Below are positions 1-64,000 of a stretch of DNA of 64,000 nt, one piece after another. The position numbers and the translations under genes were made by a program. Where the stretch lies: positions 1,760,001-1,824,000 of the forward strand of contig OY764159.1 in assembly GCA_963668175.1 (NCBI GenBank), in the 5' to 3' direction. Position 1 is the first letter of the stretch, and each line of letters begins with the position of its first letter. The DNA comes from Syntrophales bacterium. Its GTDB lineage: Bacteria; Desulfobacterota; Syntrophia; Syntrophales; PHBD01. The notes beneath the pieces are model-generated. The model saw only the letters and a list, made by a program, of their open reading frames with translations. It ran no database searches and was not told the origin of the DNA.

Positions 1-1
1 G

Positions 2-604
2 GGGTGGTTCAAGGACGAGATCGTCCCGGTGGAGATCAAGACGAAGAAGGGGATATCCGTCTTCGATACGGACGAGCATCCGCAGGCGAACACGTCGATG
101 GAGGCGTTGGCGAAGCTGAAGCCCGCCTTCAAGAAGGACGGGACGGTGACGGCGGGGAACGCCTCCGGACTGAACGACGCGGGATCGGCCCTGATCATGA
201 TGTCGGCGGAAGCGGCGAAGGCGAAGGGCTTCAAGCCTGTCGCCAGGGTCGTCGCCTCCTCCCCCGGTTCGGTGGAGCCCCGGATCATGGGCATGGGTGT
301 GGTTCCCGCGGTGCGTAACGCCCTGAAGTTCGCGGGGCTTTCGCAGGACCGGATCGATTACTGGGAGCTGAACGAGGCGTTTGCGGCGCAGGTTTTGGGA
401 GTGAACCGCGAGTTGAAGATCGGCCTGGACCGCGTGAATGCCGTGGGCTCGGGGATCGGCCTGGGTCATCCGGTGGGTGCGACGGGCGCGCGTCTCATCA
501 TCACCATGATCAACGAGATGAAGCGCCGGGGCGTGAGATACGGCTGCGCCTCCCTGTGCGCAAGCGGCGGACCCGCCCATGCGTTTATCGTCGAATCTAT
601 CTAA
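2..604 (+). CDS. Thiolase (acetyl-CoA C-acyltransferase), 5'-truncated by window edge
   Basis: Frame is open from base 2 (GWFKDEIVPV...). Motifs TAGNASGLNDAG, NEAF, GHPVGATG and C-terminal LCASGG. Confidence 0.93.
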   Translation, partial: GWFKDEIVPVEIKTKKGISVFDTDEHPQANTSMEALAKLKPAFKKDGTVTAGNASGLNDAGSALIMMSAEAAKAKGFKPVARVVASSPGSVEPRIMGMGVVPAVRNALKFAGLSQDRIDYWELNEAFAAQVLGVNRELKIGLDRVNAVGSGIGLGHPVGATGARLIITMINEMKRRGVRYGCASLCASGGPAHAFIVESI

Positions 605-641
605 CGCAGCGATTGCGAAACCATATAATGGAGAAGAGAAT

Positions 642-1778
642 ATGAATTTTCAAGTATCTGAAGAACACGAAGCCTTAAGGACCATGGCCCATAAATTTTC
701 TGAACAGGAGATATTGCCCGTTATCCTGGAATACGATGAGAAAGGGGAGTTTCCCTGGCCCATCGTCAATAAAATGCACGAAGTCGGCCTGCTGACCGCC
801 GGTGTGCCGGAAGAGTATGGTGGACCCGGTATCGACATGCTGGGCCAGATTATCGTCACGGAAGAGATCGCCTACGGCTGCGGCGGCTGCGCCGCGACCA
901 TGGCGGCAAGCAGCCTGCTGTCGCCTGAGCCGGTCGTCGTCGGCGGCACCCCGGAACAGAAGAAGATGTACTTCGACGTCCTGAACGAAGGCAAGCTGGG
1001 CGCCTTCTGCCTCACCGAACCGGGAGCGGGTTCCGATGTCGCGGGGCTTTCGATGACGGCCAAGCGCGACGGCGACTACTACATACTGAACGGCACGAAA
1101 CAGTTCATTACGAACGGCGGCGTAGCCGACATATACACTGTCTTCGCCACCACGGACAAGAACCTCCGTTTCAAGGGAATCGTCGGCTTCATCGTTGACC
1201 GCAAAACTCCCGGCGTCTCCGTCGGACCGGAAGAAAAGAAGATGGGCATCTGCACCTCCGATACCCGCCAGGTGATCTTTGAGGATGTACGCGTACCCGT
1301 TGCCAACCGGCTCGGCGAGGAGGGCAAGGGGTTCGGCGTCTGCATGCAGGCCCTCGACCTCTCCCGCCCCTCCGTGGCGGCGGAGGCCATCGGCATCGCC
1401 CTCCGGGCCTTCGAGATTGCGGTGAAGTATTCCCAGGAGAGGACGGCCTTCGGGCAACCCATCGCAAGCCTCCAGGCTATCCGTTTTATGCTTGCGGACA
1501 TGGCCATGAGCATCGAAGCGGCGAGACTTCTCACTTATAAGGCCTGCTGCCTCGCCATGGCCAAACAGCCGTTCAATTATATGGCATCTTATGCCAAGTG
1601 CTTCGCCGCCGATATGGCGATGAAGGTCACGACCGACGTTGTCCAGATCCTGGGCGGCTACGGATATCTGAGGGAATATGGCGCGGAAAAATGCATGCGG
1701 GATGCGAAAGTCATGCAGATCTACGAAGGCACGAACCAGATCCAGCGCGTCGTGATCGCCAACCACATCTACAAATAG
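642..1778 (+). CDS. Acyl-CoA dehydrogenase (short-chain/butyryl-CoA type)
   Basis: Motifs FCLTEPGAGSD, NGTKQFITNGG, QILGGYGY, IYEGTNQIQR. Start moved to ATG 642 behind GGAGAAGAG. Confidence 0.95.
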   Translation: MNFQVSEEHEALRTMAHKFSEQEILPVILEYDEKGEFPWPIVNKMHEVGLLTAGVPEEYGGPGIDMLGQIIVTEEIAYGCGGCAATMAASSLLSPEPVVVGGTPEQKKMYFDVLNEGKLGAFCLTEPGAGSDVAGLSMTAKRDGDYYILNGTKQFITNGGVADIYTVFATTDKNLRFKGIVGFIVDRKTPGVSVGPEEKKMGICTSDTRQVIFEDVRVPVANRLGEEGKGFGVCMQALDLSRPSVAAEAIGIALRAFEIAVKYSQERTAFGQPIASLQAIRFMLADMAMSIEAARLLTYKACCLAMAKQPFNYMASYAKCFAADMAMKVTTDVVQILGGYGYLREYGAEKCMRDAKVMQIYEGTNQIQRVVIANHIYK

Positions 1779-1796
1779 AAGCGGCCGGAGGCACAT

Positions 1797-3131
1797 ATGA
1801 ACTTCAAGGAAGAGTATCAGCGAAAGCTGGTAACAGCGGAGGAAGCGGTCAAGGCCGTGAAATCCGGCGATTGGGTGGATTACGGGTCCTTCGCCGGCCA
1901 GACGGTCCTTCTTGACCGGGCCCTGGCCAAACGCCGGGACGAACTGACCGACGTAAAACTCCGCGGCACGCTGCGAATGGTGATGCCGGAAGTTGTCAGG
2001 GAGGACCCGACGACGGAACACTTCTGCTTCAACAGCACCCACTTCAGCGGGCTGGAACGGAAGCTGGGCGACGACAATTTATGCTGGTATCTGCCGGTCC
2101 TGTATCATGAACAACCTCGGTATTACAGGGAAAACATCCCAACGGATGTCCTTCTCCTTACCGTGGCGCCTATGGACGAATGGGGTTATTTCAATTTCGG
2201 ACCCCAGGTCTCGTGCACCATGGCCCTGTGTGAGTCGGCAAAAACGATCATCTGCGAAGTGAATCCGAATGTTCCCCGTTGCGGAGGGGGTTCGCAGGAA
2301 GCCATCCACATTTCGCAGGTCGACTACATCGTCGAGGCAGATTGGCCCCTCAGCGAGTTGCCGAACATCATACCCAGCGATACGGACCGGCAGATTGCCG
2401 GTCTCATTATGGAACACATCGAGGACGGCAGTTGCCTTCAACTCGGCATCGGCGGCATGCCCAACGCCGTCGGCGCCATGATTGCCGAATCGAACCTGAA
2501 GGACCTGGGCATCCATACGGAGATGTTCGTCGACTCCTTTGTCCAAATGGTCGAATCGGGGCGCGTCACAGGAGCGAAGAAAAACGTCGACAAGTACAAG
2601 ATCGTCTGTACCTTCGCCCTGGGCTCGAAGAAAACTTATGATTTCGTTAACAACAATCCACGGATTGCGTTTTATCCGGTGGACTACACCAACGACCCTT
2701 TCATCATAGCTCAGAACGATAAGGTCGTGGCCATCAATAACTGCGTAGAAGTCGATCTTACAGGACAGGTCTGTTCCGAGTCATCGGGCGTAAGGCAAAT
2801 CAGCGGCACGGGCGGACAGTTCGACTTTACCTACGGAGCCTATCGCTCCCGTGGAGGGAAGTCGTTCCTCTGTCTCGCATCGACTTACACCAAGAAAGGA
2901 GGAATGAAATCCCGGATAAAGCCGGTTCTCACGACCGGCGCCACCGTAACCGTGCCAAGAACGGCTGTGCAGTACCTGGTTACTGAGTACGGCGCCGTTA
3001 ACCTCAAAGGGAAAACCACGTGGGAACGGGCCGAGGCTATTATTTCCATCGCGCATCCCGACTTTCGCGAGGAACTTATTCAGGGTGCCCGGGAAATGGG
3101 GATATGGCGAAAGAGCAATAAAATAATTTGA
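1797..3131 (+). CDS. Acetyl-CoA hydrolase/transferase family CoA-transferase (butyryl-/4-hydroxybutyryl-CoA type)
   Basis: Motifs [44 protein letters not shown]. Confidence 0.92.
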
Positions 3132-3153
3132 TTTTAAAAGTGAGGGAAAGGGG

Positions 3154-4455
3154 ATGACTGGTATGGATAGCAGTGTCAAGAAAATCGAAAAACCGGCCTC
3201 AAACTACCGTTTCATGGCCGTCTTCCTGGCCTCAATGGCCATCATCATCAACTACGTCGACCGGGTGAACTTCGGCGTGGCGACACCGGCCATGATGAAA
3301 GAATTCGGCCTGACGGCTTCCCAGATGGGCGTGCTGATGTCGGCGTTCTTCTGGCCGTACGCCCTGATGTTTATCCCGGCGGGCGCACTCCTAAACAAAT
3401 ACGGATCAAAAAAGGTCATGGGCTTTGCCCTGTTGCTCTGGGGCGGAGCCACCATGCTCACGGGCGCTGTCAAGGGATTCACCCATATGATCTTCGTTCG
3501 TATCCTGCTGGGTGTCGCCGAAGCGCCCGGTTTCCCGGCGGCGACACGCGTCGTTTCCGTCTGGATACCCTTGCGGGAGCGGACATTCGCCTCCGCGTGC
3601 TTCGATACATGCGCGCGTGTAGGCAATGCCTTCACGCCTCCCTTCGTGGCCTGGATCATCGCCACGTGGGGCTGGCGCATGTCCTTCGTCGTTACGGGCG
3701 GTCTGGCGCTTCTCTTCTGCGCCTGGTGGTTTGCCTCCTATAAGGAGCCGGACGACCACCCGAAAGTCTCCGAATCGGAGCTTGCCTATATCCGCCAGGA
3801 CGAAGTCGTCCAGGACGGCAAGGTCGTTTCCGTGCCCGTCCCCATGGTGAAGCTGGTCACCTATCCCACCATCGTGAAGGCCGCCATCGGTTACGCCGCC
3901 TATCTTTATGTGTGGAATGTCTTCACCTACTGGCTTCCCGCCTACCTGATGCTCGCCAAGGGTTTCAGCCTCAAGAGCATGGGATTCGCGTCGATGATTC
4001 CCTATATCTTCGCCGTCATCTTTGAGTTGATCGGCGGCGTCGTCTTCGACCGGTGGTACCGGCGGGGCGCCTCCCACACGGTCCTGCGCAGGACCGGCAT
4101 GGGTATCAGCATGATCGGTGCAGCCGTTTTCATCTTCCTGACCACGCAGGCGGAAACGCCTTTCATGATGGTCTTCTGGCTTACCTGCTACTGCACCATC
4201 TCGGGCTTCGGGGCCAGCAATGTCCAGGCAATTCCGTCGGACCTGGCGCCTTACGGACAGGCGGGAGGCGTGGCCGGTTTCATCGGCTTCGTCGGCAACA
4301 TCGGCGCGCTTGTGGCACCGATGATCACCGGCTTCATGGTCGATTCGCATTACGGTTACACGGGCGCCTTCATCCTGGCGGCGATTGTCTGCCTGGTCAG
4401 TGCCACGTTCTATATCTTCAACTCGTATGACCGTGTGCAGCCGAAAACAGCCTAG
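3154..4455 (+). CDS. MFS transporter (anion:cation symporter-like)
   Basis: Motifs NYVDRVNFG and GVAEAPGFP; about 12 hydrophobic segments. Confidence 0.92.
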   Translation: MTGMDSSVKKIEKPASNYRFMAVFLASMAIIINYVDRVNFGVATPAMMKEFGLTASQMGVLMSAFFWPYALMFIPAGALLNKYGSKKVMGFALLLWGGATMLTGAVKGFTHMIFVRILLGVAEAPGFPAATRVVSVWIPLRERTFASACFDTCARVGNAFTPPFVAWIIATWGWRMSFVVTGGLALLFCAWWFASYKEPDDHPKVSESELAYIRQDEVVQDGKVVSVPVPMVKLVTYPTIVKAAIGYAAYLYVWNVFTYWLPAYLMLAKGFSLKSMGFASMIPYIFAVIFELIGGVVFDRWYRRGASHTVLRRTGMGISMIGAAVFIFLTTQAETPFMMVFWLTCYCTISGFGASNVQAIPSDLAPYGQAGGVAGFIGFVGNIGALVAPMITGFMVDSHYGYTGAFILAAIVCLVSATFYIFNSYDRVQPKTA

Positions 4456-4478
4456 AATAGGAGTTAAGAACCTACGGA

Positions 4479-4537
4479 ACGGACGGCAGATACAGCCAGG
4501 ACCTTTTAGAACGGGGTGCTTGATATCTGCCGTCCGT
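4479..4537. repeat. Intergenic 14-bp inverted repeat (stem-loop)
   Basis: ACGGACGGCAGATA at 4479-4492 and TATCTGCCGTCCGT at 4524-4537. Confidence 0.7.
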
Positions 4538-4577
4538 CCTACCGTCCGACAAGGAACAGACATCAGAGGATTTGACC

Positions 4578-5105
4578 ATGGATATGACAGATTCTTACAT
4601 CATCGCCGCCATCATTACGGTATCCGTTTTTCTGGTCTGGTTTTACATCCGCGGGGCCCGGAAGTGGAATGCCTTGGCGCAGGCGGAACAGGAAATCGTC
4701 TCGTCGGATCGCGACGCCGTCATCGTTAAGGGAATTGCCTACCACGGGGGCTTCCCGGCCATCCCGAAGCCGACGCGGCTGACCTTGGGACTCTGTCGCG
4801 AAGGTGTTACCCTCTCTTCCATCGATGGGCGTCAAGGAAACATACCCTTCGCAGACTTCCATAAGATCGATAAATTCAGCACCTTGCGGAAGCAGGGCAA
4901 AAGGCAGAGCATGTTTTTCTGGGCACCCGTTGCTCTTCTGTTCGTCCGGGAAAAAACGAGGCACTTCGTCACGATCAAATACACGGATGTCGATCGGGAC
5001 ATTAACCACGTAGTCCTGGAAACAAAGGACGAGACAGAACTCGACCGGCTATACCGATTCCTCGACCAGGGCTGGCATGGATTCAAGGCGTACCGTCCGG
5101 TGTAA
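4578..5105 (+). CDS. Hypothetical membrane-anchored protein
   Basis: GAGGA RBS before ATG 4578; N-terminal hydrophobic helix; fits between two co-oriented genes. Confidence 0.7.
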   Translation: MDMTDSYIIAAIITVSVFLVWFYIRGARKWNALAQAEQEIVSSDRDAVIVKGIAYHGGFPAIPKPTRLTLGLCREGVTLSSIDGRQGNIPFADFHKIDKFSTLRKQGKRQSMFFWAPVALLFVREKTRHFVTIKYTDVDRDINHVVLETKDETELDRLYRFLDQGWHGFKAYRPV

Positions 5106-5144
5106 ACATGGCGACAAAAGATTTCAAAAGAAAGGAGCAAACAT

Positions 5145-5594
5145 ATGTTTTCGACCGACCGGATTCTGGTTCCTACTGATTTCTCCAGTCACTCGAACAT
5201 GGCATTAAAGAAGGCGGTTGATATCGCCTCCCAGTTCAACGCAAAGATATATCTCCTCCATGTCATAGACGATCATCTGTTCGAGTTCGGCTCCGATGTA
5301 GGTCTCGGTATGGAAGAGAACAGGGCAACAATCATCGGGGATACGATGACATATGCCAGAAACCTCATGAAGGAGAAAGTGGCGTCCATGAAGGATGCTA
5401 AAGGTATCATCGTGGACATCGATGTTGTAACCGGAAATCCTGCCGAGACAATCCTTACCGAAGAAAAGGAACGTAAAATCGATCTTATTGTCATCGGCGC
5501 CCATGGCCGTACCGGCATCTTGCATCAGCTTCTCGGGGGCGTCGCCGACAAGGTCGTACGTCGCGCAACGAACCCGGTTTTCGTCGTCAAATAA
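5145..5594 (+). CDS. Universal stress protein (UspA family)
   Basis: Motifs RILVPTDFS, DLIVIGAHGRTG, LGGVADKVVR; AAGGAG RBS. Confidence 0.93.
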   Translation: MFSTDRILVPTDFSSHSNMALKKAVDIASQFNAKIYLLHVIDDHLFEFGSDVGLGMEENRATIIGDTMTYARNLMKEKVASMKDAKGIIVDIDVVTGNPAETILTEEKERKIDLIVIGAHGRTGILHQLLGGVADKVVRRATNPVFVVK

Positions 5595-5675
5595 TACGGT
5601 CTGCGATTGCAATTCGCCACCGTTACCATATGCACCTCGGGGGAAGACACTTACATCAACAAAGGAGAATTTGAT

Positions 5676-7127
5676 ATGGCACTCAAGACGCCTGAAGAGT
5701 ACGAAGCAAGTCTGCGAAAAATGAACATGAAGATCTACCTGATGGGCGAGCGGGTGAAGGACCCGGTGGACCATCCCATCATCCGGCCTTCGATGAACTC
5801 CGTGAAGAAGACCTACGAGCTGGCCCTGGACCCGTCCTGCGAGGACCTGATGACGGCGACGTCGTCGCTGACGGGGAAGAAGATCAACCGCTTCTGCCAT
5901 CTGCACCAGAACACGGACGACCTGATCAGGAAGGTGAAGATGCAGCGTCTGCTGGGCCAGCAGACGGCGGCGTGCTTCCAGCGGTGCGTCGGCATGGACG
6001 CGATCAACGCCGTGGACTCGACGACCTTCGAAATGGACCAGAAGCTGGGGACGGAATACCACAAGCGCTTCCGGAACTTTCTCCTCAGGATGCAGGAGGA
6101 GGATTGGACGGTGGACGGCGCCATGACGGACGTGAAGGGCGACCGCGGTCTGGCTCCGCACCAGCAGGCGGACCCGGACCTCTTTGTCCGGGTGGTGGAG
6201 AAGAATGACAGGGGGATCGTGGTGCGCGGGGCGAAGGCGCACCAGACGGGTGCGGTGAACTCGCACTGGGTTCTCGTGATGCCGACGATCGCCATGGGGA
6301 AGGACGATGCGGACTATGCGGTGGCGTTTGTCGCCCCGGCGGACGCGGAGGGCATCTTCTACATCTACGGGCGGCAGTCCTGCGATACGCGGAAGCTGGA
6401 AGGCGGGACGATCGACGTGGGCAACGCGACCTACGGGGGTCACGAGGCGCTGATCGTCTTCGAGGACGTGTTCGTTCCGTGGGAGAACGTGCTCATGTGC
6501 GGGGAGTGGCAGTACAGCGGGCTGCTGGTGGAGCGATTCGCCGGTTATCACCGTCAGAGCTACGGGGGCTGCAAGGTCGGCGTGGGCGACGTTTTGATCG
6601 GGGCGGCGGCGGTTGCTGCGGACTATAACGGCGCGGCGAAGGCGTCGCATGTGAAGGACAAGCTGATCGAGATGATGCACCTGAACGAGACGCTGTATTC
6701 GTGCGGGATCGCCTGTTCGTCGCAGGGGAGCAAGACGGCGTCGGGGACGTACCTGATCGACCTTCTGCTTGCGAACGTGTGCAAACAGAACGTGACGCGC
6801 TACCCGTACGAGATTGCGCGGCTGGCCCAGGACATTGCGGGTGGCCTCATGGTGACGATGGCGTCCGAGCGCGATCTGAAGCACCCGGAGATCGGGAAGG
6901 TGCTGGAGAAGTACATGAAGGGCAACGCAAGCGTGCCGGTGGAGAACCGCTGCCGGATGATGCGCCTGGTGGAGAACCTGACGCTGGGAACGGCGGCGGT
7001 GGGCTATCTGACGGAATCGATGCACGGGGCGGGTTCGCCTCAGGCGCAGCGCATCATGATCGCCCGCCAGGGCAACCTGGAACACAAGAAGAAGCTCGCC
7101 GAGAAGATCGCCGGGGTCAAGGAATAG
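5676..7127 (+). CDS. abfD: 4-hydroxybutyryl-CoA dehydratase / vinylacetyl-CoA isomerase
   Basis: Fe-S ligand motifs ACFQRCVGMD and HRQSYGGCK, plus ESMHGAGSPQAQ. AAGGAG RBS before ATG 5676. Confidence 0.92.
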   Translation: MALKTPEEYEASLRKMNMKIYLMGERVKDPVDHPIIRPSMNSVKKTYELALDPSCEDLMTATSSLTGKKINRFCHLHQNTDDLIRKVKMQRLLGQQTAACFQRCVGMDAINAVDSTTFEMDQKLGTEYHKRFRNFLLRMQEEDWTVDGAMTDVKGDRGLAPHQQADPDLFVRVVEKNDRGIVVRGAKAHQTGAVNSHWVLVMPTIAMGKDDADYAVAFVAPADAEGIFYIYGRQSCDTRKLEGGTIDVGNATYGGHEALIVFEDVFVPWENVLMCGEWQYSGLLVERFAGYHRQSYGGCKVGVGDVLIGAAAVAADYNGAAKASHVKDKLIEMMHLNETLYSCGIACSSQGSKTASGTYLIDLLLANVCKQNVTRYPYEIARLAQDIAGGLMVTMASERDLKHPEIGKVLEKYMKGNASVPVENRCRMMRLVENLTLGTAAVGYLTESMHGAGSPQAQRIMIARQGNLEHKKKLAEKIAGVKE

Positions 7128-7340
7128 AAGCGGCATGACGGTCCGGTTTTCAATCAAAACCGTCAGAAATTTTCATTGCCGGCTGCATTGATGCGGAGAA
7201 TGATAGAGAGGAATGATCCATAACATAGGAAATATTCTTTTTGATCAGATATCCCCTGCCGGGATTCTTTCATGATCGCCTTATTGCTCGCGCAGAAGAG
7301 TGGGTTCTGCATGACATTAAAGATTAACGAAGCGCCGACA

Positions 7341-7481
7341 TGTGGTTATTTTATGTCGTTATATCCGCCGTGATATCAGGATATTAAAATAGCGCACATT
7401 ACTCTTAATCAGTAGGTTGTCGGTTCGATCCCGGCAGGGCTCACCAAATATCGAGGGGTTGCGAAATTCGCAACCCCTTTT
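7341..7481 (+). repeat. att-like site 1: 60-bp arm, 3' half of tRNA-Lys(CTT) (7401-7446), hairpin
   Basis: ACTCTTAATCAGTAGGTTGTCGGTTCGATCCCGGCAGGGCTCACCA contains anticodon loop CT-CTT-AA, T-arm GGTTCGATCCC and ACCA end. No D-arm or 5' acceptor strand upstream. Hairpin AGGGGTTGCGAAATTCGCAACCCCT plus T-run follows. Confidence 0.9.
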
Positions 7482-7831
7482 GATTGATTGCTGACCCATT
7501 GATTTGATATCCTCATGGGTGAAGGAGTCTGCCGTCGGACGACTCCGTTCTCCAAAGATAATGAATTGTTATCACCTGCAAGTCTCTGCAATCAGTATTT
7601 GCTGCTGACTGTTTAAAACCTTGATCTCGATCCAACCCTTTATATCGTTCCCATCTTCATTTAGACCGGTTATTATAAAATAGGAGAAGAGAGTCTGCAC
7701 GCCGGAAGGCAGATTGATTCTGATTGTTTGATATTTGTGATCGTCTATGCTATCGGAGTGACATCGACATAGCTGTAATCATTCATAAACGCTTGTCCTA
7801 ATGATCTAAAACATAAGGTGGCTCACCGGCT

Positions 7832-9421
7832 ATGAAAAAAACTTTTCCCAATATCCATCCCATCATACGCATTCTGGCGGAGGAATCCATTAACGGTCTT
7901 TTCCTGGTCAAAGAGGGGAAATTCATTTATGTCAACACGAATATAGCCCGCTACACCCAGTATACGATAAAGGAACTCATCGGGGCGAAATCCGACAGCC
8001 TGATCCATCCCGATGACAAGGACCGGGTCAAGCAGAAGGCGCGGGAAATGCTCAAGGGAGAACATAAGGTTCCCTATGCCTACCGGATCATAACGAAAAA
8101 AGGGCAGGTTCGCTGGGTCATGGAAACGGTGTCGCCCTTTCCCATCGACGGGAATCGGTTGTTGCTGGGAAATACCATGGATGTGACGGATCGCATGGAG
8201 GCGGAAGAGCGGCTCCGGACATCCGAGAATCTTTACAGGACCATCTTTGAGACGACCGGCACGGCGATGCTCATCATGGGCGAAGATACCACCGTATTGA
8301 GGGTGAATACGGAATTCGAGAAACTCTCCGGTGCGGATAAGGATTACTGGGAAGGCAAGCGGAGCTGGCGCGAGTTCGTGCACAGGAAGGATTTCCGGAG
8401 AATGTTCCGGTATCACAATGACCGTCGCAACGATCCGGACTCGGCGCCACGGATATACGAATTCCATTTTCTGGATCGCCAGGGGAATTCCCGGCAAGTC
8501 ATCATGCTCGCCTCGATGATTCCCGGAACCAGACAAAGCGTCGCGGCCCTGGTGGACATCACGGATCGCATAGAGGCAGAGCGGAAGATTCAGGCATCGG
8601 AAAATCTCTATAGGGCCATTTTCGAAACAACGGGTACGGCCATGACGATTGTGGAAGAAGATATGACTGTATCGCTTGTGAATACGGAGTTTGAAAAGCT
8701 CAGCGGCGCCGGGAGAGACTTCTGGGAGGGGAAGCACAGTTGGAAGGAGTATGTCCATGAGGGCGATCTCTATAAGATGCTCCGCTATCATCAGAACCGG
8801 CGCATTGATCCCACATCGGCGCCCCGTAACTATGAATTCCGCATCGTGGATCGGCAGGGGAATATCCATGACGTTCTCAATACGATATCGGTGATTCCGG
8901 GTACCAAGCGCAGCGTATCTTCTTACATCGACATTACGGAACGGAAGAGATCCGAGGAATCTCTAATCAGGCGCGAGGCGGAACTCAGAGAAAAAACACG
9001 CGATCTGGAGGAGCTGAATGCCGCGCTTGGGGTTCTTCTCAAGCGGAGAGAGGAAGACCGGTCCGAACTCGAGAACAACGTGATCTCGGGTTTAAATAAG
9101 CTGGTAATGCCCTGCGTCGAAAAGCTCAAGAGAAGCGCCTTGAAGAAAAGCGATATGGCTTGCCTGAATATCATGGAATCGCACCTGAAAGATATGACCT
9201 CATCCTTCGTCCGGAAGCTGTCCTCGGAACATCTGAAATTGACCCCCCGTGAACTGCAAATGGCGGGGCTGATCAAGGAAGGGAAGACGACCAAAGAGAT
9301 CGCGGAATTCATGAATCTTTCGCTTGCTACAGTGGAGACCCACCGGCAGCATATTCGCGATAAACTTGACCTGAAAAGCAAGAAGGTGAACCTGAGAACT
9401 TTCCTTTCATCCCTGTCTTGA
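7832..9421 (+). CDS. Multi-PAS LuxR-family transcriptional regulator
   Basis: Three PAS/PAC repeats and C-terminal LTPRELQMA...GKTTKEIA...TVETHRQHIRDKL HTH. Confidence 0.92.
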   Translation: MKKTFPNIHPIIRILAEESINGLFLVKEGKFIYVNTNIARYTQYTIKELIGAKSDSLIHPDDKDRVKQKAREMLKGEHKVPYAYRIITKKGQVRWVMETVSPFPIDGNRLLLGNTMDVTDRMEAEERLRTSENLYRTIFETTGTAMLIMGEDTTVLRVNTEFEKLSGADKDYWEGKRSWREFVHRKDFRRMFRYHNDRRNDPDSAPRIYEFHFLDRQGNSRQVIMLASMIPGTRQSVAALVDITDRIEAERKIQASENLYRAIFETTGTAMTIVEEDMTVSLVNTEFEKLSGAGRDFWEGKHSWKEYVHEGDLYKMLRYHQNRRIDPTSAPRNYEFRIVDRQGNIHDVLNTISVIPGTKRSVSSYIDITERKRSEESLIRREAELREKTRDLEELNAALGVLLKRREEDRSELENNVISGLNKLVMPCVEKLKRSALKKSDMACLNIMESHLKDMTSSFVRKLSSEHLKLTPRELQMAGLIKEGKTTKEIAEFMNLSLATVETHRQHIRDKLDLKSKKVNLRTFLSSLS

Positions 9422-9819
9422 TCCACGCGACCGTCCGAAAAGGGTTGCTGCTATCCCCTTGATAAAAGTTACCGGTCTTATCCTTGCCCGGCCTGCGTGA
9501 ACATCTCAAGATAGATAGCAATATCGTCAATATATTCAATAGATGTACATTGTGCCGCCCTCCGTATGCTTCGCATCGAAGCGAATCCGGCCATTGGAAA
9601 ACCATGAGAAAATATACAGGGTCCATCATGGATTATCCAACGTTGCCATCCTCTGCAAACCTGTTATGCTCCACGCCGAAAAAGGTGGTTACTTCATTTC
9701 CGTCCAGTTCATTTACGAGATAACAATTTAATATAGCGACATCATGCCTGCACGGTGTTCAGCGACATCCCGGCAACGGGGATTGGTTTGCGAAACCGAG
9801 ACTTAAGGAGGATTGCATC

Positions 9820-10764
9820 ATGAAAGTATCCAAGGTCATGACGGCCAAGGAAGCGGTTTCCAGGTTTATCGATGACGGAATGACGGTGGCGATCGGCAGT
9901 TTCTTCCACACGATTGCTTATGACGTCACCCACGAAATCATCCGCCAGGGAAAGAAGCACCTCACCATTTGCGCGCCGAGTTTCAACGATCATGCCGATC
10001 AATTGATCGGGGCGGGATGCGTCGACCGGATCGAATCGTCCTACGTCTGGATGGAGGTATTCGGGCCTCTTTACAGCTTCAGGAGGGCGATTGAACAAGG
10101 GATCCCGCACAAAGTGGAAATGGAGGACTATACCAACTTTGCCATGACGGCGCGGCTGCTCGCCGGCGCGCTCGGCCTTCCCTATGTGCCGGTTCATTCC
10201 ATGAAGGGAAGCGATATGATGCGCTGTTCTTCCTGGAAAGGAGAAAACAAGGTCAGGCTGCTTAAGGATCCGTTCGGCAGCGGAGCGGAGCACGCCCTTG
10301 TCCCCGCCCTCACGCCGGATATCGGCTATATCCATGCGCAGCGAGGCGACGACGAAGGCAACTTCCAATTATGGGGAATTATGGGAGACGCTCCTTTCAG
10401 CATGAGGGCCTGCAAGCAGGTCATTGTCTCGGTTGAAGAGGTCGTGAGCCGTGACGTAATCGGACGCGATCCGAACCGGACCGTTATTCCGGGATATAAG
10501 GTCGTTGCCGTGATCGAAGCGCCCTTCGGCTCTCATCCCAAGAACTGTCAGGGCCACTACGGCGTCGACAAGGATTTTATCTTTAAATACATCCGCGAAT
10601 CCCGGACGGAAGAGGGTTGGAAAAAATTCATGGACGAATGGGTCTTCGGTGTGGCCGACCGATCGGAATATCTGAAGAAGTATGTCGATACGTTCGGGAT
10701 GGGGAAGTTCCTTAGTTTAAAAGCGAAGGATATGAGTTCCGGCTGTGTCAATTACGGATTTTAA
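9820..10764 (+). CDS. Family I CoA-transferase subunit A (glutaconate CoA-transferase A-like)
   Basis: Motifs DQLIGAGCV, AGALGLPY, YIHAQRGDDEGN, PFGSHP; AAGGAGG RBS. Confidence 0.88.
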   Translation: MKVSKVMTAKEAVSRFIDDGMTVAIGSFFHTIAYDVTHEIIRQGKKHLTICAPSFNDHADQLIGAGCVDRIESSYVWMEVFGPLYSFRRAIEQGIPHKVEMEDYTNFAMTARLLAGALGLPYVPVHSMKGSDMMRCSSWKGENKVRLLKDPFGSGAEHALVPALTPDIGYIHAQRGDDEGNFQLWGIMGDAPFSMRACKQVIVSVEEVVSRDVIGRDPNRTVIPGYKVVAVIEAPFGSHPKNCQGHYGVDKDFIFKYIRESRTEEGWKKFMDEWVFGVADRSEYLKKYVDTFGMGKFLSLKAKDMSSGCVNYGF

Positions 10765-10775
10765 GGGGGCGGATC

Positions 10776-11555
10776 ATGACTGAAAAATATACCGATTTTA
10801 CTCTGCAGGAACTGATGGCTGTCGCAGCGGCGAGGGAAATTCAAGACGGAGAAAAAGTCATCATCGGAACGGGACTCCCGCTCTTGGCGGCGTTTCTGGC
10901 TCAGAAAACCCATGCTCCCAATATGATGGCCATATACGAATCCGGGGCCATTGATTGCAGGCCCGCCGTTACGCCCTTGTCGGTAGCGGACGCCGTGCTG
11001 GTCCCGGGGGCCGCTATGCAGGGGGGGCTTATCGAAGCCCTCGGTATTGTCCATAAAGGAGAACTCGACGTGGGATTTCTTGGCGGTGCCCAGATAGACA
11101 AATACGGCAATCTCAACACGCATGTCATCGGCGATTATTACAGCCCGAAGGTACGCTTCGCGGGAAGCGGGGGATCGAACGATATCGGCGCCGGCTGCAA
11201 AAGAACGATCGTCATGATGCTCCACCAGAAGCAGCGTTTTCCCGAAAAAGTCGATTTCGTCACGACGCCGGGCTATTTCGGCGGACCCGGTCAGCGGGAA
11301 CAAATGGGCTTTCCGGGAGGCGGCCCCAGCGTCGTCGTTTCGACGATGGGCATTCTTCGCTTTCACCGGGAAACGAAAGAAATGTACCTCGAATCGTACC
11401 ATCCCGGGGTGGCCGTCGAACAGATCAAGGCCACGACCGGATGGGACCTTATGGTTGCCGAGAACGTCAGGGAAACGGAGCGGCCTTCGCCCGACCTGAT
11501 CAGGATTCTGCGGGAAGAGATCGATCCCACGGGGGTCTTTTTGAAGAAGCAATAG
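10776..11555 (+). CDS. Family I CoA-transferase subunit B (glutaconate CoA-transferase B-like)
   Basis: Motifs GTGLP, IYESG (catalytic Glu position), FLGGAQIDKYGNLN, GSGGSND. Confidence 0.9.
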   Translation: MTEKYTDFTLQELMAVAAAREIQDGEKVIIGTGLPLLAAFLAQKTHAPNMMAIYESGAIDCRPAVTPLSVADAVLVPGAAMQGGLIEALGIVHKGELDVGFLGGAQIDKYGNLNTHVIGDYYSPKVRFAGSGGSNDIGAGCKRTIVMMLHQKQRFPEKVDFVTTPGYFGGPGQREQMGFPGGGPSVVVSTMGILRFHRETKEMYLESYHPGVAVEQIKATTGWDLMVAENVRETERPSPDLIRILREEIDPTGVFLKKQ

Positions 11556-11564
11556 GAAGGAGGA

Positions 11565-12347
11565 ATGGAATCGTTCATGGAAGAAAAGAAGGACATCATC
11601 ATTTTCACGAGAAAAGACGGCGTGGCGGTTTTGACTTTTAACCGCCCCGAGTCTTTAAACGCGTTGAACAAGAATGTCAATTTAAGGCTCATCGAGTTTC
11701 TTCTCCAGGCGGAAGCGGACCCCGATATCAGGGTCGTCGTTCTGACGGGCTCGGGAAAGGCTTTCGTTGCCGGAGGCGATATCAAGGAGATGTATGGAAA
11801 GGATGCGATGGAAGCAAGGGCTTATGCCCTTCAGGCAAAGCGGGTTACGGATACGATCTGGAACCTGGGCAAACCCGTCATCGCTGCGATTAACGGTCTG
11901 TGTCTCGGCGGAGGGTTGGAGTATGCCATGGCTTGCGACCTGAGGACCGCTTCGGAGAACGCGAAGTTCGGGCAGCCCGAAATCAATATCGGGATCATGC
12001 CGGGAAGCGCGGGGACGCAGAGGCTTCCACGCCTGATCGGCATGACGAAGGCCAAGGAGTTCTGTTTTACCGGCGTCATGTTCGACGCAAGAACGGCGTT
12101 CGATCTCGGTTTGGTCAACTATGTCTACCCCGCTGCCTCCTTCATGGAAGAGACGCTCGCGCTGGCAGGACAAATCGCTGCCAAGTCGGCACCGGCCCTC
12201 AAGCTGATCAAGTCGGCGATCAACCACGGGGCGGATGCGGACATCGAGACCGGATCGCTCTTTGAAATCGACTGCTTCGGCCTTTGCTTCTCGACGCAGG
12301 AGCAGAAAGACAGCATGAGGGCCTTTGTGGAAAAGAGCGGAAAATAA
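11565..12347 (+). CDS. Enoyl-CoA hydratase (crotonase)
   Basis: Motifs AFVAGGDI, GGGLE, FGQPEINIGIMPG with both catalytic Glu positions. Confidence 0.94.
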   Translation: MESFMEEKKDIIIFTRKDGVAVLTFNRPESLNALNKNVNLRLIEFLLQAEADPDIRVVVLTGSGKAFVAGGDIKEMYGKDAMEARAYALQAKRVTDTIWNLGKPVIAAINGLCLGGGLEYAMACDLRTASENAKFGQPEINIGIMPGSAGTQRLPRLIGMTKAKEFCFTGVMFDARTAFDLGLVNYVYPAASFMEETLALAGQIAAKSAPALKLIKSAINHGADADIETGSLFEIDCFGLCFSTQEQKDSMRAFVEKSGK

Positions 12348-12371
12348 GGCGGAGAAAGGAGAAAAAGAGCA

Positions 12372-13229
12372 ATGTCGGAAAAGATAACCGTGATCGGTGC
12401 GGGCACCATGGGTGCCGGAATTGCGCAGATCGCGATGGAAGCTGGATTTGAAGTCGCCCTGGTCGATACGGAGCAGAAATTCGTCGACCGGGGCGTGGAG
12501 GGCATCGGAAAGTTTCTGGAACGCAAAATCGCCAAAGGGACGTACACGCCGGAACAGGGCAAAGCTATAGAAGGACGGCTGACGGGTACGACGGACATGA
12601 AGACGGGCGTCGAAGATGCCGCCATGGTTGTCGAGGCGGTTTTCGAGAATATCGATCTCAAAAAGAAGATCTTCCAAACGCTCGATGCCTTGTGTCCGGA
12701 AGAAACGATCCTTGCCAGCAACACCTCGACCCTGAGCATATCGCTCATTTCATCGGCGACCAGCAAACCGTCCCGCGTCATCGGGACCCATTATTTCAGC
12801 CCGGTGCCGCTTATGCGTCTGGTGGAAGTCATCAGGGGCGATAAAACGTCCGAGGCGGCGACGATGAAGACCGTGGAGCTCTGCAAGAGGTTCGGCAAGA
12901 CCCCCATCGTAGTCAAGGATATTCCGGGATTCATCGTCAACCGGTTCCTTTGTCTTCTCTATAACGAAGCGGCCAACATGGTCGGAAAGGGTCTGGCCAC
13001 GGCGGAAGACATCGATACCGCTCTCAAACTCGGCTGCAACTGGCCCATGGGCGTCGCCGAGATCATGGACATGGCCGGCGTGGACGTGGTCCTTTACGCC
13101 ATGCGCGCGATGTATTCCATGACGGGGGAAGAGCGTTACAAACCTTCACCCCTTCTGGAGGCGATGGTGGCGGAAAACAGACTGGGAAGGAAGACGGGCA
13201 AGGGATTTTACACAGGAGGGAAGTCATGA
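12372..13229 (+). CDS. 3-hydroxyacyl(butyryl)-CoA dehydrogenase
   Basis: Motifs GAGTMGAG, EAVFE, ASNTS, THYFSPVP, PGFIVNR. Confidence 0.94.
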   Translation: MSEKITVIGAGTMGAGIAQIAMEAGFEVALVDTEQKFVDRGVEGIGKFLERKIAKGTYTPEQGKAIEGRLTGTTDMKTGVEDAAMVVEAVFENIDLKKKIFQTLDALCPEETILASNTSTLSISLISSATSKPSRVIGTHYFSPVPLMRLVEVIRGDKTSEAATMKTVELCKRFGKTPIVVKDIPGFIVNRFLCLLYNEAANMVGKGLATAEDIDTALKLGCNWPMGVAEIMDMAGVDVVLYAMRAMYSMTGEERYKPSPLLEAMVAENRLGRKTGKGFYTGGKS

Positions 13230-14446
13230 AGAAGAATGATGTTGTCATCGTAAGCGCCGTCCGGACGCCCTTCGGGCGATACGACGGCGTTCTGAAAAAT
13301 GTTTTAAGCATGGATCTCGGTGTCCTGGCGGTGAAGGAAGTCATCGCGAAGATCGGTCTCGACGCGTCGCAGGTGGACGAACTCTATTACGGCACATGCA
13401 TTCCGGCGGAATACGCCATATACACAAACGTGCCGGCGCGGCAGATCACGCTGCTTGCGGGGTTTCCGGAAAAGAACATTTCCCTCACGATCGACCGGGC
13501 GTGCTGCTCCTCGATGACGGCGCTCCGCCTGGGCTGCCGCGCCATCAAGTCCGGCGATGCCGAGGTTGTGATTGCAGCCGGAGCGGAGAATATGGGCAAT
13601 ACGCCGCTTATCGCAGGCGCCGCGAAGGCCCGCTGGGGAGCGCGCCTGGGACCGATCGAACTGGAGGACGTGCTTTTTGAGCTGGGATACGGACGTAAAG
13701 GCTTTGCGCCCGTCGCGACCGACGCGGGCTTCGTGGCCGAGGAATTCGGCGTGACCAGACAGATGCAGGACGAATGGGCACTGCAAAGCCATGAGCGGTA
13801 CAACCAAGCCTTCAAGGATGGGAAGTTCAAAGTGGGCGAAGAGCTGATGCGGATCGATATCCCCCAGAAAAAAGCCCCCGTCGTACTCGAACGTGACGAA
13901 TCGCCCCGGGAGAACCTCAGCATGGATAAGCTGGCGGCCCTGAAGACCGTTTACGGCAGCCCCACGGTCACCGCCGGCAATGCGCCGGGGCTGAACTCCG
14001 GAGCGTCGGCCATGGTCCTGATGAGCCGGGAAAAAGCGGAGTCCCTGAATCTCAAGCCTATGGCTGAAATCGTTGCCTGCGAAAGCGGGGCAGGGACCCC
14101 GAAGTATATGGCGTGCGTTCCCGCCGAAACCATTGAGAAGATGTTCGCAAAATCGAATAGGACCATTGACGATGTCGATCTCGTTGAAATCAACGAAGCC
14201 TTTGCGGCCGTGACCCTGGTTTCGCTCAAGATGCTTGCCGGCGGCGATCCGAAGAAACTCGATGAGCTGAAAGACAAGACCAATGTCAACGGCGGGGCGA
14301 TCGCCATCGGTCATCCGGTCGGTGCGAGCGGCGCCAGGATCACCATGACCATGATGTACGAACTCATGAGGCGGGGCGGAGGCACGGGCGTGGCCGCCAT
14401 CTGCGGAGGACTGTCACAGGGCGAAGCGCTCATGCTCAGGGTATAA
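13226..14446 (+). CDS. Thiolase
   Basis: Motifs SAVRTPFG, RACCSS, NEAF, GHPVGASG, ICGG; ATGA overlap with the upstream gene. Confidence 0.93.
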   Translation: MKKNDVVIVSAVRTPFGRYDGVLKNVLSMDLGVLAVKEVIAKIGLDASQVDELYYGTCIPAEYAIYTNVPARQITLLAGFPEKNISLTIDRACCSSMTALRLGCRAIKSGDAEVVIAAGAENMGNTPLIAGAAKARWGARLGPIELEDVLFELGYGRKGFAPVATDAGFVAEEFGVTRQMQDEWALQSHERYNQAFKDGKFKVGEELMRIDIPQKKAPVVLERDESPRENLSMDKLAALKTVYGSPTVTAGNAPGLNSGASAMVLMSREKAESLNLKPMAEIVACESGAGTPKYMACVPAETIEKMFAKSNRTIDDVDLVEINEAFAAVTLVSLKMLAGGDPKKLDELKDKTNVNGGAIAIGHPVGASGARITMTMMYELMRRGGGTGVAAICGGLSQGEALMLRV

Positions 14447-14458
14447 TCATTAAAGGAG

Positions 14459-15613
14459 ATGAAGAAGATGGATTTCAGATTGACGGAAGATCAGATCATG
14501 CTGAGGGACACCGTCCGACGGATCGCCTCGGAAAACTTTGCCCCGAAAGCGGCCGAAATAGACGAGAAAGAAATTTTCCCGGAAGAGAACTATAAAATAC
14601 TTGCGGAAAACGGGCTGCTCGGCATCCAGATTCCGGAAGAATACGGCGGGGCGGGAGCAGGCATGCTTTCGATGATTCTTGCGATCGAGGAGGTTGCAAA
14701 GGCTTGTGCCTCTACTTCGGTCATGATGACGACGCAAGCCCTCGCCAGCGATCCTTTTCTTATTGCCGGAAACGAGGAACAGAAGAAAACGCTCCTGTAC
14801 CGTCTTGCCTCGGGGCAGTGCCTCGGGGCGGTGGGCATCACGGAGCCCGGCGCCGGTTCCGATGTGGCGGGAATGAAGACCATGGCAACGAAGGTGGACG
14901 GCGGGTATGTCCTGAACGGAGCGAAGATATTCATCACGGACGGCGGCGTTTCCGAACTGGCTACGATCCTCTGCTACACGGATAAAGCCAGGAGTAACAG
15001 AGGAATCAGCATGTTGGTCGTCGAAAAGGGAGCCAAGGGCTTCACGGTCGGAAAGAAGGAGCACAAGATGGGGATTCGCGGCTCCGACACGCGGGAACTC
15101 ATCCTGGATGACGTATTCGTTCCGGATTCGCACCTCCTGGGGCCTGAGGGCACAGGGTTCAAGACGCTGATGACAACATTCAATTACACGAGGCCCGGCG
15201 TCGCCGCCCAGGCGCTCGGCATCGCCCAGGGCGCTTTCGATGCCGCGGTCCATTATGCGAAAGAGAGGGTTCAGTTCGGAAGAAGTCTGGCATCGTTTCA
15301 GGGGCTGCAATGGATGATATCCGAAATGGCGCTTCAGATAGAGTTGGCAAGAACCATCACCTATAGGGCTGCGTCGCTCATAGACAATGATCCGGATTCG
15401 CCGGATATCCCCCGGCTGGCGTCCATGGCGAAATGGCACGCCTCGGATACCGCCATGAAAGTCACAACGGATGCCGTTCAGATATTCGGCGGCTATGGAT
15501 ACATCAGGGAGTATCCCGTGGAAAGAATGATGCGCGATGCGAAGATCACGCAAATCTATGAAGGAACGAACCAGATTCAGCGGATGATCATCGCGGGGCA
15601 GATCCTGAAATGA
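14459..15613 (+). CDS. Acyl-CoA dehydrogenase
   Basis: Motifs ITEPGAGSD, QIFGGYGY, IYEGTNQIQR. Alternative start at 14468. Confidence 0.95.
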   Translation: MKKMDFRLTEDQIMLRDTVRRIASENFAPKAAEIDEKEIFPEENYKILAENGLLGIQIPEEYGGAGAGMLSMILAIEEVAKACASTSVMMTTQALASDPFLIAGNEEQKKTLLYRLASGQCLGAVGITEPGAGSDVAGMKTMATKVDGGYVLNGAKIFITDGGVSELATILCYTDKARSNRGISMLVVEKGAKGFTVGKKEHKMGIRGSDTRELILDDVFVPDSHLLGPEGTGFKTLMTTFNYTRPGVAAQALGIAQGAFDAAVHYAKERVQFGRSLASFQGLQWMISEMALQIELARTITYRAASLIDNDPDSPDIPRLASMAKWHASDTAMKVTTDAVQIFGGYGYIREYPVERMMRDAKITQIYEGTNQIQRMIIAGQILK

Positions 15614-15713
15614 CGGATTGAAGAAGCGAAAGGAAGGGGGTGATGCCCGGAAGCAGCAGACGACAGATAGTTTCAGATGTTCGCAAACAAATAAAGAGAG
15701 GGGATATGCAACT

Positions 15714-17030
15714 ATGTCAAATCAAGCTATTGCGACACAGTCTATATCGGTAGCCAAACCTGAAAGCGGCACCAGGTGGTTTGTCGTTTTCTGGCTCGCC
15801 ATGGGGACGATGATCAATTACATCGACCGCGTGAATTTCGGTGTCGCGACACCGACGTTGATGAAGGAGTTCAATCTCGGTACGGCAGAGATGGGCATTC
15901 TGATGTCGGCCTTCTTCTGGTCCTATACGCTGATGATGCTCCCTTCAGGGTATTTTCTCAATAAGATCGGGCCGAAGAAGGTTCTCGGTATTGCGGGCAT
16001 TGCCTGGGGCGCCGTAACGATGCTGGTCGCTGCCTGTTCGGGATTCGCTTCATTCCTTGCCCTTCGCATCGGCATAGGCGTTACCGAAGCGCCGGCCTTC
16101 CCGGCCAATGCACGGGTTGTCTCCGTGTGGGTTCCGAAACGGGAAAGGACGTTCGCCTCGGCCATATTCGACTGCTCGGCCAGAGCCGGGAGCGCGTTTG
16201 CTCCGCCAATGGTTGCCTTCATTATTGCCGCCTGGGGCTGGAAGATGTCCTTTGTCCTGACCGGCGCCCTGGCCGTGGTGTGGGGCTTCCTATGGTTCCT
16301 CTGGTATCATGAGCCGTCGGACCATCCGAAGATCACGGCGTCCGAATTGGCCTATATCCGCCAGGACGAGGTCGTTCACAGCGACGGCACGGTCCAGAGC
16401 CATCCCATACCCATGACCCGATTGGTGACGTATCCGGTTATTTTAAAGGCAACGCTCGGTTATGCTCTATATCTTTATGTATGGACGGTCTTTCTCTACT
16501 GGATTCCCACCTATCTGATGAAGGTAAGGGGGCTGTCGCTGAAGGAGATGGGGATAGCGGCCTCTATTCCGTACATTGTGGCCGTCTTCGGGGAGCTCCT
16601 GGGCGGTAAAGTATTCGATAAATGGTACGACAGGGGTGCAACCACCACCGCATTGAGGCGAACAGGAATGGGAATCGGTATGTTCGGCGCGGCTGTCTTC
16701 ATCTGGATGTGCATGCAGGCGACGACGCCGTTCTGGGCGATTTTCTGGCTGAGCGCCTTTGCGGGAATCTTCGCCTTCGGCGCCTCCAATGTCTGGGCCA
16801 TTCCGAGCGACATCGCCCCTTACGGCCAGGCGGGCGGCGTGGGCGGCGTCTATAATTTCGTCGGCAATTTCGGCGCCCTTTTTGCCCCGATCGTTACCGG
16901 GTATCTCGCGGCATCCGCTTACGGATTCAACGGTGCTTTCGCGATTTGCGTGGTTTTCTCCATCGTCGGCGGCTTGCTCTTTGTGTTCAACTCATACGAG
17001 AGACTGAAACCGAAAACTCAGGACCTTTAA
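15714..17030 (+). CDS. MFS transporter, paralog of 3154-4455
   Basis: NYIDRVNFGVATP, SELAYIRQDEVV and IPSDIAPYGQAGGV shared with the first MFS. Start ATG 15714. Confidence 0.92.
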   Translation: MSNQAIATQSISVAKPESGTRWFVVFWLAMGTMINYIDRVNFGVATPTLMKEFNLGTAEMGILMSAFFWSYTLMMLPSGYFLNKIGPKKVLGIAGIAWGAVTMLVAACSGFASFLALRIGIGVTEAPAFPANARVVSVWVPKRERTFASAIFDCSARAGSAFAPPMVAFIIAAWGWKMSFVLTGALAVVWGFLWFLWYHEPSDHPKITASELAYIRQDEVVHSDGTVQSHPIPMTRLVTYPVILKATLGYALYLYVWTVFLYWIPTYLMKVRGLSLKEMGIAASIPYIVAVFGELLGGKVFDKWYDRGATTTALRRTGMGIGMFGAAVFIWMCMQATTPFWAIFWLSAFAGIFAFGASNVWAIPSDIAPYGQAGGVGGVYNFVGNFGALFAPIVTGYLAASAYGFNGAFAICVVFSIVGGLLFVFNSYERLKPKTQDL

Positions 17031-17515
17031 GATGCCATATCGAACGCCAAATCTGAAATAAGAACCTGCCTCCTCCTCATGCAGGAGGTCAAGTTGTTCC
17101 ACCACAGCAGCTCTGACCTCCTGCACGACGGAAGGAACGAAACCCGAAACTTAAACGGGGTTGTATCTGACTACAGTGATGCGGAATGTCGGCACGCTAA
17201 TGGGGTATGGCATGGCTTGTTGATTGTCGTTTGTAATGTTCACTGCCGACTTGGATTATTGTCCAATTGGCTACAGGAAAACATCTTGATCCGCAATCTT
17301 CCTTCCTTACACCTGTTTTCAGAAATGCATCATCCGGAATCGATTAAGATGAGATCGCTTTCTATGGTCATTAGAAGCACACGGGTGACTGGAAAACGCT
17401 CAGGGCTGAAAGGACCGCTTTCTTCTCCAAGAACGAACCGGCGTCCCAAAACGGGTCCGGTTTTGAATCAAGCCTTGGGGAGAGGGTCGTTTCCATGATC
17501 TGTTCTCCGGTGGCA

Positions 17516-17662
17516 CGTGGTCATTTTATGTCGTCAAACCTGTCTTCATACCAACAGATGAAAATAGCGCACATTTCTCTTGACCAGCAGGTTGTCGGTT
17601 CGATCCCGGCAGGGCTTACCGAATATCAAGGGGTTGCGAAATTCGTAACCCCTTCTTTTTTT
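17516..17662 (+). repeat. att-like site 2 (degenerate tRNA-Lys 3' half at 17576-17621)
   Basis: Core matches site 1 at 40/46 nt by manual count. Same AAATAGCGCACATT arm at identical spacing and same downstream hairpin. Confidence 0.9.
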
Positions 17663-17962
17663 AATATAGTAACCATATCATATCGTGCCGAATCCCTAAG
17701 CAGCATACGTCGCAGGTATCGTTCTGCCGACACCGATTGTGCCGATAGACAGGAATCCTTCCCCAATATCATCTAGAGCCGTCTGAATTGGCTGAGAATG
17801 GGAAAGAAGGGATTTTGACCTGATTGTCAAAATGATTTCTATTTTCATCTCAAACTGAACCTTCGAAAAAAGATAGATCTCGTCAGATGGCCAGCGGTGA
17901 CTTGGATATAACCATCTTATCCTCATCAAAGGTATCCATACTGCCTTGTGTCGAATAATTTA

Positions 17963-17998
17963 TGTTCCGAATCAGGACGAGTGTTCGGGATCGGAACA
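17963..17998. promoter_or_regulatory. Probable upstream activator sites for the AcoR-like protein
   Basis: Two adjacent 17-bp imperfect palindromes TGTTCCGAATCAGGACG and TGTTCGGGATCGGAACA about 100 bp upstream of a sigma54 promoter. Confidence 0.65.
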
Positions 17999-18099
17999 TC
18001 TGAAAAACCGATGCTTTTCCGGAAGACACAAGGCACGAATCAAAAAAATCACAATCATAATAATGGACTGCAGCCGGTCAAGCCGCCGGCCGTCGATGA

Positions 18100-18115
18100 C
18101 GGCATGCAAATTGCC
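18100..18115 (+). promoter_or_regulatory. sigma54 -24/-12 promoter
   Basis: CGGCATGCAAATTGCC = GG-N10-GC, 58 bp before the E1-alpha start. Confidence 0.8.
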
Positions 18116-18172
18116 ATTGCTTGGATACACGCAAGATCATCACGACCGGATCGAAGACACAAGGAGGCATCC

Positions 18173-19156
18173 GTGAAAACCTATGACCGCAACTTACTGG
18201 TTCTTCTTTATACGAAAATGATCGGCATCCGACTGTTTGAAGAGAAAGTGGGGGAATTGTTTTTGGCGGGCGACCTTCCCGGGTTCGTTCATCTCTATAT
18301 CGGCGAGGAGGCCGTGGCCGTGGGGATTTGTGCGAACCTGGATGACGACGATTATATCACCAGCACCCATCGCGGGCATGGCCATTGTATCGCGAAGGGC
18401 GCTGACCCGGCACAAATGATGGCGGAAATTTTCGGCAAGAAAACGGGTTATTGCCGGGGTAAGGGCGGTTCGATGCACATTGCCGATTTCAAAATCGGCA
18501 TGCTCGGCGCCAACGGCGTCGTGGGCGGCGGGTTCAATATCGCCGTGGGGGCGGCCCTGGCGGCGAAAATGCGAAAGTCGCGGCAGGTATCGGTCTGCTT
18601 CTTCGGCGACGGCGCTTCCAACAGGGGCACTTTTCACGAAAGTATGAACATGGCGGCCGTCTGGGAATTGCCGGTCGTTTTTGTGTGCGAAAACAACCAA
18701 TGGGCTTCGACGACGCCCTATCGCTCGACGACATCGGTCGAGGATATCGCCTGCAGGGCCGCGGCCTACGGCATACCGGGCGTCGTCGTGGAGAAGGGCA
18801 ACGACGTATTCAAGGTCTACGAAGCGGCCAGAGACGTCGTAGAGCGGGTCCGTCGGGGAGAAGGCCCCATCCTGATGGAAGTGAAGACATATCGGATCAA
18901 GGGCCACTTTGTCGGCGATCCGGAACTATACCGCGACAAGAAGGAAGTGGAGGAGATCTTCCGGTCGGACGATCCCGTCCGCAATTTTACGGAAACGGTA
19001 TTGAAGAATGGCTGGCTCAAACAGAAAGAACTCGACGCGATCCAGGCCGAAACAATGCAGATTCTGGAACAGGCGATTGAAAACGCCCGACGGGACCCTT
19101 ATCCGGAAGATCATGAGCTTTATGCCGGCCTCTATGTAGAAAGCGAGGTTAACTGA
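18173..19156 (+). CDS. acoA: TPP-dependent dehydrogenase E1 alpha (acetoin dehydrogenase AcoA-like)
   Basis: Motifs GFVHLYIGEEA, THRGHGH, GDGA...NN (TPP), YRIKGHFVGD. AAGGAGG RBS before GTG 18173. Confidence 0.85.
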   Translation: MKTYDRNLLVLLYTKMIGIRLFEEKVGELFLAGDLPGFVHLYIGEEAVAVGICANLDDDDYITSTHRGHGHCIAKGADPAQMMAEIFGKKTGYCRGKGGSMHIADFKIGMLGANGVVGGGFNIAVGAALAAKMRKSRQVSVCFFGDGASNRGTFHESMNMAAVWELPVVFVCENNQWASTTPYRSTTSVEDIACRAAAYGIPGVVVEKGNDVFKVYEAARDVVERVRRGEGPILMEVKTYRIKGHFVGDPELYRDKKEVEEIFRSDDPVRNFTETVLKNGWLKQKELDAIQAETMQILEQAIENARRDPYPEDHELYAGLYVESEVN

Positions 19157-19159
19157 CTT

Positions 19160-20134
19160 ATGCGGGAGATTACCTTTTCGGAAGCGACCCTGGAAGCGAT
19201 GACCGAGGAGATGCAGCACGACGACCGGGTATTCATCATGGGGGAAGACATCGCGCGGCAGGGCGGCATCTTCGGGCAGTTTAAGGGGCTTCCCCAGAAG
19301 TTCGGCTGCAATCGTGTGATGGACACGCCGATCTCCGAGACGGCCATCGTCGGCGCCGGAATCGGCGCGGCCATGGCCGGCATGAGGCCGGTCATCGACA
19401 TGCACTTTGTGGATTTTATCACCGTCGCCATGGACGAAGTTGTCAACCAGATGGCCAAGATCCCGTTTATGTTCGGCGGTCAGTGCAGGCTTCCCCTCGT
19501 GCTCAGGGCTCCCGACGGCATCATCAGGTCGGCGGCCGCCCAGCATTCGCAGAGTTTGGAGGCGTGGTTTCTCCATGTGCCCGGCCTGAAGGTTGTCATT
19601 CCGTCAAGTCCGGCCGACGCCAAGGGCTTGCTGAAGGCGGCGATCCGAGACGACAACCCGGTTCTGTATTTCGAGCACAAGGTCTTGTTCGCCATGCGGG
19701 GACCCGTACCCGAGGGAGAGCACATCACGCCGATCGGCAAGGCCAATGTCGTGAAGGAGGGGAGGGACGTCACGATCGTATCTTACTCCCTGATGCTCCA
19801 GCGCGTGCTGGAAGCGGAGAAGACATTGTCCTCCCGGGGAATCGATGCGGAAGTTATCGACTTAAGGACGATATCGCCCATCGACAAGGAGACGATATTC
19901 AAATCCATTGCCAAGACCAAGCGCCTGGTCATCGTCCACGAGGCTGTCAAAACCGGCGGCGTCGGGGCCGAAATCGCCGCCCTTGTTTCCGAAGAAGCAC
20001 TGGACTGCCTCGATGCACCCATCAAGCGCATAGGTGCCCCGTCCGTGCCGATACCGTTCAGCCCGCCGTTGGAGAAGCTGGTCAAAATCCACCCCGAGGA
20101 CATCGCGATGTCGGCCGCTGAAATATGCGGATGA
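19160..20134 (+). CDS. acoB: TPP-dependent dehydrogenase E1 beta (AcoB-like)
   Basis: Motifs MGEDI, DTPISE, AAQHSQ, FEHK, EVIDLRT. Confidence 0.85.
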   Translation: MREITFSEATLEAMTEEMQHDDRVFIMGEDIARQGGIFGQFKGLPQKFGCNRVMDTPISETAIVGAGIGAAMAGMRPVIDMHFVDFITVAMDEVVNQMAKIPFMFGGQCRLPLVLRAPDGIIRSAAAQHSQSLEAWFLHVPGLKVVIPSSPADAKGLLKAAIRDDNPVLYFEHKVLFAMRGPVPEGEHITPIGKANVVKEGRDVTIVSYSLMLQRVLEAEKTLSSRGIDAEVIDLRTISPIDKETIFKSIAKTKRLVIVHEAVKTGGVGAEIAALVSEEALDCLDAPIKRIGAPSVPIPFSPPLEKLVKIHPEDIAMSAAEICG

Positions 20135-20231
20135 CGGAAAGTCAGGCGGGATGAAAAGGAAGAAAAGAGAGAGGATCGATAGGAAGGATCTGAAATATCA
20201 AAACAGCCGAAATCTTGAAGGAGGGTTGAAG

Positions 20232-21563
20232 ATGTCAAATTCCACTATTTCCGCGGATGCGGTAAATGGCGCCGTTGCCGTTGAAGGGCTGGAACAGCGC
20301 GTCATTAAGAAGGTCTTCTGGCACATTATCCCGTTCCTGTTTTTGTTGTATATCGTTGCCTTTCTGGATCGGGTGAATGTCGGGTTCGCAGCCCTGTCCA
20401 TGAATAAGGACCTGGGATTCAGCAATGCCGTGTACGGGCTGGGTGCCGGGATATTTTTCATCGGCTATTTCATCATGGAGATACCGGGCAACCTGATCAT
20501 GGCCAAAGTGGGCGCCCGGATCTGGATTGCGCGGATTCTCATCACCTGGGGTTTGATTTCCGGCGCCACGGCATTCGTGAGCACCCCCACGCAATTCTAT
20601 ATCGTCCGCTTCCTCCTGGGGATTGCGGAAGCGAGTTTCTTCCCGGGCATCATCTACTATCTGAGCACGTGGTATCGTCAGAAAGACCAGGCCAAAGCGG
20701 TGGCCCTGTTCATGATGTCCCTTCCCATCTGCAATATCGTGGCCGCTCCGGTCTCCTCCTATCTCATCGGCATCAGCTGGATGGACTGGGCGGGGTGGAA
20801 GTGGCTGTTCATCCTGGAGGCCGCGCCGTCCGTCATCCTTGGAATCTTGACGCCGTTCTACCTGACCGACAAACCGGAACAGGCGAAGTGGCTGGACAAG
20901 GAGGAAAAGGGCTGGCTGACGGGGGTTCTGGCCGAGGAAAAATCCGCCATCGTCAAGAAAAAGCATTACACGCTTCTGCAGGCTTTTACGGATAAGGATG
21001 TCCTGGTCCTGTCAGGGATATACTTCGCGTGGGTCTGCGGTTTCTACGGTGTTACCATGTTCCTGCCCATCCTCGTCAAGGCGCTGTCGGCAAAAATCAG
21101 CAATCAGATGGTCGGTTTCCTTGTCGCCGTGCCGTATATCGGAGCTTTTTTAAGCATGTACTTCATCAGCCGCCATTCGGACCGGACCAAGGAGAGACGT
21201 TACCACACGATCCTGAGCCTCCTCGTCGGCGCAATCGGCCTGGCCGGAAGCGTCTACCTGGCCAACATCAGCGTTTTCGTTTCCATGGTCTTCTTCACGA
21301 TTGCCGTGATGGGCATCTACGGCGCTTTCGGTCCCTTCTGGTCCATTCCGCCATCCTTCCTGACCGCTTCCGTTGCCGCCGGGGCCATCGCCATGATCAA
21401 CAGCATCGGGAATCTCGGCGGCTTCGTCGGCCCGTACGCGATGGGGTATATCCGGGAGGCCACGGGATCGTTCAACGGCGGGGTCATGTTCCTGGTGGCT
21501 TGTCTGGTTTTTGCGTCGTTACTTGTGCTGACGCTGCGAAAAGCGAAGACGGCCGAATCGTGA
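20232..21563 (+). CDS. MFS transporter (tartrate transporter-like)
   Basis: Motifs AFLDRVNVGFA, GAGIFFIGY, GARIWIARI, INSIGNLGGFVGP. Start ATG 20232 after GGAGG. Confidence 0.9.
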   Translation: MSNSTISADAVNGAVAVEGLEQRVIKKVFWHIIPFLFLLYIVAFLDRVNVGFAALSMNKDLGFSNAVYGLGAGIFFIGYFIMEIPGNLIMAKVGARIWIARILITWGLISGATAFVSTPTQFYIVRFLLGIAEASFFPGIIYYLSTWYRQKDQAKAVALFMMSLPICNIVAAPVSSYLIGISWMDWAGWKWLFILEAAPSVILGILTPFYLTDKPEQAKWLDKEEKGWLTGVLAEEKSAIVKKKHYTLLQAFTDKDVLVLSGIYFAWVCGFYGVTMFLPILVKALSAKISNQMVGFLVAVPYIGAFLSMYFISRHSDRTKERRYHTILSLLVGAIGLAGSVYLANISVFVSMVFFTIAVMGIYGAFGPFWSIPPSFLTASVAAGAIAMINSIGNLGGFVGPYAMGYIREATGSFNGGVMFLVACLVFASLLVLTLRKAKTAES

Positions 21564-21644
21564 AAGCGAGCGAGGAAAAGGGCGGGAAGATTCAGGAGCA
21601 GGGCATACAAACGATCAATAAACTCAAGCGAAGGAGACTCGAAA

Positions 21645-22643
21645 ATGGCAACAAAAATGTATTATGAAAAAGACGCGGATATCACCTTGCTGAAAGATAA
21701 GATCATCGCCATTATCGGCTACGGCAGCCAGGGACATGCTCAGGCACAGAATCTCAGGGACAGCGGCGCGAACGTCGTCGTGGCGGAATTGGCGGGATCC
21801 GAGAATTATCAGCTGGCCGTAAAAGACGGCTTCAAGCCCGTAACCGCCGCGGAAGCGGCCGAGAAGGCGGACATCATCCAGATGCTGGCGCCCGATCAGG
21901 CCCAGGCATCCATCTACCGCACGGCGGTCGAGAAAAATCTGAAAGCCGGGAAAGCCCTGGTCTTCTCGCACGGCTTCAATATTCACTACGGGCAGATCGT
22001 TCCCCCTAAAGATATCGATGTATTCATGATCGCCCCCAAAGCGCCGGGACACCTGGTCAGACGGGTGTTCACCGAGGGGAGCGGCGTTCCGTGCCTTGTG
22101 GCGGTGTTTCAAGATCATTCCGGCAAGGCGAAGGAATGCGCCCTCGCCTACGGCAAGGGTATAGGCGGAACGCGGGCCGGTATCATCGAAACCACCTTTG
22201 CCGAGGAGACGGAGACCGATCTGTTCGGCGAGCAGTGCGTGATCTGCGGCGGCGTGACCGCGCTGGTCAATGCCGGTTTTGAAACACTCGTAGCCGCCGG
22301 TTATCAGCCGGAAATCGCCTATTTCGAATGTCTCCACGAACTCAAGCTCATCGTGGACCTCATGTACGAAGGCGGCATGGCGAGGATGCGCTACTCCATC
22401 AGCGACACCGCGGAATACGGAGACATGACGCGCGGACCGCGCATCATCACGGAAGAAACGCGAAAAGAGATGGCGCGCATCCTGGGGGATATCCAAACCG
22501 GCAAATTCGCGACGGAGTGGATTTTGGAAAACCAGGCGGGCTGCGCCGGTTTCAAGGCGTTGCGCAGGATAAACGCCGAGATGCTGATTGAAAAAGTCGG
22601 GGCAGGGCTCCGGGGCATGATGACCTGGTTGAAGAAAAAGTAG
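21645..22643 (+). CDS. ilvC: Ketol-acid reductoisomerase (class I)
   Basis: Motifs [48 protein letters not shown]. Confidence 0.96.
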
Positions 22644-22692
22644 GCTTCGCCGGGCCGGGAATTCTATGCACTTGAGGGTTGGAAAGGAGAAA

Positions 22693-24030
22693 ATGATTAT
22701 GGGGGATTCGCTGGAAGACGCTGTGGCGGCAACGGGGGTAGGGGTCGCCGACGTCGCCGAGAGCGCAAGGAGAAAGGCCTATATCAACATTGTCCTGCCT
22801 CTCTTTCTCACGTCGGTTATCGCCTATATCGATCGCGTGAACATCGGCTATGCAGCCTTGACGATGAACAAGGATCTGGGCTTTACGGCGCAGATGTTCG
22901 GCATGGGGGCGGGGATCTTTTTCGCGGGGTATATCCTGTTTGAGATTCCCGGGGCGCTGATCGCCGAGAAGTACAGCCCGAAGGTTTGGCTGGCGCGGAT
23001 CATGATTACGTGGGGGCTGGTTTCCGGTTTGATGGCCCTGATGACGACCGCGTGGCAGTTCTATCTCATTCGCTTTCTTCTGGGGGCGGCCGAAGCCAGC
23101 CTGTATCCCGTGATTTATGCGTCGTGCGTCCCGCGCTGGTTCAGCGCCAAGGATCGGGCGCGTGCCATAGCATTGCTCCTGACGTCCCTGCAGATCTCCG
23201 GCATCGTCGGAGCGCCGCTGGCCGGATGGCTGATCGGAGTGCCGCTTTTCGGGCTGAAAGGCTGGCAGGGCCTGTTTATCCTGGAAGCCATACCGGCGGT
23301 CCTGTTTGGCTTTGTGATTATTTACTGGATGGCGGACTGGCCGGAAAAGGCGAAATGGCTGACGGACGACGAAAAGAAATTCCTTACGGAGCAGTACGAG
23401 AGGGAAGTGGCGGCCAAGAAGGCCGTCAGGAACTATTCCGTGTGGGAAGCCTTTTCCAATCCGGAAGTCCTGAAACTCTGCCTTGCCTATTTCCTCTGGA
23501 TCACCGGATTCTGGGGTTTCAACTACTGGATGCCCACCGTGCTCAAGGGCGTATCCGGCTGGTCGAACCTGGCGATCGGCTGGCTCGTCGTGATACCGAT
23601 GGCTTGTTCCCTTCTTTTCATGCTTTACATCGGGCATTCGTCGTCGAAAACGGGTGAAAAAAGATGGCACGGGGCCATCGGCTTGTTCATCGGCGCCGTC
23701 GGCATGGGCATCGGGGTGTTTATTAAAGATCCATGGATCAGCTTCTTCTTTGTCGTCCTGGCCGGCATCGGCGTGTATGCGCCCTTCGGCGTCTGGTGGT
23801 CCTACCCGACGACTTTTCTTTCCGGGACCGCCGCAGCCGGCGCCATCGGCCTCATCAACTCCTGCGGGAACGTGGGCGGGTTCGTGGGACCCTATATCAC
23901 CGGCTACATCAAGGATGCGACGGGTTCGTTTGTCGGGGCGTGGGTGTACCTGGCCTGTTCGCTGACACTGGGCGCTCTTCTGATCCTGACGTTCAGGAAG
24001 CAGCCTACGGATAGTCTCAAGACGGATTAG
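22693..24030 (+). CDS. MFS transporter (tartrate transporter-like), second copy
   Basis: Motifs AYIDRVNIGYA, GAGIFFAGY, INSCGNVGGFVGP; AAGGAG RBS. Confidence 0.9.
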   Translation: MIMGDSLEDAVAATGVGVADVAESARRKAYINIVLPLFLTSVIAYIDRVNIGYAALTMNKDLGFTAQMFGMGAGIFFAGYILFEIPGALIAEKYSPKVWLARIMITWGLVSGLMALMTTAWQFYLIRFLLGAAEASLYPVIYASCVPRWFSAKDRARAIALLLTSLQISGIVGAPLAGWLIGVPLFGLKGWQGLFILEAIPAVLFGFVIIYWMADWPEKAKWLTDDEKKFLTEQYEREVAAKKAVRNYSVWEAFSNPEVLKLCLAYFLWITGFWGFNYWMPTVLKGVSGWSNLAIGWLVVIPMACSLLFMLYIGHSSSKTGEKRWHGAIGLFIGAVGMGIGVFIKDPWISFFFVVLAGIGVYAPFGVWWSYPTTFLSGTAAAGAIGLINSCGNVGGFVGPYITGYIKDATGSFVGAWVYLACSLTLGALLILTFRKQPTDSLKTD

Positions 24031-24059
24031 CTGCTTGCGGAGACGGTTTGTATGGAAAA

Positions 24060-24097
24060 CGGCCGGATGAAACGCGCCTGTTCTCTTCATCCGGCCG
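24060..24097. repeat. Intergenic 12-bp inverted repeat
   Basis: CGGCCGGATGAA ... TTCATCCGGCCG. Confidence 0.65.
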
Positions 24098-24187
24098 ATG
24101 ACAATGTGCCGTCAGGAACTGTATTCTCATATGCCGTTTCCGATAATATCCCGACCGACGGCAATGAACTTAAGGGGAAGACTGTAC

Positions 24188-24895
24188 GTGAGCAGTGCGC
24201 CGGAATGGCAGTATGACGAAAGTAAGTTCCCCGGTATCGACTACGCACGGGACGAGGTTGTCGCCGCTTACGATTGCCTCCATAAAAAATTCCGGGACTA
24301 TGCGAAGGCGGCCGACGAGATCGTTCGCCGTCTTGGTCTTGGCGCCGGCAGCACGGTGATCGATTTCGGTTCGGGTACGGGGGCCTTCGCCTTGCATGCG
24401 GCCAAAGTATGCCGAACGGTTTATGCCGTCGATATCTCGGCGGCAATGATCGAATACTGCCGCCGGCGGGCAGCGGAGCTGGGACTGACGAACATCGTGT
24501 TCCGCCATGGCGGTTTGCTGTCATACGAACACAAGGCCGAGGCGGCCGATGCGGCGGTGTGCGTGGCCGTGCTTCATCACCTGCCGGATTTCTGGAAGGC
24601 GGCCGCCCTCAGCCGCTGCCGGGACGCGCTGAAGCCGGGGGGAAAACTTTTGCTCTTCGATATCGTTTTCCCCTCCGGAGAAGCCGATCTGACGCAAGAG
24701 ATCGACGGCTGGATATCGTATCTCAATACACTGGCCGATGCGCGCTTGGCGGAGGAAGCGGCGATCCATGTCCGGGAAGAGTTCAGCACATATGACTGGA
24801 TCATGGAAGGCATGATCCGAAGAAGCGGTTTCCATATCGATTCGGCGGAGTATGCAGCCGGCTTTGCGGCGACCTATATCTGTACAAATAAATAA
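24188..24895 (+). CDS. Class I SAM-dependent methyltransferase
   Basis: Motif I VIDFGSGTG, plus AVDIS, LHHLPD, LKPGG. Start uncertain; GTG 24188 behind AAGGGG chosen. Confidence 0.85.
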   Translation: MSSAPEWQYDESKFPGIDYARDEVVAAYDCLHKKFRDYAKAADEIVRRLGLGAGSTVIDFGSGTGAFALHAAKVCRTVYAVDISAAMIEYCRRRAAELGLTNIVFRHGGLLSYEHKAEAADAAVCVAVLHHLPDFWKAAALSRCRDALKPGGKLLLFDIVFPSGEADLTQEIDGWISYLNTLADARLAEEAAIHVREEFSTYDWIMEGMIRRSGFHIDSAEYAAGFAATYICTNK

Positions 24896-24957
24896 TGGAG
24901 GCGGAAGGCGGGCGGCCGTTCGGCGCGTGCCTTCCTGCAGCGGAAGGAGTGTGGAAC

Positions 24958-26217
24958 ATGGCGGTGAACGTCATCATGCCTCAACTGGGTCTGACGATGA
25001 CCGAGGGCATGGTTACCAAGTGGCATAAGGCGGCCGGCGAAAAGATTGCGAAGGGCGAAGTCCTGGTGGAGATCATGACCGAAAAGATTACCCAGCAGAT
25101 TGAATCGCCCGCAGACGGCGTCGTTTTGGCCATTCTGGTTCCGGAAGGGGCAACAGTGCCGGTCAAAGCTTTATTGGCCGTCATCGGCGAAGAAGGAGAA
25201 CGGGTGGATCATACTGCGCCCACCGGAAATAATGAAGACGAAGGGCCGAACGGGCAATCGAATGTCGCTGCCGTCAAGGCGTCGCCGGCGGCCAAAAAAC
25301 TGGCCCGCGAAAGCGGTGTCGATCTGACGCTGGTGACAAGTACGGGCAGCGGCGGGCGGCTGACGGAAAAGGATGTGCTGCGGTACCTGGACGGGCAGAA
25401 AAAGAAAATTCGTGCAACGCCCCTGGCGGCGAAAATCGCCGTAGAACAGAACATCGATCTGTCCGGGATAAGCAAGGAAGGCAGAATCGCCAAAGCGGAC
25501 GTATTGGCGGCAGTCGCGAAAGCGGAAGGCCCGTCACCCGGGGCGGAGGAGGCGTCATCCGTGCCCCTCGCCGGGACGCGGAAAATAATTGCAGACCGGA
25601 TGAGTTTGAGCTGGCATACGGCGCCGCATGTGAATCTGACCGTGTCGGTTGACATGTCGTCCGTCGTCGGTCTGAATAGGAACACCAAAGCCGAGAAGAA
25701 ATTTTCCGTTACGGAAATGATGGTCGCCGTTGCCGCCCGGGCATTGTCCGAATACGGCGACATCAATGCCAGTCTCGTGGACGGCAAGGTGATGCGGTAC
25801 AAGACCGTCAATATCGGTGTGGCCGTCGCCCTCGATAAGGGATTGATCGTCCCGGTCATCAGGGATGCCCAGAGAAAAGGCTTGCCCGCGATCCGGAGGG
25901 AAATCGCCGATCTCGCCGCCAGGGCGCGGCAGGGGGGCTTGCTGCCCGAGGAAGTGACCGGCGGGACGTTCACGATAACCAATCTCGGCATGTTCGGCGT
26001 GGACCATTTCGCCCCGATCATCAATCCGCCGGAAAGCGCCATCCTGGCCGTGTGCCGCGTCGTCGACCGGCCGGTGGTCGTGGACGGCGCCGTCGAAATC
26101 CGGCCGATGGCGAACCTGTGCCTGTCCTTCGATCACCGTCTGATCGACGGCGCTCTGGCCGCCAGGTTCATGGCGCACGTCCGCGAATTGATGGAACAGC
26201 CGCTGTTGCTGCTCTAG
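24958..26217 (+). CDS. acoC: Dihydrolipoamide acyltransferase E2 (AcoC-like)
   Basis: Lipoyl domain (TEKI), two subunit-binding repeats (ASPAAKKLA, ATPLAAKIA) and DHRLIDG catalytic motif. Confidence 0.88.
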   Translation: MAVNVIMPQLGLTMTEGMVTKWHKAAGEKIAKGEVLVEIMTEKITQQIESPADGVVLAILVPEGATVPVKALLAVIGEEGERVDHTAPTGNNEDEGPNGQSNVAAVKASPAAKKLARESGVDLTLVTSTGSGGRLTEKDVLRYLDGQKKKIRATPLAAKIAVEQNIDLSGISKEGRIAKADVLAAVAKAEGPSPGAEEASSVPLAGTRKIIADRMSLSWHTAPHVNLTVSVDMSSVVGLNRNTKAEKKFSVTEMMVAVAARALSEYGDINASLVDGKVMRYKTVNIGVAVALDKGLIVPVIRDAQRKGLPAIRREIADLAARARQGGLLPEEVTGGTFTITNLGMFGVDHFAPIINPPESAILAVCRVVDRPVVVDGAVEIRPMANLCLSFDHRLIDGALAARFMAHVRELMEQPLLLL

Positions 26218-26269
26218 GCCGATGAAGGAACATATCCTGCGATCGGTAATAAAATGATGAGGTAGGCGA

Positions 26270-27670
26270 ATGAAAAGAGTCGTCGTCATAGGCGGAGGCC
26301 CTGCGGGCTACGTGTCGGCCATCCGCGCCGCGCAACTGGGGGCGGAAGTCCATCTGGTGGAAAACGGCCGGTTGGGCGGCACATGTCTGAATGTCGGCTG
26401 TATTCCCACCAAGGTGCTGCTCCATTCGGCCGATCTGTACCGCCTGGTCAGGTGCGGTAAAATTGCCGGTCTGAGTGCGGAAAAAGCGGATATGGACTGG
26501 CCGGAATTGCTGCGCCACAAGCAGGCGGTAATCGCCCGATTGGTCGGGGGCGTCGAAGGCTTGTTGAAGGCGAACAAGGTCGAGGTCCATCGGGGCCTCG
26601 CTTCCCTCATGGACGGCCGCACGGTGGAGATCGAGAACGTCCGGCCGCAGAGGCTGACCGCCGATGCCGTTGTCCTGGCAATGGGATCGGTGCCGCTCAA
26701 GTTGCATTTTCCCGGAGCCGATCTGCCCGAGGTGATAGACAGTACGGCAGCGCTGGAACTGCGGCATGTGCCGAGCTCGCTGGTCATCATCGGCGGCGGC
26801 GTCTTGGGCGTGGAGTTCGGGGCCCTGTTCAGCGCCTTGGGCTCCCAAGTCACGATCGTCGAAATGCTTCCGGAAATTCTGCCCGGGCTGGACAGGAAGA
26901 TTGCCGCCGCCGTGAAGCGGGAGATGGAAGGCCGCGGCATCAGCTTCCTCACCGGCAGCCGGGTTGCCGGTGTAAGTAAGGGTTCCACAGGCCTGACGGT
27001 CAAGGCCGTTGGGGGCGATACCGCTCGTGATCTGTCCGCCGATTATGTGCTGGTGGCGGCAGGTAGAGTGCCCGCAACGGAATATATCGGCCTGGAAAAG
27101 GCGGGCATAGAAATGCGTGGTGCAAAGATCGCCGTAGACGAAAATTTCCGTACCAATGTCCCTGGTATTTATGCCGCGGGCGACTGCAACGGTGAACTCA
27201 TGCTGGCTCATGCGGCTTCCGCCCAGGGGATCGCAGCCGTGGAGCATGCACTGACGGGGCATGCTTCCTATCATAAAAACACCATCCCGTCCTGCATCTA
27301 TACTTCCCCGGAAGTCGCCTCCGTGGGATGGACAGAAGAAGAGGCGGATCGTCAGGGATTGCAATATAAAGCCGGCGTCTTTCCGCTGGCGGCGAACGGA
27401 AAGGCCTGCATAGAAGACGGTTCGTCGGGACTCATCAAGATCGTGGCCGGGGCCAGGTACGGCGAAATTCTCGGGGTGCATATTTACGGTCCCCGTGCCA
27501 CGGAGCTGATCGCCGAGGCGGCTTTGGCCATCCGCCTGGAAGCGACGGCGGACGAGCTGGTTTCCACGATTCATCCCCACCCGACGATCAGCGAAGCGCT
27601 GGGGGAGGCGGCGCTTGCGGTGAACGGCAGCAGCATTCATTATTTCCGCAGGCCGTCATCCTTTCAATAG
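26270..27670 (+). CDS. lpdA: Dihydrolipoamide dehydrogenase E3
   Basis: Motifs GGGPAGY, GGTCLNVGCIPTK, HPHPTISE. Confidence 0.95.
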   Translation: MKRVVVIGGGPAGYVSAIRAAQLGAEVHLVENGRLGGTCLNVGCIPTKVLLHSADLYRLVRCGKIAGLSAEKADMDWPELLRHKQAVIARLVGGVEGLLKANKVEVHRGLASLMDGRTVEIENVRPQRLTADAVVLAMGSVPLKLHFPGADLPEVIDSTAALELRHVPSSLVIIGGGVLGVEFGALFSALGSQVTIVEMLPEILPGLDRKIAAAVKREMEGRGISFLTGSRVAGVSKGSTGLTVKAVGGDTARDLSADYVLVAAGRVPATEYIGLEKAGIEMRGAKIAVDENFRTNVPGIYAAGDCNGELMLAHAASAQGIAAVEHALTGHASYHKNTIPSCIYTSPEVASVGWTEEEADRQGLQYKAGVFPLAANGKACIEDGSSGLIKIVAGARYGEILGVHIYGPRATELIAEAALAIRLEATADELVSTIHPHPTISEALGEAALAVNGSSIHYFRRPSSFQ

Positions 27671-27677
27671 GTAAACT

Positions 27678-28352
27678 ATGGACGGAAACAACGGCAGGAA
27701 CAGACGATGCGCCTTCCAGCGGGAAGGGGTCGTAACGTACGAGCACGGCCTGGAACTGCAGGAAACCGCGCGCGGTCTGGTGGAGAAGGGTGAGTGGGAC
27801 GGGATTTTGCTCCTGCTTGAGCATGCGCCTGTGATCACCGTCGGGAGCGGCGGCGGCCTGGAGCATCTGCGTACCGATGCGGATACGCTCGCGGGAAGGG
27901 GCATTGCCGTCCTCCGCTCCGAACGGGGCGGTAATATCACCTGTCACAATCCGGGACAGCTCGTCGGCTACCCGGTCCTCAATCTGAGTCTCTGGCGCCG
28001 CGATTTATCCTGGTACAGGGAATCCCTGGAAGAGACGCTGATCAGGACCCTCGCACGTTTTGGAATCGTCTCCGGGCGAAAGGCCCGTTACAACGGCGTG
28101 TGGGTGGAGGACAGTAAAATCGCCGCCATCGGCGTGACGGTCCGGAACTGGATCACGAAGCACGGCTTTGCCCTGAACGTCCAAAACGATCTGGCCTTGT
28201 TTCAGGACATCGTCCCCTGCGGGATTCGCGATTATGGAGTTACAAGTCTGGTCGAAACGGCCGGCAGGCCGATGGGAATGGACGAAACGGCCGCTGCCTT
28301 GGTTGAGGAATTCTCTTTCGTCTTTCGATGCGCCGTAAGGGAATTGCAATGA
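27678..28352 (+). CDS. lipB: Lipoyl(octanoyl) transferase
   Basis: Motifs LEHAPVIT, RGGNITCHNPGQ, KIAAIG, HGFALNV, IVPCG. Confidence 0.93.
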   Translation: MDGNNGRNRRCAFQREGVVTYEHGLELQETARGLVEKGEWDGILLLLEHAPVITVGSGGGLEHLRTDADTLAGRGIAVLRSERGGNITCHNPGQLVGYPVLNLSLWRRDLSWYRESLEETLIRTLARFGIVSGRKARYNGVWVEDSKIAAIGVTVRNWITKHGFALNVQNDLALFQDIVPCGIRDYGVTSLVETAGRPMGMDETAAALVEEFSFVFRCAVRELQ

Positions 28353-29263
28353 TCCGAAATGATGGGGCAAAGACACCGGCGATCGATACGAAAAAGCCCG
28401 CGTGGCTGGTTCAGCGGTTCCGCGGCGGCGACGCGTTCAACGGCATGGTCGATCTCCTCACGGATCTCGGTTTGAATACGGTCTGCCAGAGCGCCTCCTG
28501 CCCCAATATCGGGGAATGCTTTAATGCCGGGACGGCCACTTTTTTAATTCTCGGTGGCCTGTGTACAAGGAACTGCCGGTTCTGTGCCGTGCCGAAGGGA
28601 CAGCCGAGCTCACCCGATCCGGACGAGCCGGGAAAAGTCGCGCAGGCGGCCCGGGTCGCGGGTATCAGGCATGCCGTTGTCACGTCCGTTACGCGCGACG
28701 ACCTTGACGATGGCGGTGCGGACCAGTTTGTCCGTTGCATTCAACGCCTCCGCGAGACGGTTCCGGAGACCTCCGTTGAGGTCCTGACGCCCGATTTTCG
28801 AGGTGACAGAAAGGCGTTGCGGGCCGTTCTGGCCGCTGGACTGGATGTGTTCAATCACAATGTGGAGACGGTACCGCGACTCTATCCGTTGGTGAGACCG
28901 GGAGCCGATTACCATCGTTCCCTGCGAATGTTGCGCGAAGCGGCCCGTCGCATCAGGGTTGTCAAGAGTGGGATCATGGTCGGCATGGGAGAGGACGAGA
29001 AAGAGGTGCGAGGGGTCTTTCGCGATCTCGTCGCCGCCGGTGTCGCGGTCCTCACCATCGGACAATATCTGAGACCTTCCCCCGGGCAAATGGAGGTGGT
29101 CGAATACGTCCATCCCGAGCGGTTCCGTTCATACGGGGAGATGGCGCTGGCGGCCGGGTTCAAGTCCGTGGCGGCCGGGCCGCTGGTGCGCAGTTCTTAT
29201 CATGCGGAACGGTTATTTGGAAACGGGATACCCTGCCCGATACCGCCGGCCGACGCCCGGTAA
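28349..29263 (+). CDS. lipA: Lipoyl synthase
   Basis: CQSASCPNIGEC auxiliary cluster motif, CTRNCRFC radical-SAM motif, VRSSY; ATGA overlap with lipB. Confidence 0.95.
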   Translation: MIRNDGAKTPAIDTKKPAWLVQRFRGGDAFNGMVDLLTDLGLNTVCQSASCPNIGECFNAGTATFLILGGLCTRNCRFCAVPKGQPSSPDPDEPGKVAQAARVAGIRHAVVTSVTRDDLDDGGADQFVRCIQRLRETVPETSVEVLTPDFRGDRKALRAVLAAGLDVFNHNVETVPRLYPLVRPGADYHRSLRMLREAARRIRVVKSGIMVGMGEDEKEVRGVFRDLVAAGVAVLTIGQYLRPSPGQMEVVEYVHPERFRSYGEMALAAGFKSVAAGPLVRSSYHAERLFGNGIPCPIPPADAR

Positions 29264-29440
29264 CACATGAGAAATATCTTTCCTGGGAAGGGCTTCATCC
29301 GTCCGGAAGCCTTATCTTGTCATCCCGACTATCCCGTTTTGATGATTCCCTCCCGTATCGCAACAAAGAGCCGGAAATTACAGATAGGCCATGGTTATCA
29401 AAAGCGTGAATATAAAGAAATAAGTTGAATAAGATTAAAA

Positions 29441-29469
29441 TTGACAACGGTCTCGTAATTGTTTAGTAT
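29441..29469 (+). promoter_or_regulatory. sigma70-type promoter of the XRE-cupin gene
   Basis: TTGACA-17 bp-TAGTAT. Confidence 0.7.
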
Positions 29470-29511
29470 TCATAACCACATACATTAAATCAGACGACGA
29501 CATGAGGAAAT

Positions 29512-30111
29512 ATGATCGAAAAACAGATTGCCGACAGCATGCGAAAGATCCGTAATTCCAAGGGAATGACGCTGAAACAGCTGGGCGAGAAAATCGGCAT
29601 TTCTCCCGGCATGCTTTCTCGCCTGGAAAACAATCAGTCGTCGCCTCCCATTGCGACGCTGGCGAAGATCGCCCAGGGACTGGACGTTCCCATCAGCGTT
29701 TTTTTCGAGGGCAACGGTGACGACACGGATCTCAAATATATCGTGACACGCAGCGACCGGCGCCGCCAGGTGATACGCCGCGGCAGCGATATCGGATTCA
29801 TTTATTACGCCTTCAACACCGCCAGGGACCTTCACCTCATTGAAGCCTTCGTGATGGAGCATCCCCCGCTCCGAAAGAAAATGAAAGTTCTGTTCGATCA
29901 CCCGGGGGAGGAGCTTATTCTGGTATTAAAGGGTACCATAGAACTGGTCTACGGCTATGAGACGATACGCCTGGAGGAGGGCGATGCCATCCACTTCGAT
30001 CCCTCGGTTCCCCATCGCGCCCAGAACGTGGGTAAGGAGAAGTCGGAATGCCTGGTGGTCATTGCCGGTCAAAAGGGCTATTTCAAACGCAACAACGCAA
30101 CATCCGCATAA
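29512..30111 (+). CDS. XRE-family HTH regulator with C-terminal cupin domain
   Basis: HTH TLKQLGEKIGIS...LSRLENN; cupin motifs HPGEE and GDAIHFD...PH. Confidence 0.92.
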   Translation: MIEKQIADSMRKIRNSKGMTLKQLGEKIGISPGMLSRLENNQSSPPIATLAKIAQGLDVPISVFFEGNGDDTDLKYIVTRSDRRRQVIRRGSDIGFIYYAFNTARDLHLIEAFVMEHPPLRKKMKVLFDHPGEELILVLKGTIELVYGYETIRLEEGDAIHFDPSVPHRAQNVGKEKSECLVVIAGQKGYFKRNNATSA

Positions 30112-30363
30112 CGTTATTTTCCCTGCCCGTCTCCCTCCGGAATGTCTTCCGGAGCTTTGTTGCTCTATGCGCGGCGACGCGATCCTTTCCGGTTGGCCCG
30201 AAAGCGGGGCATTGCCTCCTGCAGTTGGTTGATATCGGGGGTAGGTCCATGCCGGACGTGTGCCCGATCAGTGCCTCATCCCTCTAAATAGCCTCTTCAC
30301 AGTGAAGGCGGAATGTCAAACCTGAAAGGTGTCGGTCTTGTTTTTGATGCCGACAAAATAAAC

Positions 30364-30392
30364 TTGACATCGGTAAAAATGTTTACTATTAT
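30364..30392 (+). promoter_or_regulatory. sigma70-type promoter upstream of the acoR-like gene
   Basis: TTGACA-17 bp-TATTAT. Confidence 0.7.
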
Positions 30393-30598
30393 GCAACTAA
30401 ATACGTACAACGAAACATTTCAACCTGCCTGCAACAGCCGCTCCGCTCTTGACGCCAGATAACCCAGCCTTCGTCGGCTGGTCACAACGCAGCGCATGAA
30501 CTCCCGGCATTCCGGAAGCATAACCGGAATGCGACGAAGAACAGCGCGGCGAATAAACATCTTCATTCGTTTGTTTACTGAATAGTCGGAGGTGAACC

Positions 30599-32566
30599 AT
30601 GGTACGCGAACTTGCCACGAGTATGCCCGATGACTTTGCCGGATTCAACAGATCGGAAGCGAATACCTTTAGACCTTCCACCCTGAGACCCATTATCATG
30701 GATTCCTGGAGAAGGTCGAGGGAGTATGGGGTCTATCGGGAGGAGTGCGTCAGCAGCGTCGTTCTGACTGCCGGGGAATTGGAACTCCTGCTGCGTAAAA
30801 ATTCCGAACTTATAGACGCCGCGATGCCTTTCATACACAATCTATACAGGCTTGTCGCCAGTTCGGGATTTGTGGTTATTCTTGTCGACAGGGAAGGATA
30901 CATTCTGGAGGTTGTCGGAGCCGTCGATCGGCTGGGTATCGCCGAGAATATCCATTATGTCAAAGGAATGAAATGGACCGAGGAACTTGTCGGCACGACC
31001 GCGATCGGACTTGCCCTTCGGGAGCGCCAGCCCATTCAAGTGGCGGGGGATGAGCACTATTGCTGCAGCTTCAGGAACTGGGCTTGCTCGGCGGCTCCGA
31101 TAGTCGATGAAAACAACGATCTTCTCGGCGTGTTGAGCGTCACAGGTTTGAAAAAGTATGTCCACTGCCACACCCTGGGCATGGCGGTGTCGGCGGCCAC
31201 CGCGATGACCAACATCCTGCGGGAAAGAAAAATCCAGAAAAAATTGGAGCAATCGGCCCAGATACATTCCACCATCGTTCATTCCATTTCCGACGGTCTT
31301 CTCATGCTGGACAAGAACGGTATCGTTACCTTCATCAACCCCACCGGGGCGCGAATACTGGGTGTGAAAAGGGATGAAGCCACGGGCAGACATATTTCAT
31401 CGATTGTCGATTTCAAACCCGTCGTGCTCCAGGTATTGGAGAGGGGCCAGGGGTATGCCGACAGGGAATTCTTTATCGAAACCAGGAAAGGCGTCGTGCA
31501 TTTCATCAAGACGGCCATTCCGATCAGGGACAAGGACGGCAACCTGGACGGGGTCATCGATATCTTCCGGGAGATCAAGAAGGTGCGCCAGTTGGTCAAT
31601 CGGATGGTGGGGTCGTCCGCTAAATTCTCTTTCGACGATATCCTGGGTTCGAGCGCGGCCGTCAAGGAAGTCGTTCGCATGGGGAAAATCGCCGCCAACA
31701 GCTTCGCCAATTTGCTGATCCAGGGGGAAAGCGGCACCGGCAAGGAGATGATTGCCCAGGCCGTCCATAATGCAAGCGCGCGGGCGGAAGGGCCGTTCAT
31801 CGCGATCAATTGCGGAGCTATCCCGCGGGATCTCGTCGAAAGCGAATTGTTCGGCTACGAGGAAGGGGCGTTTACCGGGGCGAGGCATAACGGCCGGCCG
31901 GGAAAATTTGAATTGGCCCACGGAGGAACCATATTCCTGGACGAAATAGGCGAGACGCCCGTGGACATCCAGGTAAAACTCCTGAGGGTGCTTCAGGATA
32001 AACGGATCCTGCGCGTCGGGGGGCAAAGGTATATCGATGTCGATGTGCGTGTTATCGCCGCGACGAATCTCGATTTGCATAAGGAAGTCAAAGAGGGGAA
32101 TTTCCGGAGCGATCTCTATTATCGTTTGAATGTGCTTCAGTTGATCGTGCCTCCCTTGCGAGAACGCGAGGGGGACATCGTCCAGTTGGCGGAATTTTTC
32201 TTTCGGAAAATGTGCGACCAGTTCCATGTGCCTTATAAGCGGGTTGCCAGGGAGGTATGGTCGGCGCTGGAAAAATACTCCTGGCCCGGCAATGTCCGGG
32301 AACTGGAAAACTGCATCGAAAGGGCGGTCAGCGTTTCGGAGGGCGACGAGATCCTCCCTACGCATCTCGCTCACAGCGTCTGGAACAGCGAAGACGAACC
32401 CGGCTCCGCCTCTTCATCGCTCAAGGCCATGGAGAAAACGACCATTATGAATGCAATCCGGAAAACAAAAGGCAATATAAGCCGGGCTTCCAAATTGCTG
32501 GGCATAGGGCGCAACACCCTGTACGACAAGATGCGCGAATATGCGATCAGGCCGTCGAGGGCATAA
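30599..32566 (+). CDS. acoR: sigma54-dependent activator, GAF-PAS-AAA+-HTH (AcoR-like)
   Basis: GAF (SWRRS, GTTAIG...CSAAPI), [22 protein letters not shown] and Fis-type HTH. Confidence 0.85.
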
Positions 32567-32671
32567 ACATCGACCGAGCAATTTCATAATCGTAAGTTAC
32601 GTCACATTTATAAAGTGCACCGGTCCATCTCTTGGACGAGAACTCACGCCGTCATTATCCCTTCGCTGACC

Positions 32672-32820
32672 TGTGGTCGTCTTTTGTCGTTAAATGCATT
32701 TATATTACAGGATTTTCAAATAGCGCACATTACGCTTAATCGGCAGGTTGCCGGTTCGATCCCGACAGGGCTTACGAGAAAATCGAAAGGCGTTTCGGAG
32801 CGTTGGTGGAATGCCTTTTC
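32672..32820 (+). repeat. att-like site 3 (degenerate tRNA-Lys 3' half at 32732-32777)
   Basis: Core matches site 1 at 39/46 nt by manual count. Same arm at identical spacing; different downstream hairpin (GAAAGGCGTTTC...GAATGCCTTTTC). Confidence 0.85.
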
Positions 32821-33208
32821 TGATTTTATGGCAATCCAACCACGGGTTAGGGTGATTATAGAATAAATACGCAGGATGGGATTAATTGCGTGCTGTTGAA
32901 TAGACGGATGACTTTTTGCGGCGACAACGCCATAGACGACAGTTTATGGCAGTCAATGCGCCGGCAACGGCCCGTCAAGGGAAAGGTCAGGGATATCCCG
33001 GCCGTTTGGACCCCAACGAGGCAAAAGGCGAGTATAAAACATACTTCATGTCCCCGTGTCCTGCGACGTTCGGGCCACATCTGCCGGAGAGGAAACGATG
33101 CCTGCAGCCGACATTGAGAGGGGAGGGGTCGTTATCGTTTTGATAGGCGTATGTGTTTTCCCGTCCCGGCCGGTCCGGGGCGGACAAGATGGTTTATACA
33201 AAGGCGAT

Positions 33209-33236
33209 GCCCTGTTTCCTCGGAGACAGGGCATGG
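33209..33236 (-). terminator. Hairpin downstream of the FmdB-like gene
   Basis: ATGCCCTGT ... ACAGGGCAT inverted repeat. Confidence 0.45.
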
Positions 33237-33250
33237 ATGGGGTATAGGTT

Positions 33251-33269
33251 GAGCTGCGGACCGCAGCCC
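33251..33269 (-). promoter_or_regulatory. Putative bacterial SECIS element
   Basis: Minus-strand GGGCUGCGGUCCGCAGCUC hairpin begins 10 nt after an in-frame UGA, with a G-first GGUC-containing apical loop. Confidence 0.7.
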
Positions 33270-33273
33270 TGAT

Positions 33274-33486
33274 TTATGCTCAGGAGAAAGGTCCCGACGA
33301 TGCGCATGAAGCGAGTCCTTCGCTCTTGCTTCCCGAACAGCCTGAAGATGAGAATGCGGATAGCTGGATTTCAGTTTCTCGATGACCGCAATCCGGGCAG
33401 GTCACATGGTTTTTATCGTCGCTCCTCATGCAGAGATATTCGAACACTTTTCCGCATTTCTTGCATTTAAATTCGTGTATCGGCAC
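33274..33486 (-). CDS. FmdB-family zinc-ribbon protein, probable penultimate selenocysteine (33280-33486 if UGA is a stop)
   Basis: MPIHEFKCKKC...CPDC; Ser/Gly-rich tail ending CASSGPFS-TGA-GCA-TAA; AGGGAG RBS before the GTG start. Confidence 0.85.
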
Positions 33487-33545
33487 GACTTCACTCCCTT
33501 CGCTCCTGAAAAATCTTTTTCACACCCGTCTCTTTCTTATAACGA

Positions 33546-33574
33546 AATATAGTTACGGGTGTCGATGGTGTCAA
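33546..33574 (-). promoter_or_regulatory. sigma70-type promoter of the FmdB-like gene
   Basis: Minus strand TTGACA-17 bp-TATATT. Confidence 0.65.
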
Positions 33575-33998
33575 GAGAGGGGCATGTGCTCCTTTTTCCT
33601 GAAGATGGCAATCGACGGTCTTCTTTCCCGCTCCGGCAGGTCCGCTGAAGACCGGAAGCCGACAGAGGCTTTTTCGCCGCGTCATTCGCTCAATAACGGC
33701 GGCGCTTGCGGCGGGAAGAAGGCCGGCGATTCGATGGAGTCTGATAATGTTATGTTGGTTTTTACTGCGATGGCGCCGGGATCGCAGTTTTTAATCGCGG
33801 CATGATGCTGTTCATGAACGATAATGGAGGCGTGAAACATATCCGGCCGTGCCGCGTAAAGCGGTCAGAATGCAGGGAAGGCAAGGGCGGGGAGCCGTCG
33901 CAGGAGACGCACGAAATACTCATAATGTCGAAATGCTTGAGGGGATAGCCGCTATGGAGCGCACCGCGGTTCTACGCGCCTTTGCCGGGAATATTTTC

Positions 33999-34814
33999 TC
34001 AGCCGTAAAGCTCCGGACGCCTGTCGTCGAAGTACGTGACGATTTTCCGCCATTTATCCTGCCTGGCGGGATTAATCTCCGCCGCGGCGAAGCCTTCTTC
34101 CCCGTCCATGGCGGCCAGGACCTTGCCCGAAAAATCGACGATCTTGCTGTGCCCGTAGTAACCCCCGCCCGTCTGGTTGCTCGCCATCACGAAGACCTGG
34201 TTTTCGATCGCCCGCGCCGGGAGAAGCTTGTCCCACACGCCTCCCGCCGAAGCCGGCCACGCCGAGGCGTTGAGGACGATGCGGGCGCCCCGGAGGGCCA
34301 GGGTCCTGAAGACTTCCGGGAAATTCAGGTCGTAGCAGATGGTCGGTCCCACGGTGAACGGCCCCATATCCCAGACGGCCAGTTCGTTGCCCGGGGCGAC
34401 ATAGTCTTCCTCTCTCGCGTCCTTTTCGTGGTAAAGGTGGGTCTTACGGTAGGCGTGCACCGCGCCCGAAGGCGTGAAAAGGAGGAGCGCGTTGGCGATC
34501 TTGTCTTCAGCCGTCTTGAAGAAGGAGCCGCAGCCGATGTAGATGCCTCTTCCCGCGAGGCCTTTCATGGCCTCGACCCACCGCGAGGAAGGGCTGTTGG
34601 CCATGCCCGATGCCAGCCGCAGAGCCTCTTCGACGGTCCTGGTGCGGTCCAGGACGATATAGCCGAGGTCCGCCCCTTCCGGAAAGAGGATGAACTGCAC
34701 ACCTTCCGCCTGTGCTTTTTCCGCCAACGTCAGGATCTTTTCCTCGTTCTCTTCCTTCCGGAAACAGCCTGATACGAACTGGGCCACCGCCGCCTTGAAT
34801 ACGCCGTCTTTCAT
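33999..34814 (-). CDS. Carbon-nitrogen hydrolase (nitrilase/amidase superfamily)
   Basis: Glu-Lys-Cys triad motifs LFPE, YRKTHL, ICYDLNFPE; also ARAIENQ. Start ATG 34814. Confidence 0.92.
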   Translation of the reverse strand: MKDGVFKAAVAQFVSGCFRKEENEEKILTLAEKAQAEGVQFILFPEGADLGYIVLDRTRTVEEALRLASGMANSPSSRWVEAMKGLAGRGIYIGCGSFFKTAEDKIANALLLFTPSGAVHAYRKTHLYHEKDAREEDYVAPGNELAVWDMGPFTVGPTICYDLNFPEVFRTLALRGARIVLNASAWPASAGGVWDKLLPARAIENQVFVMASNQTGGGYYGHSKIVDFSGKVLAAMDGEEGFAAAEINPARQDKWRKIVTYFDDRRPELYG

Positions 34815-34830
34815 GCTAACCCTTTCTTTC

Positions 34831-35526
34831 TCATGCCGGCTCCCCCCGGTCGAAGGCAAGCCGCACCTTTTGCAGGTGGCGTTGCAGGAGCCTGCCCGCT
34901 TCCTCGGGGTCCCGTTTCTTAAGCGCCTTCAGGATCTTTTTGTAATCCTCGATAAAAGGCGAAATGCTGCCCTGTTTTTCGAGCGCCAGGAAGGCCGTTC
35001 TCCTGACGTGATCGTTAAAGCCCCTGATGACGCCCGCCATCATGTCGTTCCCGCACCGTTCGAGGAACATGTTGTGGAACTGCATGGAATAGTCCACATA
35101 CGACCTCACGTCGTTCTTCCGGAAGGCCTCTTCGAGCTTCTCCAGAAGTTCCTCGCCGGCTTTCACGTCGCCGGGCGTGATGTGGGCCGCCGTTTTCCTG
35201 ATGGCCGCCACTTCCAGGAGTTCCCGGAGTTCCGCCAGTTCCGCCACCATCTTTTCGTCGACTGCGGTCACGCTGGGCCCCTTGAACGGGATGTTGACGA
35301 CGAAGCCCTCCTGGACGAGGCGGTTCATGGCCTCCCTGACGGGCGTTGTGCTGATGCCCAGCTCGCCGGTTATTCTGGCGAGGTTCAGCCTCTCCCCCGG
35401 CGCGAACTTCAGCGAAATAATGGCCTCCTTGAGGATGTCGTAGGCGTTTTCGCTCAGCCTGACGTCCTCGATTTTTTTGAGCCTGCCTTCTCCCTTGTCC
35501 GTCTGTTTCCGCACGGTGTCCGTCAT
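34831..35526 (-). CDS. GntR (FadR/FCD) transcriptional regulator
   Basis: wHTH PGERL...ELGISTTPVREA; FCD motifs RELLE and FHN. Confidence 0.93.
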   Translation of the reverse strand: MTDTVRKQTDKGEGRLKKIEDVRLSENAYDILKEAIISLKFAPGERLNLARITGELGISTTPVREAMNRLVQEGFVVNIPFKGPSVTAVDEKMVAELAELRELLEVAAIRKTAAHITPGDVKAGEELLEKLEEAFRKNDVRSYVDYSMQFHNMFLERCGNDMMAGVIRGFNDHVRRTAFLALEKQGSISPFIEDYKKILKALKKRDPEEAGRLLQRHLQKVRLAFDRGEPA

Positions 35527-35548
35527 CGCGCCGCTCCTTGGGGTCTTA

Positions 35549-36742
35549 TTAGGAGGCTTTTGCCGGTTTCCCGAACGAGATGGCGGGGCAGATACAGGTG
35601 CATACGCCGCACCCCCGGCAGTCTCCCACCGTCACTATATTATCTTTTATCCCGATTGCGCCATAAAAACATGCATCGACGCAGCGGCCGCAGAGCACGC
35701 AAAGGTCCTCGTCGATCTGCGCCCTTTCCTTCTCGAATTTTTCCATTTCGGCGTACGTGAGGGCCTTATCCGCCGCCAGGCCGACGATCTCCGCGGCCGT
35801 CGCATAACCGAGCCTGTCCAGGAGATCGTTCGTTTCCTTCACCGTCTTCCCGTACCAGCCGTACCCTTCGGCCATGGCGACGGAACAGAGCTGGACCACG
35901 GTGGCTCCCGCCATCATGTACTCCGCGACGTCCCTGCCGTCATAGGCCCCGTTCGATCCGGCGATGGGGATGCCCAGGTTCCGGTAAATCTCGTAAATCC
36001 ACCGGAGCGTCAGGGGTTTGACCCACGGGCCGCCCACGCCCGCCGTCCCGTACAGATGGGGCGCGGCATTCTCCACGTCGACGAGGAAGCCCACGAAGCG
36101 GTTCATGATCGTAACGGCGGCGGCACCGGCGGCCTTTACGCTCCGCGCCATGTCCGTCACGTCCTTTACCTGCGGCGTCAGCTTCACGATGACCGGGATG
36201 GAGACGCTCCGGGCCACGGCGCTCACGACCTCCACGGCCAGGTCCTTGTCCTGGCCGATCAGCATGCCCGTTTTTGTCTCCTCCATCTGGGAGGGGTGTG
36301 GGCACCCCAGGTTCATTTCGAGCATCCGGACCCCCGTGTCCTCGGTCATCCGGGCGAGTTTCACCCACCCCTCTACATCGGTGGACGCGATGCTGCCGAT
36401 GACGACGCACCCTTCGCCGTCCCCGATCTCCCGCGCCTTCCTGATATCTTTCAGCCATTCCTCGGGCTTGTCCTCATGCAGTCCCGTCCGGCCGTAAAGC
36501 GTGAACAGCCGCGGGACGCTGCCGTTGCATACCTTGTGTTCCTCGTCGAAGAACCGCCACCGGGTCTGGAAGCTCAGCTTCCTCATCGCCTCCGAATCGG
36601 TGACCGTCTTGACCACGAGCCCGCCGACGCCGCTTTCAACGACCCTCCGCATGTTCTCCAGATTCGCCGTCGGCTCCGCCGACGCCGCTATGACGGGGTT
36701 TTTGAATTCGACCCCCAGAAAATCGACCTTTAAATGCGCCAC
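35549..36742 (-). CDS. PreA-like dihydropyrimidine/dihydroorotate dehydrogenase family FMN protein with C-terminal 2x[4Fe-4S]
   Basis: Motifs FKNPVIAAS, EMNLGCPH, VKLTP, GGPWVKP, CVLCGRCVDAC, CRGCGVCTCICP. GTG 36742 after GGGAG. Confidence 0.82.
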   Translation of the reverse strand: MAHLKVDFLGVEFKNPVIAASAEPTANLENMRRVVESGVGGLVVKTVTDSEAMRKLSFQTRWRFFDEEHKVCNGSVPRLFTLYGRTGLHEDKPEEWLKDIRKAREIGDGEGCVVIGSIASTDVEGWVKLARMTEDTGVRMLEMNLGCPHPSQMEETKTGMLIGQDKDLAVEVVSAVARSVSIPVIVKLTPQVKDVTDMARSVKAAGAAAVTIMNRFVGFLVDVENAAPHLYGTAGVGGPWVKPLTLRWIYEIYRNLGIPIAGSNGAYDGRDVAEYMMAGATVVQLCSVAMAEGYGWYGKTVKETNDLLDRLGYATAAEIVGLAADKALTYAEMEKFEKERAQIDEDLCVLCGRCVDACFYGAIGIKDNIVTVGDCRGCGVCTCICPAISFGKPAKAS

Positions 36743-36759
36743 AACCAAGCTCCCTTCTG

Positions 36760-37452
36760 TTACACGTACGTGGGAATTTCCACGCGGTATTTGCACCAGA
36801 GCGAATCTCCCGATACCGGATTGAAAAGCTCCACCTCGAAACCCTCTCCGGGCAGCATGGCGCCCCCGATGGCCGAAACTGTGCCGGAAAAGATGATCAT
36901 GTTTTCCATGTCGCCGTCCTTCACCCTGCCTTTTACGAAAGCGAGAAGGTCGTCCACGCCCATGAACGCCGAAAGCGCCGCTTCCTGGTAGAGGATTCTC
37001 CGACCGTCCCGGATGACCCAGCTTCGGAGCACCATCTCGTTCCAGACGGCCGCCACGTCCTCGTAAGGCCATACGACGGCGGACATCACATTGGGGCACA
37101 TCTGCTTCGCCTTGAGGATGCTGGCCGCTTCCAGCGCCCGGTCCGTATGGTCGCTTCCCGCCCCGACGTACATGCGGCCCTCCTCGATCAGCAGCACGAA
37201 TTCGGCTTCCCCGGAATTGTCCTCCTCCACCACTTCGAGGACGCCCCCCGTCTTGATCAGGTAGGACGCGACGGGGTAGAGCGTCGGCACCTCGTCCGGC
37301 GCCGGAATGCCTTTCTCCTTCAGTTCCTCGATATGTCTCCTGACGCCTTCCTGGTCCCTCGCGGTGTAGCCCGCGTTGACCATCCGCCGGACCGGGAATG
37401 CGATGTCCCTGAGCCCGCTTGCGCTCTTCACTTTTAAATTCAATACGTGCAT
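36760..37452 (-). CDS. DUF2848-family protein
   Basis: Motifs NAGYTARD...HIEEL...PDEVPTLYP, SGEAE, GSDHTDR, AKQMCP. Confidence 0.8.
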   Translation of the reverse strand: MHVLNLKVKSASGLRDIAFPVRRMVNAGYTARDQEGVRRHIEELKEKGIPAPDEVPTLYPVASYLIKTGGVLEVVEEDNSGEAEFVLLIEEGRMYVGAGSDHTDRALEAASILKAKQMCPNVMSAVVWPYEDVAAVWNEMVLRSWVIRDGRRILYQEAALSAFMGVDDLLAFVKGRVKDGDMENMIIFSGTVSAIGGAMLPGEGFEVELFNPVSGDSLWCKYRVEIPTYV

Positions 37453-37498
37453 GGGTTCCCCCGATTCCAGGACTTTCGTCGATGCATGCCTGCGTTTG

Positions 37499-37837
37499 TC
37501 ATTTCTCGTAATTCCGGATCTCGAACGTCATCATCCCGCTCTCGGAATAATACGGTCCGTGGACCATGCCCGGATGACGGTACCCGTAGTACCCCTTCCC
37601 GAAGACGGCGCCGCTCCTCGTATCGACGAAGGAGCCTTCGAGCACGAGGATCTCTTCGTGGAAGTCGTGGGTGAGGACGTCGTTCGTTCCCGTGCCCGGC
37701 TCGTACTTCAGGAGTCTTGTGACGCTGTTCGTTTCCGGGTCGACGTTGAGGACCTTTTCGAAGACGCCGGGGGTGCCGGCGACGGGCTCCCAGGCGATCG
37801 ACGCCGTTTCGTGAATTTCCTGTTCCTTCTTGGCCAT
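37499..37837 (-). CDS. Cupin domain protein (ChrR-like)
   Basis: Motifs THDFHEEILVLEG and RHPGMVHGP; AAGGAG RBS. Confidence 0.85.
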   Translation of the reverse strand: MAKKEQEIHETASIAWEPVAGTPGVFEKVLNVDPETNSVTRLLKYEPGTGTNDVLTHDFHEEILVLEGSFVDTRSGAVFGKGYYGYRHPGMVHGPYYSESGMMTFEIRNYEK

Positions 37838-37882
37838 GGTATGCTCCTTCCCGTTAACGATATAAATGATGCCGACGCTTCT

Positions 37883-38434
37883 TCACGCCCGGTCCCTGAG
37901 TCCGGAGGCCAGGGCGCGGCCCGATTCCAGGGCCTTCAGGTTGATGTCGACGAGCGACGGCGAGAATTTCTGTTTGAGGACCGCCGCCACGGACTCCTGC
38001 GACGATATGCCCGACAGGGCGACGATGCTCCCCAGGGCGACGATGTTGGCCGCCGTTTCCATTCCCAGTCTCCTTGCCTCCTCGGTGAAGGGTATCATGA
38101 AGACCTTCGATTCCGTAGGCGGCACCCTGGTCACGAACATCGAATCGGCAAGGACGAGGCCCGACCTCTTCGTCTTCGGGACGTAGAAATCCGCTATCGG
38201 CTGGGACATGGCGAGGAGCACGTCGGGTTCCGTGACTTTGACTTCGTTCAACTCCTCCGAACTGACCAGCACCTCGGCGCGGCTCATGCCGCCCCGCATG
38301 GATATGCCGTACGCTTCCGTCTGCAGGACATTCTTTCCCTCGATCTCGGCGAGGGTCTGGGCGAGGATGACGCCGGCGATTCCCAGTCCCTGGCCGCCGC
38401 TTCCGCCCAAGAGTATTTCCAAAGTTCCCTTCAT
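37883..38434 (-). CDS. korC: 2-oxoacid:ferredoxin oxidoreductase gamma subunit
   Basis: Motifs GSGGQG, YGISMRGG, ANIVALG. ATG 38434 overlaps the beta-subunit stop. Confidence 0.88.
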   Translation of the reverse strand: MKGTLEILLGGSGGQGLGIAGVILAQTLAEIEGKNVLQTEAYGISMRGGMSRAEVLVSSEELNEVKVTEPDVLLAMSQPIADFYVPKTKRSGLVLADSMFVTRVPPTESKVFMIPFTEEARRLGMETAANIVALGSIVALSGISSQESVAAVLKQKFSPSLVDINLKALESGRALASGLRDRA

Positions 38435-39279
38435 CCTTTCGCCCTTCCTTTCTGCGCCTCGGCGATGATTTTGTCGTATTCCTCCGTGAATTCCGGCAGC
38501 GTCTTTTCCACGAGAATCCCCCGCAGCAGTTTGTCTGCGAGGGCGTCCGCCGGGAGGTCCTTCGCCTTCTTCACGGAAACCGTAACGTCCTTCTGGGCCT
38601 TCCACATCTGCGCCGCAGCGCCCAGGCGGTTCCTCCTGCCGAAGGCCGTGGGGCAGGGCGTCAGGACCTCGATCAGCGAAAAGCCCTTGTGCCTGATGCC
38701 TTTTTCGATGATGTCGATCAGCTCCCTGACGTAATAGACGGCGCCCCTGGCGACGAAGGTCGCCCCGGCCGCCTCCGCGACGCGGCACAGGTCGACGGGC
38801 TTTTCGATATTGCCGTAGGGGGTCGTCGACGTAATGGCGTCCACCGGCGTCGTCGGGCCCACCTGCCCGCCCGTCATGCCGTAGTTGTAGTTGTCGTAGA
38901 CGATGGCGGTGAGGTCGATGTTCCGCCGGCAGGCGTGGAGGAGATGGTTCCCGCCGATGGCGGCGCAGTCCCCGTCGCCCATCGTGACGACGACGTTAAG
39001 CCCCGGGTTCGCCAGCTTGATGCCCGTGGCGCTCGGCAGGGCTCTGCCGTGGGCCGACTGCAGGGCGGTGAACGTCGTGTACCAGTGGGCCACGGGGGCG
39101 CAGCCGATGCCGGCCACGTGGATCACCTTGTCCAGGTCCAGGCCCAGCCGCTCCACGGCCCTAGCCATGGCCATGACGACGGTGCCGTTGCCGCATCCGG
39201 GGCACCACATGGTGGGCATCTGGTGCGTATAAAAATATTTCTCCACGAGGGAGGACGTGGAAGGTTGTTCAGAGCGCAT
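38431..39279 (-). CDS. korB: 2-oxoacid:ferredoxin oxidoreductase beta subunit
   Basis: Motifs WCPGCG, GIGC, HGRA, GDGD...GGNH, YGMTGGQ, PCP. Confidence 0.92.
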   Translation of the reverse strand: MRSEQPSTSSLVEKYFYTHQMPTMWCPGCGNGTVVMAMARAVERLGLDLDKVIHVAGIGCAPVAHWYTTFTALQSAHGRALPSATGIKLANPGLNVVVTMGDGDCAAIGGNHLLHACRRNIDLTAIVYDNYNYGMTGGQVGPTTPVDAITSTTPYGNIEKPVDLCRVAEAAGATFVARGAVYYVRELIDIIEKGIRHKGFSLIEVLTPCPTAFGRRNRLGAAAQMWKAQKDVTVSVKKAKDLPADALADKLLRGILVEKTLPEFTEEYDKIIAEAQKGRAKG

Positions 39280-40420
39280 GATGCACCTCCATTATTTTCC
39301 GGAGTATTTCGGCCGAGGAAAAGGCCTCGCCCACGCGCGCAAGCGAGACGATTTCCGCCTTCTGTCTGCAGGCGGCCTCCCTCACGGGATGGATGTACTG
39401 ACCCAGGTTCATTTCCGGAACGATGATCGCCCTGGCCTTGTCCGCCGCGGCCCGGACTTCGTCTTCCGGAAAGGGCCAGAGGACGCGGGGCCGCATAAAC
39501 CCCACCTTAAGCCCCGACTCCCTCGCCTTGAGGACGGCCCCCCTGGCGGCGATGGCCGTGCAGCCGTAGGCGAGGACGACGATATCCGCATCTTCCATGA
39601 ACTCTTCCCGGACGTCCGTTATCTCTTTCCTGTTTTTTTCGATTTTGTTTGTGAGCCTTTCGATCAGGAGCCTGGACACGGCGAAATCGCTCGTGGCCTG
39701 GAAGCTGTCCTCGTTGTGGGCGCTGCTGTTTGCGTACCAGTGGTAGGGCGTCCCGAATTTCGCCATGGGCGGGACCCCCTTGTCGTTCCCCCGGTAGGGG
39801 TGGTACTGGTCCGGGGGCACGTCGGGTTCGGGCCTGTAGGCCGTTTTGACCGTCTCGTACGGCGGGAGCGTGACATTTTGCCGCATGTGCCCCACGACCT
39901 GGTCCGCGAGGAGGATGACGGGCACCCTGAACCTCTCGGAGAGATCGACCGCCCTGATCGTCAGGTCGAACATCTCCTGCACCGACGCGGGCGACAGGGC
40001 GATGATGGCATAGTCCCCGTGGGAGCCGTATCTTGCCTGCATCACGTCGCCCTGGGCCGGCGACGTCGCCATGCCGATGGACGGCCCCACCCTCTGCACG
40101 TTGACGAGCACAAGGGGAACTTCCACCATGCAGGCGAGCCCCAGGTTCTCCATCTTCAGCGAAAACCCCGGTCCGCTCGTCGCATCCATGGCCTTGACGC
40201 CGGTGAGGGCGGCCCCGATCGCTGCGGCGAGGCTTCCTATCTCGTCTTCCATCTGGATGAATTTTCCTCCGACCTCGGGGAGCCGCCTGGACATGACGTT
40301 GGCGATCTCGTTCGACGGCGTTATGGGATATCCCGCATAGAACCGGACGCCCGCCGCGATGGCGCCTTCCGCGCAGGCCTCGTTCCCCTGCATCAGCTTC
40401 ACTTTTCCTGTCTGTTCCAT
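39269..40420 (-). CDS. korA: 2-oxoacid:ferredoxin oxidoreductase alpha subunit
   Basis: Motifs GNEA, GYPITPS, QMEDE, ATSGPGFSL, PEMNLGQ. Confidence 0.93.
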   Translation of the reverse strand: MEQTGKVKLMQGNEACAEGAIAAGVRFYAGYPITPSNEIANVMSRRLPEVGGKFIQMEDEIGSLAAAIGAALTGVKAMDATSGPGFSLKMENLGLACMVEVPLVLVNVQRVGPSIGMATSPAQGDVMQARYGSHGDYAIIALSPASVQEMFDLTIRAVDLSERFRVPVILLADQVVGHMRQNVTLPPYETVKTAYRPEPDVPPDQYHPYRGNDKGVPPMAKFGTPYHWYANSSAHNEDSFQATSDFAVSRLLIERLTNKIEKNRKEITDVREEFMEDADIVVLAYGCTAIAARGAVLKARESGLKVGFMRPRVLWPFPEDEVRAAADKARAIIVPEMNLGQYIHPVREAACRQKAEIVSLARVGEAFSSAEILRKIMEVHHAL

Positions 40421-40424
40421 ATGT

Positions 40425-40610
40425 TCACACCTCTAATTCGACGGCATAATCCGGACACCATAATTCGCAAAGTCCGCACTTGCTGCATTTGTCCGCATGG
40501 ACAGGCTCCGGATAGCCTTCATCATTTGCTGCATAGACTTCCCGCGGGCATAACCCGATGCAGACGCCGCACTTTTTGCATCGCTCCGTATGAATCACAA
40601 TCTGGCTCAT
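40425..40610 (-). CDS. korD: 2x[4Fe-4S] ferredoxin-like delta subunit
   Basis: Motifs CKKCGVCIGLCP and CSKCGLCELWCPDYAV; first gene of the kor cluster. Confidence 0.88.
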   Translation of the reverse strand: MSQIVIHTERCKKCGVCIGLCPREVYAANDEGYPEPVHADKCSKCGLCELWCPDYAVELEV

Positions 40611-40659
40611 TTCATCAGCTCCATCGTTCCTTTTTCGCTCTTGGGGACATACCGTTGTT

Positions 40660-40696
40660 TCGTATATCGTATATGATATACGATATACGATGTCAA
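40660..40696 (-). promoter_or_regulatory. Palindromic operator (GntR-type) abutting a -35 TTGACA
   Basis: TCGTATATCGTATA-TGA-TATACGATATACGA with perfect 14-bp arms, followed by TGTCAA (TTGACA on minus strand). Confidence 0.75.
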
Positions 40697-41925
40697 GAAA
40701 ATCTTGCAACCCCCCGGAACCACATGTGTCCATGGGGTGCTCCCGGATGCGCGGCGTGAAAATGACGGTGAATGGGTCAGGCGGACCGGATGCAGCGGCA
40801 GGGCTTCCGGTTCTCCGCGGCTATTTTTTACTTTCCCCGGCAAACGGGATACGGACTTCGATTTCGTCCGGTTTCAGGGATGGTCCGGTAAAGGTGTCTT
40901 CAGTATGAAATAAAGGGAAGGGAGACGAAAGATAGACGGCACTATCCGCAACGGCAGGGCATATAAGGCCGGTACGATGTGAATCGGGCTCGGCGTGAGA
41001 TATCAGAAGCCATTTCGAGATTCGTTGCGGGTGGAACGGCATCTTCGAACGCGCCTGTCGGGACGGTCTGACCCGGCGTATTGACCGTAATTGAAGCAAC
41101 GTGTTGTTCGTAGCGGAAGCGGTAAGGCGGATGCGACAATATCCGGGAGGCTGGTCCCGATGAAGAATCCGCTCATTTTCTGTTGGGGGTTTATATCGTT
41201 TCCCCGGCCTGTTTATCACCTTCCCGGATTCCGGAACGCCGGGAAACTATCATGCGTGATCCGGGGCGCCGTATGCCCGTTGTCCGCAACAATTGTGTAT
41301 CGTTTTCCCGGGAAGGGACAAATATGTCTTGTTTCCCAAAGACTTCATGAGAAGCCATCCGCCGCTTGACCTCGCGCCGTATCCGAAACAGTTCCAGCCC
41401 CTTACCGGTCTTCCTCGTCGCCTTCTCCGGGACGGCGACAGCGGATGGCACAGATCTTGATATCTAAAGTTACAAAGAGCGTATGAAGTCGCAGGCAGGG
41501 CGCGATGAGCCATGGCGATTCAGTGGAGCTCCGCTCGTTGCGGCGCAAAGGATGACCATTCTCTTATAGGTCGACGATCGGTCGGGTGCAGAACATATCC
41601 CGCGGCCGTTTCCGGATACGTCACGGAAGGCATGACGATGTCGCGGGGTCGGCAAAAGCTGATCGTCAACAGGGGCGGGGTATTCCGGCTTCGGAATGCC
41701 CCGATGAGAGAATGAAGGTTTGAGCGGGGTTGGGGAAGCTTAGCGCTTCAGGAAAGATTATCGTCCGACACGGGAGGTATGGTTGCAGTGAAAAGGGTAC
41801 GGCGGGATCAAGACGGGGCAGGCGGCGTAAAGTTAAAGAGGGAGTTCTTTCCTGATATTATGGAATTAACGGAATTATACTTAACACCGATTTCAAACGG
41901 CACTTGAAAAGATGTTTCTTTTCAT

Positions 41926-41953
41926 TCTAATATCTGATATATCAGATATTAGA
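41926..41953 (+). promoter_or_regulatory. Perfect 28-bp palindromic operator upstream of gntR
   Basis: TCTAATATCTGATATATCAGATATTAGA equals its own reverse complement. Confidence 0.78.
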
Positions 41954-41983
41954 TATGAATAAACCGGTGGGAGGTGTGTTGTG

Positions 41984-42679
41984 ATGTCAGTGTTGAGGAA
42001 TATCGATATTCCAAGTTCTTTGAAAACTATGGCGTTGGAGTTGATTAAAGAGGCCATCCTCTCGCAAAGACTCAAGCCGGGGGAGATTTATAACGAGAAA
42101 AGGCTGGCGGAAGAGCTCGGGATTTCTAAAACGCCCGTCAGGGAGGCCCTTCTGGAGCTGTCCGCCAAAGGATTCATCGTTTTCCTTCCCCGCAGGGGCA
42201 TACGGGTGGCAAAAATGACGGAGAAGGATATCCGGGACCTGTATGAAGTCCGCAGGGCTTTGGAAATGGCTATCATCCGCTGCATTGTGCCTAAAATAAA
42301 CAAGAAAATGCTGGATAAGATAAACGCCATTCACAAGAAAGGTGAGAAGGCTTTCAAAGATAAAGACAATCTCGGCTATCTTCGGATCGATCGGGAGTTT
42401 CATTTCGCCCTGTCAAGTCTTACCGAGAACCCGTTCATGGTCAACTCTTTGGAGAATATTCGCGATCTGATTGACTGGATGGGCGCGAGGGCGCTGGTTA
42501 AGCAATCGCGCATGAGCGAGGTGCAGGACGAACACGAGGATATCATCAGGAAGATAGGCGATAAGGATCTGGAAGGCGCTGTTCAGATGATCGAACAGCA
42601 CATTAAAATAACGGAAGAGAACGTTTTGGAACAACTCAAAAAGGAGGAGATGCGATTAAGAAAAAAAAGCAACCATTAA
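41984..42679 (+). CDS. GntR (FadR/FCD) transcriptional regulator
   Basis: Motifs LAEELGISKTPVREAL, RRALE, FH, EH; GGAGG RBS. Confidence 0.93.
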   Translation: MSVLRNIDIPSSLKTMALELIKEAILSQRLKPGEIYNEKRLAEELGISKTPVREALLELSAKGFIVFLPRRGIRVAKMTEKDIRDLYEVRRALEMAIIRCIVPKINKKMLDKINAIHKKGEKAFKDKDNLGYLRIDREFHFALSSLTENPFMVNSLENIRDLIDWMGARALVKQSRMSEVQDEHEDIIRKIGDKDLEGAVQMIEQHIKITEENVLEQLKKEEMRLRKKSNH

Positions 42680-42740
42680 TCACTTAATCAACCGGAAATG
42701 TCATCAGAATTAATAAATACGCCTTTGAAGGAGTTGGGTT

Positions 42741-43886
42741 ATGTCAGAAATATTCGAATACATGGATGAGTTTGGTCCCGAGAAGATCTTGATTGTGCAC
42801 GATACGAAGACAGGTATGCAAGGAATGGTCGTGATCGACAATACGGCACGCGGTGTCGGAAAGGGAGGGTGTCGTATGGATGCGAACATGACCCTCCATG
42901 ACTGCTTCAGGCTGGCAAGGACGATGACCTGGAAATGGGCCATGGCCGATATCTTTCTGGGAGGCGCGAAGGCCGGCATAAAGAACGATCCGAAATCCCC
43001 GTTTAAGGAGGAGATCATCCGGGCATTCGTAAAGAAGATCCGCAAATTGCTTCCCGACGAATATGTCTTCGGAAACGATATGGGATTCGCCGAGAAAGAC
43101 GGAGCGATTGCGCTTGATGAAGCGGAGGATATGAAAACGGCCGTAGGCACGCCTGCTGAATTGGGAGGATTGCCCTACGACGAACTGGGCATTACGGGTT
43201 ACGGGGTCGTCGAGGCCGCCGAATGCGCAGCACCGTATAAGAAAATCAAGCTGCCGAAGGCCACCGTGTCCATCCAGGGATTCGGCGCGGTCGGCGCTTT
43301 CGCGGCCAAATTCATCAGCGCCAAAGGGGCCAAGGTCGTGGCCATATCGTCCGTGGATGGTTCCCTGTACGATCCGAAGGGGCTCGACATCGCCCGGTTG
43401 CTGGAATTACGCGAACAACACGGGGATAAATGCGTGGCTCTGTACGGCAAGGGCCAGGCGATTCCCGCCGGAAAAGAACTTGAACTCGATGTCGACATCC
43501 TGATTCCCGGCGCCACGGGCGACGTGATCACGGAAAAGAATATGAAGAATGTCAAAGCGAAGATGATCGTGGAAGGGGCCAATTTCCCGACCAGCGAGGC
43601 CGCGCAGAAATATTTCCACAAAAGCGGGATCCTGGTTGTTCCCGATTTCGTAGCCAATGCCGGTGCCGTTATGGGCGCGGGAAAGGCCATGGACAACCGG
43701 TACTCGTGCGACATTCTGGAGCCGCAGGAAGTTTATGACACGGTGAAGAAGAAGATGTGGAAGAACGTCGCCATGGTTTTGGATGAAGCGACGTCGTCTA
43801 AGAACCTGCCGCGGGAAGTGGCCCTGGCCATCTCGAAAGAGCGGGTCCTTAAAGCCATGAAGCTGCGCGGGCGCCTTCCGAAATAA
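42741..43886 (+). CDS. Glu/Leu/Phe/Val dehydrogenase
   Basis: Motifs KGGCR, MTWK, GGAK, TGYGV, QGFGAVG, EGANFP, PDFVANAG. Confidence 0.92.
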   Translation: MSEIFEYMDEFGPEKILIVHDTKTGMQGMVVIDNTARGVGKGGCRMDANMTLHDCFRLARTMTWKWAMADIFLGGAKAGIKNDPKSPFKEEIIRAFVKKIRKLLPDEYVFGNDMGFAEKDGAIALDEAEDMKTAVGTPAELGGLPYDELGITGYGVVEAAECAAPYKKIKLPKATVSIQGFGAVGAFAAKFISAKGAKVVAISSVDGSLYDPKGLDIARLLELREQHGDKCVALYGKGQAIPAGKELELDVDILIPGATGDVITEKNMKNVKAKMIVEGANFPTSEAAQKYFHKSGILVVPDFVANAGAVMGAGKAMDNRYSCDILEPQEVYDTVKKKMWKNVAMVLDEATSSKNLPREVALAISKERVLKAMKLRGRLPK

Positions 43887-43961
43887 CGGATTTGTTGTTG
43901 GTCGATCCCAGAAATTTTGCAGTTCCATACCCAATATTGCATGGAGGGGGGATTCACATTC

Positions 43962-44756
43962 ATGTGCAGCGAAAGGCTGGAGAACGATCCGGTCAGGTTC
44001 CGCGACCGGGTCAGACAAGGTCAATGGCAAAAATCAACCAACGGGGTCTGCCCCGGTTACGTCCAGGCCAATCTCGTCATTCTGCCGAGTAAATATGCTC
44101 TGGATTTTACCATCTTTTGTTTACGGAATCCGCAGCCCTGCCCGATCATAGAAATCCTCGAACCGGGAAATCCGATTGTGCAGGAAGCGGCTCCCCATGC
44201 GGACATCCGCACCGATCTGCCGAAATACTGCGTCTTCAGGGATTCAATGCTGGTCGAGGAGAAAACGGAGATCGGCGATATCTGGCAGGACGACCTGGTG
44301 ACCTTTTTGATCGGCTGCAGCTATACCTTTGAAGAGGCCCTCGTCCGGGGAGGGGTTCCCGTAAAGAACTACCTCCGGCAAAAAGATCCCGGCGTCTATG
44401 TCACTTCGGTCATGTGCCGGCCGGCCGGAATCTTTGAAGGGCCGATGGTGGTCTCCATGAGACCGATTCAAAGCCGTCTTGTTTCACGGGCGGTTCAAAT
44501 AACCTCAAGATTTCCCAAGGCGCACGGAGCGCCGGTCCACGTCGGCGATGGAAAATCCATCGGAGTTGCAAGACTCGACAAGGTCGACTTCGGCGAGCCG
44601 CCCGAATTGGAGGCGGACGATGTGCCTGTTTTCTGGGGGTGCGGCATCACCCCGCAACTGGTGGCCATGAAATCGAGAATTCCGTTCATGATCACCCACA
44701 AAGCCTGCCATATGTTTGTTACGGATGTGAAGATAGAAGAAATGGCAACTTCCTGA
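43962..44756 (+). CDS. D-glutamate cyclase family / putative hydro-lyase (DUF1445)
   Basis: Motifs PGYVQANLVIL, NPQPCP, DIRTDLPKY, IGCSYTFE, HGAPVH, PVFWGCGITPQ. Confidence 0.88.
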   Translation: MCSERLENDPVRFRDRVRQGQWQKSTNGVCPGYVQANLVILPSKYALDFTIFCLRNPQPCPIIEILEPGNPIVQEAAPHADIRTDLPKYCVFRDSMLVEEKTEIGDIWQDDLVTFLIGCSYTFEEALVRGGVPVKNYLRQKDPGVYVTSVMCRPAGIFEGPMVVSMRPIQSRLVSRAVQITSRFPKAHGAPVHVGDGKSIGVARLDKVDFGEPPELEADDVPVFWGCGITPQLVAMKSRIPFMITHKACHMFVTDVKIEEMATS

Positions 44757-45034
44757 TTTCCGGAATGTCAGGAAGACGATGATTAAAGAACGAAATTGAT
44801 ACGACCCCTCATATCACTTGGCGTTCACTGAAATTCGGAAGGGGGGTGGTTTTGGAAGAGCGGCAGGATATTAAAGAACCCTGATTTTGTCATTGATGCC
44901 TTCCAGATGACCCGCAAAGAAAAATACGACAACCGCATATAACACCAAAAGAATATTGGGGTGGTCATCCCTGCGGCTTCTACGCGCAGGAGGACCATTG
45001 AAAACCAACCAAGCCGATGTACGAGGAGGAAATA

Positions 45035-46288
45035 ATGAAACGAAGGGAAACTGCATTAGCGGTAATAGTTGCGATGATATGGGTGTTCATCGCCGTTGTG
45101 GGTGTCGGGGAATTAAATGCCGCAGACCAGAAACCGATACGTATCGGCGCCGTTTACGATCTGACCGGCGGGCTTTCCGTTTACGGCCAGGGGAGCAGCA
45201 TGACTGCAAAAGCCGCTATCGACCGGATCAATAAGATGGGGGGAATTGCCGGCCGTAAAGTGGAATATATCGTCGAGGACGGTGCTACCGATGCAACCAC
45301 GGGGCTCAGAAAATTTCGTAAGCTGGTTGAAAAAGACGAATGCGATTTCGTGCTGCTGAGCTGCAATTCCGCGTTGGGAATCGGGGCGCCGCCGCTGGCC
45401 AAGAAGTTCAATACGATCGTCTTCACCGAAGGGACCGCCCGGGATATCACGGGCTCGAAGGGAAACCGGTATGTCTTCCGGCAAATTGCCAATGCCGAAA
45501 TGGCGGCAATCGCCATGTCCCAGTTCGCGGCCAGGAATCTCGGGAAAAAAGCATACGGGATGGGTGCCGATTATGAGTGGGGGCACTCCGTTGTCGATAC
45601 GACGGAAAAGATTTTCAAACAGCTTGGGATAACGATGGCCGGGAAGGATTTCTCCCCGGTAGGGACAGTGGATTTTGTGCCGTATCTGAGCAAATTGCCT
45701 AAAGACATCGATTTCATCGTATCCGGATATTTCACGGCCGACGTCATCAAAATGACCAATCAGGCATGGGACCTCGGTTATCGGAAACCCATCTTCGTCG
45801 GCACCATTCAATCGATTCGCTATGCAGACCTCGGACCCGGCGCCGACCTGGTATGGTGCGGCACATACGGATCGCGAACGCTTGACGGCTTTCCAAAAGA
45901 GTTCAGAAATGCCCAGAAGGCCTATCGCGCCGCGGTCGGTATCGACGACGACGGCTGGGATAAATCCAAAAAGCTGAGCGCGGATTACATCTGGGCCGGC
46001 TGGGAAGGCGTCTACTGGATCAAGAAGGGCGTGGAAGACGGCCAATGGAAATCGAAGAAGGATAACCTGAAATTCATGAAGGCCCTGGAAGGCGCTCAGG
46101 TCAAGGCGGGAATCGAATTTCCCCAGGGGAGCAAAATGATGCGCGCACAGGACCATCAGGCCATTACCGACACGTATATTCTGAAGGGCGAAAAGGGAAG
46201 CATCGTGACCAAGGCCTGCATGAAAGGCAACGATGTTTTGAAGTACTACCCCGCGACGGTCGATTTTACGAAAGAAAAGGTTCAATAA
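45035..46288 (+). CDS. Branched-chain amino acid-type ABC transporter substrate-binding protein
   Basis: Signal peptide, PIRIG...LTG, INKMGGIAGR, DYEWG; GAGGAGG RBS. Confidence 0.9.
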   Translation: MKRRETALAVIVAMIWVFIAVVGVGELNAADQKPIRIGAVYDLTGGLSVYGQGSSMTAKAAIDRINKMGGIAGRKVEYIVEDGATDATTGLRKFRKLVEKDECDFVLLSCNSALGIGAPPLAKKFNTIVFTEGTARDITGSKGNRYVFRQIANAEMAAIAMSQFAARNLGKKAYGMGADYEWGHSVVDTTEKIFKQLGITMAGKDFSPVGTVDFVPYLSKLPKDIDFIVSGYFTADVIKMTNQAWDLGYRKPIFVGTIQSIRYADLGPGADLVWCGTYGSRTLDGFPKEFRNAQKAYRAAVGIDDDGWDKSKKLSADYIWAGWEGVYWIKKGVEDGQWKSKKDNLKFMKALEGAQVKAGIEFPQGSKMMRAQDHQAITDTYILKGEKGSIVTKACMKGNDVLKYYPATVDFTKEKVQ

Positions 46289-46369
46289 CGTCAACATCAC
46301 CTCGGACGATCCTTCCTGCGTGACGCGCAGGAAGGACCGTTCCGCCTCTATGAATATTGGGCTAATTTT

Positions 46370-47230
46370 ATGATCACTACAATCGAAATAGCAATTATTA
46401 ACGGTCTCACATGGTCCTGTATCCTGGCGATGGTGTCTCTCGGGCTTACGCTTATATACGGTCAACTGAACGTCATCAATATCGCGCACGGAGCCATGTA
46501 TACGATCGGCGCCGTAACGGCCTTCTATGCCGCCAGTTATCTGGGGTCATGGTGGTATTCTCTGGTCGGCAGTTGTATCGTTATGGCCGTCATTGCGGCC
46601 ATTATATACATGACCACCCTGAAATTTCGCATTATCGGGCATCCCATTGCGGTGACGCTGATCATTTGTTACGGCGTGATGTTCATCCTGGAACAGATCA
46701 CCCTGCTGATTTTCGGCGGCGCACCAAGGCTTCTGCCCAATCCTTTGCCTTATTCCATCAGTTTTCTCGGGATACAGTATCCCGTTTATCGTCTCTTTGC
46801 GGCCGCCTTTTCCCTGGCCGTCGTCGGGTGCCTTATCCTCTTTCTGAAGAAAACGCGGATGGGCGTCTGGATCAGATCGACCAATCAGGATCAGGACACC
46901 GCTTCCGCCATGGGTGTTCCGGTATCCAGGGTTTATCTGATGACCTTCGTTTTAGGATCGATTCTGGCGGCCCTGGGCGGCACGCTGGTGGCCCCCATGA
47001 CCAGCATTACCCATTCCATGGGTGCCGAGGTCATCATCGACGCCTTTATCGTGGTCATCGTCGCCGGTTTCGGCAGTATTCCGGGAACCATTATCTCTGC
47101 ACTGATTCTGACGCTGAGCAGCGGTATATTCTCCGTTATCATGAACCCGACTCTGGCAAAGAGCGTTTCACTCGCGATCATGATTTTGATTCTTTATATC
47201 AAGCCCGAAGGGATCGTGTCGCAGAAATAG
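46370..47230 (+). CDS. ABC transporter permease (LivH-like)
   Basis: Motifs GLTLIYG...NIAHG, AMGV, GFGSIPG. Confidence 0.92.
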   Translation: MITTIEIAIINGLTWSCILAMVSLGLTLIYGQLNVINIAHGAMYTIGAVTAFYAASYLGSWWYSLVGSCIVMAVIAAIIYMTTLKFRIIGHPIAVTLIICYGVMFILEQITLLIFGGAPRLLPNPLPYSISFLGIQYPVYRLFAAAFSLAVVGCLILFLKKTRMGVWIRSTNQDQDTASAMGVPVSRVYLMTFVLGSILAALGGTLVAPMTSITHSMGAEVIIDAFIVVIVAGFGSIPGTIISALILTLSSGIFSVIMNPTLAKSVSLAIMILILYIKPEGIVSQK

Positions 47231-47237
47231 GGAGGTA

Positions 47238-48188
47238 ATGTTCCAGATGAAAACCAAACTCTTGATTCTCATAATCGTAACGGCGGCTTTACTCGCAGCG
47301 CCGTTTTTTCTTGGAGACTACTACAAGGGGCTGCTTACGGAGGCGGTTCTCTTCGGTCTCTATTGTCTCGGCTTCGATATCATATTCGGGTTCACCGGGC
47401 TGCTCAATTTCGGCATAGCGGTCTTCTTCGGTTTGGGCGGTTATCTCATGCTGTGGAGCATCGTTCATCTCCAGACAGGCATATGGGGGGCGATGTTCCT
47501 CATGATCCTGGGGTCCGCCGTTTTTTCCTTTATCTACGGCATGGGCATCTCCCGCTTCAAAAGCCATTATTTCGTCGCGTTTACGATCGTTATCTCGATG
47601 ATCTTTTTCTACATCGCCATGGCTTTGCGCCCCATTACCGGCGGGGACGAAGGCCTGACTTTTGAAGTGCCGCCCCTGAATCTCGGGCTGGCGAGTCTGG
47701 AATATACGGATCTCGTCAGGTACTATTTCCCGCTGTTCATTGCCGGAGTAACGCTGGCCCTGGTCTGGCTATTCTTTCGAACGCCTTACGGGAAGGCGAT
47801 AGTCGCCGTCAGGGAAAACGAGGACCGCGCCAATATGATCGGCTATGATTCCACCAGGCTCAAGATTATCGCCTTCACGCTTTCGGGCACGATATGCAGT
47901 TTAGGAGGGGCTCTTTATGCCCTGCATATGGGATTCACCAGCGCCCATGCTTTCTTCTGGATATGGACGGCGCGGGCCGTGTGGTGGACGATCATCGGAG
48001 GCGTGGGAACGCTGTTCGGCGCATTTGTGGGGCCGGGTGTCCTGGTCTTCTTCGAGGACCTGTTGAGCAGTTGGAATTCGGATGTATATCTGATCGTGAT
48101 GGGCGTCATCATGATCCTGGCCATTATCTTCGCCCCGCAAGGCATAGTTCGGGTCGTACAGACCGCTCTTATAAGAAAAGGAAAATGA
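47238..48188 (+). CDS. ABC transporter permease (LivM-like)
   Basis: Motifs GFTGLLNFG, TGGDEG, AVRENEDRA, IIGGVGT. Confidence 0.92.
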   Translation: MFQMKTKLLILIIVTAALLAAPFFLGDYYKGLLTEAVLFGLYCLGFDIIFGFTGLLNFGIAVFFGLGGYLMLWSIVHLQTGIWGAMFLMILGSAVFSFIYGMGISRFKSHYFVAFTIVISMIFFYIAMALRPITGGDEGLTFEVPPLNLGLASLEYTDLVRYYFPLFIAGVTLALVWLFFRTPYGKAIVAVRENEDRANMIGYDSTRLKIIAFTLSGTICSLGGALYALHMGFTSAHAFFWIWTARAVWWTIIGGVGTLFGAFVGPGVLVFFEDLLSSWNSDVYLIVMGVIMILAIIFAPQGIVRVVQTALIRKGK

Positions 48189-48189
48189 T

Positions 48190-48963
48190 ATGCAGCAGGT
48201 CATATTAAGAACAGAAGGGTTGCTCAAGCGGTTCGGCGGATTGCTGGCGACGAACGAAGTCAATTTCGAACTTCACGACCGGGAGATCAAAGGACTCATT
48301 GGACCGAACGGAGCCGGAAAAACGACTTTTTACAATCTGCTGACGGGCGTCTACAAGCCGGATAAAGGGAAGGTCTTCTTTTACGATGAAGACATCACCG
48401 GATTGCCGCCCCATAAGATTTGCAGGAAGGGACTTGTCCGTACGTATCAGATCACGTCCATTTTTCCCAAATTAAGCGTGTATGAGAATGTCCGGCTGTC
48501 GACGCAGATCGGTTTCGGCCACGGCGTCAGCCCGTTTTTCAGCATTTCTCATTTCGGCGACATTGCCAAAAAGGTCGACCATATCCTCGAACTCCTGGAG
48601 ATAGCATCCCTGCGGGATGCTCTGGCCGGGGAAATATCTCAGGGGGATCAGAGGCTCCTGGAAGTGGCCATCGCCCTGGGCTCCAATCCCAAGGCGCTGA
48701 TCCTCGACGAACCCACGGCGGGCCTCAGCGCTCACGAAACGGTCCAGTTGACGAAGAAGGTTCGCGACCTTTTCGATGAGGGCATTATCAACAGTATTGT
48801 TCTCGTTGAACACGATATCGACATGGTGGTCAGCATGGCCCATACGATTTGCGTCCTGAATTATGGAGAAGTCATCAAGGACGGACCGACGACGGCCGTA
48901 TGCAATGATCCGAAAGTGCAGGAAGTATATCTTTGCGGAGGATTGAAGAATGTTGGAGATTAA
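48190..48963 (+). CDS. ABC transporter ATP-binding protein (LivG-like)
   Basis: Motifs GPNGAGKT, LDEPTAG, VEHD. Confidence 0.94.
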   Translation: MQQVILRTEGLLKRFGGLLATNEVNFELHDREIKGLIGPNGAGKTTFYNLLTGVYKPDKGKVFFYDEDITGLPPHKICRKGLVRTYQITSIFPKLSVYENVRLSTQIGFGHGVSPFFSISHFGDIAKKVDHILELLEIASLRDALAGEISQGDQRLLEVAIALGSNPKALILDEPTAGLSAHETVQLTKKVRDLFDEGIINSIVLVEHDIDMVVSMAHTICVLNYGEVIKDGPTTAVCNDPKVQEVYLCGGLKNVGD

Positions 48964-49675
48964 TGACCTTCATGCGTTTTACGGGAAAAGCCATATCATT
49001 CACGGCGTGTCGTTCCATGTGAAGGAAAGGGACGTCATCGGTATTCTCGGGCGCAACGGCGTCGGCAAGACGACGCTCCTCAGATGTATCTTGGGATTGA
49101 TGCCGCCGAGAAGACAGGGGTCCATCAAATTTCTCGAACAAGAGATAGCCGCCCTGCCGGCGCACAAAATAGCGGAGCTGGGCACCGGTTATGTGCCCCA
49201 GGGGAGACGGATATTCCCCCAGATGACGGTTTACGAGAATCTGGTCATTGCCGCCAAGAAGGGGAAGGTCGATCACGCAGAACTCAAAAAAGTCTACGCC
49301 AACTATCCCATTCTCGAAGAAAAGAAAAACCAATACGGCGGCAATTTGAGCGGCGGGCAGCAGCAAATGCTGGCCATCGGGAGGGCGGTGATGTCCAAGC
49401 CGAAACTCCTGATCATCGACGAACCGACGGAAGGCCTTCAGCCGTCCATGGTCATTGCCGTGCGGGATACCATCAGGGATTTGTGTGAGGGCGGAATGAC
49501 CGCCATCATTGCCGATCAGAACCTCGAAAACATCATGGCTTTGTGCACCAAGGTCTATGTCATCGAGAAGGGATTGATCCGGTATGAAGAAGTCAGGGAG
49601 AATCTGAGTACGGAATTGCTTCACAAGTTCCTCGGCGTGGGCGTCTCCTGCGAAGCCCCCGGCCTGAAGTCATAG
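48950..49675 (+). CDS. ABC transporter ATP-binding protein (LivF-like)
   Basis: Motifs GRNGVGKT, LSGGQQQ, IDEPTEG. Confidence 0.94.
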   Translation: MLEINDLHAFYGKSHIIHGVSFHVKERDVIGILGRNGVGKTTLLRCILGLMPPRRQGSIKFLEQEIAALPAHKIAELGTGYVPQGRRIFPQMTVYENLVIAAKKGKVDHAELKKVYANYPILEEKKNQYGGNLSGGQQQMLAIGRAVMSKPKLLIIDEPTEGLQPSMVIAVRDTIRDLCEGGMTAIIADQNLENIMALCTKVYVIEKGLIRYEEVRENLSTELLHKFLGVGVSCEAPGLKS

Positions 49676-50047
49676 GAAAAATGCGGCAGAGCAGACAGGA
49701 ACGGATCTTTTCGATCTGCCCGCGGGTCTCACGTTCTCCGGCATGTCGATCAGGAACCGCACGCAGTCAACTCGGATACCGCTCAGGGGATGTCTCGTCA
49801 TTCATGGATCGATGGGAGATTGAAATATGTATGGCCGATTCGGAAGCCGGTTCCAGCGGTCGTTCTTTCCGGAAGCCCATTGATCCAGCCCCTGCGGAGG
49901 CGACAGGCCGTCCGTACGGACTGAAAAGATGCATCGATGCCGGAGAGGCGGCGGCACGTGTCGCAGTAAATTCTATGGGCGAATCCGTCAAGGCGGATCG
50001 TCCAATGAACAAAGAAGATATGAGGCATGAAAGGAGGAATTCAGATT

Positions 50048-51706
50048 ATGCCCCGAATAATTTTTGATCAGTTGAAGATTAAGCAGAAAACGGGATTGGA
50101 TACCAGGAACGCGCTACTCTACCCCCATATGGATCTCGATTCTTGCGTCATGTCGTCTCCCGTTCTCAAAGAAGATGATGATGGGTCGCTCCTCCTGTTC
50201 GTCAAGGACATCGAACGCGGCAACTTCGATGAAAAGATGATCAAGGCGCGGGTCAGCTATTTCAAGCCCTATTTCACATTCGACGGCGTACCCGAACAAA
50301 CGCCGAACACATGGACGGAAGGACTTCAATCCGGGGGGGCAGGCGCCGCCATTGCCGTCGACGGCCAGATCCACATGTCGGCCTACCGGCCGTTGGCCGA
50401 AAAATTCAGGATAACGATAGAGGCAAATCCGCCCTGGTGGCGGGTATATCTTTACGAAATCCGTCCCGAGGATATCTTGTCCGCCTTCGGCGCATCGTAC
50501 GCCGCCGCCCAGAAAGACGCGGACAAAGTCGCATCCGGCCTGCAGCAGAAGGCGGATGTCCTCCGCCTGGTCGAGAGGGCTTACGTCGATGATCGCTTCC
50601 TTGCTCTGGACAAGACGATGGAGAAGATGGGCCTCGAGACGATCGTCGTTTCCTCCCCGATGAATCTTCAGGAAATGGCGGGGATTCCGTTCGCATATCT
50701 TGAAAGTTCCCCGTGCCTCGCTCTCTATCGGAAAGGCGGTCCCGTCTTCCTGTTGACCTCCGCACCACTGGCGCAGAACTTTCCGGTGTTGACGGGCGTG
50801 TTCCCCGATATCGAAGCGGCCGTGAAGACCCTTCCCGTGAAGTTGAATTCCACGGTCGGCATTGAAGAGAATCACCTGTCTTACGACTTTTACAAAGCCC
50901 TCGGATTAAGCGACAACGATCAGGCGATCAGCGCCGCACTGCGGGTATGGCGCGAGCAGAGAGCAGGATGGGAACTGCCGTACTATCTCCTGGCCGCCCG
51001 GATAACCGTTTACGGAATTGAAACCGCGCTGGAACGGGTGAAAAACGCCCTCAAGCAGGGGAAGTCCCTTCTTGAAACGGACGTCGAACAGTATCTCTAT
51101 GACGGTTACCAGGAATATGTCAAAGCCAGGGGGCTCGGCAGTATATCCGTCAAACCTTATTTCACCGTATTGCATGCCGGGAACCGCACGAGAAGACCCA
51201 ACCTGCCGCAGGCGTTTCCCGTCGATTCGGCGACGAAATCCCTGAAGATCGATTCCGGGGTATTGGTGATGGATGCAAGCGGACTGATCCGGGGCGTCTC
51301 GGATTTGTGCCGTACGCTTGCCCTGGATGAAGCCGCGGAGGAGATATACGCGTACTTCGATAAAACCATGATCGATACGACCATTCCCGCGTCCGTTCCG
51401 GGCAACGACGGCGACGTCGTCTATCGGAAGGGCGTCGGCACGCTGGCGGCCATGAAGGAGAAGCTGGTCGCTCGCAACCTCGTTCCCGACAAGGCCGTCC
51501 TTCCGGACGATTACCGCCGCAACATCGGCCATGTGCTCGGCAAGCAGGAACCGGCGACGATCAGTTTCGAAACGGGCAACCATGACGTCATCGAGGAAGG
51601 GATGGTCGGTTGCGTCGAATATCAATGGCCCTATTATCCCTATGCCATCGGCGTGGAAGACATGTTCTACATAGATCGTCAAAAGACGTTCAATATTACG
51701 AGATGA
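50048..51706 (+). CDS. M24 (Xaa-Pro peptidase/creatinase fold) metallohydrolase with N-terminal extension
   Basis: Metal-ligand motifs KIDSG, SDLCRT, IGHVLG, CVEY, GVED; creatinase-N-like segment; AAGGAGG RBS. Confidence 0.75.
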   Translation: MPRIIFDQLKIKQKTGLDTRNALLYPHMDLDSCVMSSPVLKEDDDGSLLLFVKDIERGNFDEKMIKARVSYFKPYFTFDGVPEQTPNTWTEGLQSGGAGAAIAVDGQIHMSAYRPLAEKFRITIEANPPWWRVYLYEIRPEDILSAFGASYAAAQKDADKVASGLQQKADVLRLVERAYVDDRFLALDKTMEKMGLETIVVSSPMNLQEMAGIPFAYLESSPCLALYRKGGPVFLLTSAPLAQNFPVLTGVFPDIEAAVKTLPVKLNSTVGIEENHLSYDFYKALGLSDNDQAISAALRVWREQRAGWELPYYLLAARITVYGIETALERVKNALKQGKSLLETDVEQYLYDGYQEYVKARGLGSISVKPYFTVLHAGNRTRRPNLPQAFPVDSATKSLKIDSGVLVMDASGLIRGVSDLCRTLALDEAAEEIYAYFDKTMIDTTIPASVPGNDGDVVYRKGVGTLAAMKEKLVARNLVPDKAVLPDDYRRNIGHVLGKQEPATISFETGNHDVIEEGMVGCVEYQWPYYPYAIGVEDMFYIDRQKTFNITR

Positions 51707-51758
51707 CGGCATCGGGATCGTGTTGTCAAACTGAAAAGGAAATGAGCGAAGGAGAAAA

Positions 51759-52886
51759 ATGGGAAGTCAAGTGAAATTATTACAGGGCAACCAGGCCATC
51801 GCGGAGGGCGCGTTTTACGCCGGGGCGCGGTTTTATGCCGGATACCCGATCACGCCTTCTTCGGAGATCGCCGAGGAGTGTTCGAGAAGAATGCCGAAGA
51901 TCGGCGGGATGTATATGCAAATGGAAGACGAGATCGCGAGCATAGCGGCCATCGTCGGTGCATCGCTCGCGGGCGCCAAGTCGTTCACGGCGACGAGCGG
52001 TCCGGGCTTCTCCCTGATGCAGGAGAACATGGGCCTGGCGGTCCTCACGGAAGTGCCCTGCGTCGTGGTGAACGTACAGCGTTCCGGGCCGAGCACGGGG
52101 CTGGCGACGAAACCGGCGCAGGCGGACGTGATGCAGATCCGCTGGGGCAGGCACGGGGACCAGAGCATGATCGCCCTCTGCCCCGCGTCTGTGAAGGAGT
52201 GCTTTTACTACACGGTGAAGGCCTTTAATTTTGCGGAGAAGTTCCGGGTGCCGGTCGTTCTCGCCTCCGACGAGGTCGTGGCCCACATGCGGGAGAACAT
52301 CGTGATCCCGGCGCCGGGCGAGGTCGAGGTTGTCGACAGGAAGAAGCCGTCCTGTCCGCCCGAAGCCTACAGGCCGTTCCTGCCCGATGAAGACGGCGTG
52401 GCGCCGCTGGCGGCCTATGGAAGCGACTACGTATTCCATGTGTCGAGTTCCATGCACGGGCCCGACGGCTACAGCAACAACGATCCCGGCAACGCTGCGC
52501 AGCGGATCGAGCAGCTGCACCGCAAAATCGAAAAACACCGGGACGAGATCGTCATCGTCAAGACCTTCGACGCCGAGGACGCCGACGTCCTCCTGATCGC
52601 TTTCGGGGTGACGACCCGCGCCAGCCGCGCGGCGGCGTTGGAACTGAGGAAGAGGAAAATCAAGGCCGGCGTCCTGCAGTTGGTGACCCTGTGGCCGTTT
52701 GCCGATGTCGAGGTGGCCGAGTTCGGCGGCCGGGCGAAAACGGTCGTCGTGACGGAAATGAATTACAGCGGCCAGGTGGCCGGCGAAGTACAGAAGGTCC
52801 TTGGGTCCGGGACGGATATCCGGAGGGTCAAAAGCTACAACGGCCGGATCATTACGCCTCAGGACATCATCAAGGCAGTCGTTTGA
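51759..52886 (+). CDS. korA: 2-oxoacid:acceptor oxidoreductase alpha subunit
   Basis: Motifs GYPITPS, QMEDE, TATSGPGFSLMQE, EMN. Confidence 0.93.
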   Translation: MGSQVKLLQGNQAIAEGAFYAGARFYAGYPITPSSEIAEECSRRMPKIGGMYMQMEDEIASIAAIVGASLAGAKSFTATSGPGFSLMQENMGLAVLTEVPCVVVNVQRSGPSTGLATKPAQADVMQIRWGRHGDQSMIALCPASVKECFYYTVKAFNFAEKFRVPVVLASDEVVAHMRENIVIPAPGEVEVVDRKKPSCPPEAYRPFLPDEDGVAPLAAYGSDYVFHVSSSMHGPDGYSNNDPGNAAQRIEQLHRKIEKHRDEIVIVKTFDAEDADVLLIAFGVTTRASRAAALELRKRKIKAGVLQLVTLWPFADVEVAEFGGRAKTVVVTEMNYSGQVAGEVQKVLGSGTDIRRVKSYNGRIITPQDIIKAVV

Positions 52887-52920
52887 ATATGGAACGAAAA
52901 GATTCAAAAAGGGGGTTTAA

Positions 52921-53745
52921 GTGTCTCACGCAACAGGCATGAAATATATCAAGGACGGTGTCTTGCCGCACATGTGGTGTCCGGGATGCGGCATAGGCGT
53001 GACCATGGGCGCTTTGCTGCGTTCCTTCGAGGAACTGGGCTACGAGCGCAACGATACGGTCGTGGTGACGGGAATCGGCTGCACCGGCAAGCTGGACGAT
53101 TACCTGCTGACAAACGCGCTGCATACGACGCACGGGCGCGCCCTGGCTTTCGCCACCGGGATCAAGGCCTACAGGCCTGAGCTGCACGTCATCGTCCTGA
53201 TGGGGGACGGGGACAGCGTTACCATCGGCGGCAACCACTTCATCCACACCGCCCGAAGGAACATGGATCTGACGGCGATCGTCGTCAACAATTTCAATTT
53301 CGGGATGACGGGCGGCCAGTATTCCGGGACGACGCCGACGGGCGCATCGACCCAGACCAGCGCCTACGGCAACCCCGAAAGGGAGATGGATATCTGCTCG
53401 TTGGCGGAGGTCGCCGGAGCGAACTACGTGGCCCGCGGAACGCCTTACCACGTGTGGGAACTCAAGGAAAGCATCAAGGAAGCCCTGAACAAAAAGGGCT
53501 TCTCCGTCGTGGAGGTCGTCAGTCCCTGCCCGACGAACTACGGGCGCCAGAACAACATGAAGAAGGCGGTCGATATGCTCCACCGGCTGAAGGAGAAGGG
53601 CGTTCCCGTGGAGGAGTTCCGGCGCCGGAAAAGCGCCCGGAGCGACGGCCGCTTTGCGGTGGGCAAGCTGGTGGACAGGGACGAACCCGATTTCAACGCA
53701 CGTTACAGGGAAATCACGGCCAGGGCGACCGCAGGCCGGGGCTGA
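52921..53745 (+). CDS. korB: 2-oxoacid:acceptor oxidoreductase beta subunit
   Basis: Motifs WCPGCG, GIGC, HGRA, GDGD, GMTGGQ, SPCPT. Confidence 0.92.
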   Translation: MSHATGMKYIKDGVLPHMWCPGCGIGVTMGALLRSFEELGYERNDTVVVTGIGCTGKLDDYLLTNALHTTHGRALAFATGIKAYRPELHVIVLMGDGDSVTIGGNHFIHTARRNMDLTAIVVNNFNFGMTGGQYSGTTPTGASTQTSAYGNPEREMDICSLAEVAGANYVARGTPYHVWELKESIKEALNKKGFSVVEVVSPCPTNYGRQNNMKKAVDMLHRLKEKGVPVEEFRRRKSARSDGRFAVGKLVDRDEPDFNARYREITARATAGRG

Positions 53746-53760
53746 GGAAGGTGATAGCGA

Positions 53761-54291
53761 ATGAAGAAAGACAGGTATGAAGTGATTATGGCCGGCTCCG
53801 GAGGCCAGGGCTTGGTTCTGTCCGGCATCATGCTGGCGGAAGCGGCCATCCTGGAGGGCAGAAACGTCGTACAGACCGTTTCGTACGGTATCGCGTCGAG
53901 GGGCGGTTTCTCCATGGCCGAAGTGATCATCGACCAGGAGGAGATCGTCTTCCAGCAGGTCCAGAATGCCGACATCGTACTGACCCTGACGGAGGACGCG
54001 ATGGAGAGATTCCTGCCCCTGTCGGAGCGCGGGGCGGCGATATTCTACGATTCGGTCCTGCTGAGGGCGCGTGAGGGTAAGCATTTCTACGGCCGGCCCT
54101 TCACGGAAATGGCCGACAGGATGGGGAACGTGGGCATGTCGAACATCATCGCCCTGGGGTACATGGCGCAGATGAAGGGCATGATTCTTCCGGAGAGTCT
54201 CGCGGAAGTCATCAAGAACCGTTTTTCCGGAAAAGTGAGGGATGCGAACCTAGCCGCGTTGCAGGCGGGAATCGTTCTCGCGAACGGATGA
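53761..54291 (+). CDS. korC: 2-oxoacid:acceptor oxidoreductase gamma subunit
   Basis: Motifs AGSGGQG, SYGIASRGG, SNIIALG. Confidence 0.9.
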   Translation: MKKDRYEVIMAGSGGQGLVLSGIMLAEAAILEGRNVVQTVSYGIASRGGFSMAEVIIDQEEIVFQQVQNADIVLTLTEDAMERFLPLSERGAAIFYDSVLLRAREGKHFYGRPFTEMADRMGNVGMSNIIALGYMAQMKGMILPESLAEVIKNRFSGKVRDANLAALQAGIVLANG

Positions 54292-54379
54292 TAAGAATAA
54301 TATCCAGCTCCCCCTGCCTGCCGCTTTCCGATACGGCGGGCGGAGAGAATGAGCGTCATAGAGTTTGAAAGGAGTCATG

Positions 54380-56002
54380 ATGGGAGTTCCCGATAATGAA
54401 CAGATAAAAATTGCTCCGTGCAGAGAGGCATGTCCGGCGGGCATCGATGTACCGCGCTATATCAGGTACATCAGGAACGGGGATTTCGACGAAGCGCTTG
54501 CGGTCATACGCGAAAGAATCCCATTTGCCGCCGTATGCGGGTATGCGTGCGCCCATCCCTGCGAGTCCCGGTGTGCGCGCATCCAGTACGATGAGGCCGT
54601 CGCCATCAGAAGGCTGAAGCGGGCAGCCGCAACCTACAGCCACCGGTCGCCCAAGAGCGAAGAGACGGCGAAATCGACTTCGAAAAAGGTGGCCGTTATC
54701 GGTTCGGGACCGTGCGGTCTGACGGCGGCTTACTACCTGGCCGAACTGGGGCATAGCGTTGCGATTTTCGAAAAGCTTCCCAAGGCGGGAGGGATGTTGC
54801 GTTACGGTATCCCGGAATACCGTTTGCCCAAGGACATTGTCGATCGTGAAATTGCCTTTATCAAATCCCGGGGTGTCGGCATTGTAACCGGCACGAAAGT
54901 CGATTCAGCCGCGAAACTGCTGTCGGAAGGCTTCGATGCCGTGCTGGCTGCATCCGGCGCCTGGAAAGCCCAGAAGATGGGTATCGAGGGAGAGGGGCTC
55001 CCCACGGTCGTCGACGGCGTCAAGTTTCTTGCGGAATACAATTCGGGCGTTCGCCGTCCCGTCGGCAAAAGGGTGGTCGTCGTCGGAGGCGGCAATACGG
55101 CTGTGGATGCCTCCCTGGCGAGCGTCCGCATGGGTGCGAAGGTCGTGCTCGTTTATCGGAGAAGCCGCGAGGATATGCCGGCCCTGCCGGAGGAGATCGC
55201 CCAGGCCGAAGAGGAAGGCGTGCGCATCCAATGTATGGCCGTGCCCGTACAGATCACGAAAAGCAGGATCGTCTGCATCAGGACGGCCCCCGGTCCCGTC
55301 GACGGCAGCGGAAGGCCCAGACCCGTTCCCGTCGAAGGCAGCGAGTTCGCCTTGTCCTGCAATGCGGTTGTTATGGCCGTCGGCCAGTCGGCCGACGCCG
55401 GCGCGCTGGGGCTTGCCGGAAACGGCGACGGAACGATTGCCGCCGGTGCCGATACGGCCACGCAGAACAAAGGGATATTCGCCGCCGGCGATGCGGCCAC
55501 CGGTCCGATGACGATCATCAACGCCATTGCCCAGGGGCGCCTGGCTTGTGCCGCGATCGACCGCTTTCTCGGCGGTAAAGGCCGGATCGGCCGGGATGCT
55601 TCGCCGGGCGCGGTCCCGGAACCGTCGGAACCGGAGCCCATGGGCACGTGCCGCGTGGAGCCGGGAAGGATCCCCCTCAGTGCCAGATTTCAGGGAGTCG
55701 GTCCCGTGGAGTACAGTTACAGCGAAAAGGAGGCCGTGGAGGAAGCCGGGAGGTGCCTGTCGTGCGATGTCCGCCGCTACGAGGTGGAGATCGATCCGGT
55801 TATCTGCAAGGCGTGCGGTTACTGCCGAGAGATGTGCCATATGGACATCTTCGGTGTTTCGGACACATTCAACGCCGGCGGCTACAAGCCGTCCGTCGTG
55901 AAACGCTCGGACCGTTGCGTGGGATGCCTGAAGTGCCTCTACGTCTGTCCGGATTTTGCGATCAAGATCAACGACGGCTGCGGCGGCGCCGCGGCCGTAT
56001 AG
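54380..56002 (+). CDS. GltD-like FAD/NAD(P)-dependent Fe-S oxidoreductase fused to a C-terminal KorD-like 2x[4Fe-4S] domain
   Basis: Motifs APCREACP, VCGYACAHPCESRC, GSGPCG, YGIPEYRLP, GGGNTAVD, EAGRCLSC, then CKACGYCREMC and CVGCLKCLYVCPDFAI. Confidence 0.88.
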   Translation: MGVPDNEQIKIAPCREACPAGIDVPRYIRYIRNGDFDEALAVIRERIPFAAVCGYACAHPCESRCARIQYDEAVAIRRLKRAAATYSHRSPKSEETAKSTSKKVAVIGSGPCGLTAAYYLAELGHSVAIFEKLPKAGGMLRYGIPEYRLPKDIVDREIAFIKSRGVGIVTGTKVDSAAKLLSEGFDAVLAASGAWKAQKMGIEGEGLPTVVDGVKFLAEYNSGVRRPVGKRVVVVGGGNTAVDASLASVRMGAKVVLVYRRSREDMPALPEEIAQAEEEGVRIQCMAVPVQITKSRIVCIRTAPGPVDGSGRPRPVPVEGSEFALSCNAVVMAVGQSADAGALGLAGNGDGTIAAGADTATQNKGIFAAGDAATGPMTIINAIAQGRLACAAIDRFLGGKGRIGRDASPGAVPEPSEPEPMGTCRVEPGRIPLSARFQGVGPVEYSYSEKEAVEEAGRCLSCDVRRYEVEIDPVICKACGYCREMCHMDIFGVSDTFNAGGYKPSVVKRSDRCVGCLKCLYVCPDFAIKINDGCGGAAAV

Positions 56003-56266
56003 GGCCGAACGGACCGGCGCAGGAGGGAGGCCCGGAATCCCGCATCCCGCGCCGGGAGAGGTTTCGTTGCAGGAGGGGGCCGCAGCGTTTGCCAAAGGCA
56101 GGAACATAAGGCGGCTTCCAAAGACCGTTTTTTACGGGGATCGGAGGACCATCCTTCATATATACACCGTGCTTTTAACCCGGATTGGCGATCCGGAGCC
56201 AAAGAAACCGAGGGGGATGCCTCGTCACGCTGAAGAGCCTACAGGGAAATGAAAGGGGTTGATTTT

Positions 56267-56482
56267 ATGGGTGTTGAATTACTGTCCCCCGCTCCGGGGA
56301 AAATACTGAAGATACACGTGAATCGGGGTGATCTGGTCACCGAGGACACGGCCGTGATCCGCCTGGAAGCGATGAAGATGGAAAACGAGATATTCGCTCC
56401 CGCCGGCGGCACGGTAACTGAAATCAGGGTGCGGGAAGGCGACGAAGTCGAAACGGACGACGTCATGGCGGTGATTAATTGA
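56267..56482 (+). CDS. Biotin carboxyl carrier protein (stand-alone biotinyl domain)
   Basis: Motifs SPAPGKI and LEAMKMENEI. Start at 56249 or 56267. Confidence 0.9.
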   Translation: MGVELLSPAPGKILKIHVNRGDLVTEDTAVIRLEAMKMENEIFAPAGGTVTEIRVREGDEVETDDVMAVIN

Positions 56483-56553
56483 CGATCGTCTCCATATAAC
56501 GGGGAGGACCGCCGCTTCCGTCGTCCGGTACGACCGGGCAAGGACGAGTTGAC

Positions 56554-56587
56554 GGCCGGGCGCTTCGGACGCTTTAAGCGCCCGGCC
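56554..56587. repeat. Intergenic 12-bp inverted repeat
   Basis: GGCCGGGCGCTT ... AAGCGCCCGGCC. Confidence 0.65.
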
Positions 56588-56611
56588 TTATTATGCAGGA
56601 GGATGTGCGTC

Positions 56612-56773
56612 ATGACTGTTCCAGACAGCCTTCAGGGGGCCTTGGTGTTGAGCTTCGTCGATTTGGCCCTGAGTTTCATTCTGATCGGGGGCATAGGTGT
56701 GATTCTGTCCCTTTTCCCCTATATCAACAAGTTGGGCACGATCGACGAACGCAAACTCGGCGATGGTCATTAA
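56612..56773 (+). CDS. Small membrane protein, probable OadG/GcdD-like anchor subunit
   Basis: AGGAGG RBS; one hydrophobic helix; lies between the biotin carrier and the decarboxylase beta subunit. Confidence 0.65.
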   Translation: MTVPDSLQGALVLSFVDLALSFILIGGIGVILSLFPYINKLGTIDERKLGDGH

Positions 56774-56814
56774 AAATAATAAACGGAATAAAATGAGAAA
56801 CCCGAGGAATCCGA

Positions 56815-57945
56815 ATGGCCGAACAATTCGTTTCCCTTCTTGACGCCCTGAAAAACCAGACCGGCCTCGTCCATTTCTGGTGGGGCAACATGATCATGAT
56901 CGCCGTCGGCGTGCTCATGATCTATCTGGCGATAGCAAAGAAGTACGAGCCCTTTCTGCTCATCGGTATAGGGTTCGCCTGCATCGTGGCCAATGTGCCC
57001 GGCTCCGATCTGATCCTGCCGGGCGGTCTTTTCAATTATGCTTACCGCGGCGTCGCGCTGCTCATCATTCCACCCCTTATCTTCCTGGGGGTGGGCGCCA
57101 TGACGGACTTCGGGCCGATGATCGCCAATCCTTCGCTGGTCATTCTGGGTGTGGCGGCCCACCTGGGCATCTTCATCGCCCTCATCGGGGCGAAAATGAT
57201 AGGTTTCACGATCCATGAGGCCGGAGCGATTGGCATCATAGGCGGTGCCGACGGTCCGATGGCGATTTTTGTAACGATGAAACTCGCTCCTCACCTGCTT
57301 CCCCAGGTTTCCGTTGCGGCCTATTCCTACATGGCATTGATGCCGCTGATCCAGCCGCCGGTCATGAAGCTGCTTACAACCAAGAAAGAACGCGAGATTG
57401 TGATGAAGGCGCAACGGAAGGTGAGCCGATTGGAGAAAATCGCATTTCCCATTGTCATTGCCGTCATCGTGAATCTCTTTTTGCCTCCGGTGGCGCCGCT
57501 GATCACGATGCTGATGCTCGGAAACCTCTTTCGGGAATGTGTGCTCGTCAACCGGCTGGCGAAGACGGCGGCCAACGACCTGATGAATGTCATCACCATG
57601 ATGCTGACGGTGGCCATCGGCTCGACGATGGTGGCCGACCAGTTCCTGACGCTCAAAACGCTGATGATCATAGCCCTCGGACTGGTCGCATTCGTGACCG
57701 GTACGGCCTCGGGGGTCTTGGCCGCCCGGGTGATGAACTGGGTGAGCAAGGGGAAGATCAATCCGCTTGTGGGCTCCGCGGGGATCGCCTCGGTGCCGAT
57801 TGCGGCCCGCGTGTCCCATGTTGTGGCGTTAAAAGACAATCCGAGGAATTTTCTTGTGATGCATGCCATGGGCCCGAATCTGGCGGGTGTTTTCGGGACC
57901 GCCATCTCCGGCGGGATCATGTTGGCCCTGCTGGGGGCGGTATAG
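56815..57945 (+). CDS. Sodium-translocating decarboxylase beta subunit (OadB/GcdB/MmdB family)
   Basis: Motifs YEPFLL, GAMTDFGP, GIIGGADGP, AAYSYMAL, HAMGPN. Confidence 0.95.
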   Translation: MAEQFVSLLDALKNQTGLVHFWWGNMIMIAVGVLMIYLAIAKKYEPFLLIGIGFACIVANVPGSDLILPGGLFNYAYRGVALLIIPPLIFLGVGAMTDFGPMIANPSLVILGVAAHLGIFIALIGAKMIGFTIHEAGAIGIIGGADGPMAIFVTMKLAPHLLPQVSVAAYSYMALMPLIQPPVMKLLTTKKEREIVMKAQRKVSRLEKIAFPIVIAVIVNLFLPPVAPLITMLMLGNLFRECVLVNRLAKTAANDLMNVITMMLTVAIGSTMVADQFLTLKTLMIIALGLVAFVTGTASGVLAARVMNWVSKGKINPLVGSAGIASVPIAARVSHVVALKDNPRNFLVMHAMGPNLAGVFGTAISGGIMLALLGAV

Positions 57946-58374
57946 TCGCGTATCCGTCGGCCGCGATCGTTCATCGGCACGGCTTTATCCCGGTTTGCGT
58001 GAAAAGATCGCCTCATAAATTCCTGTATCGTGACGACAACGCCATGTGTTTGAGAAATGCATGCGGGCTACTTTATCGTTAACCCTATTTTTCGAGCCGG
58101 CGTTCGGTCCGGCGCATTGTTTCTTGCCCAGACTCCTTATCCGTTTCCCGGCAACATTTACGATGGGCGGCTCAAAAGCCTCTTGGCGCCGGATATTCCC
58201 TCGTTCATATGTACCTTCCGCATTGCACTCTGCGGCATAGACGATCGGCTTGCGGCGGGATTCGTCGATAAGTGAGCGAACGACCCCGTCTTATCCGCCT
58301 TGCGGATCGCCGGCCGGGAGCCCCGGGGGCCGCTGCGGTATTTATATGGAATGCTCGCGGACAAACGTGTCAAG

Positions 58375-58390
58375 TGGCATATTAATTGCG
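58375..58390 (+). promoter_or_regulatory. sigma54 -24/-12 promoter
   Basis: TGGCATATTAATTGCG. Confidence 0.82.
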
Positions 58391-58391
58391 A

Positions 58392-58435
58392 ATAGTTGAA
58401 TTATAGTTGAATCACAGGTGAATCATAGTTGAGTC
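58392..58435 (+). repeat. Four tandem 11-bp direct repeats
   Basis: ATAGTTGAATT / ATAGTTGAATC / ACAGGTGAATC / ATAGTTGAGTC. Confidence 0.85.
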
Positions 58436-58646
58436 GTTGAAGTCATGGGAATACAGGGGATTATGCCGGCCTGTGTGCCTTGCGGTTCGGGACGAGCCGA
58501 TTTCAAAGCGGCGGCTGTCCCTCTTGTATGAGCAAGATTGATGGCGTCGTATGGCGGACCCATGAAATGCCGGAACCCCCATGAGACGGATTTCCATAAT
58601 CCCCGACCGGGGATACGATATAGAATCAGAGAAAGGATGAAGACCT

Positions 58647-59078
58647 ATGATTGGCAAAACCATTGAACAGCTCAAACTGGGCGATTCGGCCGAGTTCTCG
58701 AAAACCGTTTCGGAGGCCGATATTTATCTCTATGCAGGCGTGACCGGCGATTTCAATCCGGCGCATATTAATGAAGTTTATGCCGGGAAGACTTTCTTCA
58801 AAAGTCGGATCGCCCACGGCATGCTCTCCGGCGGTTTCATTTCCGCGGTTATTGCAAATCAGCTGCCGGGACCGGGAACCATCTATATGCGCCAGGAGCT
58901 GAATTTTCTCGCCCCTGTCCGCATCGGCGATACGATCACGGCGAAGGTCGAAATTATCGACATAAACGCGGGAAAAAACAGAATTCGTCTTAAAACGACC
59001 TGCGTCATTCAGGATGGTACGCTCGTCGTAGACGGCGAAGCGCTGGTCAGCCCGCCGAAGCCGCCGAAGAAACCGTAA
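58647..59078 (+). CDS. MaoC-family (R)-specific enoyl-CoA hydratase
   Basis: Hydratase motif GDFNPAH; also RIAHGML, PGPG, FLAPVRIGD. Confidence 0.93.
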   Translation: MIGKTIEQLKLGDSAEFSKTVSEADIYLYAGVTGDFNPAHINEVYAGKTFFKSRIAHGMLSGGFISAVIANQLPGPGTIYMRQELNFLAPVRIGDTITAKVEIIDINAGKNRIRLKTTCVIQDGTLVVDGEALVSPPKPPKKP

Positions 59079-59454
59079 ACGGGCAACCTGTTCCGCAGGA
59101 GCTGATCCGGCAAATCGGGGTGTTTTACGGCATTGCCTCCCCGGATTCGCGATTCATGCCCGGTGAACCGGTTTGCTCCGCGGGGGGGGCGCCCGGGACA
59201 GGATCGAAGCGTGGAGGGCGGATCGCATGGAGCGCCGTTCCCACAGTCCCCTGAACGACCCATCGCCCGGAGATTACGGCGGATCTTGGCTTTTTCAGGT
59301 GAACGGGCCATGCCTGCGGTTTGTGCGGTTTTGGATAACTCCCGGGAGCTGAAAAAGAGACCCTGTGTCTGTAATTGTTGCGGATAGGCCCTTCACAAGG
59401 AGGAAACCCGGACATCGAGGATGGGCGCGCCCGACAGCGGCCGTTTTAATGCGC

Positions 59455-59483
59455 TTGACAGACGGGCGATCTTTCCTTATAAA
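59455..59483 (+). promoter_or_regulatory. sigma70-type promoter of the activator gene
   Basis: TTGACA-17 bp-TATAAA. Confidence 0.7.
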
Positions 59484-59516
59484 AGTTCATGCTTCATCAT
59501 CAGCAGATGTATATTA

Positions 59517-61244
59517 ATGAACGACGAATCGGATACGTATAAATACGTTTTAGATAATTTATTTCTTGCCCTGCTGCTGTTCGACACAAGAGGTCAACTC
59601 ACCTATGCAAACGGGATGGCGCAATCTCTTCTCGACATCCCGGATGATTACAAGTCCCGGAATCTCCACTGTTCTGTATTCAGTGAAACATCGTGGTCCG
59701 ACATTCAGGAAGTTCTCGCCTCGGGAAAACCCCAGATCGGAAAGTATGTGAGCGTGAATAACACGACGATGCTTTGCAACCGCATTCCCCTGAAGCGGGA
59801 GGATGCGGTGACCGGCGTCATGAGCACGATCCAGTACATGACCGAGTATGAAAACGAGATAGAGAACCTGCAAAAGGACAAAGAACTCCTGAAGCGCGTT
59901 CAGGCGATCATCGAATCGTCTTACGACGGTATCTATGTGACCGATGGGCAGGCCAATACGATTATGATCAACTCGGCCTATGAGAGAATGTCGGGATACG
60001 GACGGGATGAGATCGTCGGGCGCAATATGCAGGACCTCGTCGACGAGGGTTTCTTCGACAAGAGCGTCACGCTGAGCGTCCTGCAGTCCGGGAAGCAGGA
60101 GACCATCCGGCAGAAGCTGCGCTCCGGAAAAGAGATATTGGCGACAGGCACGCCTATCTTCGACGACAACGGAAATATCATCATGGTCGTGACGAACGAC
60201 CGCGATATGAGCGATCTCATAAGCGTTCACGAGCAGCTGGAACACTCCCTGGAAATAGCCATGGCTTACAAGGAAGAGCTGCACCTCATGCAGCAATCCG
60301 ATCTGTTCGGAAAGGATTTCGTTGTCATGTCCAAGGCCATGCGCGGCGTGTGCGATATGGTGGAACGCGTCAGCAAGACAGACGCCACGGTCCTTTTTTA
60401 CGGAGAAACGGGCGTAGGCAAGGACCGGTTGGCCGAGGAGGTGCATAAACGCTCCCTGAGGCATAACAGAGGGCTGTTCGTGAAGATAAACTGCAGCGCG
60501 ATACCCGAAGCCCTGATCGAGAGCGAGCTTTTCGGTTATGAAAGGGGCGCCTTCACGGGGGCCAGGAAAGAAGGGAAGGTCGGATTGTTCGAACTGGCCG
60601 ACGACGGGACGCTTTTCCTCGATGAAGTGGAAACCATGCCCATGTCGCTCCAGCCGAAACTCCTGCGCGTGCTGCAAAATTTCGAGATCAGCCGTGTCGG
60701 AAGCACGGTGACCAAGAAAGTCGACGTGAGGCTCGTCTGTGCGACCAATATGGACTTGAAGGAGATGGTGGCGAAGAATCAATTCCGTGCCGACCTGTAT
60801 TACCGCCTGAATGTCATCCCCATATTCATTCCGCCGTTAAGGGAACGAAGAGAAGACATTCCTTATCTCATCACGTTTTTCGTCAATCAATTCAGCCAGA
60901 GATACAAAAGAAAGAAAAGCATCGGCAGCGAAGTCATGAACGTATTGACGTCCTATTCCTGGCCGGGCAATGTCCGGGAAGTCGCCAATATCATAGAAAA
61001 GCTGGTTGTAACGGTCGAAAACAGGCAAATCGGCATTCAGGATCTTCCCTTGGAGTTGCAGAATGCGGACTGGCAGGTTCAGATAAAGCCTGGATTGACT
61101 TTTAAGCAGCATATCCGGGACGAGGAAATAGCCATTCTGAAAAATTTCGTTAAGACTTACGGGAGCGCCCGCAAAGCGGCGGCCGCCATCGGTATCGATC
61201 ACTCCACCATTACCCGCAAGTTGAAAAAATACCGCCTGCAGTAG
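59517..61244 (+). CDS. sigma54-dependent activator, PAS-PAS-AAA+-HTH
   Basis: Two PAS domains, GETGVGKD, GAFTGA, WPGNVRE and C-terminal HTH. Confidence 0.93.
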   Translation: MNDESDTYKYVLDNLFLALLLFDTRGQLTYANGMAQSLLDIPDDYKSRNLHCSVFSETSWSDIQEVLASGKPQIGKYVSVNNTTMLCNRIPLKREDAVTGVMSTIQYMTEYENEIENLQKDKELLKRVQAIIESSYDGIYVTDGQANTIMINSAYERMSGYGRDEIVGRNMQDLVDEGFFDKSVTLSVLQSGKQETIRQKLRSGKEILATGTPIFDDNGNIIMVVTNDRDMSDLISVHEQLEHSLEIAMAYKEELHLMQQSDLFGKDFVVMSKAMRGVCDMVERVSKTDATVLFYGETGVGKDRLAEEVHKRSLRHNRGLFVKINCSAIPEALIESELFGYERGAFTGARKEGKVGLFELADDGTLFLDEVETMPMSLQPKLLRVLQNFEISRVGSTVTKKVDVRLVCATNMDLKEMVAKNQFRADLYYRLNVIPIFIPPLRERREDIPYLITFFVNQFSQRYKRKKSIGSEVMNVLTSYSWPGNVREVANIIEKLVVTVENRQIGIQDLPLELQNADWQVQIKPGLTFKQHIRDEEIAILKNFVKTYGSARKAAAAIGIDHSTITRKLKKYRLQ

Positions 61245-61296
61245 CGACGCAGATGGCCGCGCCGCTACCGAAACGAAGGAGGTTTGGATATAGGAA

Positions 61297-62592
61297 TTAT
61301 TGATCGAAGTGCTTCTGGTATTCCCGCCATAGTCCGTCACGAAAATCGGGGTGGGCGATGGCGATGAGGGCTTTGGCCCTTTCCGAAACGGATTTGCCCC
61401 GCAGATTGGCGATGCCGTATTCGGTGACGATGATATGAACGTCGGAGCGGAGGGCGCAAACGCAGGCGCCTTCGTCGAGATGGGACACGATGCGCGATGT
61501 CTTGCCCCCCTGGGCGGTGGAATGAAAGGCCAGGATGGATCGCCCGCCTTTTGAATGCGTGGCGCCGCGGACAAAGTCGGCTTGACCCCCGATGCCGCTG
61601 TACTGCCTGTATCCTATCGTATCGGATGCAACCTGGCCGGCAAAATCAACCTGCAGAGCCGAATTGATGGAAACCATGTTATCGTTCTTTGCAATAATTT
61701 CGGGACTGTTTGTATAGTCGAAGGAATAGGCCTCAATAAAAGGATTGTTATGGACGAATTTATAAAGCCTCTCGGTTCCCATGAAGAACGAGGAAACCAT
61801 TTTCTTCCGATGATAATTCTTTCTGGTGCAGTTAATCACACCGCTTTCGACAAGGTCGATTACGCCGTCCGATAACATCTCCGTGTGGATTCCCAGGTCC
61901 TTCTTGTCTTTCAGAAATCCCAGGACGGAGTCGGGGACGGCGCCGATGCCCAGTTGAAGACAATCGCCGTCGTTGATCATCTCCGCGCAATAACCTCCGA
62001 TAGCCTCGTCGGCGGCGTCGATGGTCGGAGGTTTCAGTATCAGCGGCTTGGTTTCGCATTCCACGATATAATCGATTTCCGATACATGGATAAAGGAATC
62101 GCCCAGGGTCCGGGGCATGTGCGGCGTCACTTCAGCAATCACAAGCGCGGCGGATTCGGCGGCAGGTTTCGTGTAATCGACGGAGACCCCGAAAGAGCAA
62201 TAGCCGTGTTCGTCCGGCTCCGACAACATGCAGAGCATGACATCGACGGGCAGGATTCTGTCCGTGAAGAGTCTGGGAAGATCGCTGTTGTGGACGGCGG
62301 TGAAAAGGGCGCGTCCTTCTGCGATCGCCTGTCTCGATGTGGCGCCGGCAAAAAGAGAATTATGGGTGAAATAGGGCTTGCATTCCGGAAGGCAATACAG
62401 CGACCGGCCCATGGCGACCTGATGCGCAATCTCTACGTTTTGGTAGGCCTCCTTGTTGTCGACCATTGCTTTCAGTAACAATTCCGGCGTGCCTGTTGCG
62501 TGGCCCGCGACAACGCGATCCCCAGACTTTATATAGGTTACCGCTTCTTCGGCTGTTACCAGTTTCTGTTTGTACAGCTTTTCCCACCTCAT
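61297..62592 (-). CDS. 4-hydroxybutyrate CoA-transferase-like (acetyl-CoA hydrolase/transferase family)
   Basis: Motifs PDEHGYCSFGVSVDY, LQLGIGA, GIHTEM, SGIGGQADF, IAHPDFR. GGAGGA RBS before ATG 62592. Confidence 0.92.
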   Translation of the reverse strand: MRWEKLYKQKLVTAEEAVTYIKSGDRVVAGHATGTPELLLKAMVDNKEAYQNVEIAHQVAMGRSLYCLPECKPYFTHNSLFAGATSRQAIAEGRALFTAVHNSDLPRLFTDRILPVDVMLCMLSEPDEHGYCSFGVSVDYTKPAAESAALVIAEVTPHMPRTLGDSFIHVSEIDYIVECETKPLILKPPTIDAADEAIGGYCAEMINDGDCLQLGIGAVPDSVLGFLKDKKDLGIHTEMLSDGVIDLVESGVINCTRKNYHRKKMVSSFFMGTERLYKFVHNNPFIEAYSFDYTNSPEIIAKNDNMVSINSALQVDFAGQVASDTIGYRQYSGIGGQADFVRGATHSKGGRSILAFHSTAQGGKTSRIVSHLDEGACVCALRSDVHIIVTEYGIANLRGKSVSERAKALIAIAHPDFRDGLWREYQKHFDQ

Positions 62593-62676
62593 ACTCAATC
62601 CTCCGTAAATCTATTCTTAATCAGCTGTGTGCGCCGTCACTATAGAGGTGCTTCTAATGGAACGCTGATGATGGTT

Positions 62677-62692
62677 AGCAGGAATAGTGCCA
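62677..62692 (-). promoter_or_regulatory. sigma54 -24/-12 promoter for the CoA-transferase
   Basis: Minus strand TGGCACTATTCCTGCT. Confidence 0.82.
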
Positions 62693-62845
62693 GAAATAAA
62701 AGGCGGCGGCGCCGGGGGGGCTCTAGAGGGTTGCTATGACAACCGTAACCGATTTTTCGCTTTTAATTGATGCGGATGAAGATGTGCGGGCGGGGCGGTG
62801 ACTGGAATCGCCAACGCGGCCCGCAGAGGTATCGTCCGTCAGGAG

Positions 62846-63052
62846 CGGTGCAAAGGCGCACCGGGGAGACGGGCTGGAACAACGTATTTTTTTGTTATGA
62901 TGGATAAATTGCCCGTCGTTGACTCGCGGTGACGTTTTGCAACGCTTTTCTGTGGCATTCAGCCGTATCGCGGCTTCCGGAGGCGAATAGCAAGTAAAGT
63001 CTATAAACTGGCGAAAATAGTTCTTCACCGGCAATGGTGCCTAAATGCACCG
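62846..63052. promoter_or_regulatory. Putative activator sites GGTGC-N6-GCACC
   Basis: CGGTGCAAAGGCGCACCG (62846-62863), TGGTGCCTAAATGCACCG (63035-63052), degenerate CGGTGACGTTTTGCAACG (62927-62944). Confidence 0.6.
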
Positions 63053-63226
63053 GTATTCAATTCGGGCATGCGCCCGAAGGTTGTTCCGGTACTGACTTTT
63101 CGCGGGAAAAGCGATCCCAACGGGTGTGGAAACAATCCCGACGGGGGGAATGAAATTTCGTAATTATCCATTTGTTTCAGACTATACGGCGGTTTCCCCT
63201 GCATCGGTCCAGGCAGCCGGTCGGCG

Positions 63227-63242
63227 TGGCATTGATGTTGCA
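63227..63242 (+). promoter_or_regulatory. sigma54 -24/-12 promoter for the ABC binding-protein gene
   Basis: TGGCATTGATGTTGCA. Confidence 0.85.
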
Positions 63243-63363
63243 ACATATACGGCATACGCAAAATCGAATAAGAATCGGCTTTATAAGATGGCCTGATATC
63301 AGTAGGGCGAAAAGATCTTATAGGGTGAAAAGATCGTTCTAACCATATGAAGGAGGTTCTACT

Positions 63364-64000
63364 ATGAGGTTGCAACTGAAGTGGTTTTGGGTTCCTGTGA
63401 CGTTGGCTTTCCTGGGTTTGATGGTCTTGCCTGCCAATGCGGCTCCCCCCATCAAAATAGGTGTCGTCAGCCCCATGTCGGGAAACTACGGTGATCACGG
63501 CGCCCTGGAAAGAGCGGGTATGCAGATGGCTTTGGACGAGTACGGCGGAAAGATCCTCGGACGTACCATCCAACTAGTGACCGCGGACGATGAGACGAAC
63601 CCGGATGTCGCCGCGAGACGCGCAAGGAGACTCATCGAGGTTGACGGTGTGAAGTTCCTTCTCGGCGGCGTGAGCAGCTCCGTCGGAATCGCCGTCGGCG
63701 CCGTCGCAGAAGAGAAGAAGGTTCTATACATCAACACCAACGGAAATTCGGACCAGCTCAGCGGCGAATACGCCCGCCATCACGTATTCACCAGCGCCCC
63801 GAATATGGCCATTCTGGTGAGGGGCGGCGCTAAATATGTCGCCGAGAATCTCGGGAAGAAATGGTTTTTCATCACCCATGATTATTCCTGGGGCTGGTCG
63901 GGCACCAAGTGGGCGCGCGCATCCATGAAGGAGTTCGGCTGCAAGGAAGTGGGCGAGATCAAGGTTCCCATGGGAACGCGCGATTTCAGCTCTCAATTGC
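63364..64000 (+). CDS. Branched-chain amino acid-type ABC substrate-binding protein, 3'-truncated (absent from the ORF track)
   Basis: AAGGAGG RBS; manual translation MRLQLKWFWVPVTLAFLGLMVLPANAAPPIKIGVVSPMSG...DYSWG; open to the window end. Confidence 0.9.
   Translation, partial: MRLQLKWFWVPVTLAFLGLMVLPANAAPPIKIGVVSPMSGNYGDHGALERAGMQMALDEYGGKILGRTIQLVTADDETNPDVAARRARRLIEVDGVKFLLGGVSSSVGIAVGAVAEEKKVLYINTNGNSDQLSGEYARHHVFTSAPNMAILVRGGAKYVAENLGKKWFFITHDYSWGWSGTKWARASMKEFGCKEVGEIKVPMGTRDFSSQL

What the first reader, a model, noticed from the sequence alone, without database searches (positions are those of the whole stretch)
7341..32820. Tandem array of integrase-free catabolic cassettes delimited by three tRNA-Lys(CTT)-derived att sites
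Seen: three direct repeats, each a 60-bp arm ending AAATAGCGCACATT fused, without indels, to the 46-nt 3' half of a tRNA-Lys(CTT). Cores are at 7401-7446, 17576-17621 and 32732-32777; copies 2 and 3 match copy 1 at 40/46 and 39/46. The repeats fall exactly between functional modules of about 10 kb and 15 kb, each with its own regulator, transporter(s) and enzymes. No integrase, transposase, relaxase or phage gene is visible in the window. Established: tyrosine-integrase elements often insert at tRNA anticodon loops, duplicate the 3' half, and can stack in tandem. Inference: this is an integron-like platform where operon-sized catabolic cassettes carry only an att site and are stacked at tRNA-Lys by an integrase acting in trans. 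An intact tRNA-Lys(CTT), and possibly the integrase, is predicted to the left of the window.
Basis: partly seen in the sequence, partly recalled or inferred. Interest (0 to 1): 0.9.

Follow-up and report, generated by a model that had tools for sequence, protein, structure and literature searches.

The report
tRNA-Lys half-repeats separating catabolic operon blocks
Three copies of a short sequence ending in the back half of a lysine tRNA gene separate operon-sized nutrient-breakdown gene blocks in a syntrophic bacterium; they are most likely scars left by DNA islands that inserted one after another at a tRNA gene, an arrangement already described in other bacteria.

Summary
Three co-oriented copies of a 62-bp arm fused without indels to a 46-nt tRNA-Lys(CTT) 3' half lie at 7339-7446, 17514-17621 and 32670-32777. 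Nothing else like them is in the window.

Conservation is blockwise:
- left flank: random;
- block L: 14-17/18;
- spacer: 11-15/27;
- a 14-mer next to the core: 14/14 in all three pairs;
- core: 37-40/46.

Copies 1 and 2 also share a 37-nt terminator hairpin (32/37). Copy 3 does not (5-6/37). That is the pattern expected for two internal att sites and one terminal att site of a tandem island array.

None of 148 translated frames matched a recombinase, transposase, relaxase or phage family. The blocks do not differ in composition from the flank.

Best reading, confidence 0.5: integrase-less islands accreted at a tRNA-Lys(CTT) gene. This is a known kind: cis-mobilizable elements, and the tandem ssrA islands of Dehalococcoides.

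The predicted intact tRNA, any trans integrase and present-day mobility could not be tested. The source genome and its closest relatives were out of reach. The "integron-like" label is not supported as a separate category.

The parts
7339..7400 (+). Arm of copy 1. Block L is 7342-7359 (GTGGTTATTTTATGTCGT), followed by a variable 27-nt spacer, then the invariant block R at 7387-7400 (AAATAGCGCACATT).
7401..7446 (+). Core 1: 46-nt tRNA-Lys(CTT) 3' half, from the anticodon loop to an intact ACCA.
7447..7483 (+). Post-core segment shared with copy 2 (32/37). It holds the hairpin GGGGTTGCGAAATTCGCAACCCC (7455-7477) followed by TTTT, an intrinsic-terminator-like site.
   Evidence: The simple terminator scan did not list it. 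Its twin in copy 2 was listed.
17514..17575 (+). Arm of copy 2. Block L is 17517-17534 and block R is 17562-17575.
17576..17621 (+). Core 2: tRNA-Lys(CTT) 3' half, 40/46 to core 1. The loop is CTCTTGA and the 3' end is ACCG.
17622..17664 (+). Post-core segment of copy 2: a 12-pair hairpin (17628-17654) followed by a T run.
32670..32731 (+). Arm of copy 3. Block L is 32673-32690 (14-15/18 to the other copies) and block R is 32718-32731 (14/14).
32732..32777 (+). Core 3: the most diverged tRNA-Lys(CTT) 3' half (39/46 and 37/46). It has G at loop position 33, a C-A mismatch in the T stem, and no CCA.
32786..32827 (+). A different hairpin (32786-32818) followed by TCTGATTTT. It is unrelated to the post-core of copies 1 and 2 (5-6/37). 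I read it as the original chromosomal flank and terminator of the target tRNA gene; this is inference.
1..7338 (+). Block 0, cut by the window start. Genes: thiolase, acyl-CoA dehydrogenase, 4-hydroxybutyrate CoA-transferase-like, MFS transporter, Usp, 4-hydroxybutyryl-CoA dehydratase (AbfD).
7484..17513 (+). Block 1 (10,175 bp from repeat to repeat). Genes: PAS-LuxR regulator, CoA-transferase A and B, enoyl-CoA hydratase, 3-hydroxyacyl-CoA dehydrogenase, thiolase, acyl-CoA dehydrogenase, MFS transporter, and a 139-aa ORF with no Pfam family.
17665..32669 (+). Block 2 (15,156 bp from repeat to repeat). Genes: 2-oxoacid dehydrogenase E1 alpha and beta, E2, E3, LipB, LipA, ketol-acid reductoisomerase, two MFS transporters, a methyltransferase, an XRE-cupin regulator and a sigma-54 activator.
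32828..41980 (-). Right flank. Gene orientation switches to the minus strand here: Zn-ribbon, nitrilase-family, GntR, DHOD-like, DUF2848, 2-oxoacid:ferredoxin oxidoreductase and ferredoxin genes. There is no repeat copy from here to the window end.

Best explanation
The three repeats are recombination-site junctions left by site-specific integration of related integrative elements into a tRNA-Lys(CTT) gene, with the crossover at or next to the anticodon loop.

Each element's attP carried three things: a ~62-bp arm with two conserved protein-binding blocks, a tRNA 3' half that regenerates the target gene, and a terminator for it. Successive integrations stacked the elements in tandem. Copies 1 and 2 are internal hybrid sites: the arm of the left element, then the core and terminator supplied by the attP of the right element. 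Copy 3 is the terminal attR: an arm, then the displaced original tRNA 3' half with its own chromosomal terminator and flank.

The blocks now carry no integration or transfer genes. They are therefore cis-mobilizable-element-like islands (CIMEs), each a complete catabolic regulon.

Shown: the anatomy, the blockwise conservation, and the absence of recombinase genes in 64 kb.
Inferred: the recombinational origin, the order of events, and the existence of an intact tRNA-Lys(CTT) further left.
Not shown: whether the sites can still be used by an integrase encoded elsewhere.
For: (1) The core is a canonical tRNA-Lys(CTT) 3' half beginning at the anticodon loop. Of 3919 catalogued tDNA islands, 3760 have a 3' tDNA fragment and 2083 have an anticodon-centred attP site (Islander paper, passages read).

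(2) There are three direct, co-oriented copies, confined to one stretch. No further copy lies in the 31 kb to the right or the 7.3 kb to the left.

(3) Similarity has sharp edges and is blockwise:
- left flank 14-17/40;
- block L 14-17/18;
- spacer 11-15/27;
- block R 14/14 in all three pairs;
- core 37-40/46.
So these are constrained sites of diverged elements, not recent duplicates.

(4) Post-core sequence is shared by copies 1 and 2 (32/37) but not by copy 3 (6/37 and 5/37). This is the internal-site versus terminal-site signature.

(5) Copy 3 is the most decayed: G at position 33, a C-A mismatch in the T stem, no CCA. That is expected for the oldest displaced fragment.

(6) The repeats (84% over 141 nt between copies 1 and 2) are far more alike than the paralogous genes beside them (MFS 60%, acyl-CoA dehydrogenase 46%, thiolase 37% amino-acid identity). 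They were therefore not simply co-duplicated with the operons.

(7) The only true orthologue of block 1 in 78 related loci is L001 (regulator 68%, CoA-transferase subunits 80 and 81%). Its upstream gene fragment has no homologue in the window.

(8) There is a direct precedent. Dehalococcoides has tandem islands downstream of ssrA, bounded by 28 direct repeats. A conserved 15-bp non-ssrA motif lies just upstream of each repeat. Fifteen of the islands lack an integration module and were proposed to be CIMEs (passages read).

(9) The end of a Mycobacteroides prophage record carries a similar tRNA-Lys-like 45-nt core.
Against: - No integrase, excisionase, relaxase, transposase or phage family appeared in any of 148 translated frames. 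These were 66 ORFs at E<=1e-5 and 82 stop-to-stop frames from intergenic regions at E<=0.01. There is not even debris next to the cores.
- No intact tRNA is in the window.
- The blocks cannot be told apart in composition from the right flank: GC 54-57%, tetranucleotide r 0.87-0.97.
- Block 1's regulator belongs to a family expanded within Syntrophales, so the cargo looks native.
- No independent instance of the element was found. The exact pattern gave 0 hits in 185,579 species-representative genomes. blastn gave 0 hits in 78 related loci totalling 1.17 Mb. nhmmer gave two hits, at E=0.48 and 1.6, in stretches that look protein-coding to me. The plasmid collection gave 0 hits. The phage collection gave only generic tRNA matches.
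- Each unit sits just after the last gene of a + strand operon, co-oriented with it and ending in a terminator. A purely transcriptional role would explain that too.
- Presence/absence polymorphism, the decisive signature of mobility, could not be examined.
Confidence: 0.5

Rival explanations
1. The unit is a functional intergenic module derived from a tRNA gene fragment. It would serve as an operon-end terminator or insulator, or encode a small RNA of roughly 85 nt running from block R to the terminator. It would have been placed at operon ends by ordinary recombination, with no integrase involved.
For: - All three units lie 16-212 nt after the last gene of a + strand operon, co-oriented with it.
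- Each ends in a hairpin followed by a T-rich tail.
- Conservation is blockwise, with an invariant 14-mer and a near-random spacer, which implies selection on the unit itself.
- No mobility genes are present.
- Composition looks native.
Against: - Only 3 of the window's 15 intergenic regions of at least 120 bp carry it, all in one stretch. Other operon ends in the right 31 kb lack it.
- No sigma-70-like promoter was called inside any arm.
- The T stem is broken by a double change to C-A in copy 3.
- The predicted arm hairpin of copy 1 is not kept in copy 3: z-score -4.25 versus -0.86.
- There is no Rfam family.
- This reading does not explain why the unit starts exactly at a tRNA anticodon loop, nor why copy 3 alone has a different downstream hairpin.
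Confidence: 0.2
2. One reading: an active, integron-like platform. Operon-sized cassettes that carry only an att site are inserted, excised and shuffled at tRNA-Lys by a dedicated integrase encoded elsewhere.
For: - The evidence is the same as for the best explanation.
- The cassettes are also clean: only 326-385 bp of non-coding DNA lies between each terminator and the next gene, with no pseudogene debris.
- Block R is invariant in all three copies although the spacer beside it is nearly randomised. That suggests the sites are still under selection.
Against: - No integrase is seen.
- No circular junction, empty site or variation in cassette order could be examined.
- Integron hallmarks are absent (see the membership test).
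Confidence: 0.12
3. The repeats are neutral relics: copies of a 5'-degenerate tRNA-Lys pseudogene that were carried along when an ancestral thiolase / acyl-CoA dehydrogenase / MFS operon was duplicated locally, possibly homogenised later by gene conversion. They would have no present function.
For: - Blocks 0 and 1 end with paralogous genes in the same order: thiolase, acyl-CoA dehydrogenase, MFS.
- In a gap-free alignment with a real tRNA-Lys, block R matches the D-stem region at 6 of 14 positions by my count. The unit could therefore be a whole, degenerate tRNA gene.
- The genome does keep some paralogues nearly identical: four AbfD forms at 99% identity or more.
Against: - The gene paralogues share only 37-60% amino-acid identity, while the repeat is 84% identical in DNA.
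- Copy 3 follows a sigma-54 activator and has no paralogous context.
- Blockwise conservation next to a near-random spacer is not neutral decay.
- Gene conversion would homogenise the spacer as well.
Confidence: 0.1

Closest known systems
Cis-mobilizable elements (CIMEs) and tandem accretion of ICE/IME-derived islands. Examples are the ICESt1/ICESt3-related islands of Streptococcus thermophilus and the composite elements at the 3' end of a tRNA-Lys gene in Streptococcus agalactiae (passages read in PMC5704250 and PMC6323972).
   Same: These are islands that lack integration and transfer genes but are still bounded by att sites, stacked in tandem at a tRNA gene with chimeric internal sites. In one described case the target is likewise a tRNA-Lys gene.
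   Different: - In the described cases a cognate ICE, IME or integrase is known in the same or related strains, and excision or cis-mobilisation has been shown. Neither is available here.
- The host here is a Syntrophales anaerobe.
- The cargo is whole catabolic regulons.
- The conserved site starts at the anticodon loop, so 46 nt of tRNA are repeated, rather than only at the extreme 3' end.
Dehalococcoides ssrA genomic islands (PMC3146451, passages read).
   Same: - An anaerobe with multiple tandem islands downstream of a tDNA, bounded by direct repeats of the gene's 3' end.
- A conserved short motif that does not match the target gene lies directly upstream of each repeat.
- The cargo is catabolic or respiratory genes.
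- 15 islands lack any integration module and were proposed to be CIMEs.
   Different: - The target there is the tmRNA gene with a 20-bp repeat.
- Many of those islands still carry a characteristic integration module.
- Strain-to-strain variation was documented there.
Canonical tRNA/tmRNA-gene genomic islands with a tyrosine integrase (Islander principle, PMC4383910, passages read).
   Same: The signature is a displaced 3' tDNA fragment, co-oriented, with an anticodon-centred site.
   Different: - Islander requires an integrase inside each island and a full tDNA at one end. Neither is present in the window.
- Arrays of three or more were rare there: 4 among 2168 genomes under that strict definition.
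Integrons.
   Same: The only shared idea is an array of integrase-less units, each carrying one recombination site.
   Different: - No intI, attI or Pc was seen.
- The units are 10-15 kb multi-operon blocks with their own regulators, not mostly promoterless single-gene cassettes.
- The sites are tRNA-derived direct repeats, not attC hairpins.
The integron features listed here are from my own knowledge.

Membership tests
tRNA-gene-targeting integrative island (tyrosine-integrase type) | A displaced fragment of the target tRNA gene, co-oriented, marks the island end. | tested here: met
   There are three co-oriented 46-nt tRNA-Lys(CTT) 3' halves.
tRNA-gene-targeting integrative island (tyrosine-integrase type) | An intact, regenerated tRNA gene lies at the other end. 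| not testable with these tools
   ARAGORN finds 0 tRNA genes in the window. The array runs off the left end, and the source genome is in no searchable DNA collection.
tRNA-gene-targeting integrative island (tyrosine-integrase type) | An integrase gene lies inside the island. | tested here: not met
   0 of 66 ORFs and 0 of 82 stop-to-stop frames from intergenic regions match a recombinase family.
tRNA-gene-targeting integrative island (tyrosine-integrase type) | Presence/absence polymorphism among related genomes, or an empty site. | tested here: inconclusive
   In 78 related loci only L001 carries an orthologue of block 1. It has a different left neighbour and no repeat in its 561 bp of upstream sequence, but at about 72% DNA identity this says little. 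Matching contig lengths among protein cluster mates was inconclusive.
Cis-mobilizable element (CIME) / accretion array | Integration and transfer genes are lost while the flanking att sites are retained. | tested here: met
   Blocks 1 and 2 are each bounded by arm-plus-core sites and contain no mobility genes. That these sites are att sites is inferred from their anatomy.
Cis-mobilizable element (CIME) / accretion array | A related ICE or IME with a cognate integrase exists; excision or cis-mobilisation is demonstrable. | not testable with these tools
   This needs the whole genome, related genomes and experiments. No element with the same arm was found anywhere.
Integron | An intI integrase gene with an adjacent attI site and Pc promoter. 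| tested here: not met
   There is no recombinase family in the window. The region left of the window was not seen.
Integron | Cassettes of one or a few, mostly promoterless, ORFs, each ending in an attC site made of imperfect inverted repeats. | tested here: not met
   The units are 10.2 and 15.2 kb, with 9 and 12 genes including their own regulators. The sites are tRNA-derived direct repeats. The arm hairpin is not conserved in copy 3.
Functional tRNA gene | A complete cloverleaf, with acceptor and anticodon stems paired. | tested here: not met
   ARAGORN finds none. Reading the sequence, no 5' acceptor strand is present, and the 5 nt before the loop (CATTA) do not pair with TCAGT.
Any Rfam RNA family | A score at or above the family's gathering threshold. 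| tested here: not met
   There are 0 hits at gathering score. The best E-value-mode hits score 21 bits or less against thresholds of 39 or more, and are driven by the terminator hairpin.

The most novel reading that the evidence does not exclude
In Syntrophales, whole catabolic regulons of 10-15 kb exist as minimal cassettes. Their only mobility determinant is a ~145-bp site: two conserved arm blocks, a tRNA-Lys 3' half and a terminator. A chromosomally encoded integrase acting in trans inserts, excises and reshuffles them at tRNA-Lys(CTT). This would be an operon-scale counterpart of an integron that lets syntrophs swap substrate modules.
Probability: 0.12. Interest if true: 0.7.

Novelty: new member of a known kind. 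Interest (0 to 1): 0.35.

Why it matters
If the best reading is right, this shows tandem accretion of integrase-less islands at a tRNA gene in a syntrophic deltaproteobacterial lineage (Syntrophales). The cargo would be complete fatty-acid and branched-chain 2-oxoacid catabolic regulons. That would point to site-specific recombination as a route by which syntrophs assemble their substrate range.

The sites are short and well defined, so they give a concrete handle. The same arm-plus-core can be searched for in complete genomes, to find the intact tRNA, the cognate integrase and strain-to-strain differences in cassette content.

It does not open a new category. The same architecture is documented for Streptococcus CIMEs and for the Dehalococcoides ssrA islands.

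Tried and rejected
**Searches for the element elsewhere**
- An exact-pattern scan of 185,579 representative genomes for block R + N21 + T loop gave 0 hits.
- The plasmid collection gave 0 hits for the unit. For an 11-kb stretch it gave one irrelevant 80-bp hit.
- The phage collection gave 16 records, all generic tRNA-gene matches or a prophage end. None covers the arm beyond 11 nt.
- blastn, nhmmer and a mismatch-tolerant motif search of the unit against 78 related loci (1.17 Mb) gave nothing real. The two nhmmer hits lie in stretches that look protein-coding to me.
- A 14-nt match to block L upstream of the L001 regulator is on the opposite strand with E=0.24, so I treat it as chance.
- ARAGORN on 60 of the 78 loci found 6 tRNA genes, none of them Lys. 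The 18 loci left out are mostly archaeal or Syntrophomonas-type records. No native Syntrophales tRNA-Lys was therefore available for comparison.

**Attempts to classify the unit**
- Rfam gave no family.
- By eye I looked in block L for sigma-54, sigma-70 and ECF promoter motifs, and for IHF and Xer/dif-like sites. There were no convincing matches, and the scans called no promoter inside an arm.
- From recollection I suspected the element might be one of the multicopy sequences described in Geobacter metallireducens. The passages I read mention nothing like it.

**Contig-length matching**
- I tried to infer synteny in close relatives from the 'longest contig' values of protein hits and cluster mates.
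- Block-1 proteins co-occur on contigs of 16,776 and 17,727 bp. Right-flank proteins co-occur on a contig of 29,540 bp. No block-0 or block-2 protein was seen on those contigs.
- The clustering is visibly incomplete: four AbfD forms at 99% identity or more are not merged. I therefore draw no conclusion from this.

**Left unchecked**
The DNA of the closest relatives (regulator 80-92% identical) stayed unchecked.

Full report
**Observation**

The three repeats exist exactly where stated. A MAFFT alignment shows no indel from the start of the arm to the end of the tRNA-like core.

The 14-mer AAATAGCGCACATT occurs three times, always on the + strand and always directly 5' of a core. With up to 2 mismatches allowed, shuffles gave a mean of 0.46 matches and 1 of 100 reached 3. 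The T-arm/acceptor 20-mer also occurs three times, and 0 of 100 shuffles reached 3.

The repeat finder returns one three-copy family of 141 nt (100/84/62% identity) with spacings of 10,175 and 15,156 bp. No other non-coding repeat of note was reported. A profile built from the three copies finds no fourth, degenerate copy anywhere in the 64 kb.

**Is the core a tRNA half?**

ARAGORN calls no tRNA in the window. Rfam gives nothing at gathering score. In E-value mode it gives only weak hits driven by the terminator.

Read directly, the 46-mer has the layout of a tRNA 3' half:
- anticodon loop CTCTTAA;
- a 5-nt stem strand;
- a 5-nt variable loop;
- T arm GTCGG-TTCGATC-CCGGC;
- a 7-nt acceptor strand;
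- discriminator A;
- CCA, intact in copy 1, CCG in copy 2, CGA in copy 3.

A search of the phage collection hit only tRNA genes and one prophage end: 16 records, none covering more than 41% of the unit. One hit is a tRNA-Lys gene of Xanthomonas phage X1. ARAGORN reads its anticodon as ctt, and it aligns colinearly with the cores at 82.6% over 46 nt.

In that gap-free alignment the invariant 14-mer matches the tRNA's D-stem region at 6 of 14 positions by my count. The five bases before the loop cannot pair with the stem strand after it. tRNA-likeness therefore fades out inside the 14-mer and is certainly lost 5' of it.

**Anatomy of the unit**

Sub-block identities:

| Segment | Identity between copies |
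|---|---|
| 40 nt left of the arm | 14-17/40 (random) |
| Block L (GTGGTYRTYTTWTGTCGT) | 14-17/18 |
| 27-nt spacer | 11-15/27 (near random) |
| Block R (the 14-mer) | 14/14 in all three pairs |
| Core | 37-40/46 |
| Next 37 nt, copies 1 vs 2 | 32/37 |
| Next 37 nt, copy 3 vs copies 1 and 2 | 6/37 and 5/37 |
| Further downstream | random |

- The 37 nt shared by copies 1 and 2 hold a 12-pair hairpin followed by a T run.
- Copy 3 is followed by a different hairpin and a T-rich tail.
- Copy 3 is also the most degenerate: G at loop position 33, a double change that turns the T-stem U-G pair into a C-A mismatch, and no CCA.

**Context**

Pfam on 66 ORFs shows a purely catabolic region.
- Left of copy 1: thiolase, acyl-CoA dehydrogenase, a 4-hydroxybutyrate CoA-transferase-like enzyme, an MFS transporter, Usp and 4-hydroxybutyryl-CoA dehydratase.
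- Between copies 1 and 2: a PAS-LuxR regulator, CoA-transferase A and B, the four beta-oxidation enzymes, an MFS transporter and a 139-aa ORF.
- Between copies 2 and 3: a 2-oxoacid dehydrogenase complex (E1 alpha and beta, E2, E3) with LipA and LipB, ketol-acid reductoisomerase, two MFS transporters, a methyltransferase, an XRE-cupin regulator and a sigma-54 activator.
- Right of copy 3: gene orientation flips and the repeats stop.

No recombinase, transposase, relaxase or phage family appears in the 66 ORFs. None appears either in 82 stop-to-stop frames drawn from the intergenic regions, including the 326-650 bp after each core.

The blocks cannot be distinguished from the right flank by composition: GC 54-57%, tetranucleotide r 0.87-0.97.

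**Organism and relatives**

The PAS-LuxR regulator's named relatives are Syntrophales, Syntrophaceae and Syntrophus MAG proteins. The closest are 92, 85 and 80% identical, on short contigs. The window's own proteins lie on a 4,567,304-bp contig.

That genome is not in genome contigs:
- The exact pattern of block R plus the T loop gave 0 hits in 185,579 genomes.
- No locus of that contig length came back from the protein-guided scan.

None contains the unit.

Only L001 carries a true orthologue of block 1: regulator 68%, CoA-transferase subunits 80 and 81%. Its upstream gene fragment has no counterpart in the window, and its 561 bp of upstream DNA lacks the unit. At about 72% DNA identity this is weak evidence that block 1 sits in different surroundings elsewhere.

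**Interpretation**

The most economical reading is site-specific integration at a tRNA-Lys(CTT) gene.
- A displaced 3' tDNA fragment beginning at the anticodon loop is the standard island signature. Of 3919 Islander islands, 3760 carry a 3' fragment and 2083 have anticodon-centred sites (passages read).
- In a tandem array, internal sites should combine the arm of the element on their left with the core and downstream arm supplied by the attP of the element on their right.
- The last site should combine an arm with the original chromosomal tRNA end and flank.
- That is the observed pattern: copies 1 and 2 share post-core sequence, while copy 3 has its own and is the most decayed.

The near-random spacer between two well-kept blocks shows that the arms are diverged, constrained sites rather than fresh duplicates. 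The repeats are also much more alike than the paralogous genes next to them (MFS 60%, acyl-CoA dehydrogenase 46%, thiolase 37% amino-acid identity). This argues against simple co-duplication with the operons.

The terminator inside the unit makes sense for an attP that must regenerate a working tRNA gene.

**What is not shown**
- That an intact tRNA-Lys(CTT) lies to the left.
- That any integrase recognises these sites.
- That the blocks vary among strains.
- That they can still move.

The complete lack of mobility genes or their debris, the native-looking composition, and the position of every unit just after the last gene of a co-oriented operon keep a transcriptional or RNA role alive as a rival. 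Against that rival:
- Only 3 of the 15 intergenic regions of at least 120 bp carry the unit.
- No promoter was called inside an arm.
- The T stem and the arm hairpin are not maintained in copy 3.

**Comparison with what is known**

Integrase-less islands that keep their att sites and are stacked by accretion at a tRNA gene are called cis-mobilizable elements. They include composites at a tRNA-Lys gene in Streptococcus agalactiae (passages read in PMC5704250 and PMC6323972).

The closest published picture is Dehalococcoides (PMC3146451, passages read):
- tandem islands downstream of ssrA, bounded by 28 direct repeats;
- a conserved 15-bp motif that does not match ssrA, directly upstream of each repeat;
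- 15 islands without any integration module, proposed to be CIMEs.

The present locus matches that architecture feature for feature. It differs in target (tRNA-Lys), host (Syntrophales) and cargo. Integron membership fails on every defining feature tested. I found no paper on such elements in Syntrophus or Syntrophales: one full-text search, whose 10 listed papers all had no occurrence of 'Syntrophus'.

**Verdict**

The att-site reading is the best supported, at confidence 0.5, but it rests on anatomy alone. If it is correct, the locus is a new member of a known kind. The bolder claim of an active, trans-served cassette platform is not excluded (about 0.12) and would need the whole genome, relatives and junction evidence.

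Noticed in passing
window 5676-7127 (+): The 4-hydroxybutyryl-CoA dehydratase (AbfD) gene just left of copy 1 has three further near-identical forms on a contig of the same length, 4,567,304 bp. They differ at 1, 2 and 5 residues; one differs in its last three residues. The source genome therefore appears to hold four abfD paralogues at 99% identity or more. The neighbouring Usp has no such twin: its next best hit is 84% identical.
   Followed up: partly
window 5607-7127 (+): The longest ORF for AbfD is 506 aa from a TTG start, but the deposited protein is 483 aa and starts at MALKTPEE. The real start is 23 codons downstream.
   Followed up: yes
window 1-7127 versus 13226-17030: Blocks 0 and 1 end with old paralogues in the same order: thiolase (37% amino-acid identity), acyl-CoA dehydrogenase (46%) and MFS transporter (60%). 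This points to an ancient duplication of a beta-oxidation and transport operon.
   Followed up: yes
window 7832-9421 (+); loci L001-L043: The PAS-LuxR regulator belongs to a family strongly expanded in Syntrophales MAGs, with several copies per genome. It is usually followed by a 4-hydroxybutyrate CoA-transferase-like gene and beta-oxidation genes. The protein contains an internal duplication of its PAS modules.
   Followed up: partly
window 33283-33519 (-): A small Zn_ribbon_8 gene (E=3e-11) is the first gene right of copy 3. It lies on the minus strand at the far end of the convergent nitrilase/GntR/DHOD-like cluster.
   Followed up: no
window 40428-40820 (-): A 4Fe-4S dicluster ferredoxin-like frame lies upstream of the minus-strand 2-oxoacid:ferredoxin oxidoreductase genes. 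It was missing from my first ORF list.
   Followed up: no
window 19160-20134 and 20034-21563 (+): The E1-beta ORF and the following MFS ORF (GTG start) overlap by 101 nt as listed. The MFS start is probably further downstream.
   Followed up: no
window 41981-64000: The right half of the window holds further self-contained catabolic units, and none carries the repeat. They include:
- GntR, a Glu/Leu-type dehydrogenase and D-glutamate cyclase;
- a Liv-type ABC transporter;
- a second 2-oxoacid:ferredoxin oxidoreductase;
- an oxaloacetate-decarboxylase beta subunit;
- a second sigma-54 activator;
- a second CoA-transferase.
   Followed up: partly
window 7339-7344, 17514-17519, 32667-32679: The left edge of each arm carries a short palindrome: ACATGT in copy 1, CACGTG in copy 2, and GACC..GGTC in copy 3. 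A T-rich run follows. In copy 3 the terminator scan lists it as a weak terminator-like site.
   Followed up: no

Follow-up and report, generated by a model that had tools for sequence, protein, structure and literature searches.

Closest described systems

Among the closest described systems are the acetoin dehydrogenase operons (acoABCL), which include acoABCSL with lipB, budX and AcoR in Pelobacter carbinolicus and acoABCL-acoR in Bacillus subtilis. They share with the locus in our window (the whole 64,000-nucleotide stretch of DNA analysed) the genes for E1alpha-beta, a lipoyl-bearing E2 and E3, a sigma54-type promoter and a GAF-PAS-AAA+ activator; lipoate genes inside the cluster are likewise common to the window and the P. 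carbinolicus acetoin operon as described in PMC3543383. Unlike the acetoin operons, both the window and 19 of 20 related loci hold a carboxylate transporter inside the cluster; where the acetoin operons have butanediol dehydrogenases, the window has a ketol-acid reductoisomerase (KARI, IlvC) and a methyltransferase.

The window KARI resembles the class I KARIs of biosynthetic ilvBNC clusters in domains, conserved residues and acidic loop type; unlike them, it does not lie beside ilvB, ilvN or ilvD, and is a second copy between two anion transporters. A precedent for a KARI-family gene outside branched-chain amino-acid synthesis, in a dedicated gene cluster, comes from the Burkholderia pseudomallei group, where the KARI homologue BurG has been recruited to make malleicyprol (PMC9359912). 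That report portrays BurG as a polyketide-cluster enzyme that has been remodelled and carries out new chemistry, whereas the window KARI is without remodelling and stands in a catabolic-type operon.

Gene content and layout

Open reading frames and family profile calls give 12 genes, all on the + strand from E1alpha to the activator, and bear out the gene order proposed in a sequence-only reading of this DNA. The TPP-dependent E1alpha of PDH/acetoin type (18173..19156; PF00676, E=2.7e-89) has a GTG start behind AAGGAGG and scores 373.1 against TIGR03182, under the cut-off of 393.85. E1beta follows (19160..20134; PF02779 and PF02780; NF006667 380, cut-off 321), and then MFS1 (20232..21563; PF07690), a transporter of anion:cation symporter type whose likeness to TIGR00893/HpaX and TIGR02332 stays below their cut-offs; its longest frame begins at 20034, and its alignment to MFS2, a paralogue with 44% identity, begins at residue 67 of that long frame. 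Next come the extra class I KARI (21645..22643; KARI_N and KARI_C; NF004017 545 bits, cut-off 336), with the beta2-alphaB loop ELAGSEN, MFS2 (22666..24030; PF07690), which is the transporter common to the operon family, and a putative class I SAM-dependent methyltransferase (24098..24895; Methyltransf_25/11, no NCBIfam model above cut-off). The dihydrolipoamide acyltransferase E2 (24895..26217) combines lipoyl (PF00364), E3-binding (PF02817) and catalytic (PF00198) domains; this is a full catalytic E2 and not the lipoyl-plus-hydrolase AcoC form, which corrects the earlier label acoC. The operon continues with the dihydrolipoyl dehydrogenase E3 (26270..27670; TIGR01350 530.6, cut-off 408.8), the octanoyltransferase LipB (27678..28352; TIGR00214 157.3, cut-off 83.55) and the lipoyl synthase LipA (28328..29263; TIGR00510 354.4, cut-off 310.25). 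Downstream lie an HTH_3 plus cupin regulator identified by domain search (29512..30111), with a terminator-like hairpin after it, and a GAF-PAS-sigma54 AAA+-HTH_8 enhancer-binding protein of AcoR/DhaR architecture (30599..32566; NF008485 DhaR 433, below the cut-off of 551).

Intergenic gaps from E1alpha to LipA range from -25 to 97 nt, a spacing that suggests co-transcription. Both KARI junctions are bridged, with 0-1 differences, by contigs of two public studies, which excludes an assembly artefact as the cause of this arrangement. A tblastn search of the window, using the IlvB, IlvN and IlvD of this genome as queries, returned nothing, in agreement with the claim that ilvB, ilvN and ilvD are absent from it. 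An acyl-CoA beta-oxidation-like cassette is found just upstream, at 9820-17030.

Promoter and activator

The sigma54 promoter proposed earlier could be placed at a candidate -24/-12 element, CGGCATGCAAATTGCC (18100..18115, + strand; GG-N10-GC, 8/11 consensus positions), 76 nt before the E1alpha start. Such a motif alone is not above chance: the window contains 16 matches with two mismatches, where 22 would be expected; its position is common to the window and related operons, 14 of 19 of which show a -24/-12 match of at least 9/11 at -72 to -93. The genome also encodes rpoN. About 100-140 nt upstream of the element, a perfect 9-nt inverted repeat read from the sequence, ATGTTCCGA / TCGGAACAT (17962..17999, + strand, 20 nt apart), is a candidate activator binding site; no copy of its sequence turned up ahead of the related operons. 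A pattern scan located strong + strand terminators at 17628-17654 and 30135-30154, and no convincing one on that strand from 18173 to 29263.

The AcoR-like activator described in the cassette is indeed a GAF-PAS-sigma54 protein, orthologous to activators adjoining E1alpha in a Negativicutes operon family. It is 52-63% identical to those of 17 family loci; identity to the E1alpha-adjacent activators of 15 Negativicutes loci is 55-60% in the sensor half and 62-66% in the output half, the sensor figure holding throughout the family irrespective of transporter or dehydrogenase. The gene lies upstream of E1alpha in the family and downstream of lipA in the window. The E1alpha-LipA operon is probably driven by the sigma54 promoter together with this downstream-encoded activator.

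Origin of the dehydrogenase core

In 400 genomes of the host's own phylum the E1alpha reaches at most 59% identity (53-59% for the best E1s), whereas 30 of 301 genomes in a sample of the class Negativicutes contain matches of 62-72%; the best named hits come from Sporolituus, Sporomusaceae, Dendrosporobacter and Selenomonadales (Bacillota/Negativicutes). The 19 Negativicutes loci with the full operon (L309-L327) encode the activator, E1alpha-beta, a TRAP or MFS transporter, in some cases a second E1alpha-beta, E2, E3, LipB and LipA, and their core is orthologous to that of the window: E1alpha 63-72%, E1beta 69-83% (68% in L328), E2 43-56%, E3 53-64% and LipA 51-64% identical. For E2, the fetched clusters of the host's own order and phylum give only 33-40%. 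Among the 20 best loci fetched, 19 combine E1alpha-beta, E2 and E3 with a carboxylate transporter within the cluster (12 TRAP, seven MFS2-like), in most loci between E1beta and E2, and 17 have the orthologous activator; MFS2 of the window is 53-68% identical to the MFS transporter in that position in seven Negativicutes loci. The closer match of E1alpha to Negativicutes than to its own phylum indicates that the core (activator, E1alpha-beta, MFS2, E2, E3, LipB and LipA) is of foreign origin and belongs to the family seen in Negativicutes. We interpret this segment as a catabolic operon of accessory character, gained by horizontal transfer.

The slots flanking the family transporter vary. Where L312, L317 and L321 have the order E1beta-SDR-MFS-MDR-E2, the window has E1beta-MFS1-KARI-MFS2-methyltransferase-E2, so that the SDR and MDR slots, the latter holding a threonine-dehydrogenase-like protein, correspond to MFS1-KARI and the methyltransferase; in other family loci these slots are empty.

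A further comparison is offered by L246, a cluster in another family of the host's phylum that encodes an HTH-cupin protein, a methyltransferase, IlvD, a TakP-like TRAP system, E1alpha-beta, E2, E3 and a LipB-LipA fusion. Its HTH-cupin (53%), methyltransferase (51%) and E1alpha (54%) resemble those of the window, and it too groups an importer for carboxylates and an E1-E2-E3-lipoate block with an extra enzyme of the branched-chain pathway; one of the three IlvD-family genes in that genome lies inside the cluster. Unlike the window, L246 has IlvD for KARI and a keto-acid-type TRAP for MFS (binding protein of TakP/ketoacid type: 2hzk, 187 bits; 7ug8, 'Ketoacid-binding protein'), its E2 and E3 reach only 34-36% identity with those of the window, and the 17-kb stretch fetched contains no sigma54 activator.

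An intact extra KARI

A separate housekeeping ilvC exists in an ilvB-N-C-D cluster 1 Mb away (G000 756156-761316), and its product is 42% identical to the extra KARI; the genome has a single IlvD. The extra copy keeps 119 of 122 conserved columns, its three changes being conservative, which makes the native substrate pair the simplest assumption. Among the matches listed, it is up to 71% identical to the KARIs present as single copies in other families of the phylum; the host's own order uses a divergent 350-aa type. Its ELAGSEN loop has neither the Arg nor the last Ser found in NADPH loops and is similar to the DIPSSEN loop of the Thermacetogenium phaeum enzyme (Tp-KARI), for which a 74-fold NADH preference is tabulated (PMC5940873, Table 3); judged by its residues, the loop is of the NADH-preferring type. 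Since eight of ten acidic-loop KARI loci adjoin ilvBN, the loop marks a clade of biosynthetic KARIs and is not an adaptation to catabolism, and it says nothing on the direction of the reaction.

Conservation of the link between ilvC and the aco-like genes, which the sequence-only reading had raised, did not emerge in any set searched. It was absent from all of the 80 nearest KARI loci (72 adjoin ilvB or ilvN) and from all 40 relatives, where only the divergent KARI type is present. None of 400 phylum genomes contains a second canonical KARI among the matches listed, 288 genomes showing one match each, with 139 match rows besides those listed. Neither KARI nor the methyltransferase occurs in any of the 20 operon-family loci. 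The insertion of KARI into the dehydrogenase operon is a singleton in the sets searched.

Substrate and proposed pathway

The view that an acid suits this operon better than neutral acetoin is strengthened by the carboxylate transporters of 19 of the 20 loci and by the carboxylate-binding Arg/Arg/Asn triad kept in the TRAP binding proteins. Because the family is built round a carboxylate importer, the E1 substrate is most likely a small organic acid and not neutral acetoin; and since 12 TRAP loci and two MFS loci (L320 and L326) have no dehydrogenase gene between E1beta and E2, the anion taken up would be expected to serve E1 directly as substrate. The structure 4p8b presumably holds acetolactate. 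In the family TRAP binding proteins, R165/R186/N226 are invariant and are spaced like the 4P47 carboxylate triad Arg152/Arg173/Asn213 given in PMC11668362. Their closest solved relatives, at only 29-31% identity and with the top rows tied, are small hydroxy-acid binders, recorded there with pantoate or erythronate, and the TRAP ligands from the EFI screen, as reviewed in PMC5812351, include 2-acetolactate and pantoate/D-erythronate.

An intact extra KARI amid importers and a dehydrogenase suggests that an unusual hydroxy-acid is fed into a cleavage pathway. MFS1 would import (2R)-2,3-dihydroxyisovalerate, perhaps also its isoleucine-pathway homologue, and the extra KARI, running in reverse with NAD+, would yield 2-acetolactate or 2-aceto-2-hydroxybutyrate. 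E1 would then attack the acetyl carbonyl and free pyruvate or 2-oxobutyrate, in a reversal of the second half-reaction of acetolactate synthase, and the hydroxyethyl-TPP would be converted through E2 and E3 to acetyl-CoA and NADH, while MFS2 would take up the E1 substrate directly. The KARI equilibrium favours the dihydroxy acid, so the reverse reaction would need pull by E1. This route from dihydroxyisovalerate through acetolactate to pyruvate and acetyl-CoA is chemically coherent and is our best guess, held tentatively. The same route had been proposed from the sequence, and it gains from the second ilvC, the NADH-type loop and the acid substrate; against it, the ilvC-aco link is conserved nowhere searched.

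Alternative explanations

As the E1alpha scores closest to PDH-type models (TIGR03182, as above; human PDH E1alpha, 200 bits), a plain 2-oxo acid has to be considered seriously as the substrate instead. The complex would then be an ordinary 2-oxo-acid dehydrogenase forming an acyl-CoA from an imported 2-oxo acid, or from a 2-hydroxy acid oxidised by an accessory dehydrogenase, with KARI contributing an (R)-2-hydroxy-acid/2-oxo-acid reductase side activity in reverse. Possible conversions are pantoate to ketopantoate, 2-hydroxyisovalerate to 2-oxoisovalerate, or glycerate to hydroxypyruvate. KARI also reduces ketopantoate and other 2-oxo acids, but these side activities are slow, and an enzyme with a new main substrate should show some divergence, whereas this one is undiverged at conserved positions. 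The full catalytic domain of E2, the beta-oxidation-like cassette upstream and L246, where a TakP/ketoacid-type TRAP is paired with an extra IlvD that would make a 2-oxo acid, fit a 2-oxo-acid dehydrogenase, as do the pantoate and erythronate ligands in PMC11668362; the Negativicutes TRAP binding proteins, however, are not of the TakP keto-acid type. We consider both this function and the corresponding KARI role unlikely.

A lower probability still attaches to a classical acetoin/2,3-butanediol operon in which MFS1-KARI and the methyltransferase are passengers of mosaic recombination or are being lost. It would account for the singleton KARI link and for the unrelated contexts of the methyltransferase family (79 of 80 metagenome loci and 11 of 12 phylum genomes); some sources also name the E1alpha relatives 'acetoin:DCPIP oxidoreductase subunit alpha', the family SDR scores 225-233 bits, below the cut-off of 270, for meso-butanediol dehydrogenase, and P. 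carbinolicus acoABC(L) operons are described with lipA/lipB, an SDR butanediol dehydrogenase and AcoR (PMC3543383). Yet neutral acetoin would not lead one to expect carboxylate transporters with an intact triad, and passengers would hardly be an intact KARI spaced by gaps of 81 and 22 nt, inserted exactly in two accessory slots and not at random. Similarly improbable is a KARI working in its normal direction, in which acetolactate, imported or formed as an E1 carboligation by-product, is reduced with NADH to dihydroxyisovalerate; the subsequent step, in which the single housekeeping IlvD would make 2-oxoisovalerate that then goes into valine or pantothenate, or is oxidised to isobutyryl-CoA by the complex, is just as doubtful. 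Its canonical sequence and NADH-type loop, as in biosynthesis in anaerobes, the TRAP-mediated uptake of 2-acetolactate mentioned in the review PMC5812351 and the tie of IlvD to E1-E2-E3 in L246 are consistent with it. It would, however, depend on an IlvD encoded 1 Mb away and set E1 and KARI in competition for one compound, and there is no obvious reason for a biosynthetic helper between two importers under a catabolic-type activator.

The methyltransferase is without a role in the proposed dihydroxyisovalerate pathway. It falls in generic methyltransferase clusters of the Atlas, and the exceptions to the unrelated contexts of its relatives are L246 and L131.

Organization of the operon and its control region

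Genes were called from an open reading frame list combined with Pfam and NCBIfam scans of the window, and this reproduced the gene order that the sequence-only reading had given. All genes of the operon lie on the forward strand and comprise E1alpha (18173-19156, with a GTG start), E1beta (19160-20134), a first transporter, MFS1 (20232-21563), a class I KARI (21645-22643), a second transporter, MFS2 (22666-24030), a class I SAM methyltransferase (24098-24895), an E2 with lipoyl, E3-binding and catalytic domains (24895-26217), E3 (26270-27670), LipB (27678-28352) and LipA (28328-29263). They are followed on the same strand by an HTH-cupin regulator (29512-30111) and by an activator of GAF-PAS-σ54 AAA+-HTH_8 architecture (30599-32566), which starts 1.3 kb downstream of lipA. 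Both transporters belong to the anion:cation symporter type, share 44% identity and resemble TIGR00893/HpaX proteins with scores below the cut-offs. Intergenic gaps in the operon range from -25 to 97 nt, and a pattern scan placed strong forward-strand terminators solely at 17628-17654, before the cluster, and at 30135-30154, after the HTH-cupin gene. The gene arrangement is real, since both KARI junctions are spanned, with 0-1 differences, by contigs that come from two public studies. The absence of ilvB, ilvN and ilvD was also borne out, no homologue of IlvB, IlvN or IlvD being encoded within the window, and tRNA genes, as markers of an island, were likewise not found there.

A σ54 promoter served by an AcoR-type activator had been proposed for this operon. 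The activator part of the proposal stands on its domain architecture, and rpoN is present in the host genome; the promoter part is retained as a candidate. A scan of the window allowing at most two mismatches returned 16 matches, against 22 expected by chance, and none of them falls in the E1alpha promoter region. The candidate is a forward-strand GG-N10-GC element at 18100-18115 (CGGCATGCAAATTGCC), 76 nt before the E1alpha GTG, which agrees with 8 of 11 consensus positions, has three mismatches and would not stand out by itself; what speaks for it is its conserved position, as 14 of the 19 loci of the Negativicutes operon family described below carry a σ54 element matching at least 9 of 11 positions at the same place, 72-93 nt before E1alpha. 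Approximately 100-140 nt upstream of the candidate element, a perfect 9-nt inverted repeat is a candidate activator site. Sought as TGTTCCG/CGGAACA, the repeat is absent from the upstream regions of the related operons, where the lone half-site match, in locus L312, lies inside the -24/-12 element. A further inverted repeat, of 15 nt (AGAAGGGATTTTGAC / GTCAAAATGATTTCT, 80% complementary, 17805-17840), lies after the terminator that precedes the cluster and ahead of the candidate activator site; it may serve as an operator, the HTH-cupin regulator being one protein that could bind it.

The operon carries an additional KARI

The protein encoded between the two transporters contains the KARI_N Rossmann domain (PF07991, E=1.5e-73) and the knotted KARI_C domain (PF01450, E=3e-63), and exceeds the curated cut-offs of NF004017 (545 bits, cut-off 336) and TIGR00465 (434, cut-off 226), which identifies it as a class I IlvC (EC 1.1.1.86). 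Compared with the KARIs of the 80 nearest loci, which were drawn from species representatives and are 56-71% identical, it keeps 119 of the 122 columns in which conservation among these relatives reaches at least 93%, and the changes (Y/F, G/A and I/L) are all conservative.

A separate housekeeping ilvC, whose existence the sequence-only reading had marked for checking, is present in the host genome within an ilvB-ilvN-ilvC-ilvD cluster (G000:C1:756156-761316). The KARI encoded there has 350 aa, is 42% identical to that of the window, and scores 219 on NF004017, below the cut-off of 336, and 312 on TIGR00465, above the cut-off of 226. All 40 relatives from the same family and order (loci including L002 and L004-L022) possess only this divergent KARI of about 350 aa, at 38-43% identity to the window's, while 288 of the 400 genomes of the phylum sample have one KARI at 62-71% identity and none has two, among the matches listed. 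The additional KARI thus resembles the KARI ordinarily found in other lineages of the phylum and looks acquired by transfer.

The β2-αB loop of the window KARI, ELAGSEN, has neither the Arg nor the terminal Ser that mark NADPH loops of the LRxGSxS type, a departure that concerns the cofactor and not family membership; the housekeeping KARI has the loop QREGTAS. The window loop resembles DIPSSEN of the Thermacetogenium Tp-KARI, for which a 74-fold preference for NADH is listed (PMC5940873, Table 3). Because eight of the ten acidic-loop KARIs among the nearest relatives adjoin ilvB and ilvN, an NADH-type loop is not a mark of catabolism.

The gene-neighbourhood search that had been suggested for ilvC with acoABC returned no second case. 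Genes for E1, E2, E3, MFS transporters and methyltransferases are all missing from the neighbourhood of KARI in the 80 nearest loci; the single exception, an unrelated one, is a lipA about 9 kb off in a Zymomonas locus. In 72 of these 80 loci KARI is adjoined by ilvB or ilvN, neighbours that the window KARI does not have. The E1alpha-E1beta-E2-E3(-LipBA) clusters of the relatives are plain, with E1alpha at most 56% identical to the window's, and KARI is absent from the best 20 E1alpha loci of the phylum sample (53-59% identity). Among the loci compared, the link between ilvC and the dehydrogenase genes is a singleton. The literature searched, which lay outside subscription journals and supplements, describes KARI in no operon of this kind and, on dihydroxyisovalerate, yielded no catabolism but only production and engineering work. 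For a KARI-family gene outside amino-acid synthesis, BurG is a precedent, with the difference that BurG is described as remodelled (PMC9359912) and the window KARI is not.

The dehydrogenase core belongs to an operon family of Negativicutes

A TPP-dependent E1alpha-E1beta pair, a lipoyl E2 and an E3 are encoded together, as in Aco systems, according to Pfam and NCBIfam. E1alpha misses the PDH equivalog level (373.1 against a cut-off of 393.85 on TIGR03182, and 244.5 against 411.35 on TIGR03181), and E1beta passes NF006667 (380 against 321), a model of subfamily and not of equivalog rank. The best matches of E1alpha in a search of 5.8 billion proteins are two metagenome proteins, P0002 (87%) and P0003 (76%), followed at 65-72% by proteins of Sporolituus, Selenomonadales, Negativicutes, Sporomusaceae and Dendrosporobacter, a placement beside Bacillota. 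E1alpha at 62-72% identity occurs in 30 of the 301 genomes sampled from the class of a Sporomusa genome, and we defined the operon family from the 20 kb around the best 20 of these 30 matches.

The full set of E1alpha, E1beta (69-83% identity), E2 (43-56%) and E3 (53-64%) was recovered in 19 of the 20 loci, accompanied by LipB in 17 and LipA in 18 of the 19, and the activator is present at 52-63% identity in 17 of the family loci. Each of the 19 loci has a carboxylate-type transporter inside the cluster, namely a TRAP DctPQM system in 12 and an MFS protein 53-68% identical to MFS2 in seven; it is mostly situated between E1beta and E2, and between the activator and E1alpha in L310, L311 and L315. 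By its orthologous core (52-83% identity, in 17-19 of the 20 loci) and its in-cluster carboxylate transporter, the window operon is a member of this family. No conserved extra genes were found flanking the Negativicutes operons, so the unit is self-contained. The sensor half of the window activator (residues 1-335) is 55-60% identical to those of 15 family activators, nearly as conserved as the output half (62-66%), and a shared or similar inducer is therefore likely. A published description of this operon type, with activator, E1alpha-E1beta, carboxylate transporter, E2, E3 and LipBA, was not found in the literature searched outside subscription journals. The locus is similar to the Pelobacter-type acetoin/pyruvate dehydrogenase operon, which is described as having lipoate genes, an SDR and AcoR too (PMC3543383); the window E1alpha falls below the PDH cut-off, and the family is built around carboxylate importers.

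Among the seven MFS-type loci, five have a 248-aa SDR between E1beta and the transporter, and three have a 350-aa zinc dehydrogenase between the transporter and E2, which scores 371-379 on the L-threonine 3-dehydrogenase model (cut-off 380). In the window, MFS1-KARI occupies the SDR slot and the methyltransferase that of the zinc dehydrogenase. The 12 TRAP-type loci and the MFS-type loci L320 and L326 have no dehydrogenase in these slots; in these loci, therefore, E1 should act on the imported compound itself.

Loci L311, L313-L316 and L318 encode two E1alpha-E1beta pairs, with E1alpha approximately 70% and 49% identical to that of the window, together with one E2 and one E3, which suggests one complex with two substrate specificities. 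The host genome itself has a second E1alpha-E1beta ... E2-E3 cluster (L115, G000:C1:3533000-3553000), whose E1alpha is 48-49% identical; about 2.7 kb separate E1beta from E2, and a divergent MFS gene adjoins.

Nature of the imported compound, probably an acid

Three residues, R165, R186 and N226, are invariant in all 12 TRAP binding proteins of the family, and their spacing is that of Arg152, Arg173 and Asn213 of 4P47, which are reported as carboxylate-binding residues (PMC11668362). As the triad is kept with this spacing, the family most likely imports an organic anion; the preference of the sequence-only reading for an acid substrate over neutral acetoin is thereby supported. The conserved in-cluster carboxylate transporters point, indirectly, away from acetoin as the substrate.

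The closest solved relatives of the binding proteins are 4p8b (208 bits, 31%, Z 34.0), which we take to be an acetolactate complex, and 4p47 (205 bits, Z 33.3). By sequence score 4pdd, 4p9k/4pak, 4pdh and 7bbr follow, and structure comparison interleaves 4pf8, 4ovq, 4p1l/4p3l, 8t9t and 4xeq with these. According to the IseP paper, pantoate or erythronate is the ligand of homologues in this group, and 2-keto-3-deoxygluconate that of 7BBR (PMC11668362), and the TRAP ligands from the EFI screen named in a review include 2-acetolactate and pantoate/D-erythronate (PMC5812351). At about 30% identity, and with the top rows tied, this gives only a hint that the family ligands may be small 2-hydroxy acids.

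Proposed route and alternative readings

The simplest assumption for the additional KARI is its native pair, acetolactate and dihydroxyisovalerate, because the enzyme is unchanged at conserved positions. On this assumption, MFS1 would import dihydroxyisovalerate, KARI would oxidise and rearrange it with NAD+, E1 would cleave the resulting acetolactate in a reversal of the acetolactate-synthase ligation, releasing pyruvate, and E2 and E3 would produce acetyl-CoA and NADH; direct import of the E1 substrate, known from the arrangement of other family members, would fall to MFS2. This scheme, in outline that of the sequence-only reading and leading from dihydroxyisovalerate through acetolactate to pyruvate and acetyl-CoA, would be self-contained within the operon; we favour it over the alternatives, but tentatively, as one that may well prove wrong. 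The reverse reaction of KARI has an unfavourable equilibrium, and the enzyme has side activities on other 2-oxo acids. These side activities would suit a reading in which KARI acts as a 2-hydroxy-acid dehydrogenase and supplies a 2-oxo-acid dehydrogenase with its substrate; next to a KARI with intact conserved columns, we judge it rather unlikely. A KARI working forward in the salvage of acetolactate, with no ilvD beside it in the window, appears distinctly improbable to us. A classical acetoin operon carrying passenger genes would agree with the Aco-type gene set and with the singleton linkage of ilvC, and is set against the carboxylate importers retained throughout the family, which leave it a slim chance.

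The acetolactate-cleaving scheme may be extended, although we doubt that the extension will hold, to the whole family, whose members would then be 2-aceto-2-hydroxy-acid-cleaving complexes (acetolactate + CoA + NAD+ -> pyruvate + acetyl-CoA + NADH) with accessory genes that funnel dihydroxy acids into acetolactate, here through a xenologous KARI run in reverse. If this were true, the acetolactate-synthase ligation would proceed backwards on a lipoate-dependent complex in a family now annotated as acetoin or pyruvate dehydrogenase, secondary fermenters could use acetolactate and similar hydroxy acids released by other microbes, and 2,3-dihydroxyisovalerate would for the first time have a catabolic route, through the xenologous reverse KARI. 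The known function of KARI is biosynthetic, and a catabolic, reverse-running form would be a new role for it; an acetohydroxy-acid-cleaving lipoate complex would open a new way for products excreted by fermenting bacteria to enter central metabolism. The current annotation is doubtful, since these "acetoin/pyruvate dehydrogenase" operons of anaerobes are built around carboxylate importers. Should KARI be a passenger, the locus would still be a clear case of slot-wise mosaic operon assembly with donors from different phyla.

The methyltransferase and comparable gene clusters

Searches with the methyltransferase retrieved only generic small-molecule methyltransferases from the PDB by sequence (the best being MitM, 41 bits), nothing above cut-off in NCBIfam, and generic class I methyltransferase clusters in the Atlas. 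The contexts of its family are unrelated in 79 of 80 metagenome loci, with heterogeneous neighbourhoods, and in 11 of 12 phylum genomes. A context resembling that of the window is found in L246 (G256:C55, from another family of the phylum), which encodes an HTH-cupin regulator and a methyltransferase, 53% and 51% identical to those of the window, respectively, followed by IlvD, TRAP, E1alpha-E1beta, E2, E3 and a LipB-LipA fusion. Its IlvD scores 720 bits on TIGR00110 (cut-off 618) and is one of three IlvD-family genes in G256, and its TRAP binding protein is closest to TakP and a "ketoacid-binding protein". The metagenome contig L131 has, in this order, the HTH-cupin, TRAP, IlvD and methyltransferase genes. 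Placed beside the window, L246 and L131 indicate that a linkage of extra branched-chain-pathway enzymes with carboxylate importers and E1-E2-E3 blocks has arisen on more than one occasion, in a small number of cases. The combination of HTH-cupin regulator, class I methyltransferase, IlvD-family dehydratase and TRAP transporter recurs in L246 and L131, and in L246 it continues into E1-E2-E3-LipBA, where the LipB-LipA fusion, of 555 aa (L246:14327-15994), ends the cluster.

Neighbouring cassettes in the window

Small carboxylate-catabolic cassettes follow one another in the window, and each has an MFS importer of its own. One, at 579-4455 on the forward strand, encodes an acyl-CoA dehydrogenase, an acetyl-CoA hydrolase/transferase and an MFS transporter. 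Another, just upstream of the operon at 9820-17030 on the same strand, is β-oxidation-like, with two CoA-transferase subunits, an enoyl-CoA hydratase, a 3-hydroxyacyl-CoA dehydrogenase, a thiolase, an acyl-CoA dehydrogenase and an MFS protein; it is preceded by a PAS-LuxR regulator (7832-9421) and ends at the 12-bp-stem terminator at 17628-17654. Downstream, at 33999-40420 on the reverse strand, a stretch of raised G+C (0.60-0.63) encodes a CN-hydrolase, a GntR/FCD regulator, a 4Fe-4S dihydroorotate-dehydrogenase-like protein, DUF2848 and three 2-oxoacid:ferredoxin oxidoreductase subunits; a CN-hydrolase is also found within the Negativicutes operon L310. At 42741-44756 on the forward strand, the genes for a Glu/Leu/Phe/Val dehydrogenase and, after it, a D-glutamate cyclase homologue lie behind that for a GntR/FCD regulator.
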